Assembly: GCA_958009085.1 (NCBI GenBank)
Contig: OY253674.1
Location: 868,001-932,000 of the forward strand
DNA from: Protoeuglena noctilucae
Lineage: Eukaryota
Length of the DNA: 64,000 bases
Reading direction: 5' to 3'
Under the pieces are notes generated by a model, which searched no databases, was not told where the DNA came from, and worked only from the letters and a program-made list of their open reading frames with translations. The stretch's first letter is position 1. Every line of letters starts with the position of its first letter. Positions 1-64,000 of the stretch are shown here, piece after piece. Both the position numbers and the translations under genes were made by a program.

Positions 1-2846
1 GGGCCCCAGGCGTCATCCGCGCCCGCGACGACCTCCGCGACCCCCGGCGCCGCGTCGGGGGTCGCGAGCGCGGCCGCAGAGCCTGGGCAGGCTCCGTTGG
101 TGACGGCCGGCCTTGAGCTGCCGCCCGCACTGCTGGGGCCGGTGCCCCCGATGCCGGGGCTGGGCGAGGGCGCGACGACGCGCGGGCGGCGGAGTCGTGG
201 CCGGGGGCGGGGCTCCCGGGGTCGCAAAGGGAAGGAGGCGAAGGAAGGGGCGGTTGATTGGATGGGTCAGTTCGGTGGGACTGGGGCGGCGTGGACGCCT
301 GCTGAGGAGGCGGCGCTGATGGCCTCGGGTGAGTGGAGGGGGTATTCGTAGTGTGGGGGAGGTGTCGATGTTGATGGCAGCGTGGGGTGCGTGGGGAGCG
401 GGGTGCATGGCACCGTCTGGCTCGCTGCCGCTCCATATCTCAGTCCTTCCTTCTTGCCTATCCTGCAGTGCGCAAGACTGGCCTGGACTTGCAGTTCCTG
501 GCGCAAGACATGGGGCCAGGGCGGACGGGGCCCGAGTGCATGGCGTACTTCCTCACCCACCAGCAACGGCTCCTCACCGATGTCAACCTGTGGGCGGTGC
601 AACCCAGGGCCGGTGCGGCCCCGGCAGCAGATGCGAAGGGGGAGGCGCCGCGTTCGGACGCCGGCGCGGTTGCGGGCGCGACTGCGGGTGCGGGGGCAGA
701 TACGGGTGCGGGTGCATCGCGATCGTCGATGGATGGGAAGGCGCGGCCTCAAGAGACGCGGCCTCAGGAAGGGCCAGGGACTGCGCCGCCGCCGGTGTCT
801 GCGGCCCAGGGGAGCGCGAGGCCACACTCCGCGCCCGTGCTGGACCGCATTCCCACCGCGGTCCGTCGCAAGTCGGTCGACCGTCCCGTCCTGCCCGGGC
901 CTGCTCACGGCCAGGTGTTGACTCCCGAGGCGGCCCTGGTGGCGCTGGCGCAGGCGCAGCAGGTGCAGGCGCTGCAGGCGCTGTCCCTGGCCCAGGCGGG
1001 GGTCCCCGGTGGGGCAGAGGCACTGGCGGTGCTGCAGGCAGCACTGCTGACGCACCAGCTGGGGCTCCTGGGGCAGCCGGCGGCCCTGCAGGGCGTGGGC
1101 GCGGCGGGCGCCAACCTGGGCCTGCTCCTCGGCATGGGCCTGGGGCTGCCAGGCATGGTGGGTATGGCGGGTGCGCCGGGGTTCGGCCACGCGGGGGCAG
1201 CCCTGAGTCAGGCCCAGGCGCACGCGCAGGTGCAGGCGCTGATGGCCATGACCACGCAGGCGCAGATGCAAGCGCAGATGCAGGCGCAGCTGCAGGGCTT
1301 CCTGGCCAGCTCGGTGGCCTTTGCCGCGGCGCAGCAGCCAGGCTTGGGGCAGGCGCAGAGCCCGGCCCCGCGCTCAACGACACAGACATCGGCAGCGCCC
1401 GGGGCATCGAGCGCGGCCAGCCACGCTGCACGGGCGAGGGGAGCGGCGCGAGGGGACACTGCGCCCGACACCGCAGCACCGCCACCTACCCTAACAGCGG
1501 GGTTGCCATCTGCCGGCCCTGCCCAGCCCGTCCCGGGCGGCGTGACTGGCGACGACGATGGCGCGGCGGCCGGGGTGGGGACGGGCGAGGGCATGGATTG
1601 GCAGGCCGTCGTCCCTCGGGAGCGCGAGTCGGGGCAGGCTGCTGCCAGCGTGGCTGCCGGTGCTGGGGAGGCAGCGCCGGACGCCGGGGCGGGGCTAGGC
1701 GTTCCTGCAGAGACGGGGTTGGGGACTGCCCCCGTGGCTGGGGTGCAGATGGCTGGAGAGTCTGGGCCGATGGCTGTGGCAGAGGTCGAGATGTCAGTCA
1801 TGGCAGAGGCTGGGCCGCAGGAGGTGGCTGCAAATGCCGGGCCAGCGGCGGCAGCTGCGCCTGCCTCAGTGGGTGACGGTCAGGTTGGGGAAGCGGCGAC
1901 GGCGCATGGGGACCCGGCCGATGGTCCCGCGCCCCTGGCCGGAGCTGAGGGGTCAAAGAGCGCACCTGGAGTCGCAGTCGACGTCTCTGATGCCGCAGGG
2001 GAGCCTGCTCAGGGTCGCCCAGGCCCCAGCGAGCCAGCAGCGACGGGGCAGGGGAGGCCTGCGTCGCCTGCCGGCCCTATGCTGGGCACAGGGGCAGTCA
2101 CGGGCCTGGCTATGGAGAAAGATACGTCCCTGGCCGGTGCTGCTGACGCCACTGCTGCCGCAGGTGCTGCTGACGACGCGTCGGGGGTTGCGCACGCGCC
2201 CGCTGGCGTGGGCGGTGGTGGGCCCAATGTGGCACCCGGGGCTGACACAGGCAGTGACTTGCCGCGGGTCATGGCAGTCGAGGGGCGCAGCGCTGAGGGC
2301 GAACAGGGCACGGCAGCGCGAGCAGGGGTAGAGGGCGAGGGGGCTGTCGCAAGCGACGGGTACAGGGCAGGTAGCAAGGGGCGGGGTGACGACAGCGCTG
2401 ATGTGGGTGATGGGGCCGGTGACCCGATGGAGGTGGACGGGGCAGCGGATGAGGCATTGGGCGGGGACGAGGGCGCGAGAGACGAGCCGATGGATGGGGT
2501 GGGCGAGGGCCCGGGCGACGGCGGTGGCTTCAGCGATGGCGGTGGCGAGGGCAGAGGAGAGCGTGATGGGGGCGAGCTGGGCTCGGTCTATGCATCGTCG
2601 ACTGAGTCCTCGAGCGCAGATGCAAGCTTATTCACCGAGGGCGACGATGGTGGCCGGGGTGGAGGCGAGGGTGCGGGCGCGGGCCCAAGGGAGGGCGAGG
2701 CTCCGGGCAATGGCGCTGGCCTGAGCGATGGCGATGGAAAGCCGGTGTCAGGGCAGGGGCGGATCCAAGGCCCGAGAGATGGGTCGGGAGAGGGAGAGGT
2801 GGCGAGCGAGGGCACCTCTGAGCCCTCCAGTCCCCCGGAGCCATGA
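1..2846 (+). CDS. SANT/Myb-domain protein, 3' part (5' end lies outside the window), with long Ala/Gly/Gln-rich low-complexity tail
   Basis: Removing a GT-AG intron at 329..468 joins WTPAEEAALMAS to VRKTGLDLQFLAQDMGPGRTGPECMAYFLTHQQRL, a SANT/Myb-like helix-turn-helix pattern. The final exon is open to TGA at 2846. Confidence 0.65.
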
Positions 2847-3122
2847 CTGGCATCGCCTGGGCAGTCACGCTTGTGCTGTCAATAGATGGATGATGGATGT
2901 CACTAGTTGCGAGTCCCGCGTGCCGAGCCCCTTCCGCGCCGCTGGGGCATCGTAGATGGGCTGCGAACGCCTATGCCAAGCCCCTTGCATTGCATAGATG
3001 GGTGTCCAACTCAAGACTGTCCGGACTGCCACACTGTTGAATGGTTCGACTAACAATTGCGGAATGGTGCGCGAGATGAGACATGGCTGAGACGACTTGC
3101 AAGGAAACTGCGCTAGCTGTGC

Positions 3123-6100
3123 CTAGAACACGCGGATGATGTCGGGCAAGGCCTTGCGGAGACTGGTGCCAGTGCGGTAGGGCACGGTGCAGTCGTCGCG
3201 AGGGTAGCCCACGGGCATGATGGCGAACACGCGCTCGTTGTCGGGACGGTTGAGCAGCGTGCGGATCTGCGTGGCCGGCGTGGCAATCGGCGATCATCGC
3301 CCCAACCACGTCGGCGGCATGGAATGCAGCGAAGGTTAGCAGCAACAGGCGTGGCGCTTGTAAATACATAACCCAGCCCAACCGTCCACGTGAACTGCCT
3401 CGCCCGCACCCATCACACCTCCTGACCACCCTTCTGCCCAGGCCAGGGCAGGTGCCGAGTCAGCCACGCCGCTCGCCTGCTCGTCGCAGCCGTCCGGCGT
3501 CGTGACAACCGTCGCCAGGTTCGCGTTGTGCAGGGCCGCGGTCAGCACCCCCACGGCCACCCCCACGCTCTTGGTCGCGTGCAGCACGGGCTCCTGCGGA
3601 GCATCAAGCGGCTGCCCCGGCCATCGCCGCTTCCATCGGTGCTCCATCACCACCACCACGTAAGGCGCCTCCTCTAGGTATGGCTTGGAGACGTCCTCTG
3701 ACTCTGGACGCTGCAATGCCTGGATCAGCGGGGCTGCGGGAAGGAAAGGCGAGCGGGGCGTGTAAGCAGCAAGGTGGACAACAAATCAACAACATAGTAT
3801 GGTACACGGGCGTGTGTCCCAGCACTCCAATCAATCGTTACCCTCATCCGAAGCCGCAGCGACCACGCCGTTCAGGCCTCGCTCTGTCCACCCCCACCAA
3901 CCACCGCTCACTTGCTCGCTTCGCCCGCGCTGCCACCCTCCGCTCCCCGTTCTCCCTCTCTTTCGCCTCCACCGCCTCCCGCAGTTGCCGCTTGATCCCC
4001 GCGTCCTGCACCACTAAAAACGTCCACGGCTGCGCGTGCATGCCGCTGGGCGCCGTCGCCGCTGCTCGAATGCAGTCCTCCAGGACCGAGTAGTGGACGG
4101 GGTCGTGGCTGAAGAACCGAACGGAGCGGCGCAAAGACAGGAGCTGGAAAAAGCCCCTGGATGTGGTGTGAAGAGCGGAGGGGATGCAGTGAGAGGGTGG
4201 GGCACTAGAGCAGGGCGGTTGCAGCGACACCTTACATGCAGCGATGGCGCCACTCCCGCAGCCGCACGCCTACCTTGCCCGGATGCGCTGGTCGCGACTG
4301 GGGATGCGCTCCCACACGAACCGCACCGGCTGCTCCCTCTCCCGCCCCTTGCCCCGCCCGCCCGCGGACATCGCCCCCTCGCTCTCACTCGTCTCGCCAC
4401 CCACCGCGCGTCCTGTGCCGGCCCCCTCGGGCGCCGGCGTCACGCCCCGCCGGCCCCGCCGCTTCGCGTTCCCAAGGCTGTCGAGGTCTTGGAAGGCCCG
4501 GAATGGCCGCCACAGCCACTCCCGCCGCACGGACCCGGGGGCGGCCCTCGCCGGGGCCTCCTCGGCCTCCCGCTCCGCCCGGGTGTCCGGCTGCTGCACC
4601 TGCGCCCGGACCTGGTCCATTTCCGCGATGGAGTCGCTGAGGAAGCTGAAGCGCCACGCGGCGTTGGACGGGCCCGACCCCGGCGACCCCGGTGAGGGCA
4701 TCGAGAAGGCCCCGGGGGGCTCGTCGCTGTCGGAGGGAGGTCCGGCGAAGGACGCCGCCTCGGACTCGCGGTCGCGGCGCGCCTGCTGCGACAGGGAGGC
4801 CTCCACCATGGGCTCCTCTGCCATCAGCGCCAGGGCCTCCTCCACCGCTGCAATGCAAGGAGAGGTGGAGGACACAATTGAGCTGAGACAAAGCGAGGTA
4901 GAAAGTTAAACAGTTGAGTTGACACAGTAAGGATCGAAGATCAAGTCAAGTAGATAGTCATCTACTTGGCAGGGATGCACGGCGGGGCATGCTGCGTGGA
5001 CGCTGAGAGCATGCTGCCTCACTCTCAGCGGTGCCCATGGAGGGGCGGACCGTGAGGGTCGCCTGGGCCGGGAGGTCCTCCGCGACGCCTCTGGGGACGT
5101 TGTCCCAGCTCCCGAGGGCATCCGCGCGATCCCGCTCTTGCATCTCCCGCTCCCGCTCCCGCTTCCTGCACAGGGGGTGGGGTCAGCGCAGGTGCCGCAC
5201 AGTGGCACACGCAGGCTTGGGTGTTACAGCCGGGTGCCGGCAGAGGATTGGGCAGGGCGCTTATGCAGGCAGCGCGATGGGAATGCGAGACCAGTGTGAG
5301 GGTGTCACAGGCGGTCAACAGCAGCTGGGAGCCGCGAGCCCTCACCGCGCCTCCTTGTCCGCCTCCTCGTCTCTCCCAACGAGGATGACGTTCAGGACCC
5401 CCACGGACACGATCACCGCAATCCCCAGGCACGTCTGCGTCAGTTCCTCCTCCACGCGGCTCACGATGAAGATGTCACCCAGGTCCTGCGGGCGCGTAGG
5501 GGCGTCTCGTGACCCATAAAGCGGATGAGGTGGCGACTGAGACGCGCCAGCCGCGGGGCAGGCCGCTGCAACCGAGCGCAGCGCCCGCGATCCGTACCCA
5601 GAGACCCCGCCAGGTGAGCACACCACCCAGGAGCTCCAGCAGCGAAAGACCGACGCCACGCCAGTACCGGCGACTCGACAGCCTGGCCCGAGATCCTTCC
5701 GGGATGCGCCGGATCACGAGGGCACGCAGGGCCCGCGACACGCGGGCTGTGACGGGCAGCGCCTCCGACAGCCTCTGCCTGGGCGCGTACCCATTCACTC
5801 TGCGCAGTAACCGGGATACTAGCGTCGCACGCGCGGCTGCGTCCGTCGCTCGCCGCGCGGAATGCACTTGGCAAATGCGAACACTGGTGAACGCGCAGGC
5901 ATTCCCCGGCAGCCATTCGAGACGCCGCAACGACGGGCGCCAACAATAGCAGCGGCCGTAATTCACCCGGCCGACAGCCTGCCGGGGATATCGCTCTCCC
6001 CGTCGCTGCCCCCATCGGCCCTCCCCGCCCCGGCCGCAGGACGCCCATTCGTCCTCTGCGCTTCGTCCCTGGCCGTGGCACGCAGGGCACGGATGCGCAC

Positions 6101-6178
6101 AGGAGGCTGCAATCGGCCGACGAGGATGCCGTGCCGCACCCTGCCGCATCCGCATCGCTGGGGTGCAGCCACGCCCAT
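3123..6178 (-). CDS. Iodotyrosine deiodinase-like FMN nitroreductase with long N-terminal extension (transit-peptide-like start, two hydrophobic helices); about 8 exons
   Basis: Spliced motifs RRSVRFFS, TAPSGMHAQPWTF, KPYLEEAP, ALHNANLATVVTTP and IRTLLNRPDNERVFAIMPVGYP match the IYD subfamily of nitroreductases. All joins are phase-consistent; the last intron (3267..3476) is GC-AG. The start codon is uncertain. Confidence 0.75.
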
Positions 6179-6665
6179 CGCGGCCCACGGCCAGCGCAGT
6201 GCTTCGCGGCCGGATGGCCGGGTGCGCTGCACCCTCCAGCACCTGTCGCTACTGTACTACAGTCCCAGAGCGCTGATTACAAGCCGCGGGAGCGTTCTGT
6301 CAACAATAAGCGGCACCCTGGGTTGTCCTCGCCGGCTAACCTATGGCTTGCTTCCCCCATTTTCATATGAAGAGATCGTGCGGGGTGCTCGAGCGGGTAG
6401 GTTATGGCGTGACCCAGTCGGACCGCAGCCCGAGTCGGAGAAGGGAAGCGAGCAGGGCCTACCTGCACCAGTTGCTTGCGTCAATAATCTTGATTGGCCC
6501 GCAGCCAGAATCTCCCCTGTCAAACGTGCGTGGTTGCTGAGTTGATCAGAAGTTGGGCCAGCGCCTCGTCTCCATCATTTGCCTTCCTTGATCGGGCTTC
6601 GCGGATTGGCGAGGACTCAGTGACGCTGTGTCCGGGTGGCCCGGCGCCCGATCCCGGTGGCTGCC

Positions 6666-8290
6666 ATGGCGTCGTGGCTCGGGGCGCTCCCCAAGCCCAA
6701 GCATGACACGGATGGGTTTGGGGGCTTCCGTCCCCCCCCCGTCCTGGCCACTGCGGACCAACTGAGCCATGCCAAGGAGCCGCCGCCCTATGGGAAGCGG
6801 CGCAACTACGTTCCCCGCACGTGAGCTCGCGCACCCAACCGCCGGCGAGCCAGGCCCGAAATCGGCGTGCCTGCGTCGTCTTCGGCACGCTGTCGTTCGT
6901 CGCTCGCCGCTGGCCGCCCGGAATACGCCATGGTCGAGCCGGGGGGCGCGTTTGGCGTGCGTTCGCGTGCGCGACCAAGCGTCCGCGCGCCGCGCGCGCG
7001 AAGCCGGTGCCGATGCCTCTTCGCTGTCCTGTGTCGCAGTTCTGAGGATTTCGGTGATGGGGGCGCTTTCCCGGAGATCCACGTGGCCCAGTATCCGCGG
7101 AACATGGGTCGGCGGGACGCCAAGGCAGCAGGCGCGGGCGCCGAGCCGCGCGCAGCCGCTGCGGGTCTCGCTCGCGCGTGTTAGGGCAGTTCATCGCCTG
7201 TGGACGACTTCCTGACTCCCACATCGCCCCCACATTGCCCATCCAAGCGCAGGCAAGACGCTGGCGCTGACGGTGGGGACGGACGGGACGGTGAATTACG
7301 ACGACGTAGTGAAGCAGGGCGGCAACAAGGGCCGCACGGTGCACTCCAAGTTCACCGCGCTGATCCCGAAGCCCGACGCGGCCAAGGACGCCTCAAGGCC
7401 CGATGAGGAGGAGCAAGAGAAAGTGGCCAAGGAGACGCAGGCGGCGCTCGACGCGGTGCTGGGCAAGAAGCTCGCCGTGCTGCAGACCAAGGCGGTGCCG
7501 AAGCAGCCGGGCGCCCCGGAGCTCATCAAGTGAGGCACCCGCGCCGCATGCGATCCCGACACGTTAGGGTCTCTCAACAGAGCTCTCGCTGGCGCCACCG
7601 CGTGTCCCCGGCGCGCCCCGCCTGTGGAATGATGTCCGACTTAACACTCGTTTGCCTTGACTCCCCAGGTACACCCCCGCCAACCAGTCCCGGGAGTTCA
7701 ACTCGGGAGCCGGCCAGCGCATCATCAAGATGCACGAGGCACCTGTGGACCCCCTGGAGCCGCCCAAGTTCCGCGTGAAGAAGGTCCCTCGGGGCCCCGG
7801 CTCGCCCCCCCGTGCCCGTCATGCACTCGCCGCCCCGGCCGGCGACCAAGGCGGAGCTCGACGACTGGAAGATCCCGCCTTCGGTGTCCAACTGGAAGAA
7901 CCCCAAGGGTTACATCATCCCGCTGGACAAGCGCCTGGCGGCCGACGGGCGCGGGCTGCAGAGCACGCTCATCAACGACAAGTTCGCTGCTTTCCAGGAA
8001 TCCCTCGCCATCACCGGTGAGACCCAGTGCGTGCCCAGTCGAGAGATGACCNNNNNNNNNNNNNNNNNNNNNNNNNNNNNNNNNNNNNNNNNNNNNNNNN
8101 NNNNNNNNNNNNNNNNNNNNNNNNNNNNNNNNNNNNNNNNNNNNNNNNNNNNNNNNNNNNNNNNNNNNNNNNNNNNNNNNNNNNNNNNNNNNNNNNNNNN
8201 NNNNNNNNNNNNNNNNNNNNNNNNNNNNNNNNNNNNNNNNNNNNNNNNNNNTTCGGGATCGACTCGTTCCTCACCGACGGCAAGAAGTGA
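6666..8290 (+). CDS. SKIP: SNW/SKIP (Prp45) spliceosomal protein, interrupted by an assembly gap
   Basis: Motifs EDFGDGGAFPEIHVAQYP, DPLEPPKF and WKIPPSVSNWKNPKGYIIPLDKRLAADGRGLQ. The C-terminal FGIDSFLTDGKK* follows the gap. One apparent +1 frameshift lies in the C-run at 7805..7811. Confidence 0.93.
8052..8251. other. Assembly gap (200 N) inside the SKIP gene
   Basis: Run of N. The missing SKIP C-terminal half suggests the real gap is longer than 200 bp. Confidence 0.97.
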
Positions 8291-8637
8291 CGCGGGAGCT
8301 GAGCACGAATGGAGGCGGGCTTATAGAGTTGGGCTTATGGGTCGACAAGGCACTTGGGCCACGGGTGGGGGCGATGCATGGGCCGTGTCTCGTGGCGCGG
8401 GTGTTTGTGGGCGGTCTCGCTGCCTTTCAAGCCGGCGCCGGTCACGTGTCCCGAGGGCGACGAGCGCACAGGCGCGAGGCTTGAGGTCCCAAGCAGAGCT
8501 ATGCATGTGGTCTGCATAGGAATGGCCGGTTGGACCGCCAGTTGCGTCTGGCGTGAGGGTAAAGCTGCTGCACGGGAACCAGTGCAACAAAGCGACATCA
8601 CCAACCAGTCGTGCACCGCCCTGCCACCGCGGCCGCG

Positions 8638-10002
8638 TCAGTGCTCCTCGGCAAGAGGCGCCAGGGTGTCGTGCATGATGCGCACGAGGCCGTCCTGGTT
8701 GTCGATGTGGACCCAGTGCCGCGCTTTCGGCAACACGTGGACGTGGGTGAATCCACGCGCGGCCGACCGCCTTGACTCCGCCGCCACCCGCCCAAGCGTC
8801 TCCCAGTCGTGCTGAGTCCACCGATCCGACAGCTCACCCCGCACGACGTGCACGTCGACCCCTTGTGGTGGCAGCGCCAGCACGTCCTGCGTGGGTGAGG
8901 AAGTGGGCGAGTGGGATGGTAGCCACGGAAGTCATAGTAGTCATGCTTGCCAGTCACGGTCACAGACGACGCGTGCATTGGCACCACATGGGCGCTCGCG
9001 CTCCTGGCCCACGCACCCAGTACTCGCTGGACCGATAAGACGCGTACATGGCGGCAGCCCCAGCGACGTCGAATTCGAATCGCAGCGCCCCGGTCCCCGG
9101 CACCACCTCGAGGCTCGAGCCCAGCCAGGCCGCCAGGTCCTCGCTGAGGCCCATGCGCTGCGTGAGGGTGGCGTGCAGCTCCTTGCGACTTCCCACAGGC
9201 ATCGGTATGTCCTGCACGATCCGCAGGACCTGGTCCACGCCCCGGGGGGACAGGTCGCGGTCGACCCGGCCGGGAATGGAGTCGAGTAGCCAAAAGGATG
9301 GTGGGCGGAGGGCCCTGGCGGCCTCGACGGCAGCCTCGTCTGCCCCCGCGCACTCTGCGTCCTTGAGAAGCTGCAGCACCTCCATGGCCACCTTGCCGCC
9401 CAGGCTGTGCCCGGCGAGGAAGGAGAACTTCAGTCCCCGCTCGTCACGCTCCCGAGACAGCAGGCTCATCACGTCCCCCGCCGCGGACTGGATGGTGTGC
9501 GGGGCGTGGAAGCCGGGCCGTGAGGCCGTGGCGCCGTGGTTGCGCAAGTCCGGGAGCAGGATGCGCCAGCGCCGGGAGGTGGTGCGTGCCAGAGCAGCGG
9601 CGAGGTGGCGAGAGAACGTACGGAGGTTCTTGCCCTGCGGCAGGCGGGCGGGGCCTGTTTGGGCCCGACTTGGGGAGACACGCGCGGCCCAGCCCTCGCA
9701 TGCGGACCGGCGAACTCACCTGTCCTAGCATGCCATGCAGGATGAGCCCATGGAGCGGGGGGCCGGTCATCTTGCTTGTCAGGGACGCCCTCAACCTCCT
9801 GGACAGCCAGGCGCCCCGCCAGGCTCGACGATACCCGCGTTGCATCGTTGAGCTGCGGCGCACCCAAGGGGGGGGGCAGCCGGCGCTGTTGCGGCAGGGA
9901 TGGCGGGCAAAAAGCGCAGCGGGTGTCCCGCATGTCCCGTCGCCGCACCTGGCGCAGAGAGCCCGTGACCATTGCCAGGGCCTTCAAACGTGCAACCGTC
10001 AT
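8638..10002 (-). CDS. Alpha/beta hydrolase, ABHD11-like
   Basis: Motifs LHGMLGQGKNLRTF, DLRNHG, the GHSLGGKVA nucleophile elbow and HWVHIDN (catalytic His); 3 introns. Probable +1 frameshift in the G-run at 9757..9762. Confidence 0.85.
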
Positions 10003-10544
10003 CTCGGACGCGTGATGTGGTGCGCAAGGGGCTGCACCGGGGGCAGCAAAGCCTTGGCCGGCGGTCGGGCACAGTTACGCGAGTTACGCCTCACTTGCGT
10101 CACGATTCCGCAAAGTCATGCCAGAGAGGGCTATAGATTGCTCAACTTCGTCGCGTCAGCCCGTCAGCGCGTTTGATTAGCCTCGGAAGCGACAACGCAG
10201 GGCACGCTTTGCGGGCGGCAATGATATCGTTGGGACGCAGCGGCTCGTCACCCCTGGCGTTCACGATGCAGTGTGCATTGCAACTTTAGTCGACCAGCGC
10301 GTGCTACCACTGTCTTAGGCGCTGCAGCTGCTTGCAGCGGGCGTGCCAGGGTGTGTCACGCACCTCTGGCAGCGACGCAGGGATTCAGCTACATCCAGGC
10401 CTCCCAGCGCATGTAGGCACTCATTCCCAGCACACGATAGGGCCTGGCTTCGCCGCGGGCCACTCCTTTATCACAAAGCGAAGGGGTTTGTGGCGAATGT
10501 GTGAAAACTGGTGGAGGCCCTGACCTGGAGAGGGCTACGCGGCG

Positions 10545-13500
10545 ATGGCCGGATATCCAGGTAAGCGGGATGTGCCCAGGTGTCTACCCAATCGGCGGCG
10601 GCGTGCGACATCAGCGATTCAGCGTGCTTTGCCGACGATCCGCGCGACATCGCGCTTGCTTGTTCTCCGCATGCTCTTCCACGGTTGTCCGTCTGATGTG
10701 CTGTGCAATCCAGCTCCTGGGGGCAGCCTAACTTGCGTCTGGCCGGAGATCCATCACAAGCGCACCCATTGCTGTGCAGGGCGCCCCGGCCAGGGCCCGG
10801 CTCCTCCCCCTTCGCATGATGGGAACGCACACTTGCCGGGCGTCCAGCAGCTGCGACCCTTCAGCGATCCTGCCAAGCACCAGCGTGCAGTCGTTGCGGG
10901 GGGAGCCGCCGCAGAGGCCGACGCGGTTCTCCCCGGCGGCCACGGTCGTACAGTGTTTGTGAGAGGGGAACAGGAGCACTCCGCGGGCATCGCGCAGGGC
11001 GCCAAGGTGAATTGGAGTGGCTGGAGCGGCTGAGATCTTTCACGGTCTCGCCCACTGCGGGGTGGCGAGCGTTCCTACTTGATGGTCCCCGGACATCGCG
11101 CTCGTGTGCTCTGGTGCTTCTCGTATGCCCTGGGACCGCCGCGCTTCGTCGTCCCGTCTGCAGTCTCTCGTGCACGCAGGCCCCGGCTCGCCCCCTTTGC
11201 GGCGGTGTTTAAGACCTTTCTCATTCCCACTTTTTTGCAGTCATCGTTGCACTCTGAGCTGGCGCGGCGGGCCTTTCAGGCGGCGGGACTACAAGGAGGT
11301 GAGTGGACGCATCTTTTCATTTGCAACACTTGGTTGTTCCCGTGGCCTTATCCGCCATGTGACACTGGTTATGATGATGGTTTCAACTGCAGCGTCCCGA
11401 TGCCCGGCCTCCCGCCGATTCGCGCTCGCAGGGGTTCCTCCACCGCCCCCCGATGCACCTCACGATGCGCCGCCCGGAGCCCAGCCTTCTCAGCCCGGCG
11501 CCTCCGCGGGACCTGCCCCTTACTCGTTACCATCTCATGCCGCCAAGGGCGCGGCCCCCGGGACGTCCAATCCCGTCCGGCCAGCGTTTGTCCAGCCGAA
11601 CAAGCCCATGGTCGCCAACCTGCGGCTCCCGGGCAAGGCTCCCGCGAGCGGTCCAACGAGAGTCGTGTTGCAGACCGCGGGAGCGCGGGCGCCGCCGCTC
11701 CGGCAGCCCTACGCGGAAGCCGCGCCACCACCACCCCCGCCCCCGGTCGCACCCACTCCCGCACAGTCAGGAGCAGGCGCAGGCGGACGGGCGGAGGCTG
11801 CAGACGCAGCTGTGGGTGCGCAGAAGGAGACCCGGGGCGAGCCAGGCGCTGGGGCGACGGCAGGGGCCGTGGGGCCAGTGAAGGGGCCGAGCTCTGGGGC
11901 TGCAGTCGGCAAGGGCGCGGGGCGGGAGCAGTCGCGCGCGCCGGAGGCGTCCGCGAGCCGGGGTCGTGGCGACGCAGCAGGCGATGGGCCCAAGGGCGCG
12001 GAGGTGCCTGGGAGGGACGGCCGTGGCCGGTGGGGCGGTGGGGGTGGCGCGACTCGCGACCGAGACCCAGCGTCCCCCTCCTCCCCGGAGTCGCTTCGTG
12101 ACGCCGACGTCCAAGAACGCAATGACGGTTCACGGGGCGAGAGGCGCGACGGTGGGGGGGATGGGCGAGATGGAGGCCGGGAGCGGGGCACGGGTCGGGG
12201 AGGCGACGTGCAGGGTGGTCTGCAGGAGGGAAGCGCGCGTGCTCGGGACTCGCGCAGTCGGTCTCCAGGGGCTGCGGGAGGCGGGGCGCATAGCAGTCGC
12301 GACGGGGGCGGGGGTGACCGCCGGGGGCACGGTGATGAACGGGGGGTTGGCGATAAGCGAGGTGTCGTGGGGAGTCAAGACGGGGCCAGGAAGGGCGGCG
12401 CTGAGGTGGAGGAGGGGGAGTACGTGGGTCGAGAAGAGGGCGGGGAGCGCAGGGGCGGGCGCGACAGGCGCGATGGTGAGGGAGGGCCGAGAGGGGGGAG
12501 GGAAGGCGAGGACCGGGGCGCGGTGGCTGGCGGGGCGGGGAGCGTGCGACGGTCTGCATCGAAGGAGAGGGAGCAGGACGATGGGGCGGGCGAGAGGGCC
12601 CACCGGGACGCGCGGGATTGGTCGAGAGAGAGGCGGCATGAGGACGCGCACTATGCGCCCAACTCGCAAGACTATGACCGTCATTACGACCGCGAGTATG
12701 ACCGAGGCCACGACCGATACTATGAACGTCATTACGACCGACACTACGACCGAGACTATGACCGCGAGTATGACCGTCATCACGACCGTCACTATGACCG
12801 CGACCATGGTCGAGACTATGGCCACGACGGTCACGGCCGGTCGAGCCACCGGTCGCGGTCCGTCTCTCGCGACAGGCTGCGCGGAGAGGGCCGGCGCGGT
12901 CGGCGCGGCGACCGTTCGCTGTCTCCTGAACCTGGGGAGATCCGGGGCCGTGGCGAGGGAGGTGAGGGGGACAGGAGGGACAGGGGTAGGGGTGATGGGA
13001 GGGACCGGGACAGAAACAGCCGCAAGGAGAGCAAGCGAGAGCGGGAGCGGGACAGGGAGCGGGAGAGGGGGCGTGATAAGGAGAGGGGTAGAGAGAGGGA
13101 GCGACGGGGCGAGGGTGACGGGTCACGCGAGCGGCAGGGAGGCAGGCGTCGCAGTCGCTGGGACGTGGGGCATGAGGGCGGCGGGGGTGACAGGGACAGG
13201 CACGGGGCTGACCACGACTCTGCGGCGATGGACAGGCAGGGGCGGGCGAGGGGTGCCGGGTCGCATGTGGGGAGGGACGACGGACGGGAGGTGGGGCCTG
13301 CGCCGGCGCCCTCGCTGGGCCACCCGGGCCATCACAGGGACCATCGCGGGACGGGTGCGAGTGAGCGGGGAGCCAGGGAACGGGGCGAGGCTGAGTCACG
13401 GGGGGTGGAGGGGGCGGACCAGACGGTCGTGTCTGACCTGAGCAGCTTGGGCAGTCCGTTTGGGGAAATAGCGTCGGGAGCGGCCGAGTCTGCGCCGCAG

Positions 13501-16500
13501 TCGGCGCGGGGCGGGCGGGGGTGGACGGGGCCGGTGGTGACGCCGGGCGCGCCGCCCCACGAGACCCCCCGGGATGCGCCTGGGGTGGCGCTGACGGAGG
13601 AGGAGCAGGCGGACATGATGCGGCGGGCTGCGAGCGACCGGGCGGAGCGCCTGGCAAGGGGCGCGAGGGCTGCCGGGGCCGGGAGCGTGTCTGGGCTGGG
13701 TGGCGGGGCAGTGGCAGAGGCGCAGGGGCCCTCGCCTGAATGGGCCGTGGTCGACGCGGCTATTTCGAGGATATTTGGGGACGTGCAGGAAGGACTGCGG
13801 GACTGCCTGGAGATCCAGGGCAGCGAGGAGCGGGTGAGTGGGCGTGGCTTGCGTTGTGTGGCTGTTGATGTCTGTGCTTTTGGATGCCATGCCACTGCTT
13901 TCTTGCTGTCTTTATTGCTTGGGTTTCTCTCAACACATCAGGTTACACCTTGCATTCTCATAAGGCAGTTCTGCCCAGTTGCTCCACACATGCCAGTGTC
14001 GACCGCTCATACCACCCGCCCCTCGTCCCGTCCCCCCAGAAGCGCGCCATCAACAGCCTGGCAGCCGAGGTCAGCGATCGGTGCGTCTTCCGATCCCGCG
14101 ACGCGCAAGACGCGAGCTCCCTCGACGCTCGCGGGGTCAATCCCTGGGACCTCACCTCACGCGGCCTGGTGCCCCGGGTGGCGCGGGAGCTGGCCGCGGA
14201 CGTCCACAGCCGCGCCTCGGTCCCGGGAGTTGACGGACGCGCCAAGGACACGCCGCAGGGACGACCGCACGGGCTGCGGGTGAGTCGCAGAGGCCGCAAG
14301 AGATCCTCATCGCACGTCACACCGCCGACGCTGCTTTTTGCTACACTCCGCCCGCGCCGCACTCTTGGCATACCGCATCTGTCTCTCCGTCGGCACCGCG
14401 GGTTCAGCGCAGTGACGGCCACCTCCCCTGCAGGTCGAGCCGGTGGCCATTCCAGACGCCCCTCGCCCCACGGCGCGGGAACCAAGGGACCGGGCGTCCT
14501 ACGCCAGCACCCGGGACGCCCCCTGCGCGCTGCCCCTCCCGCGCTTCTCCCTCCTCGCCGCGCCGCTATCGTCCGTCCTCGATGTCCCCAGAGAGGCCTT
14601 TGCCGTCGATGACCCACGCGCCCCGCCCTCCCACCGCCGCGGCTCACTCGCAGGCGACGCCGGCACCGCCCCGCCCTCCCCGGGAGACGCGTCGCCCGCG
14701 CACTCGTGGTCCTCGCTGCCCGTGTCGCCGCGCTCCCAGCTCCGGGCAGACGCCATTCTGGGGTTCGCGGTCCCCGACGGTGCGCAGGGGCTGGCGTATG
14801 GGGCTGCCCCCACAGCCGCGCTGCCCCCGCCGCCCCGCGGTGGTCCTGTCCCGCGGCAGGGTCCTTTGCCGGACGCGCCGCGGCCGTGGCTCGTGCCGCC
14901 ACCTGACGCGCAACCTGCCCCGGCCCCGCGTGTCGCCTTTGGCCGGGGCCTGGCCGCGCAGGCAGCCGCAGACGGGCCCGGTGGGGCGCGGCCCGTGCAG
15001 GGACCCGGCCAGAGAGGGTCGCGGGGGGAAGTCCCGCCGTCCGCACCGCTGCCGCCGCCCCCGCCACTGCCACTGCCTCCGTCCCAAGGGGCTGGGGTGC
15101 CACTGCCCCTGCCCCTGCCCCCGCGACCCTCAGCTGACCGCGAACAGGGGCCTCGCGCAGGGGCGAGCGTGTCTGCGGAAGGGGGGCGGGAGGTCCCGGG
15201 TGCAACGGGGGAGCAGGGGAGAGAGAAGGCGCCTGCATCGGCCCGCAAGGGCAAGCTGCCGTCTCAAGATCCTGCTGCGGACATGAGGTGAGGGAGGCGG
15301 TGCTGTTCTCGAGGCACACTCTGGCATTGTCGGTGCCTGGCAATATAAGGATGAGTGTGTCTGCCTGGCGATCCGATGAGGACGGTGCTTGCCGCTCCGT
15401 GCGTGCAGGCGGCGACCGGAGGCAGAACGCGACGCGAGGGCTGCGAATGGGGGAGCAGTCGCCAATCGAGGCGCAGGAGGTGCGTGACGCTACATTTCCC
15501 AAAGGGATGCGTCGTGCGTGGCTGTGGCTATGGGCATGTGATCATGCACAGTGAGTGTGGCTGGGCTATTAACAATGCATCAACGTCTGCGTCCCCACCG
15601 CGTCACGCAGGAGAGGGGCGCACTGCGGCGGTCGCTGCTGGCCCAGAGAGGGCCGGGAGAGGCCCTGGCGAGCCAGGTGGCGCGGGTCGCGGTGGGGCCG
15701 CGTCAACCAAGGCCGGGGCCCAAGGGTCTCGTCGGTCTGAGGGAGGGTCATCACTGCTGGAACAGCTCCTCACGGACAAGCCAGGGATCTCTAAGGGGCA
15801 CGCAGGGGCGGTGCAGCCGCAGCCACACGCGGGGGCGCCCCCTTCCCATGCGGCAGGGGCAGCAGCGGAGGTGGGCGGGGCTGCGGCGACGGGCACATCT
15901 GTGGGGCCCACTGGGACATCTGTGGTGCCGACTGGCGCATCTGTGGGGCCAGCTGTGGGTCCGAAGGCAGCTGATGGCAGTGGGGGCCCCGAAAGGATGA
16001 CTGGGTCTGTGCCGGTCCCTGCGGCGGTGACGATGGCAGCAGCTGAGGCGAAGCCGGCAGCACAAGGGGAGGGTGGAGGGGCGTCGCGCTCCCCGCCGCC
16101 CCAGCCGCTAGCCCCGGATGCGCTTGGCGCGACAGCGGCAGGGGCCCAGGGCGGTGACAGCGTGGCTGCGGGCGCGGCAGACCGACCGGGCGATGCAAGA
16201 GCTCTCCCCAAGCCTGCCGGTGCATCTGACGAGGCACCGACTGGGGCACTGACTGAGGCAGCAGCCGGGGCAGCGGCGGGGGCAGCTGAGGCGCGGGCCA
16301 CTGGGGAGGCTCCCCAGGCTGCTGCGCCTGTCCATGCGGGCAAGAAGGGCTATGGGAGGCAGGGGAAGAGGAGAACCGGGGAGGGCAACACCCGCGCTGC
16401 CCCGCCGAGTGTGCCGGGGGCGGGCGGCGGGGGTGGGGGCGGCGCGGGTGCAGGCCCGGGCCAGGCGGCTGGCGCTGCGGGGGGCACGAGGGCCACCAGG

Positions 16501-17376
16501 GCGGGTGCCAAGCGGAATGCGCCCGAGCCAAGCCAGGCGGCGGCGGGCAAGAGGGCTCGCACGTCCAAGCAGCAGCCGAAAGGCGCAGAGGATGCGGAGG
16601 ATGCCACGGGCGCTGCGGGGGCGGCTGCAGGAGCGGCTGGGGGGGATGGCGGCGCTGAGGCGGGCGGGGCAGTGCCTGGGGCGGCGCTCGTGGCGTGGCT
16701 TTCCGCGGAGGGCAAGCGGGAGGCGGAGGTGGCGTGGGCGAGGGGTGTACTTGGCAAGGACGCCCCTGGGCCAGCCGGGGCTGATGCCGCAGGACCTGGG
16801 GCGCCGCAAGGGGCGGACTACGACGTCCTGAGGACGCTCCTTACAACCAAGGCCTTCGTGATGGTCAAGGGAAACCCTCGTAAAGCCCCAATGAGACGGG
16901 GGATGGAGGTGATGTTTCGATCTGTGGAGGCTCTGGTGGGCAGTTTGGCGGGGGCGGAGCGGGCGGCCGTGGAGGCGGCGGTGGGCGGGAATACTGCCGC
17001 GGGGGTGCTGCGGTGGCTGACGGTGGATCGCATCAAGGGTTGGGCTGACGGGATCGATGGGGGCTGGGGCGCGGGGCGCCTGTCTGCCCACCGGCTTCTG
17101 GGCGTGTGCCACCAGGCCATGACCGCCTTTCACAAGGGCTGGGGGGTTGTCGCGGCGGCGTGGGTGAAAGCGGCACCCATAAACGAGAATGCCACGGATC
17201 TCAAGGACGGAGTGTCGGCGTTCGGGAGCAGGGTGAACAACATAGGGCGGTTCGTGAACAGTGCAGACGGGCTGTCAAAGTTTCTGGCGGAGGAGGAGAA
17301 CAGACCCGCCGGAAAGAAGGAAGAGGAGGGGGGTGGGAAGACGACGGGCAGGGCGAAGAAGAGGCAGGGCAAGTGA
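10545..17376 (+). CDS. Large, mostly disordered protein of unknown function (Pro-rich, Arg/Asp/Glu-rich and Ala/Gly-rich regions, helical C-terminal domain); about 8 exons
   Basis: A phase-consistent GT-AG chain runs from MAGYP|G (donor 10561) through exons near 10780, 11241, 11432, 14039, 14434, 15409 and 15610 to the stop at 17376. No family recognised. Confidence 0.6.
12668..12835 (+). repeat. Degenerate 12-bp coding tandem repeat encoding (H/E/D)YDR units
   Basis: Translation DYDRHYDREYDRGHDRYYERHYDRHYDRDYDREYDRHHDRHYDRDHGRDY; DNA units such as TATGACCGTCAT and TACGACCGCGAG. Confidence 0.85.
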
Positions 17377-17580
17377 ACGAGGGCACGAGGGGCGGTGCAT
17401 AGAGGAACGATGTGTGTGGCGCCGAAGCCCTCATTGCAGTACCTGGATGATTGCGAGTGTGCGTGCCTGTGCGGATCAGCGCTGCTGTCGCGGTTAGGCT
17501 CATCATGATGATGCGGCGTCGTTATGAACCATGTGGTGTTTGAAGAAACAAGCAGCAATAATCTCTCGGATTCAAAACGG

Positions 17581-20500
17581 TCACCGCCTCCACTCCGCCT
17601 CCACGCCCCCCAGCACCCCCGTGCGCACCAGGCTCGAGGACAGCTGCAGCGCCCCCACCTCGTGCCGCCCCAGGCCCATGCCACCTGCGCCCGCACCCGT
17701 GTCATTGTGGATGCCCCGCACCAGCTGGGCGTCCGTGGGGGCCGAGAGGCGCAGGAAGTAGGGCAGCGGGTCGCCCTGCCGCTGCAGGTGCATCTTGAGC
17801 GCCTTGGCCCCGAAACTCGACTGCAGCCGACGGTGCAGCTGCCTTATGTCGGAGATCTGGTCCGCGTCGTCGTGGCGCTTCAAGGCCCTCATCGCCTCCG
17901 CCACCTTGATCCGATTCTCCCTCGTCCCGATCGACCGGATCTGGTCCGCGGCTTTGACGCGGGTCGACGACGCCCCCAGCATCGGAGCTGCGAGGGGCGA
18001 GGGATAGGGACGGAGATGAGTGCTTGCAAGCGCATGCTGCGCAGATGAGGTAAGAGTGCGCTGCGATGGCAGGTCTGCTAGCGCAGGGTGCAGGACCTGT
18101 GCAGTGGACATGGGCACCCTGCAGCCCAGGCCAGGCCCCTCCGTGGCTCACCCGTGTCCCAGACCTGGGGTGCTTTGCCCCTCTGCATCTTCTCGTAAGC
18201 CCAGGGGCTCGCCATCGCAGCGTCCCGCCTTTTCTGAATATCCGCGCGCCGACGGAAGGTCCGGGCTCCGGCAGCCGGGGCGGGGGGGTGGGAGCCCGGT
18301 GCACCCGGCGTGGCCTCCTGCAGACATCACGGCAGTGCTATTATGCGCCAAACGCTGTCGCCAAGCGAGCTATCAGCTGCCGAAGCTACCCCAACTACCT
18401 GTGATGGACAGCGAAGTCCAAACGTCCCAGCGCGCAGCAGCCAGCAGTCTCGCTATTCCCAGGGCCTCACCGCAGCTGTTCGCAGCATGCTGTCCTTTCT
18501 CGAGGGTTTCCCCTGCACCGACCGCGCCTTGTCCATGGAATTCTGCGACGGCGCTTTGCTGCTCCGGCGGTGCGGTGACGAGGGCTTGGGCTTGGGCGAG
18601 GCCGCCAGGGCGCCGTTGGGGGGGCCGGACAGGAGCTCAGAGGACTGCGAGGGTGGGGGGTGAAGAGGGGAGTTTGCAGGGGACTGGCTGAGGCGGAGGG
18701 GCTGACTGCTTGATTATGGGTGAGGAGAGGTCATGCATGCATGAGAGGGTCATGGGTGACAAGAGAGGGGCAGCAAGGCAGGGTGAGTGATGAAACGCAG
18801 TTGATCTGGAAAGGAACAGTAGGTGCCCTGCAAACGCAGGTGCTGGGTGGCCGCCCGCATCAACTGTTGGAACACCACGCACCAGTGCGCCGGGCACCCG
18901 CACTGCACCTGCCTGCACCCTCGCTCCCCGCCTCACCAGCAGCAGTCGGTCGGGCGCCAGAATGCCGTCGATGTCGTCCTCAGTGACGCTCAGCGCAATG
19001 GGCATCCTCCCCAGCTTGCGCATGTGCTCCATGATGTCGAGCCCCACCACGTCCCCATTCGCCCGGGCACGCTCCCTTTGGTTCTGGAATGACCCAATCG
19101 TGGCGCGCTTGCGGATCTTCTCAAAGTCCTCGGCGCCGCTCTGCAGGGGTGGCGGTGACGGCGGTGTGAGAGCAGGCGAGGTGAGACCAGGAGAGGTGAG
19201 AGCAGGAAGGGCGACAGCAGGTGCAAGCACGTCCACTGTCCACCCCCACCCACTCCCACACGCCACACGCCACGCACCCCCACCCACACCCACTCACGTC
19301 CACTTTGAGCCTCTGCGCCAGCTCCACGACCTCGGGCCCGTCCGCCGTGTCAAACCGCCTCGCGGCCCTCTGCACGACGAGCCCCTGCTTGAGCGCCTGC
19401 ACCACCCGCGTGTGGTGCTGCATCATGTGCCCCACCTCCACCTCGATCACCGGGCCCGTCATGTACCCGCCCCGGGGCTTGTGGCTGAAGAAATGGACGT
19501 CCATGAACTGGCTGCCCGTCACCGCGTCGTTCAGGATCCCCTGCAAATCCCGCATCGCCTTGTCCCCGTCGCCCGCCGCCTCCGCGGGAGGCTCCTCTGC
19601 TTTCGCGTCCCCTTTGGCCACCTCCGCACCCTCGCCCGCGGCCCCTGATGGCGGCCCAGCCTGTGGCCCTGCCACCACCACCGTGCGATGCGGCTTGAAC
19701 GTCGGCCGCGGGGGACTGCTGGATGGGTCCAGGGACCCCTACGAGGTGGAAGCAAAAGGGGGGTTAGGTAACGTCACCCGCCCCTCATCTCACCCGCACC
19801 TCCCCACTGCGCCCCGCCCGCCCCACAGCCCCTCACCTGCCTCCCCGCCCGCGCCCTCCGCACGCGCACCAGGTACCTGCGCAGCATGCGCACCAGCCGC
19901 GCCCGCTGCTCCTCGCTCAGCCTCCCCATCGCCTTCTGCATCTTCCGCCGACGCTCCGTGGCGAACTTGTACCCGTCGATCCAACTGGTGGTGCTCGTGC
20001 CGCGGCGCAGGTTCGTGGATTTGGGATCCACGATGCCCGCCACGTCCATCAGCAGCACCTCCCCGGCACTCGAGTCATAGCCGCGGCTCCACACGGACGC
20101 CGAGGCACCGCGCGTGTGGGACATCCCCGCCCAATGCTCCTCCGCCGCGCTCGCCACGCTGCTGCGGCGCGGCCCTCGCCCCACGCGCTCCCCCACCGGC
20201 CGCGGCGAGACCGGGGCGCTGGCCCCCGCCGTCGCGTAGAAGCGCTTGCAGGTGCCCGGCTGGCCCCCGCACAGCGACACCTGGGGCTGCCGCCGGCCGG
20301 GGCTGCCCGCCTCCCCCGGCCCCTCGCTGCTCGTCCCCGCGGGGCCGGTGGACTCGAAAGGATCCGGCACCGTCTCCCGGTCCGCCAGCGCCGACTGCAG
20401 CTCCCATATGAGGGGTTCCATGCGGTTGGTGGCGTGGCGCACGAACTTGTAAGGCGGCAGCATGCCCCGCTCCGTCAGGGCGTCAAACGCGTGGCCACCC

Positions 20501-22404
20501 TCGTTGAACGCCGCCACCAGCTCCGCGGGCGTCAGGGCCAGCTTGGACCCATTCTGCAAGGTCAGAGCGAAGGGAGGAGGGGTTGCAGGGTGCGACACCC
20601 GCTGTGCATGTCCCGACCGCAGCTGACGATATGGACGGTCCTGGCCCCTTCCTCAGCTGATGCAGTCATCCACCTCCCCTCATCCACGCGCCCTGCCATC
20701 CACCTCCCCTCATCCACGTACCTTGTCGTCCACCTTCCCTCATCCACGCACCTTGTCGTCTGCCGCCCCCGCTCCGTCGCCCCCAAACGCGATGCGCCTC
20801 TTTCGAGGGTCACCCTGGGCCACGTCGATCGTCGCCCCCGCCCCAATCATCGTCACCATGTCGGACTGCACAACACAGAAACACTCTGGCAATTTTGGGG
20901 CACCGGGGTGGCCTGGTCAGAGGCCGTGCAGCGTGCCAGACTCAACAGAGGGTGCCCAGCCCCAATTGCTGTAGCTCATACACTGCTCTTCGACCACATA
21001 CTGCTTCTCGATCAAGCACAGCGCCGCTCTCTCACAAGGGACTGGTTCTGCCGGTCCAGCACCGCCGCGAGACAGTTGGTGAGGCGCCGTGACTTCTGGA
21101 CCATGTAGGCCTCCCACAGGGCGCGGTCCGTGGAGTCCGGGCGGATCATCCCCTCGCTGGGCACGCGCTTGCCCTCCTGCCCGGTGCGCATGCGCTGCGC
21201 CACGGCCGCTATCACCGGGGCCCGACGGTGGCTCTGCCCAATGGCCGGCTGCCCCACGCGCCAGGAGCCCCGGGGGACCTCGCCTGTGCCGCTCTCGAAT
21301 GCCTCCTGCAGCACGCGGGCGAGGGGAGGGGTCAGCGAGATGCATGTGCGGGATGGAGATGGAGAGAGATGACGGTGTTACCGGCGTAGCGCTTGCTTGG
21401 AAGGGAGGGAGATGCCGAGAGAAGCGGGCGTGACACTGCGTTTTGTATCACAAGACAATCTCTGCGGCGTCAGTAACACACCCAAGCCCCATGGCAGTCA
21501 TTCGTCTCACCTGCAGGTCGGCTTGCTCGGTAGCGGTCGGGGACGGCACGCGCTCGATGGCCGGGTGGGCGGGGGGCGGAGAGGCGCGGCCCGCGTGCGT
21601 CCGACGATCCGCCTGGCGCTGCCGCTCCCGCCGCCGCGCCGACGCCGTGCGCTCGCGCTCCGTCGCGGCATCAAGCTCCGTTGCAGAGATGACCGTGGCA
21701 GAGGCCCCACTCAGGGGCCGCCTGGGCAGGGAGCCCCGCAGCGAGGAGCGGGCCGGCCCCGCCGCCGCGGACTCGAGGGCGGCCGCGGCGCTGGGAGGCC
21801 TCGCGACGGGGGCAGCGGGGGCGGCCAGGACGTCCTTCGGGAGCACGGGCGAGGTGGGGCGGGGACGGGGCGAGTGCGGGCGCGGGATGTCCTGGGGCGC
21901 AGGCCGGGCCCCTGACTCTGCGAGAAAGGAGACATGTCGGTGGTGGCTCACTCGGCTGCTTGGCACAGCACTCTGCACGCCACTGGCCAGACTGCATGGC
22001 TTGCCGCTGCCGGTGCCACCCTCGCCTGGAGGCGCGGGAGACTCGCGGGCGGGCAAGTTCTCCGCCGCCCACATCTCGGTGCGCGGCTGCCGGGCGGATA
22101 TCGGGCGCGCGGTCGTCCGGGAGGTGCCACGGTCCGGGGAGGTGGGGCGGGGCCCCAAGGCATGCGGGCCGCGGTACGGCCACAGCTGCGCGGGCTGCCC
22201 GTCTGTCCTCACGGGTTCTAACCATGCGGCGGCAGGTAACGGAGACCCGGAGGCCTTTTCCACGTCAGGAAAGCGCGGGGAAAAGTGTTGCAAAGCCCTC
22301 CCGATCTCGGAGGATGGAGTTGCCGGCGCGTCTCTGGGCGCGGCAGATAACGAAGGCGGAAGTGCCGTCACGGGGCGCCCCGCGACAGGCTCCGGCGCCG
22401 CCAT
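17581..22404 (-). CDS. Large multi-exon protein of unknown function (about 9 exons)
   Basis: Phase-consistent GT-AG exon chain from MAAPEPV (22404) to the stop at 17581, with globular-looking segments (RMEPLIWELQ; WIDGYKFATERRRKMQ; SQFMDVHFFSHKP). No family recognised. Confidence 0.6.
20666..20761 (-). repeat. 30-bp tandem repeat x3 that includes the exon end and 5' splice site
   Basis: On the minus strand: GACGACAAG|GTGCGTGGATGAGGGAAGGTG, then GACGACAAGGTACGTGGATGAGGGGAGGTG, then GATGGCAGGGCGCGTGGATGAGGGGAGGTG. Confidence 0.85.
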
Positions 22405-23106
22405 CTGCCGCGAAGACCAGAGAAGCCCCGTGTGTGGGCGATGTGGGGCGCCTTGCCCCGCGCCCGGGGACTCCCTGCGCCCAAGGTGTTTGCCGATGAA
22501 TAGATGGTGCCGCGAAGAATGACGTCATGCTTTAGGTCACGTCGTCACCCAGCCATGGAGTTCAGGCAACCCATCTTGCCTTATGTGCCATGGCTCGGGC
22601 GTCAGGACCGGTGCCTTGCCGAGCATTTGCCGTTGAGATGGCGTGCCGCGCGAAACAAAGCGGAAGCTCGGACGGGACGCCGGTCGGTCCGCCGGGTCGG
22701 GCGGGCCCCGGGCCTGCAGGGTGGTCGCATGCGGCTGGCCAGTGGGGTCATAGCGCATGCCCGCGCCGCATGCCAGGCACAGCCAAATGTTCTTTGCCGC
22801 ATCCAAAACCGCGCACCCCTCACCTGCGGCTTGGAGTCCATGGCTTTAGGGTGAAGGCATGTTCTTGGGCAACTCGGGTGACGCTGTAGTGCGTCCAGGA
22901 TCCCACGGACTGCAGCAGTGCTAGCACAGTGCCAGCGCAAAGGCCCGGGTGCGTGCGAGAGGTGCCATCGCCACGCCAGACTGGGGGTGGAACCTGGAAT
23001 GGGACTCTCCGGTCAAGCCAGAGGCAGTCCCGGCGCGCGGCGTATTGCTGCGCGTTGATACGCTCTGCACATGCGATTGCGCGGCTGTTTGCTCATGATT
23101 TGGAAA

Positions 23107-26100
23107 TGGCGCAGCCGGGGGGTCTCGCAGAGGAGCATCACGAGCGCCTTCGCGAACTGGCTGAGCGCATGAAGGCCTATACATCGCGAAAGGCGGATCT
23201 GCAGGCCGCAGCGGACATGGTTCAGAAGGGGCAGGCCGTGCCTTTGCGACACGGCACCATCGAGGCAAGCCACGCTGTGTGCGCGTGCCGGGCGCTGCCT
23301 CTGACACCGAAGTGCCGGCGAATATAGTGCGATCAAGCTCACGCGCCGCAGGGCGTGCCGCCTGGGACGACCCTGACCGGCAGGGCTTCGCTCATGGTGC
23401 TCGGGATCCACGGCCACTATTACACCGGCATCAGCGCGCCGCCTGTGGGAGGTCGGAGGGAGGATGAGTTCGCGGAACATCCGGACCTGTCCGCGTTCGC
23501 GGTCGCGTTGAACGGGGGCTACGAGGAAGACGAAGACAGCGGGGCGGAGTTCACGTACACAGGTGACGCGCAACGGGAATATCAGGAGGCTTTCCTGTCA
23601 AAAAGATGTCCAAGGGACTGAGAGCTTCGACCCGACGCTTCGGTCCCTCCCTTTGCTCCCAGGCGTGGGCTTGAAGCCTCGCCAGGAGTGGAAGGTGGGC
23701 AATTACGCGTTGATGCAGAGCTGGGCGACGGGGACTCCCGTGCGCGTGGTGCGCTGCGAGAAGCAGAAGGGCTCTTCCCCACGATACCACTTCGACGGGT
23801 GCTATCGCATCACCGCCGCGTACACCAACTGCTACCAGTTCAAAGACCGGCCTCCCATCTACCCTCTTCGGGACAACGCCTATCGCCGATGCATGTTCCG
23901 ATTGGAGGCCATTCCGGGCCTCGCCGTGGCCAAGCCTGTCGCCCAGGTGAGACGCGGTGGGTCGTGGGCTGGCGGTGTGGGTGCGACTCGATTTCGACTC
24001 GTGGGCGACGCTTTGGCGTCTCCCAGCAAGCCGCGGCGGCGCAGACTGTGTTTGTTAAGGGACGACTTTGATTGGGCATTCATCTGCACTGTCGCTGTGA
24101 CTGTCGTGTCATGATGCGCTGCAAGCGCCCTGTGTCTGGCGTCCCCGTCTCAGGTCGTGTTCAGCAAAGCCAGGCACCACCACGTGGCGATGCGGGCCGC
24201 GTTGCCTGCCCGTCGGACGCTGGTGGCCAAGAAGGACGGCGATAGGAAGCGGGGGCGGGAGGAGGGCGGCAGCGGCAGGGGGCGGAAGCGGAGGGCAGTG
24301 GGGGATCGCAAGGCTGGGAAAGAGGAGGCTGAAGATGGGGAGGGGAGCGATGAGGGAGCTGGGGTGGATGGAGAGGGAGAGGAGACGAGGGTGGTCGGGA
24401 GGCGGGCGCTGGGGCGCGCGGCGCGGGAACGGAAGGGGCTGCTGTGCGAGGTGAGGCACGGGGTGCGAGCGTGACGAGTGCTGGCACACTGCACCCCTGC
24501 TTGTAACACGTCCTCTGAACAGTCCATCTGCAGCACTTAAGTCCCACAGCCCTCGCCTTATCTCATATGCACACCGGCACTGACCAACTTGGCATTGACC
24601 AGCTGGGCAATGAGCAGCTGGCGTCCTCTTTCGCAGGACATTACCGGTGGCCTCGAGAAGGTTCCGATCCCGGCATTCAACGAGGTGGACGACGAGCCCT
24701 TCCCCACCTTCACCTACATCCCCGTCTGCTGCTGGAGCGACGAGGCCGCGGCCATGCTACGGCAGCTGAAGCCCTACGTGGGGTCGCGCGGCACGTGCGC
24801 GCGAGGTGAGGGGCGTGCGGGGCATGGGGTGAAGTGGCCAGTGGGGGTGGTGAGATGGGCTGAGCTTGCTTGGGGTTATGCTGGAGCGGGGTCGACCGGC
24901 GGCAGCCGTTCAATGCCATCCCACACCCGCCACTGCGTTCTGATATGATAGTAAGCAATTGACCCTGCTTGCCCTGCCCCCTGCCGCAGCCAAGTGGGAG
25001 GAGCTGTGCCGGGGCACGTCTGTGTCGATGCCCTACCGGGGCGGGCTGTTGACCGAGGCAGGGACGGAGGTCCTGCCCATGGAATGCGGGCCGCAGTGCG
25101 GGGCCCGCCGCGCGTGCCAGGGCACCCGCCACCTGTCCCGGGGCGTGCAGCTGCCATTGGAGGTGTGTAAGACGAAGGGGAAGGGGTGGGGCGTGCGGTG
25201 CGCGCAGGCCATCCCCATCGGCAAGTGCATCTGCGAGTACGTGGGGATGCTGAGGTCAGGTGAGCGCATCTGCTGGTTATGTGGGAATGACCCGTGTCAT
25301 CGTGATCAAGTGCAGGGTCGATCCCACTCATCCAGCCGGGTCCCCCTTTCGAATCTCGCTGACGTCCTCATAACTCCAGAGTCACTCTCGCACCTCGTCT
25401 CCCCCCGCAGAGGAGGAGCCCGACGCCATGCAGGCCCGCGCGAAGATGCAGGGAGAGCCCGGCAGCATTGACGCGTACATCTTCACCCTCAACTCGTACG
25501 TCATCGCAAAGCGTTGGGAGGAGGCGCTCAACGTGATCGAGGGCCAGGCCGTGGAGGACGAGCACGTGCGGGCATTGGTGGAGCGCGCGAGGAAAGCGAG
25601 GAAGTGGGACGGCGTGGTGAGCAGGGGGGATGCGGGAGGGAGGGAGTGGTGGTGAGCGCGAGTGGTGGTGAGCAGTGAGGGGGAATGGAGGGAGTGGTGA
25701 GCGGGAGATCGGGTGTGCGAGGAGTAGGAGTGAGGGAGGAGAGTGCGAGTGAGAGATGGGAGTGGCCGGCCCCCATCACCTCCCTCCTCGTGGCTTGCCC
25801 GCAGCGTGGCGCCATGGCTGCTGTGGATGGGGAGGAGACGCGCCTGGCAGCGGCAGAGGCGGTGCAGAGGACGGGTGGGCTCTTCCAACGACGGCACGCG
25901 ACGGGGCCGGGCGAGGGTGGCAAGGGTGGCGTGGGTGGTGAGGGTGGCGAGGGTGGCAAGCGTGGCGCTGGTGGCGCCGGCGGGCGTGGGGTGGTGGCTG
26001 GGGCAGTCGGTGATGTTGGGGCTGAGGCTGACGTGGAGCTGGACATGAATATGGACTGCCTCAGCTTCGATGGGGTCAGCGCGGACGGCCTCTTTGGCGG

Positions 26101-27888
26101 CGGGCCGTGTGGGCTGGAGCCGGCCAGTGACGGAAATGGGGAGATGAGGGGTGACGTCGAGGGGGGTGCGAAGATGGGTGGTGAGGTGGATGGGAATGGC
26201 GAGATGCATGGTGAAGCGGATGGGAATGGGAAGATGGGTGGCGAGGCGGATGGGGTTGCGGGCGCAGAGGTGGTGGCAGGTGCCGACGCTGATGCCGGCG
26301 TGGATGTGAGGGCGGGCCCTGTGTTGGGGAAGGAAAGCCCAGAGACGGTGTCGGTGAATTTCGGGCAGCAGGGGGCCAGAGAAGCGGGGGGTGATGGGCT
26401 GTGTGCGGGCGATGGGGAGGACCAGGTGAAGACGGAAGAGGGCGACAGGAAGGGGCCACTGAGCGTGGCGGTGGTGGCTGCGGAGGGGCAGGGGGTGCAG
26501 GCGGCGGCAGGGGTGGGTGGCGTGCAAGCAGAGGGAGTGGGTGGGGGGCGGACAGAGGGAGTGGGTGGCTGTGAAGAAAAGGCAGGGGCGGGTGGCAAGT
26601 GTGAGGAGAGGGTGAAAGCGACGCAGACTGACAAGGCTGGTGTGGGGCAGGCAGAGGGGGCAGGGGTGGGTCAGAAGAGCGAGGGTGCGGGGCAGGGCAA
26701 TGGGGCGGGCGCGTGCGAGGGGAGGGAGGGTGCGGGGCAGGCAGGGGCCTTCGGGCGTGCTGAGAGCACGGGTGGCGTGGCACGGCCTCGACCGGGTGAC
26801 GTGGCGCGTGCATTCGAGCAGACGAGCTCTGGCACGGAGAGCGACAGTTCCTCTGACATTGAGATCGTGCCCATGAAGCCAAGGCATTTCATTCGCCGCG
26901 AGGGTGGGTCAGGGACCCTGCCTGGGCCCAAGGGTGGCAGTGAGGGCGGCGCGAAGAGTGAGGGTGGCGTGGCAGGGGCGCGACGTGGGGCGAAGGCGGG
27001 GCAGGGCGCTAAGGGGGCTGGGGGCAGAGGGGGCAGGGGCCGGGGTCGGGGCCGGGGGCGTCGGAAGGGCGCAGGCTGGGACTCCGATAATGATTCAAGT
27101 GGGTCAGCTAACGACGAGAGCAGCATGGAAGAAGAGGAGGTGGTGGATGGGGAGGAATGTGCCCCTTACCACGTAGACGTGTTGCGGATTCTGGCGGAGC
27201 TGCCCGAGGCATTGCAGGCCACGTGAGTTGGGGAGGGGTGCATGATGGCACGTGGGTTGGCGATGGGTGCATGGATGGTGGGGAGAGCCTGTGGCAGGAA
27301 GGGCGCTTGGTCTGCCGTGAGCCCTTGTGCCAAGGGATGGTAAATTACTGTGTCAAGGATGTTTGACTTCTCCCATGCCAAAGAGCCTTGACGTGGGCTT
27401 GATAGTACAACATGATTGTATCATCACAGTCGAGTAACTTCCCTCGCAGCATGGTGGAGCATTTCGCTTTGCTCTGCGTTGATGCCAAGGATTACGGCAA
27501 CGTGGCGCGCTTCACCAACCACAGCTGCGACCCCAACTGCGTCGTCCAGGCAAGTGACCATCGCTCGTGTCACATGAGTGCCCATCTGTACATGTCATCA
27601 TGTGAACCTGCTGCAGTCCCGCCCATCACTGCTTTGCGCCGTGCGTCGCGAGCCCTTGGCTCGCCTCCCACCTACCCATGCTGTCCTCTTCTCTCGCAGG
27701 CCGTCATCACGCCCGAATGCAACAAGGTTTTCTACCGCCTCGGCATCTTCGCATCGCGTGACATACCGGCGATGGAGGAGCTCACATACGATTACAATTA
27801 CACCGCAGAGGCGATGGAGCGGGTCATGGGGGGCTGCCGGTGCGGGGCGCCCAATTGCATGCATCGTTCCAAGCAGGGGCAGGCGTAG
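23107..27888 (+). CDS. SUVH: SUVH-type histone H3K9 methyltransferase (SRA/YDG + pre-SET + SET + post-SET) with a large insertion in SET
   Basis: SRA motifs GVPPG...NGGYEEDEDSGAEFTYTG and PVRVVR...YHFDGCYRI; pre-SET start DITGGLEKVPIP; SET motifs KGWGVR...ICEYVG and DAKDYGNVARFTNHSCDPN...ELTYDY; post-SET CRCGAPNC. Nine introns, two of them GC-AG. Confidence 0.9.
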
Positions 27889-28139
27889 GCGCCGACGAAC
27901 GTGATGCGACTGTTTGCCGAGGCCGATGCGTGCGGGTATGCTCGCGATTGGCGGCGGCGCTACCTTTCCCTGCACAGCTGGGCTGCTTGGTGTCATGGCG
28001 CAATCTCGCGCATAGCATTGGTACTGCGAGACTCGCAAACCTCCTCTGCCTGGCCTGGTCAGGTGGAGCTTCAACGGACGCCGTTGGGCTGGCGAAAGGG
28101 CGCTAGGATGCAAAGGTGTGCACGGCACCTGTCCGCGCC

Positions 28140-28675
28140 TCAGCTGGAGGGCGGTCCAATCACAAACACGAACAGCACGAATAACCCCACCACGGCGGCC
28201 CCCATGAGCGCGAAGAACCACGGCTGGCTCCACACGTCGAGGAGTAAGGACTCCTGCTTGCGGATGCGGGCCTGGGTGGAGTCTTTGGGCCTGAAGCGGC
28301 TCCCTGAGGCCGGGCCGGACACGTAATCGCTGGGGCCCTTGGTGCCCGCCGAGGCGCCCGTCACGCTGCGGCGGACGTCGTCCCACGCTTTGTCCTGCAA
28401 CAGCGGGAAGCGGACCGGCCTGAGTTAGCAGTGTGTCACCGAGGAGGCGCCCCATGCATCGCGCGGTCACGCGAAGACTGAATTTGAATCTAGTCACGCC
28501 GCTCGGGCATCGTGGCGCGTCGCGGCGTCGTGCGCGGTTTGCAGGCGCCGTCACACACTCCGCGTCCCACCGCCCCCCCGAGAGCCTCACCCAGTTGACG
28601 CCCCCGTTCTTCGAGTCATCCTTCTCCGCAAGTGCAACCGTTTTAAGCAAACGCGACCTGCGCGGCGAGGCCATA
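28140..28675 (-). CDS. Small single-pass membrane protein, possibly plastid-localised
   Basis: Spliced VNW|DKAWDD...RIRKQESLLLDVWSQPW followed by the hydrophobic FFALMGAAVVGLFVLFVFVIGPP. The 5' end is uncertain. Confidence 0.6.
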
Positions 28676-29316
28676 CCCAACGATCGCGGCGGAATCGCCG
28701 CTGAAGCTCCACGTCACCAAGCCAGCCGCGCTGCGCGATGCAGTGGCTATTTGCCACGGATGTGATGAACCACGTTACATGAGACAATCTTGTATCAGGA
28801 TGTGTCCAGCACTGCTCGTCCCAGGTGGTCGGCGCTTCGCGGCGAGGCCTACCTAGGCTGTGCCGAGGGTCGAGGGGCGCAAAAGCCTCCCCGGGCCGCC
28901 AGTTCCATGCTAGTCTCGGTCCTTGGATTTCCTGCAAGACCCCGTGCAACCAACGAGCGCATCCTTTCACAGAGGCCCTGCTGTTTCCTCCCACCGCGAC
29001 GTCTGTGGCGAGCCGAGCGCAGATGTCACTGCCACGGGCAGCATGTAGTAACAGCACGACTGAGGGGCAATCTCAGTCTGGAGGCTAGTGCTAAAGCAGG
29101 CGACTCGGCAAAAGTGGGGAGACCCTGGGGAGGCTGGCGCCAGGCAAGCTCCGCAAGCTCCATCAGCTGTGACGACGACGCCAACGCCCAGCTGTCCTTC
29201 TCATCTGCAACCCTGCGCTGGCAATCGCGTGGGTGGATCGCCCAATCGGATTGGACAGCAGAGAGATCGCTTGCCTGTCGACGCAAAGTGATTTTTGCTA
29301 ACAGAGACTGTGGAGC

Positions 29317-31122
29317 ATGCGCCTGATTACGTTCAACATCAACGGCATCGGGACTGCCCAGGAGAGCATCAAGTCGCGGCACGGAAGCCTGGGGAAGTTC
29401 TTCAGCGAGGTCCTGAACGCGGACGTCCTGTGCCTACAGGCGAGCGCTGTTACCAGCTCTGTAAACGTATTCGCGCGCAATCAGTTGTGACACACATCAC
29501 ATTACAAAGCCTGCGTCGCAGGAGACGAAGCTGTCGGAGGACAGGCTCACGAAAGCGCTGGCGTGTGTCGAGGTGTGGGAGCGCGGAGCCGCTGGGTGTT
29601 TCGCGGTGTCTCGCCGCTGAGACTGAAGTACTGGCGTCTCTCCTCGCAGGGCTACGAGAGCTTCTGGGCGATTAGCAAGACGAAGAAGGGCTACTCGGGG
29701 GTGGCGACGTACGTGAGGGAGGGCCTCGCGGCGCAGGAGGCGCTCATCGACTTTGTAAGCGCATCCGGGGGACCAGAGGGGAGGTCCATCGCCACGTTTC
29801 ACCAGAACCTCGTCATCGTGAACGTGTACGTCCCGAATGGGTGAGGGCGTCGCACCTGACGGGGGCAAGGAGGAGGCTAGTCCATTGTTAGGCCATTGCC
29901 TGGGCCTGCTGGTCGCGACGGGCAGGGTGTGGTACGATGCTAAGTGTGGTTCCTCAGTGCACTTGCCCCTGCAATCCCCAGGGGCGAGCCGGAGCGGGGG
30001 AAGGGACCGTCGAGCAAGCCGAGGCTGGGGTACAAGATGGCGTTTCTGACGGAGCTGCGGGAGCGCTGCGACGCCTGGGTGGCACAGGGCAGGGACGTCC
30101 TGCTCGTTGGGTGAGGCATACCCCCGTACCTGCGCCAGACATGAGATGTTGTCGATACGCCGTCTGCAGCCACGCTGGTTTGCTCGAACGCACGCAGAGA
30201 TCTGAACGTGCCCCGAAGTCAATTGGATGTCTACGCCGAGCTGGACGTGGCGACGCGGTACACGCCGGCCGAGCTCGCCTGGGTGAATGGAATGGCGGAG
30301 AGCTACGTGGATGTATTCCGCGCCAAGCACCCCGGGCAGCCGGGGCACTACACGGTGTGGGACGAGCGGCGGTCCCTGCGGCCGGTCAACAAGGGCCTGA
30401 GGATAGACTACGTGCTTGCGTCCGCCGGCCTGCGGGATGCGGCGGCGGCGGGAGAGGCGCGCATCCTGGCAGGGCAGGACCCCATTTCCTGGAGTTGGTC
30501 GGACCACGCCGCAGTGCTCTGCGACTTCCCTGGGCTGGAGGACCGCGTGCGCGCGGCGGACGGGCAGAGGCCGTGCGCGGGATCGTCCCGATCGGACGCC
30601 CGATTCTCTTCGCGAGGGCAGCTGTCCCTGACAAGCATGTTCGCAAGGGCGGGCGCGGGTGGTGCGGGTGGCCGTGGCGGGGGTGTCGCGGGGGGCGGGG
30701 CACGAGGGGCACCGGGTGTGACAAGAGGAGAAGTGGGTAAGGAGGCGGAGGAGGGTGGGTTGAAGGAGGCGGAGGTGGGGTTGAAAGAGGCGAGGGAGGG
30801 AGACAGGGGGGGAGATGCGGGTGCGTCGACGGTCTTGCTGGCAGCGGGCAGTGAGACGGCCAGTCAGAATGGGCGGGGAGCCGGGCCCGGCAGGATGGAA
30901 GCGGGTGCAGAGGGCGGGGGTACGGCGGGGGTACAAGGGGGGGTAGTGAGCGAGGGCAGGAGGACAGAGGGAGCGGGGAAGGTGGGAAAGCGCAAGGCGG
31001 TGCAAGAGGCGGGGCCAGCGCGGAAGAGCAGGGGTGGTGGGAAGGGGGCAGGGCGAGGGCGTGAGGGCGGCCGAGGGCGTCAGGAGAGTCTTACCAAGTT
31101 CTTTGGGTCGCAGGGGGACTAG
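29317..31122 (+). CDS. APE2: ExoIII-family AP endonuclease, APE2/Apn2-like, with C-terminal PIP box
   Basis: Motifs MRLITFNING, VLCLQ|ETK (GC-AG intron 29440..29521), GYSGVATYV, NVYVPN, VG|DLNV, GLRIDYVL and SDHAAV; C-terminal QESLTKFF. Confidence 0.88.
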
Positions 31123-31157
31123 CATAGATGCGTGCATGCGGTTCAAGAGGTAAAGCG

Positions 31158-31816
31158 TTACTGGGAGCTCTCCGGCACAGGCTTGGAGCGCAAGAGGTCG
31201 CGTCTGGTGTTCCAATTGACGGCCTCGGTTCCCAGGGCGTAGAGAAACGTGTACCATGCGATAGCAGACGACAGCATGCAGCAGGCTGCGCACGCGGAGG
31301 CCAGGGCTGGGGATGAAAACGAGAGCTGGGAGACGATGGGCACGGACGCTGTGGTGGCTGCAGTGAAGAGGGCTGCGACGACCGTGTTGGCGCGGTAGTC
31401 GTAGACGCGGAAGACGGCGACGAGGCGGAGGATGTGGAGGACGAAGGACGCGGCGCAGAGAGCGACGGCCTGCGCCCAGGCACCCGCGCCAGGGTCTGCG
31501 GCCTGCCAGACGAGGGCCGCAGCGATTGGGGGCAGCACGGTGCCACCCATAAAGACCATCTGGCTGGCCCAGTGGGGCTCCTTGAAGGGCAGTTGCCGCT
31601 GCCTCTTGCGGAATTCGCGCAGTTCCCGGGGCATGCCGCGGAGGGTCACCGCCATCCTGCAGGCACCGATTGCGGCATTCGCTATCTAGGTATGACCTAC
31701 GCTTCATGATTACGGTAGGCTCATGCTCACGTGGCCATAGATACGACGACAGCAGCAGTGGCTGTGCCCGCGAGGGTCCAGGTCAATTCCGGGGCCGCAA
31801 CGACGACCTTCGCCAT
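31158..31816 (-). CDS. Multi-pass membrane protein, TspO/MBR-like (tentative)
   Basis: Two exons (intron 31657..31730) give about 5 hydrophobic helices; LPFKEPHW...AAALVW resembles the TspO pattern. Confidence 0.5.
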
Positions 31817-32505
31817 CCCCGCAGCCCCCGTCGCGCAATTTCGATTCCTTCTCCCATCGCGTGACTGCGGACGGGGTCGGACGCACTCTCCACCGCGCAT
31901 CGGTGCTCGGCAGCAGACCCCGCGATGCCCCGCGATGATCTCATCTTTTCGCGACCTACCAGCGGCAGGCGATGTGCGCTGCCCCTCGGCGCCCACGACG
32001 CCGACCTGGCGCTAATCCCTGTTCCTTGATGACATGTTGGTCGCAAGGTCAGCGGTTTGAGAGTCGGCATTGCGCCGCTCTTCGCCCTTCACGCGTGGCC
32101 GAGGGAGGGCTTGCATACTGGAGCCACGTTCAAGCGTGGCGCAGAACACAAACGGGGGGTCACATGTCTGACGCTGGAAATGTCTAGTCATACTGAAAGC
32201 AAACTGTCAGGCCACAGCCTGACATAGGGCGCCTGACCCACAAAGGAAACGACGTGGGGGCTGTTTATCTGTAAACTGCACCCGGATGGGCCAACCAAGC
32301 GCAAAACAAAAAAAACCTCGTCAACACCTGTGCTGCCAAAGCCGGCATCCCTGCCTTCTTCGGTCCAAAAGACTGTGCTATCCAAACCAATCCTGTTAGT
32401 CCAGTCCTGTTAATATGCCTCTCTCTCCATCTCGTGTGTACAGCCGTGCCATGACGGGTCGGTGCACTCTTGGCCCACTCGCTGTCGGCTCAGCCCACCG
32501 CCGAC

Positions 32506-35500
32506 TCAGCCCGCGTGGGCGCCCGCTGGGAGCCGCTCGACGGCGTCGATGACGTGGCTGCTGCCGGCCCCGGGGAACAGGTCCCCGTGCACCAGCGTGG
32601 GCGACGCGTTGCTCGACACGTTGGGGAGGGCCATGTCCCCGTCGTCGGGCAGACGGTCCTGCATCAGCTGCTTGCTCAGCGCGTCGATCTGCGGACGGGA
32701 AGCCGACGCGACGCGATCGCGATCCACTCTTAGTGGGGCCGGGGTGCGATGGGTCGCATGCTGCCCCGCGTCACGTTGCACTGCGGTTGATTCCCCCATC
32801 TCACCTTGGCCCCCTGCTCCTGCAGCGCCGCCTCGACGTCCACCGCGTCGGGCCCGTCGTCCGCGTGCCGCACCGACGTGGCGCCGCCCTCCGCTGCAGC
32901 CGCGCCCGCCACGGCGCCCTCGCACAGCGCCGTCGGCGCTGCCGACCCGACCGGCACGGGAGCCTCCATGGCCGCCGGCTCCCCGTTCCCCGAGAAGCCC
33001 GCGGCGACGGGCGCCATCGCCGGCGCCGCCCCGGCCCCCGCGAGCCCCAGCAGCGCCTCGATGCGCTCCAGGCGCACCGCCACCGACCGCTCCAGCACCG
33101 TCATGGCCTCGAACACCCGCCCGATGGCCCTCTCCGCCGCGTCCGCCCGCGCCGCGGACTCGACGGACATCTGCTCCACGCGGCCCACCAGCGCCGCCTC
33201 CCGCGCCAGGACCTGCTCGTACCGCGAGGCCAGGTCCGACACCACCGCCTCCGCCGCCGCACGCGCCTCCTGCCCCAGGCCCTGCATCTCCGCGCGGAAG
33301 CCCCCCAGCTCGGCGCGCGTCGCCTCGTACGCCGCCTGCGCCTCCCGCTGCAGCGCCGCCAGGTCCCCTGCCTGACGGTACCCCTGCATCACCGCCTGCG
33401 CGTCCTGCTTCAGCTGCGGGAGCGGAGGGCGGCGCCGCGTTCCGACATCGTTAGGAATAAACTTCGCGCACGGCACCGCATCCCGAGCAGGTCGTCGGCT
33501 TGAGCGGCCCCGCACTGCACGCTCCGCCCCGGAGTTCCCCGCACTGTTGCGCACTCGCCTTGGTCATGAGCATGCGCATCTGGCGCGCCTCGTTGGCGTC
33601 CACGTTGCCGGGCATCTCACGCGGCGGCTGGTCGACGCGCTCGATCCAGTAGATCATGTGCCCCTGCTGGTCGTGCACGCGGCGCACCACCTGGCCGTTG
33701 ATCACGCTGCTGTCGGGCATGTGACGCAGCAGGTGGTCCAGAAGACCTGCGAGCGGGCCGAGCCACGCGGCGTGACGTGGAGGCGGCGGGCGTGGCCACC
33801 CAACAGCCCTGATACACGGTGAGTGAGTGTTCCGACCATACACAGTATGTGCCACCCCGATGACACCTCACCCGTGTCGCCCACGACCTTGCGGGCCTCC
33901 TCCCTCAAGCTGGGCCTCAGCACAGCGCGGTCAGGAGACGTGGCCCCAATCACGTGCATCACGTCCATCAGAGAGCGCTGGCCCGTCTCGTACCGCTCGC
34001 GCGACCACTGCGGACGCGCACCACAGCGGCCGCAGTCAGCCCCTGCCATGTCAGTGCCAGTGCAGCCCCGCGCTTCCCTCCCAGCCCGAAGCAGGGATCT
34101 GGCAGCGCCTCACCCGGCTGCGCAGGTCCTTGGGGAGCAGGAGCACGTGCTCGTCCCGGTCGTCCGCGGCCAGGCTGGGCGCCGACGCGGGGCTCTGGAG
34201 GCCTCGGGGCGCCTCCTGCGCGCTCCCGGCGGCGCGGACCTCGTATCCCTCCTCGCCCAGCCGCGCGCGCTTCATGGCGCGGGCGGCGCCGTCGTCCGCC
34301 CAGGCCAGGGCACTCTCGGGGGCCACCGGGGCAGCCGACGCGCCTTGGGGCTCGGCATGGAGTGGTCCCGCCGCGGTGCCGGTGGCGGGCTCCTGCGCCT
34401 CCGCGGGCGCCACGGGTGTGGCAACCGTGTCCGGCGTCGCCTGCCCCGGCGCGGAATGCGCCGAGGAGGGGCGCTCCAGCACCTCCCCCGCCGCGGACTC
34501 CTGCACCACCACCTGCCCGGCCCCCGCCGCCGCCTCTTCCGGCAGCTTCTCCAGCGCTGCCCTCGCGGCCTTCATCTCGGCCTGCAGGGCCAGAGCCTTG
34601 GCCCCTACGGACATCTCCAGGTCCCGGACGTAGGCCGCCACGGCCCCCGACACGCTCTGGTAGGTGTGGAGGTTGAGCATGCGCATGGCCCAGCCCTTGC
34701 GGTCGGCCGAGCTCCGCGCGGCGCCCTTGACCGGCACGGCCAGCGCGTCGTCGAGCTCGACCATCGTCACGGCCACGTCGCGGATGGTGCGGGCCGCCAG
34801 GGACCGCCCCACCCACGCGGCCCGGCGCGAGGGCCACTCGGGGACGAAGGCGTCGGCGGGGATGGCCTTCTCGACGGCGAGGAGCGTCTCTACCAGAGAC
34901 TGCGCCGTGTTGAGGCCGCCCCGGGAGGACGTGACGCCCTCGCGCACCGACCCGCTCCCGGAGCGCGGGAGGGCGGGGGAGGCCGGGGCGGAGCACTTGG
35001 TGCCGGAGGACGGGAGGGGGCGCGCGGCCGCCGCGGGCTTGGGTTTGGGAGCCGACTGGGGCGTCCGGGTCTGCGGGCGTGGGCGGCGGGATGCAGCGCA
35101 TGGGTGGTGCGCATGGCAGGCAGCGTGCATGGCGACCAGTACCATGCTACCATGCCATACGCAGTAGCGGCGGGGTTCTGCAGGCGGCTTCGGCCTCACG
35201 TGTTTCATCGACCCAGCGGCATGGAGGAGCAACTCTGCCGCGCGCGCCTCCTCGGCAGCAGCCATGACCCCGGCGTGCGAGGGGTGGGCCCCCTTGCTCA
35301 AGGCCGCCATGAGGGGGTCCCCGTACGCCGAGGGAGTAGGGGGAAGGAACCCTGGCAGACCAGGCATCGAGAACTGCGCGCGGGGGGCGGCAAGAGCGGG
35401 TTGGGAGTGGCGCTAAGGATGAAGGGTCGTGGACATCAACACAACGCCGGGCTCGCGAGGGTGGGCACGCACCTGGGGCGCGGTGCGGAGGTACTCGGAG

Positions 35501-36683
35501 GCGTTGAAGTACCCGGAGTAGCCTGCGCCGTAGGAGCTGGACGGGACAGGCGCGGGGTTGTGGGGGAGGCTCCACGCACCCCCCATGGGGCCGAGCATGC
35601 TGGGCATGAAGGCCTGCTCGGGCCGCTGGAAGTCAGCGAAGCGGTTTTGCTGCGGGGTGACGGGGAGATCAGCCCTTTGCACGCCGCAAATCACTGGCAG
35701 GGGGGTTCTACAGAGAGGCGCTGGGCGCCCTCTGTGAGGACTCGCAGGGGTGCTCACCTCGGCGAGGTCGACGAGGCCAGTGCGCGGGGAGTAGAGCGAG
35801 CGCAGGAGGTACGTGTCGGGCTCCGGGCCGCCCTTGGCCACCTCCTCGCGCCACTTCTCCGGGCCCAGGACGCGGATGCGGTGGCGCAGCGACCCGGTGG
35901 GGACCTGGACGACGTCGAACGTGTCCACGAGCTCGTTCGGCGTGAGGACGAGGCATTTGCCCGCAATCTCGTTCACCTGGCCGGCGGTCAGGAGGAGCCT
36001 GCGGGTGGCCGGGCAAGGCGCGGCGTCGCTCGACCTCGCGTGCGTATCCGGCGAATCTTCCGCGCCTCAGCGCAAGATGCGGCTACCATCGCGCGCTCGG
36101 GCGCATTCTTGCGCGCTCCCGGCCGGCAAGAAGGCCTCACCTGACATCTACCATGCCGTTGGGCCGCGTCTGCAGCATGGCGCCAAACTTGGCCCGGATG
36201 GGCAAGTTGGTGTCGTCGATAGCAACGCAGTATTCTGCGGGCGGCGCGGCGGGGAAAGACGCGGTCGGGAAGCGCACGTTCCGGTCAAGAGTGCCACCAA
36301 ACGCCCGCCCCACTTATGCCCTCTCAGCGGCCGGTGCGCTCCCGCGGCCCGATCTGCGGCCCCGTTCCCGAGTTTAACGCCAATCACAACGACCCGCGCG
36401 AGCAACGCCGGCCCGCAGGCCGGCCGCGAGACTCGCGGGCCCTTCGAGGGCGTCGGAAATCGGCCCCCGGACGACGCCACCCACGGAAGAGCCCCCAACG
36501 CCGATAGGACCCGTCTTCGCGAGCGGCCAGGACGCCGCCGGACCGCGTGCGGTGCCTCCACAGCTCCCTTGCCGCGGTCCGGGCTCCCCGCGGCCGCGCG
36601 GCCCAGCCGGAGCCAGTTCGGCGCGTCGGACGGCCGAAAAGTGAGCCGCAGCCGCGCTCACCTGCCCGTGGGGCGTCGCGCAT
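32506..36683 (-). CDS. SWI1/DYAD/AMEIOTIC1-domain protein with N-terminal BAH-like and WHIM-like segments and C-terminal coiled coil
   Basis: Spliced R|WSRERYETGQRSLMDVM...LRPSLREEARKVVGDTG|LLDHLLRHM...RRVHDQQGHMIYWIE matches the DYAD/AM1 signature (WSxERY, IGDTGLLDHLLKH, YWLE). Exon phases are continuous from about 36234; the start is uncertain. Confidence 0.8.
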
Positions 36684-37253
36684 GAGCGTGGGCTGGGCCT
36701 GCAAGCGAAACGGAGGTACGAGGACGCTGAACGGGCACGGAGAGACGCCCCGGGTTTTCATTATGCAATAAGTTGGCGCACGGACCAGGTTGCGGCAGGC
36801 GAGCGCCGCGGCAGCCGTGGATCCTCGCCTGCATTCCAAGGTCACCGCCGAACGGCGGAGTTCGGGACAGCATGACGGCGGATCCAGTTGCTCTATCTAG
36901 ATGTGAACAGCGCGTGCGAGAAAGGCGCGCAGCGTGGCTTCTCTGAGCTACAACGACTCATCAACGACCACAGAACATCTCAACCTGTATCTGCTGCCTA
37001 AGACGATCATCCGACGATCGATTAGTGCGCCGCCACGATCGCGAGGGGGGCGATCCACGCACCAGGGCCGGCAGTCATGCCCTGACTCGGGGATCGTCGA
37101 CGGGATCGGTCAGCCATCCGCGACGAGGGAGTGCCGTGTCGACACGAAAGGCATCAGAGATTGTCAGCAACAAGAGATCGCTCTGCAGGCGCGGCGCATT
37201 GCCTCAGGACCCGCCGTCGCTCCGACCTCGTCCCGGCACGCCTCCCGCGCGAG

Positions 37254-39508
<2,255 letters not shown>

Positions 39509-39926
39509 ATCATTCGATGCTGAAGCAGTGCTCTGGGGTGCTCTCTTCGTGAGAAAGCGATGCGAGACGCATTCGCTGTTTTCAACGTGTGAGCGGGAGC
39601 GCTCGGGGGGTTCAGGCTATCGTTTCACTACTACCCGCAAAAGGGGGGGCCAACGCAAAGGGCTCTTGCCGTGGAACACCCCGCGACCACCGCGGGCGGC
39701 ACCCAGGCGCCCGGTGCTCCGCGACTCCGGCACCACGCCAATCGCTGAGAACACGCGTGCCGCACGTGTGCCTCCGAAGCTAGGACACAGCAGACGCATT
39801 GGGGCCTTCTGTCAGACAAAGCTCTGCCGACGCGCTGAGCAGGAGCGGACGGCGCCGTGTCCGGGCCCTGGGGACCCTGGTTGGGTCTCCGGCACGCCAA
39901 GGCACAAAGCCCAAGGCGCACGCAGC

Positions 39927-41300
39927 TCATGCGTAGTTGACGGCGCTCTCGTAGGTGGGAACCATGTTCTTGATGTTGATGAAGGCGTCCTCGCCCCCGC
40001 GCATCTCAAACAGCGCCAGCGTGTCGGCAATCAGCTCCCCCAGGCAGTCGTTGTTCCTGCAAGGGACACGAGGACAACACTTGACGACCAGCACACGGCT
40101 GCCACCCACGCATGAGACCGTGACAGTCCCATGAGAGAGCCTGTGGGTGCCACAGGCTCTCCATCAGCACTCCGTGGCCCCCTGGCCCTCACCGCTGCGC
40201 GTAGTCGATCTGGTCCCCGAGGTTCTTGTTGTCGTTGCGGTAGATGTTGAAGATGGGGAGGATTTGGCGGTAGTAGGGCACCAGGGCCTCGCCCACCAGG
40301 TCCGCGGCCACGACCAGCTTCTGCAGCAGCTGCAGCGTGATGCACATGACCTCGGGGTCGCGCGTGTTGAGCGCCGTCTTGATCGGGATGATGAGCTGCG
40401 GCACGACCGGCAGGATCTTGGGGCCCCCGACGCGCAGGAGGTCCTCGACGCCCTTGACGGCCAGGAAGCGGTACGGGTCCTCCTTCTCGCGGATGCCGTC
40501 GAAGAAGATGGGCAGGTAGTGGTGGTAGTCCAGCTGCTTTGGGTCGTGCTTCCACTTGATCGTGTTGCGCACGCCCGAATGGTCCACCACCACGGGCAGG
40601 TCGCCGCGCTCGTAGAAGCGGCGGAAGGCAGTGTTCGGGGGATTGTCGCGGCGCCGGAAGGCCCCCGCGGCGGGAGGGATGGGCTTGGGGCGCTCCGCCA
40701 CCGCGTGGAAGCGACCCGTGCCGGGGAGGATGCCCTCGCCCTTCTGCGTCCGGAGAGCGCAGGGGGGACGGGGTGGGTCTACGCGCGCCGAGCGAGCCGG
40801 ACGGGAGCCGCGGCGTCGTGCAACCACGCGAGGGTGCGGCAGCCTGGACAGCGGCGCACCTTCAGGTAGTCTCCGGGGTCTGGGACCGGCGTGGGGAGCT
40901 CGTAGGAGCAGGTCGACTTCATCCACCGCGGCAGGGGCCCCTCAATCGCGATGCGCTTGTGCGAGCCGGCCCGTAGCGAGTTGGCCTTGCTCGTGTCAAA
41001 GCACGACCCGGTCTCCACCGCGCGCCCCGCCTCAAGCTTCCCCGCGATCTTAGTGTTGCGGTAGGTGGAGGTCAGGAGCCCGCCGGCGATGTCCGGCAAG
41101 TCCTGCGAGGGGGGAGGCCGGCAGGGCGGTCGTACGACATGCCAGGCGGCTCGGCCTCCGAGGAGGTGCAGCTCCGCGATCTGTCGAGGTCGTCGAGCAC
41201 GAATCCATATCCGGATCAGCTGGACGAAAGGTGCGAGGGCCAGGCGCACGGGGCGCGCGCGGGGGCTGGACGGCAGGGTAAGCCGGGAGAGATGGGGCAT
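39927..41300 (-). CDS. PACRG: PACRG, axonemal inner-junction protein (5' end uncertain upstream of 41103)
   Basis: Motifs [52 protein letters not shown] and [18 protein letters not shown]. Confidence 0.95.
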
Positions 41301-42124
41301 TCGCGTGCCCCCTGGGTCCCTCCCAGGCCACGGCAAGGACCGAGGACGACAATAGATCGTGTGGTCACCGCATGCGGCCGGCTGATGAGCCAGGGCGGGT
41401 GCCAGGGGGTGGGGGGCAAGGCGCGAAAGCGGTTTCGCGACGGCGGGGGCAGGGACCGAAGCGGCAGGTCCAAATTATCGCACGAATATTTCTGAGACGC
41501 TCTGCCCCGAAGGGGGCGATGCTTGTTTAGCGAGAGCGGTGGAAACGGCGCGGAAGGGGAGTCAGCCTGTCGGGAGCTCCCCGTGGCCCCCTGGTCCACG
41601 CGGCGGGGCATGCGATGGGCGAGTGCAATAAAATACGAACACTTGGGAGGGCGCAGTCCCCGGACGCGGCGGCAGGGGCGGAGATTAAGCGGGCTGGCTT
41701 CCCCAGGGACATGCCGGGTCGGGTGCGCAGGGGAGGGGCGCGTCACCTGCAGAGTCGTCATGGCCACCCCCCTTTTTCCTCAATCCACCAAGCGGCGGGC
41801 TGTCGGGGCGCCTCGTTCCCTAGGTCCAGCCGACGGGCCGTCAGTGTGCACCCCAGAGCCGGGGAAGGTCGAGCAAGTGCGGAGGCCTTGTCGTCATCAC
41901 ACGGAAGAGCGAGAATGCAGGGCCTGTGCACGGGGCGGAGCCGGCACAAATGCAAGGGCCCGACACTCGGTTCGGGCACGGGCAGCCGGCGCCTTCAGGC
42001 TCGTCGCAATCGCCATTGGTTACCTGAGTTGGTACTTACGCTCGCTGGCCAGGCTGCTGTGGCAATCGAGGGGTCTCCAGAGCCGCGCACGCTTTTTCCT
42101 GCGAGCCACACGTGACACGGAGGG

Positions 42125-43038
42125 ATGCGCGCACTGAGGGCCACCGTTCAGAGGACCGCGCTCGCACTATCAGCAAGAGGGCGGATATGCGCCGCTGGTC
42201 CGGCCCCCTCGCGTCCTGTGCGCGGCGCCAGGGCGATGGCTCGCGCCGTGAGCGTGCAGGCGAGTCGCTTGCCGCCGACAGAGGTGCGTCCGCGGGGAAC
42301 TGGTGACACTGAGGCAGGTGGTGCAAATGGAGGGCTTTGCGGGTGCGACCCTTCGCCGATGGAGGCGCGTCAGCAGGGAGCTTGTGATGCGGATGGAGGG
42401 ATTGGTGGATTCCATTGTGTGGCGCCTGCGTGCAGACGTCGCCGCGCGTGGCTCCGACGTCGCTCACCGCGGACGGGAGCCTGCCCAAGTGGGAAATCCG
42501 GATGCTGTACGACGGCGGGTGCCCGCTCTGCATGCGTGAGGTGGACATGCTGAGGCAGCGGGACGCGGGGGTCGGGCGTATCGACTTCGTCGACATTGAC
42601 CAGGAGGGCTACGACCCGGCGTTGAACGCGGGCATCACGTTCGAGCAGGCCATGGGGAGCATCCACGCCATCACGCGGGAGGGCGAAGTGGTCACGGGCA
42701 TGCCCGTCTTCCGCCGGCTGTACGGTGCGTGTACAATTTCTGCGGCGCTTATGACGAGGCGGAACGGGTGCCAGCCGCAAGTTTTCACAAAGGCACAACA
42801 TGTAACACTTGTTGTGTCCTGTGGCATTTCCGCAGAGGTCGTGGGGCTCGGGTGGGTCTACGCGGTGACACGGTTACCCTGGGTGGAGCGCGCGGCCAGC
42901 GCTGTCTACGACGTCTGGGCCAGGAACCGCCTGGCCGTCACGGGGCGCCCGCCCATGGAGCAGATCCTAGCAGCTAAGCAGTCCTGCAGGGACGGGGCGT
43001 GCGACCTGCCGGGCCCTGGCCAGACGCGCCGTGAATGA
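42125..43038 (+). CDS. DUF393/DCC-family thiol-disulfide oxidoreductase, plastid-type N-terminus
   Basis: MLYDGGCPLCMREV (DxxCxLC), AMGSIHAI, FRRLY|EVVGLGWVYA and YDVWARNRL; 2 introns. Confidence 0.88.
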
Positions 43039-43234
43039 GGATGATGCGTCACATCCACACCGACTGGCCCATCACACCTATGCTCGCTATGCTCGCTAGT
43101 TGCACCGCGCGGCTGCCATTGCGCCGCGTTTGATAGAAGAGAGCCGCAGGCGCTGCGTTCAAGAACAAATCGTCGATTTAATCCTAGCGACCCGCCCCAC
43201 GCCTGCTGCCGTATCTCATCCTGCCACCTCCCTC

Positions 43235-51474
<8,240 letters not shown>

Positions 51475-52155
51475 GCCCTCCTCCCTGTATCACCTCTGCG
51501 TGGGCAAACATGCATCCATCAAGCAGCCCTCGCGTCGGCATCCGCGGTAGGGCGGGCCAACGCGATGCCAAGCTTTCCCCAGCCGTGGCAGAGGCCTGCG
51601 ACAGCCATTCGCACAGGCACCAAAGCGAACGGAAGAAACGTTTCGATCTAAAGCGACCCGCTTTACAACCGCGACTGAGGGGCGGAGCGGGGGACTCCAA
51701 ACCCTGTGCTGGGGCCTACGCGCCCGCAGGCATCGGCTGCGCCGGCCAGAGCTCGTCACATCTGACCGCGTGCATCCTTGCACATATTACAGCACATCGG
51801 CACGCCCGCGGGAGCGCAGGAGCCCGCACCTGTCCAAGGCGCAACGGGGTGCAGCTGGGCTTGCCCATTGCCGCGTGGCTTGCCTGGATGGCGTCCTTGT
51901 CTGCGGGTCCGGATGAAATGCTTGTGGCTGGACGACGCCTTGGCTGGAAAGCAGCCGGGAAATGCTCTTGGCGGGTTTACCACCTGCCAGGCCCGCCGGG
52001 GGTGGACCGACACGCGCCGGAACGGCGTCTTTGCGATATCAAAACGCCATTTATCGGATCCCACCCCGCATCGGGCAGGGGGGTTCTTTTCGTGGCGCGG
52101 CTCCCGCCCATCGTCGCCGCGACACGCCCGATCGTGGCGACCAGTGAGCTCGACG

Positions 52156-54200
52156 ATGGCCATGCCGCTGGCGTCGTGCGTTAGGGCGGAGGCGGGCGCG
52201 AGCACCTCGACTCGGTCGGCCGCTCCCTCTGCGCGACTCGCGCGGGCCCCGTGGGCGCTGCCGTCGCATCCGAGCCATGCTTGTTTGACGGGAAGGGCGC
52301 GGGTGCTTCCCGCGGCCACCTTATCGCGGCGGGCGGCGCTGCTCGGGATGATGGGGGGTGGGGCTCAGCGGACCCGGGCCGCGAATGGCGCCGAGCAGAT
52401 GACGGCCCAGGAGACCGTGGAGAGCGAGGTGAGCGTCTGTGATGGCCGGCCGTCATGCGCGCGGCCGGCGCTGACGCGGAGCGCGGCGCGCCGTCGGGGA
52501 ACACGCTCTGGTCCGCACTTGGGCCTGGACGGTCGCGCCGCGCGCCCCGCGCATCCCCGCTGCCCTGCGCTGCATCGGGCCGTCGCTGCGTCGCGATCGC
52601 GTGCTGTCCGCGCCCTCACAACGCCTCAAGCGCCCCCCGCGCGTCCGCAGCCGGCCCCCCGAGACCAGGTCGTCTTGGGCGGCATTGAGGACCCCAACAC
52701 GTGCCCCCCGACACGCCTCACGCACAACGGGCGCATCGTGGCGATGGGAGATTTGCATGGCGACTTGCGGAAGACGCTCATGGCCCTCAAGGTCGCGGGG
52801 GTGGTGGAGGAGCGCAACGGCCGGCCTCATTGGGTCGGGGAGGACACGCTGGTGAGCCGCTGCGGGCCCCATGTTGCGCATCGAGACTCAATCGCTTTGC
52901 AGACATGTCCGCAGTCAACAGCGCCGCCATCGCCCCGGCCCGCACGCCGCACGCTCTGTTTGCATGCCTAGTCCATCTGTCGCGCTCATCCGCGGCTCAT
53001 CCGTGGCCCCTCCCCTCCCCTCTCCCCGCAGGTGATTCAGATGGGCGACATCCTCGACCGCGGCGACAACGAGATCGCCATCCTGTCGCTGCTTCGGGAG
53101 GTGGGGCGCATGGCGAGGGAACAGGGCGGCGATGTCGTCCTGTTGAACGGCAACCACGAGTCGCTGAACGTGGCGGGGGACTTCCGCTACGTGACGCCCG
53201 GGGCGTTCTTCGAGTCTGCCATCGCGGCGGGGCTCACGGGGGAGCAGGCCTACGAGTTTGAGTTCCAACTCCAGGTGTGGGGCGGTGATGGGGTGGGATA
53301 GGATGCAGTCGGGTGGGGCTGCGGTGTACATGGCGTCTAATGAAGGAAGTGTTATATCTTCCATGCATGTACCTCACTGTGCCTGTCCCTGTCTGTGTTT
53401 CTGCAGGCCCGCTTTGCGCTGTGGTCGCCCGGTGGCCCCCTGGCCCGCGAGCTGGCCAAGAACCCGACCGTGTTGATCGTGAACGACACGGTGTTCGTGC
53501 ACGGCGGCCTGACCGTCGAGCACATCGAGTACGGGCTGGAGAAGATCAACCTGGAGGTAGCGCAGTGGATGCGGGGCGATCCGGTCGGGGAGGGTGGCCG
53601 CCCCGCACCACCACCCTTCCTGGCGATGGGTGACCAGAGCTCGCTGATGTGGAACCGCACCTTCTCCAAGGAGCGATTCTCGAACCCTCGGGACAAGTAC
53701 ACGGTGTGCCAGCAGCTCAACGAGGCGCTCCAGGCCATCAAGTGCGAGCGCATGGTCGTGGGGCACACCCCGCAGTTCTCGGGGTGCAACGCCGAGTGCA
53801 ACCGCAAGGTGAGACGACGGGGGGTGGGGTGGATCGGTGGAGTGAGCAAGAGTGGGCGAGGTGAGGGGCGCGGAGGGGTGAAGTGGTCGGGGGCGGGTGG
53901 GGGGCACGATCGAGTGTCTAGGGCATGGGGATGCAGATCAGACGAACCAAGCTATACCTAGCTAACTAGCAACAAACCAGACCAAGACTGGGCTGAATTG
54001 GTTCATTTGGTCCCGCAACGCAGGTGTGGCGCATCGACGTGGGGATGTCGGCGGGGGTGCTGGACGCGCGTCCGGAGATTTTGGAGCTCACGAGGGACCC
54101 CGTGACGGGGGCGGCGGACATGCGGGTCATCACGGGGGTGCGGTCGCCGAGCAGGAGCAACGGGCGGGCCACGGCGGGGGTCATGGCTCCCGAGGCGTGA
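52156..54200 (+). CDS. SLP1: Shewanella-like protein phosphatase (SLP1-like metallophosphoesterase), plastid-type N-terminus
   Basis: Motifs GDLHGD, GDILDRG, GNHE, VHGG, VVGHTPQ and the SLP-typical VWRIDVGMS; 4 introns. Confidence 0.88.
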
Positions 54201-54567
54201 GGGGCGGTGGCGGAGCTTTGTAAAAGGCGGGGGCGGAGTTTCATGAGGCGCGGTGGCGGAGCTTCCCTGTGCAAGGCTGCTGTCGTTCTCCGCTCTGTTC
54301 CCCGGCCCATGCGATGATCCGCGGGTACTGTTATGCCCAGCGGGGAACAGCCGACCACGGCGCGCGTTGTGTCTAGCGGGCACGTCGCTGTGTGGCAGTG
54401 TGCCAGTCGCGTGCGATTCACGCAGCGTTGCCCGTTCCAAGGACGTCAGCCCCGAGAGGCATGAACGAGACAGTGTCTAGCGAACCATGCAACACAGCCA
54501 GCGAAGTGCAGCCGAACCAAGAGCTGGCTCAACGCTCTTGCCCAGCTCTCTGCAGCACACCCCACGC

Positions 54568-57500
54568 CTACCCTCCCTGCCCCGCCCCAACCCGCACCGC
54601 CCCGCCCCACGTCCACTGGCCCCCGGGCTGGAGCTCCAGTTTGACATCATGGAATGCCTCCAGAGTCGGCCTGTGCCCCACCGACACGTACGTTATGCCC
54701 GCCTTAGCCACGGCCTCGTACATGCGAGCCTCGTTTCCCGTGTCCAGCGCACTGGTGCTCTCGTCCATCAGAGCCAGCTGCGGGAGTGAGACGAGAGGTG
54801 GCATCTCACAACCTCGCCGTCCTAGCAACTGGTAGCTGCGGGCAAGCCATCAACCCCAGTCCTCACCGACGGCCTGGCCAGCAGGAGCCGCGCGAACGCC
54901 AGCCGCTGCTGCTCCCCCAGCGACAGCACCGCCGACCAATCCGTCTCCGCATCCAATGCCGACCCAGGCCCTGCCCCCTCGCCGCCCCCGTACCGCTCCA
55001 ACAGACCCCCCAGCCCCACGTCCCGCAGCGCCCCAGCCACCTCCTCGTCCGTCGGGATCGGTCGAGCCCCCTCGCCCGCTGCCTGCCCGCCCTCCCCAGC
55101 CCCCACATCCCACTCCTCTGCCTGCGTGAAGCCCCCCTTCCCGAACAGCGTGTCCAGCCAACGCGGCATCCACCCCGCAGCACGTTCCGTCCCCGCCGCG
55201 TCACTCCGGCGCCACACGGGGTACAGCACGATGTCCCGCAGCGTGCCGAGGGGCAGGTAGGGCTTCTGCGGCACAAAGAAGATGTCTCCACCACCCGCGC
55301 CCGCCACCACGGGCTGCCCGTACCGCACCACGCTCCCCGACCCTCGCGGCCAGAGACCCGCCAGAGAACTGCAAGAGCGAGGGTAAAAATATGATCACTG
55401 AGCCATGTCATGCTGGCGACTGCGGAGCACTGCCTGCTTCCCACAACAAGCATGCAAACGAGGTGAATGATGCCTCACCGTAGCATGGTCGTCTTGCCGA
55501 CCCCACTGGGCCCAACGATGAGGACGTTCTCCCCTCTCCGCACCGTCATGTCCAACCCCGTGACCAGCACCCGCTGCCCGTCCGCACCCCCGTTGCCCTT
55601 CTCCCCTCCAGCGCCCGCCTGCCTCCCCGGGGCCAGGAGGCTCAGCCCCTGCACCTCCATCAGCACCGCCCCCTTCTCCCCCAACGCCCCGTCTTTTACT
55701 TGGATGCCTGACTGCCCCGATGTCGACGTCTCAAGAGCCTCAGCAAACTCCCCCAGTCGGTCCACCACTGCCGAGAAGCCCGCGAGCAGCTCGAGCTGGT
55801 TGACGATGATGGACACGTCTGACAGGATGTGGTTGAAGGCCGAATTGGACTGCGTGACCACGCCCAGCTCAATCTCCCCACGGAAGTACAGGGGCGCCAC
55901 CTGGGCACGCTGAGGAGTGCCGAGGTGAGGGATGACTTGATAACATGAAAGATGCTTTTAAGGTGGGGTGGCAAAGAAGGGGCATGGTGGGCAGTGCGGG
56001 ATTAAGGTTGAAGGGGTGGGTGCTGACAGGCGCAGCAGACCACTCACCACGGCGGTGGGCAGGAGGATGATGATGAACTTGTAGAAGCTGGTGTAGAAGC
56101 TGAGGTTCCTCTGCGCCCCCAGCAGGCCCGTGAGGTTGGCCACGGCACGGCGCAGGCGGTCCTTGAGGGTCGCGGACTCGAGCGCCTCCCCACCGAAGAA
56201 AGCCACACTGAGAGGGAGAGGAAGGGAGACGAGTGAAGGTGTGGATGGATACGGACTCGAGTGAAGTCATGGATGGATGCATGCGGACTGGTGCGGTGCA
56301 GTGCAGTGCGTGTGCACTGCTGCGAGTGGATAGGCACTGCCCGTGGCATGTCCTTTGCCGCGTGCCATCCGCGCCCCCCACCTCTCGCTGTTCTCCCGCA
56401 GACGCACGAGGGAATAGCGCAGATCCGCCTCCGCCTTCTCCTGCCGGAAGTTGAGGGGCACCAGGGGCCGCCCGAACTGGAGGGACAGGGCCGTGCCGCC
56501 GACGGCGTAGACGAAGAGGGCCAGGAACAGGGGCGGGTAGATCTGGTACAGGATGCCGGAGAAGGAGACGAGGTCGGTGAGGCTGGCGAGGACGACGAGG
56601 GCCAGGGAGAGCGCCGTGGCGGTGAAGGCGTCGACGTCGCTGGTCAGACGCTGGTCGGGGTTGTCGACCAGGCGGTCCCATTGGATGCGGTAGTAGGCGC
56701 GCTGTGGAGAGGAGGGAGGAAGACGGCCATGGGTGGGTGGCGGGTGGGTAGCAGGGGTGACCTAGGGCGACAGCTAGGGGGCTCGGGACAGGGCCGGTCT
56801 TGTCGAGGCAGGCGCAGGGCAGCTGGCTCACCCTGTCGAGGTACTCGTCTAGGAGTTGGCGCGTCATCCACTGTCGCCAGTCGAGGGCCATCTTGCCCTG
56901 AATGTAGTCCTTGAGCACAAACACCGGGATGCCCACGAGAAAGCCGCCCAGGTAGGTCCAGAGCTGGTGCCAGAAGGCCGCCTCGTTGCGCTCGCTGAGC
57001 GCGTTGAAGAAGTCGCGGCCGAGGAAGTTGAACCACACCGAGACTCCGGTCCCCGCGAGGGTGAACGCGAGCACGCCCCCGAGCTGCAACCACGCATTGC
57101 CGCGGGACTCGGGGCTCGTGAAGTAGGGCGTCGCTAACAAGCGCAGCCGAGTCCAAAGGACGCCCAGGTCCGTGCTGGCGCCCACGCTGCGCTCGCCCGC
57201 GCTGAAGCGGAGGTGGGAGGAATCCGCCTTCGCTGCGGAAAGGGCGAAGGCGATAGAGCATGAACGGAAGCAGCAAATGCGATGGCAATAGCTCATGAAG
57301 AGACGCAACAAGTGATTCCAAAGGGTTGAGGTGGGCACGGGGCCGGGCGTGGGCCGGCGCGGCTGAGCGATCGACGACTGGTGGCTTGGAAGGCAGCAGG
57401 GGCCTGTGGCGTGGAGCGCGCATTTGCCAAAGCAGGCACATGCTCACCAGGCGCATCATCGCCGGTATCAGCCTTGCATCGCACTGTCCGCGGTCGGCGG

Positions 57501-57616
57501 TCGCGGGATGGCGCTGTCACGGGCGCGGGTCTCTGTGAAATGGACGCCTGCCTCCGCTGCCGCATCCTAGCTCCGACAGCGGGCACAGCGACCGAGACCG
57601 ACAGCGAGGATCGCAT
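54568..57616 (-). CDS. ABC transporter subfamily D half-transporter (plastid ABCD2/YddA-like)
   Basis: Motifs DNPDQRL, EADLRYSLVRLRENSESVAFFGGE (EAA-like), Walker A GPSGVGKT, FVPQKPY, LSLGEQQRLAFAR, DESTSALD and SVGHR. The exact 3' end is uncertain. Confidence 0.92.
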
Positions 57617-58008
57617 CGGGCCCCTTCACGCCTCGACAGCGAGTCCAAGGAGGGCGACCCAGGGGAACAGCACGATGAAGAGCCCTTATCAGGCAAGCCG
57701 TTGATTCTCACGCCATTCCGCGCACCTCTCGGCTACCCTATGCGGATAAAGAAGCATGCAGGGACCATGGCTTGTTCATCGGCCCCACCAACTCAGGCCA
57801 AGAGCCCGACTCATGCATCGCGCCAGTGCGCAACGGCTTGTGACGATGGAATGAATCCAATATCCACCATGCGCGCTCTACTCACGAAGCAGAAGCATCC
57901 GGTGGCACTGACCTCTCGCATCGTGCAGAGCCGGGCGCCGTTTCTTGGCCTCATGGGCGACCAAGGCCTGGACCTTCGTCCTTGACGAACGGCAAGGGGA
58001 AACGAGAC

Positions 58009-58703
58009 ATGGCGCCGCTTCTCGGAGTGAAATTCTTCTCCCTGGCGCTGAAGACGCTGTCCAAACCCATCGCATCGCGCATCCGCCGCTATGTGATGAA
58101 CCATCCCGACTGGAGGTGTGTTCGTGAGAGGAACGAGCGGTTTGTCTGCTGCAATGCAGAGTTTATGAGCTAGATAAAGGGCAGGCGGTGGTCACGACGC
58201 CTGATGCGCATCGCGGGTGACGCAGGCGACCCTGGGAGGCAGTGACGCATCCCGCCCTCCCCGCCCGCAGTCGGCGTCTCATCCAGTTCGCGCAATGGAC
58301 CCAGCGGCTTGAGGTCGCGATGCAGCGCAGCACGGACGACAAGGAGGGAAAGGCTTTTGTGGGCAGGCTCACGGACGAGGCCGCTATCACGCGGGCGTCG
58401 AATCTGGTTTCGGAAATCACGCTTTTCGGCATCGCGACGGGCCTCCTGGTCTTTGAGATGAACCAAGCCTCGCGCACGAACGAGGAGAAGGCGCAGAAGG
58501 CCAGGGAGGAGCGGGAGGAGCTGGACCGTCGCCTCACGAACCAGGAGCGGTTGCTGATTGAGCTCCTCGCCGCTGCCAGGTGTGAGGCCGCGACGGGCTG
58601 GACTGTGGCCGATGACGGGTTGCGGGACGTCGGGGTGTCGGGAGATGGAAGGCCCATCCCGCTTGAGTGCGCAGGGACCAGGAGGAGCGGTTGCTCAGCC
58701 TAG
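58009..58703 (+). CDS. OPA3: OPA3-like mitochondrial protein
   Basis: KFFSLALKTLSKPIASRIR...HP, LTDEAAITRASNLVSEITLF and a following coiled coil; 1 intron. Confidence 0.85.
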
Positions 58704-59090
58704 AGAGCGCTGGGGCCAAGAGCGCTGCGGGGGGACGGGGCTGGCTGGGGCTCGGGCTTGGGTGAGAAAGCAGAGTCGCCGATGCGCCTCTGCTTGCCGT
58801 TCGTCGTTTGCCGCAAGACACGGGCTGCTTACATGACACCGTCCCTGCTCTGGCGTCGCAGGTGGGGCGCGAGGAAGACCTTAGAGGGCAGCGAGGACGC
58901 GAAGCGCACTGTTCGACCGGTGGACATCCTGGATGAGACTGCAATGAGGCGTGACGAGCGATAGGGCGCCCTCCCTCAATGTGACATTATGTTGAAGCGG
59001 GAGGCGAGGCGACAAGTGTGAGAGCTGAAAGAGAGCGAAAAACTTGATGTGCGTTCGTGCGTGCTGCACCTGGCTCTGCATGACTGTGGC

Positions 59091-60657
59091 TCAGCTGGAG
59101 ACAAAGCGGAACTGCTTAAGGGCTTGAACGATGCCCCCTGCGCACGGGCGGCTGGCCAGCAGGATGCGGTCGTTGCCCGCAGCGACCTCGCCCGCCGCGA
59201 AGTTGCGCAACTCGTCGTGCGCGTTAGACACAACCGTCCCGTAGACACCCGGCACCTGCGATGCCACATGGCGGCAGATGGTGGTGACTTGTGTGGTACG
59301 CACAAGGTGTTTACAGGAAGGATCACGACCCACAGAGCGTGCACTGCCGCTCCTCGTGATGCGCCCGTCGCCGCACCGCACCTTGAACAGATCCGCATCG
59401 TTCCCGGAGTCGCCGCACACCAGCACGCCGTTTGTTGGTGCCCCGACGCTTTGCGCCATCGCCCCCAGCAGCCAAGCCAGCGCCTGCCCTTTCCCGGCGC
59501 CCTCCGGCAGCACGTCCACGTCCCTCCCGCCCGAGTAAACGACCTGCACGCGGCCAGGTGACGTGCATGAGAGTGCCTTCGCGTACATTGCAGCATGTGC
59601 TATGGCCTGACATGAGGATTTGGCATGATCCAGCGGTGGTGAATTCGAGCTGAGATTACAGGACGCCAGCGTCTCGCCTTGGCTCTCAGCCCCTCTGCTT
59701 GGAGCCTTGCCCCCAGCTCTGCTGCCAAGAGCATCCCCCTCTCGGCCCCCACTTCCGTCGTGAACGACACCTTGTGAGGCCGCTGCTCCGATTCCTGCTG
59801 AAGGACGAGCTCCGGGAACGCAGAGGCCACTGCCAGGCAGCGGGCCCTGTCCCACCCTGCGATGACCGGAGGGAGCCTTGTTGGAACGACATTGCACAGC
59901 CAGCAGAAATGCGCTGAACTGCGGATGCACCTAGCTTCCACATACGCATAATCCACACTCACCGTGGGAGAGGTGCGCGAGCCACTCCTGGTTGAGCTTG
60001 CATGCCCCTGGCGACGTGTCACCCGCGTCACCGCCTGCAAACTCGTAAATCTCCGTCCCCACCGAGCACACGAGGAGGTCCGGGTGCTGCAACGACGACG
60101 GGCAGGGCTCAGGCCGGTGAGTAAACGACCGCAATTGGATCGATGCCCTGTGCCCGGCAAAGCCTCGGGTCCCGTGCGTCAGCGGTGCTTTGTTGCACTC
60201 ACCAGCAATGCAGGCGCAAACTCGCGCAGCTTTTGATACATCTCCAGCGATCTCCCGGTGGAGAAAATGAGAATCGAGTCTCCGGCGAGCTGGTCTTTCC
60301 ACAGAGCGTTGAACTCCTTCAGCAGCGCGTGCTCCGGGTCGTTATGGGCCACCTGCACTTGGCGACGAAACGAGCATGTATGACAGTTTCATGGAAGCAC
60401 GGGGGCCTCGCCGGTCGAGCGACGAGGCGTCCGTGGGGAGCTCCGGGGAGCGAGCGTGTTCGGCGAGGCGAGGCGCGCCGCGGAGCGAATCGCGAGTACG
60501 TGGAGGCATGCATCGGGCCCAACCGTATGTAAGGACTTTGTGACGACCACCTCGAGCGACATCGACAGCGCGTGGGCCTGCAGCTGGCTTCGAGGAGACG
60601 CACCATGGTGTGGTCGAGGTCTGAGACCACGACGCATCGTGGCCGCTTGTTGAACAT
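59091..60657 (-). CDS. SPP: Sucrose-phosphate phosphatase (HAD, S6PP family)
   Basis: Motifs VSDLDHTM, FSTGRS, PDLLVCSVGTEI, QESEQRPHKVSF, K|VVYSGGRDVDVLPEGAGKGQAL, CGDSGNDADLF and CAGGIVQAL; 5 introns, one of them GC-AG. Confidence 0.92.
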
Positions 60658-61178
60658 CGTGTGCTGTTCGCAGACGTGGGAATTGAGTGCCGAGGGTGTC
60701 TAGGAGCACGCGGGTCGGCGCGGGGAGAGGCGTGAAGAGAGGATCTGGTTTCAAGGTTCCCCTGTGTTCGTAAATGCAATGGTGACGCCGCAGACAGTAC
60801 ATGCAACACGATTGCAATCAAAATTCTCCCATGACTTCGCTGCAGCCCTCCCGACAGACCTGGTCTGACGGAACGCATGTGCTGCAGCAACTTCCGTCAC
60901 TTCCGTGAGGCGGGCGAAGAAAGCAGTCGCTGGGTTGGGACGTTGATATCATTTCATGTCGCCGCCACACGTTCCGCATGCCACACTAGGGCGCACACGC
61001 GAACGACATCCAGCACGCATTTCACCACCCCTCGCGTGGCCACGGAGGCTCTCTGAGTGACAGGGGCAGCACACTGCGCAGAACGAGATAGTAGTAATTA
61101 GCTGGACATCACCGCGAGGCCCCCGGCGCGCGGATAGCGGGCACTAGGGCTGTTGTCACGGGCTTCCCTGCCGCGACC

Positions 61179-63787
61179 ATGACCGGGGCCGCAGGCGTGG
61201 ACGCCTCGCTCTTCGGGCCGAGGGGAGAGCCACCTTCTGCAGAAACGCTCTTTGCCAGGTTCAACCAAGGTAGAACCGGCCCCAGCGCGTGACCCTTTCC
61301 ATGTCGCGCCTGCTCCCGCTCCTCGAGCGCGTCTTCGCCCCTTCTTGCAGGCGACGATGGAGCCTTGATCGGTCTAGACAAGAAAGAGTTCGGCCGCATG
61401 CTCTTGGCCCTGACGGGCTCGACGTACGGCACGGCGGAGCAGTTCACTCGCTTCGTAGATGGAGAGTTCCGAGTCGCCGACATGGACCGCGACGGACTCG
61501 TTTGCGAGGATGAGTTCTACCTCTACTACTGGAAGCGAGTCATCTTCATCGTGCCCCCGGCGTTGGTGCGCGCCGCCTGGGCCGTGCGGCTGGGCTCGAG
61601 CACTGGCATGTCGCGTGGGCGTCATGCCAACACGTTCCGCTGCGCCCGCAGGGGACCAGCGGGGACAGCCATCTGCACGAGATCTTTGTGAACTTCTGCA
61701 GCCAAGGCTCAGCTGTGCGCATGGAACGCATGGGATGCACGACATGGCGGCGCCTCTGCAAGCGATGTGGGCTCCTGGCGTCGGGCGGGGAGGGCCTAGA
61801 GGCGTCCAGGTGCGTAACGAGGGTCAGAATGGGGCTTCATCCAGAGGCCGTGGATGCAGAGGCCCTCGTTGGTCGGGGTGCCGATTGGATGTGCATCTGA
61901 GGCTGCCCCCGCCCGTCGCACGCCTGCAGGGCCCACCGAGCGCTGCGGAGGCGTGGGTGCACGCTGGGCGACGCGGACATCGCGTTCAAGACGGTCATCG
62001 GACGGTACCGCAAGGCGGAGGGGGAGCGCGAGACGAGGCAGGAGCTCAACTATGGACAGTTCCTGGAGGCCCTGCATGTCATCGCGGGTGAGCCGCTTGC
62101 TGCCTCACCCCCGGCGCCCATGGCCGCACATGCCGGCCCCCGACCGTTCCACGGAGCGCTGTCTGCTGATGCGACCACAGACAAGCGGAGGGAGGGCCTT
62201 AGCGACACCATCCGGGCTGTCCTCCGGAGCAAGAAACTGCCAGAGGCCCTCCCAAGCGCCATGGACTTCGTGACCTTCGCCGAGGACGACTACACGCACG
62301 AGACGGCGGCAACGCCGCCCGCACTCCGCGGCCCGGGGGACGTGGCTGCCGCTGAGAGCCCGGCCGCTGCGCCGGGGGACCCTACGGCGAATGATGCGGC
62401 AGCGGCCGACGAGGCGGCGGCGGCAGGGACCTCGCCGGGCATGACGCAGCTGAGCCTCGGGTACCAGGGCGTCGGCACGGCTCGCTGGCACATGTACCTG
62501 CACCCTGACCAGCTCATGCCGTACCTTTACAAGGTGTTCAAGATGTACAGCGTGACCAACGACGCCGGCAGTATCATTGGCCTGGAGTGGATCGGTGAGC
62601 ACAGCCGCTGCGTGTTTCGTAAGTAGCCTCTGATTTCTGGGAATCAGTGCCATGACCTCCCCCCTCGCCGTCCCCGCCCTCCGCAGAGATGCAGAGCCTG
62701 ATGCGCAACGCGGGCATCGTGGGGACGGGCATGATGACTTTGGCGGAGCTGGAGCGCTTCTACGTCCGCGCCAAGTCGAGCAAGGACGCCTCGATGCACT
62801 TCCACCAGTTCATGCAGTGCCTCAAGACACGTGAGGGCTGCTCAGCAGCCTGCTCCGTTGCATGGCCGCCCCGGGTGCAAGCAGCTCCACCTCCCAACCT
62901 GTCGCAGTCGCCGCCCATCTGCGTCTCTCCCTCAACGAAGTGGTGGAGCGCCTGGTGGTGCACCTGTACCCACGCGCCATGAGGGTGGAGGTGACGGTGC
63001 ATCCAGGCAGAGTGCGCCGCGTGCACTCGCTAGTATGTTACTGCCATGGCGGTGACACGGTCCTGCGCCCCCGTGTCCTTGCACGCAGGCGTACCAGAAC
63101 AAGGCGGGCCAGCAGAACGTCGCGGACGCGGTGGAGGCCCTGGACACCAGGCTGCCCGTGGTGGCACAGCCACACACAGAGGCCCCGCAGCCACCTGCGT
63201 CGTTCGCGGAGTGGAAAAAGGACCACCCGTCGCAGGCGGGGAAGCACGCCGACGAGGTGGAGTGGGGTACGCGGCAAGCGGAGCTGGACACCACGGCGGC
63301 GGCGGCAAGGGGGGCATCGGAACCTGCTGGCAAGGCGGGGTCGGGTGGAGCGACTGGGGGTGCCGCGGAGCTGTCGACGAAGTCAGGGCCGGCTGCACCG
63401 ACTGCGGCGGGGGCAGCGGAGACTGCTGGCAAGGCTGGGCCTGCTGTGGCTGCGGTGGGAGCCCAGGAGCCTGCTTCCAAGGCAGGGCCAGCCGGAGCAG
63501 CTGCGGGGGGTGCTGCGGCGCCTGCTCCAGCGGCTGGGTCGGCCACTGCTGCGGTGGGAGCCACGGAGGTCGCTCCCAAAGCTGCGGTGGGTGCAACAGA
63601 GGCTGCCCCAAAGGGTGGGCTGGCCACGGCTACGGGGGATGCTGCGGCGCCTGCTCCCACGGCTGGGTCGGCGGCAGCAGCGACAGTGCCCGGCTCCACG
63701 GATGACGCTGCAACCGCGAGCCAAGAATTGCCCGGGACCTCGCCCAACCCCGGCAAGAAGAAGGGCAAGGGCCGCAGGCGGAAGTGA
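61179..63787 (+). CDS. EF-hand + p25-alpha(TPPP)-like repeat protein with Ala/Gly-rich repetitive tail; possibly cytoskeletal or flagellar
   Basis: EF-hand ADMDRDGLVCEDEF; p25-alpha-like LHEIFVNFC...WRRLCKRCGL...TLGDADIAF...LNYGQFLEALHVIA; a second unit LYKVFKMYS...MTLAELERFY...MHFHQFMQCL; C-terminal KKKGKGRRRK. Confidence 0.6.
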
Positions 63788-64000
63788 CGCTTCAATCGGC
63801 CTTACGAGCTCTGCCGCTGCGCTTGAAAAGAGGCTGCCTGTTCCCGGGCTCCGTGCTCCCCCCGAGTCGGGCGAAAAAGCGCCTCAAGAAACCGGGCTGG
63901 CGCCCAGTGCCTCGCGTGGGTGCAGCTGCCCCCGCGGGCCGCTCCGCGGTCCCCCTCGCATCCTACGCGCAAGACAGGAACAACATAGTTCGAATAAACG

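Follow-up and report, generated by a model that had tools for sequence, protein, structure and literature searches.

Donors beginning with GC in about one intron in ten of a GC-rich, 64-kb window with green-lineage genes

In animals and plants, GC-AG introns make up 0.3 to 2% of all introns (range quoted in bioRxiv 10.1101/2024.10.30.620910), and PMC4815162 gives 1.5% for Arabidopsis. The window analyzed here, a single stretch of 64,000 nt to which all shares given below refer, raises the question of whether GC donors can be far more frequent than this in ordinary genes and, if so, what kind of splicing they reflect. The DNA is that of an intron-dense marine alga with 67% GC. Coding GC3 is 86%, and the genes of the window carry about 5 to 15 introns each, with approximately 150 nt per intron. 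The gene set is of the green lineage, with a SUVH-type gene combining SRA and SET domains, a sucrose-phosphate-phosphatase (S6PP) gene, and a SKIP gene whose best match is 8xi2_R. About 1 intron in 10 in this window has a donor starting with GC, not GT, and these introns are genuine.

Results

GC-AG introns in the window

An earlier note on this DNA had listed 11 GC donors among about 100 introns. All 11 donor strings lie where it had placed them and on the strands that it gave, and a sequence check confirmed that these introns, together with one absent from that list, 36828(-), all start with GC and end with AG. The 12 introns and one further candidate are as follows (a slash marks the exon-intron border).

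3267..3476, minus strand: GC-AG intron, iodotyrosine-deiodinase-like (IYD; nitroreductase) gene; donor CAG/GCGAGC, acceptor CACGCAG
7132..7252, plus strand: probable GC-AG intron, SKIP/SNW1 gene; donor CAG/GCGCGG, the weakest of the set
23265..23351, plus strand: possible GC-AG intron upstream of the SRA domain, SUVH-like gene; donor GAG/GCAAGC
27550..27699, plus strand: GC-AG intron inside the SET domain, SUVH-like gene; donor CAG/GCAAGT; 150 nt, in frame, stop-free
29440..29521, plus strand: GC-AG intron, AP endonuclease (APE)/ExoIII-like gene; donor CAG/GCGAGC; splits LCLQ/ETK
33414..33558, minus strand: GC-AG intron, gene called "DYAD" in the earlier note; donor AAG/GCGAGT, acceptor CCGCAG; explicit RNA junction
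36699..36828, minus strand: GC-AG intron, 5' part of the "DYAD" gene; donor CAG/GCGAGG; explicit RNA junction
37854..37971, plus strand: GC-AG intron, 3-isopropylmalate dehydrogenase (leuB) gene; donor CAG/GCGAGT; explicit RNA junction
38374..38604, plus strand: GC-AG intron, leuB; donor GAG/GCGAGT; 231 nt, in frame, stop-free
48905..49119, minus strand: GC-AG intron, SWR1/SRCAP-type SNF2 ATPase gene; donor AAG/GCGAGT; splits GFK/ILTYFGS
50768..50919, minus strand: GC-AG intron, HSA region of the SWR1 gene; donor AAG/GCGAGT
59544..59677, minus strand: GC-AG intron, S6PP-like gene; donor AAG/GCGAGA; splits AK/VVYSGG
61535..61929, plus strand: candidate further GC-AG intron, EF-hand gene; donor GAA/GCGAGT; ab initio only

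RNA evidence for excision

RNA evidence was taken from assembled marine metatranscriptome contigs of two runs of one study (X1 and X2), with 15 of 39 junctions listed. Exact splicing is seen in these contigs at two donors of the earlier list, 33558(-) and 37854(+), and at the unlisted 36828(-). The junction of 33414..33558(-) occurs in both X1 and X2 contigs and has GC-AG as its unique resolution. For 36699..36828(-), the X1 and X2 contigs leave eight equivalent cut positions, of which GC-AG is the sole canonical-type reading, and the X1 and X2 contig junction of 37854..37971(+) resolves to GC-AG at shift +4, with GCG as the split codon. No GT-AG reading exists among the equivalent cuts of these three junctions. 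None of the RNA junctions, including that of 33558(-), was found in the DNA run X5, which matches the window over 19800-39700 with no differing letters and may be the source of the window itself.

For two more introns, removal at the exact borders is supported by RNA coverage and piece arithmetic, contig depth and piece boundaries being consistent with excision. At 38374..38604(+), the X1 bin depth was 9.23, compared with expected values of 9.17 for a spliced and 15.75 for a retained intron; at 27550..27699(+), it was 6.06 compared with 6.05 expected if spliced, and the X1 and X2 contigs break at 27697, with the upstream letters placed elsewhere. Both segments read through in frame and stop-free, as the earlier note had said. 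Read-through of 38374..38604(+) breaks the Iso_dh match into two stretches, while in the spliced form the upstream exon ends with profile position 156 and the downstream exon has position 158 at its residue 2. Likewise, the exon upstream of 27550..27699(+) matches SET profile positions 48-74 and the one downstream matches 71-105, so that read-through splits the domain; the terminal exon of this SUVH-like gene carries the post-SET CxCGxxxC motif and the stop.

Protein continuity at the remaining sites

For the other 7 of the 12 GC introns, the basis is protein continuity only. Continuity with homologues or profiles backs five of them, at 3476(-), 29440(+), 49119(-), 50919(-), and 59677(-), and the junction peptides quoted earlier (AK/VVYSGG, LLA-A-IGG, FNTE/IYSE, and LCLQ/ETK) were reproduced. 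The exons on either side of 3267..3476(-) encode consecutive residues of IYD chains (3gb5_A 146-208(+2)/211; 4ttb_A 152-214(+2)/217), and this donor has no comparable in-phase GT within a distance of 90 nt. The spliced model of 29440..29521(+) is gapless over residue 41/42 when aligned with the homologues P0002 and P0003. At 59544..59677(-), the S6PP profile match covers positions 92-148 up to the last upstream residue and continues with 149-197 from residue 1 downstream.

In the SWR1 gene, SNF2-rel_dom profile positions 1-74 lie upstream of 48905..49119(-) and 83-290 downstream, and the junction is gapless against all six of the intronless metagenomic relatives listed. At 50768..50919(-), the HSA profile match (5-57) ends at the last residue of the exon, and SRCAP chain 6igm_H aligns over 129-182(+3) with the upstream exon and from about residue 188 with the downstream one. 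As counter-evidence at this second site, all five relatives have 5 extra residues close to the junction, where the sequence is variable. The relatives compared lack an intron at both SWR1 positions (49119 and 50919).

The list of 11 thus held for the nine sites that RNA, coverage, or homology backs, missed 36828(-), and is not secure at 7132 and 23265. In the SKIP gene, the exons flanking 7132..7252(+) are contiguous or 1-2 residues apart in Prp45 (3jb9_M, 87/88/89), 8xi2_R (78/79), and human SNW1. In-phase GT rivals lie at +33 (CGG/GTCTCG) and +48 (CGT/GTTAGG) and would add 11 or 16 residues; the GC donor predicted at 7132(+) is moderately supported. At 23265..23351(+), the acceptor is backed by matches to the SRA profile and to SRA chains in the PDB, which start at residue 1-2 of the exon from 23352. 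No homology was detected for the exon upstream. A competing in-phase GT (GCT/GTGTGC) lies 12 nt downstream, and 23265(+) is a possible GC donor, the support covering the acceptor only.

Ab initio parsing and the share of GC donors

In an ab initio parse, 9 GC donors were still used at a prior penalty of 4 nats, those at 3476(-) and 29440(+) among them, with a score gain of +215, whereas eight decoy dinucleotides at the same penalty yielded 0-4 donors and gains of at most +43. At 2 nats the decoys yielded 4-15 donors. The gene finder thus has false positives, in that it accepts some decoy donors, and one of its GT introns, 35523-35579(-), is contradicted by an RNA contig. The EF-hand candidate, 61535..61929(+), is among the high-confidence introns when the GC penalty is 2 nats, not when it is 4. 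When only GT was allowed, the run went wrong at all 11 GC sites within the genes modeled, by truncation, a split gene, a lost exon, or a shifted donor, which agrees with the earlier expectation that GT-only callers misannotate these genes.

These data bear on the possibility that the GC donors are artifacts, caused by an assembly error at +2, by a misplaced junction near a real GT, or by C-to-U editing of the RNA before splicing. The in-phase GT alternatives at 23265 and 7132 and the finder's acceptance of some decoys speak for this possibility, and editing is compatible with the RNA contigs because these do not cover the excised introns. However, the three exact RNA junctions have no GT-AG reading, the X5 run (if independent of the window) agrees with its letters, and at 10 of the 12 sites there is no in-phase GT with comparable context within 90 nt. 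We regard an artifact as very improbable.

Among the 15 RNA junctions listed, 3 are GC-AG and 12 are GT-AG; the high-confidence ab initio set contains 6-8 GC-AG introns in 64. Both shares lie far above 1-2% (P(X>=k | 2%) <= 0.003 for every count), as had been claimed, and GT remains the majority donor (about 80-90%). The earlier total of about 100 introns is reasonable without being exact, the ab initio models containing 100-111 introns on both strands, some wrong-strand calls included.

Donor consensus and intron properties

U12-type introns have an ATCC-type donor box. The GC donors here have the sequence GCGAG or GCAAG, apart from a single GCGCG, and thus have no U12-like box and are not U12-type. 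They are best read as ordinary U2-type GC-AG spliceosomal introns, and we infer that the major spliceosome processes them by way of pairing with U1. No snRNA gene lies within the 64-kb window.

The flanks of the listed GC donors follow the pattern first described for them, exonic AG preceding all 11 and AG standing at +4/+5 in 10, the exception being 7132 (GCGCGG). Compared with GT donors, GC donors more often have A at -2 (11/11 versus 34/58, p=0.006), T at +6 (6/11 versus 12/58, p=0.03), and the combined motif AG/..xAG (10/11 versus 19/58, p=0.0005). The flanks are therefore tighter at GC than at GT donors, as proposed, although this consensus is partly a matter of ascertainment, since both the earlier reader and the gene finder chose sites by flank strength and weak GC donors would be missed. 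The motif AGGCGAG occurs 27 times in the window, compared with 18.9+-4.2 expected, and the excess is about the 9 copies that serve as donors.

In other respects, GC and GT introns are alike. Median lengths are 145 and 149.5 nt, respectively, CGCAG and TGCAG acceptors are common to both, and intron-body GC does not differ (0.624 versus 0.625). Nor do GC-type introns lie in GC-richer surroundings, a point against GC bias as their cause.

One explanation for the frequency of GC donors would be an altered spliceosome in this lineage (U1 snRNA 5' end, or contacts of U1C, U6, or Prp8) that reads +2 loosely and makes GC nearly neutral. The high GC share (3 of the 15 RNA junctions listed) fits such a change, and so do the GT donors, whose consensus, GTGAG, is unusual, all 58 having G at +3. 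On the other hand, positions -2 and +6 and the combined motif all show a significantly tighter consensus for GC than for GT donors, which is the signature of compensation and not of neutrality. Moreover, no GG and no GA donor was found among the 15 RNA junctions listed, a small sample in which the common GA that marks dinoflagellate-type relaxed donors is not seen. An altered spliceosome thus appears distinctly unlikely. A wider proposal is that changed machinery (U1 5' end, U1C or U6 contacts) makes C at +2 about equivalent to T genome-wide, at 10-20% of nonrepetitive introns, and that the SET (27550-27699) and leuB (38374-38604) introns are, in addition, retained purposely for alternative proteins; this we consider unlikely.

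Spread of an intron family carrying GC donors (introner elements) is another conceivable source, as in Micromonas pusilla CCMP1545, where most GC donors are found in D-IE1 introns and 79% in introner elements as a whole, according to PMC4815162. Four donors in the window share an identical AAG/GCGAG start, as copies might. Against this, none of the 12 GC introns matched any other of 70 introns in an all-against-all blastn comparison (E<=1e-3), the GC introns look unrelated in sequence except at donor and acceptor, and the genes that contain them are unrelated and are interrupted at conserved positions of the protein. This origin is, in our view, scarcely credible.

Discussion

We give a probability of about 80% to the reading that these are ordinary U2-type introns with GC at the donor, amounting to approximately 10-20% of introns, and that they arose through GC bias with compensation in the flanks. 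The GC-AG junctions are found in mRNA, within otherwise normal genes and beside GT-AG introns of equal length, composition, and acceptor type. Genome-wide G+C pressure (mutation bias and/or GC-biased gene conversion) would repeatedly turn the T at +2 into C, and this C may be kept only where the remaining donor (A-2, G-1, G+3, A+4, G+5, and often T+6) pairs well with the U1 5' end. The consensus AG/GCGAG would then be tighter at GC than at GT donors because only strongly U1-pairing donors tolerate C at +2. The pairing of the U1 snRNA 5' end with donor positions follows the general scheme, not this organism's own U1. In classical animal and plant U2-type GC-AG introns, a stronger consensus at other donor positions was reportedly described by Burset in 2000 and by Thanaraj and Clark in 2001; the GC donors of the window share this feature. 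GC at +1/+2 and the AG acceptor are also alike, whereas here such introns are 5 to 20 times as frequent.

The earlier note had implied that such a frequency is rare, which overstates the case, since published sources give GC-donor shares of 10-60% for several GC-rich marine algae and report that splice-site GC content correlates with genome GC. Comparable or higher rates in M. pusilla, pelagophytes, and Emiliania huxleyi make the present finding an additional case of a known phenomenon, and it opens no new question. M. pusilla CCMP1545, also a GC-rich marine green alga with AG acceptors and GC donors that GT-only predictors miss, has GC at 25.6% of all donors and at 9.7% of those of regular spliceosomal introns (van Baren et al. 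2016, PMC4815162). It has approximately 2 introns per gene, unlike the intron-rich genes here, whose GC introns share no sequence. Among pelagophytes, GC-AG introns make up about 14-17% in Aureococcus anophagefferens and about 14% in Pelagomonas calceolata, which the authors ascribe to high genome GC (bioRxiv 10.1101/2024.10.30.620910). Intron sizes (103-177 nt) resemble those in the window, but these algae are stramenopiles with fewer than 1 intron per gene, some of them introner elements, in contrast to the green-lineage gene set here. In E. huxleyi, a marine alga with 65% GC, GC donors were confirmed by RNA-seq and RT-PCR and ascribed to GC content (Feldmesser et al. 2014, PMC4028052). As here, acceptors are of the canonical type and GC junctions are mispredicted by ab initio models; GC is the majority donor there (56-64%), whereas GT is here.

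With this window, the correlation of GC-AG usage with genome GC gains an intron-rich example that lacks introner elements, in which compensation at other donor positions can be measured without confounding by repeated introns. The main value is practical: GT-only calling in this organism is expected to truncate or split genes, or to drop or read through exons, in approximately every second multi-exon gene.

Gene content of the window

The window has a G+C content of 67% over 64 kb, contains a single assembly gap (200 N, 8052–8251), and is tightly packed with multi-exon genes on both strands. Gene families were named by Pfam searches with translations of individual exons:

SKIP/SNW gene
SUVH-type methyltransferase (SRA, pre-SET, and SET)
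ExoIII/APE-type nuclease
3-isopropylmalate dehydrogenase (leuB)
39927–41761, minus strand, ParcG (parkin co-regulated, axoneme-associated)
DCC1-like protein
SWR1-type ATPase (SNF2, HSA, and Helicase_C)
metallophosphoesterase
ABC-D type transporter
OPA3
sucrose-phosphate phosphatase
nitroreductase of the iodotyrosine-deiodinase (IYD) type (Pfam and PDB chains)

Judged from its sequence, this gene set, together with the best match of SKIP among PDB chains (8xi2_R, ahead of animal and yeast chains), points to a green-lineage alga as the source. Transcripts of the organism are present in marine metatranscriptomes at an identity of at least 99%. The ParcG gene suggests a flagellum at some stage. 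The assembly gap interrupts the SKIP/SNW gene directly 3′ of exon 7821–8016, which covers SKIP_SNW profile positions 53–116, leaving the remainder of the domain unreadable.

GC-AG junctions in RNA

The earlier note had listed 11 GC donors, all preceded by exonic AG and all but one with AG at +4/+5. All 11 donor strings are found in the sequence as written, with the AG in 11/11 and the +4/+5 AG in 10/11. Splicing was assessed over 19800–39700 using RNA contigs from three metatranscriptome runs of one study (X1, X2, and X3) and one DNA run. The RNA figures rest on 15 of the 39 junctions in this region, which, with equivalent cuts resolved, comprise 12 GT-AG and three GC-AG junctions. Split RNA contigs show that two of the listed introns are used, 33414–33558(−) with AAG|GCGAGT and 37854–37971(+) with CAG|GCGAGT, and the third junction, 36699–36828(−) with CAG|GCGAGG, defines a GC-AG intron absent from the original list. 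None of the displayed RNA junctions was seen in the DNA run over the same region. GC-AG introns are removed in vivo and look like normal introns of the major type.

Contig depth and domain continuity bear on two further introns. In X1, the five displayed leuB junctions all have a depth of 20.5 and are taken by us to represent one contig. The leuB bin depths in this run, 10.2 and 9.23, compare with 10.22 and 9.17 expected from exons alone, and the second differs from the 15.75 expected with 38374–38604 retained. The Iso_dh profile continues across 38373|38605 (156|157–158), and the same continuity recovers RNA-proven GT junctions in leuB (257|258 and 294|295). The X1 and X2 contigs over the SUVH gene are interrupted at 27697, which is where the 27549|27700 junction is expected to be placed given three ambiguous letters; the X1 bin depth is 6.06, against 6.05 for the spliced layout. 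The SET profile covers 48–74 upstream and 71–105 downstream of this junction, and reading through 27550–27699 cuts the domain in two.

Several observations accompany these genes. An X3 contig stops at 39598(+) and continues into a run of A; leuB transcripts are probably polyadenylated at this point, approximately 90 nt beyond the stop-containing exon. The transcript of a minus-strand gene extends to about 37012 and plus-strand leuB contigs begin by 37134 (interval 36827–37134), so the two genes are divergent and at most about 120 nt apart. In the SUVH-like gene, a 1.4-kb low-complexity exon rich in Gly, Ala, and Glu, 25805–27222(+), sits between the start of SET (24990–25259) and the NHSC/post-SET end (27450–27888), and because it splits SET, the protein carries a very long insertion inside this domain. 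Contigs of X1 and X2 depart from the genome at 24392(+), inside predicted SUVH exon 24154–24450, and the 255 contig letters that follow match nowhere in 19800–39700. Chimerism of the contig, splicing to a remote exon missing from the model, or an alternative isoform could account for this.

Protein-level evidence at the other sites

For the remaining sites, exons were translated and scanned singly, and each splice was tested by whether profile or chain coordinates run on across the junction. The S6PP profile does so at 59678|59543 (148|149), and the IYD chains of mouse and human continue unbroken across 3477|3266. At 49120|48904, SNF2-rel_dom ends at 74 in the upstream exon and resumes at 83 in the downstream one, some seven residues later. 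SRCAP runs approximately 185|188 across 50920|50767; Pfam gave no match to the first 40 residues downstream of this intron. The spliced APE-like model is gapless through LCLQ|ETK against two homologues. The large APE exon, 30145–31122(+), matches at 100% identity a 299-residue database protein at this locus (P0001), which occurs on three contigs with lengths up to 24 kb. This entry seems to be an ORF called without splicing from a gene that has six exons, and it was left out as a test of annotation.

Relatives of the SWR1 gene were found at 80 metagenomic loci, many of them intronless there, the closest reaching no more than 72% identity over the SNF2 exon. GFK|ILTYFGS is gapless in 6/6 of the metagenomic alignments listed, and near the 50919 junction, 5/5 relatives are five residues longer within a variable stretch. 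No intron is present in the metagenomic relatives at 49119 (spanned by 75 HSPs) or at 50919 (spanned by 25 HSPs).

In-phase GT donors compete with the GC reading at two sites. In SKIP, the exons flanking the GC donor at 7132 are contiguous or within one to two residues in three solved homologues, and weak GT donors lying in phase at +33 and +48 are alternatives. At 23265(+), the acceptor is supported, a rival GT donor lies in phase at +12, and a PDB search with the upstream exon gave no matches. No in-phase GT of comparable context occurs within 90 nt at the other ten sites. Overall, support is moderate or better at 10 of the 11 donors in the earlier list, 23265 is supported at its acceptor only, and one new site is added.

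Frequency of GC donors

An exon-chaining gene finder, self-trained on the window, recovered 14/15 RNA junctions from a naive starting model. With a penalty of 4 nats on GC donors, nine were still used among 108 introns, and forbidding them cost 215 score units; at a penalty of 0, 56 were called, mostly spurious. As a control, GC was swapped for each of eight other dinucleotides. These decoys were used 0–4 times at penalty 4, gaining at most 43 units, and 4–15 times at penalty 2, versus 17 for GC. Because decoys are also accepted at low penalty, the gene finder alone is no proof there, and extra GC calls at 2545+, 15668+, 41421+, 47285+, 48238+, 61195+, and 22025− were not accepted on its evidence. 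The call at 2545+ falls within an open frame of 823 aa, and those at 47285+ and 48238+ are antisense to SWR1.

High-confidence introns were defined as those for which both flanking exons score well as coding sequence and better than the opposite strand does. This set holds 6/64 (penalty 4) to 8/64 (penalty 2) GC donors, or about 9–13%, and one of its GT introns, 35523–35579(−), is contradicted by an RNA contig. Among the displayed RNA junctions, the share is 3/15 (95% CI 4–48%). A 2% rate would seldom produce any of these counts (p ≤ 0.003). AGGCGAG occurs 27 times, compared with 18.9 ± 4.2 expected from a second-order Markov model, and nine copies are supported donors.

As had been predicted, GT-only calling misannotates these genes: at every GC site in a modelled gene, the model is truncated or split, drops an exon, or shifts its donor. 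In-frame read-through is borne out for two GC introns, of 150 nt (27550–27699) and 231 nt (38374–38604).

Anatomy of GC and GT introns

The GC donors are tighter than the GT donors, as had been noted, with AG|..xAG in 10/11 versus 19/58 (p = 0.0005). The enriched positions are −2 (A in 11/11 versus 34/58, p = 0.006) and +6 (T in 6/11 versus 12/58, p = 0.03), with +4 and +5 near-invariant. The tighter consensus may partly reflect ascertainment, since neither the first reading nor the gene finder would pick up weak GC donors; among RNA-defined donors, 3/3 GC donors fit it and 6/12 GT donors follow AG. The introns are otherwise alike in median length (GC 145 nt, GT 149.5 nt), G+C of the intron body (0.624 and 0.625), and acceptors (CGCAG/TGCAG), and no local GC effect separates the two types in the window. 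GT donors are near-uniformly GTGAG (G at +3 in 58/58 and at +5 in 56/58), and CGCAG or TGCAG ends 44/58 GT introns, a uniformity that the self-trained set may somewhat exaggerate.

The 5′ end of U1 pairs with donor positions including −2, +4, +5, and +6. U1 pairing on either side seems to compensate for the C·A mismatch at +2, and we infer that the high frequency of GC donors most likely arises from the GC pressure behind a coding GC3 of 86% acting on the +2 T. An Rfam scan gave no matches in the window, hence no U1 or U6 there. The interpretation in the earlier note is supported in part: the donors, their frequency, and their tighter flanks are upheld by RNA junctions, counts, and flank statistics, and the relaxed +2 recognition and/or GC-biased conversion of strong donors that it suggested are possible causes.

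Comparison with other algae

Published accounts report GC donors at 25.6% overall and 9.7% in regular introns of Micromonas pusilla CCMP1545, and at 1.5% in M. commoda and Arabidopsis (PMC4815162). Others give GC-AG shares of 14–17% in Aureococcus and 14% in Pelagomonas, ascribed to GC content (bioRxiv 10.1101/2024.10.30.620910), with Pelagomonas introner elements carrying both GT and GC donors, as well as 56–64% GC donors in E. huxleyi (PMC4028052) and a correlation between genome GC and splice-site GC across kingdoms (PMC7072748). The window thus adds a further GC-rich marine alga to those in which GC-AG introns are abundant. The observation is confirmed and its novelty is modest. Compared with M. 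pusilla, the pelagophytes, and E. huxleyi, the window is intron-dense and without repeated introns in the sample.

An introner family was ruled out as the source of the GC introns because none of the 12 (the 11 listed plus 36699–36828) resembles any other among 70 introns. The only clear likeness among these 70 is between two GT-AG introns of different genes, 45013–45367(−) and 19141–19297(−), which both contain a repeat unit roughly 55 nt long, 78–85% identical between them in several registers.
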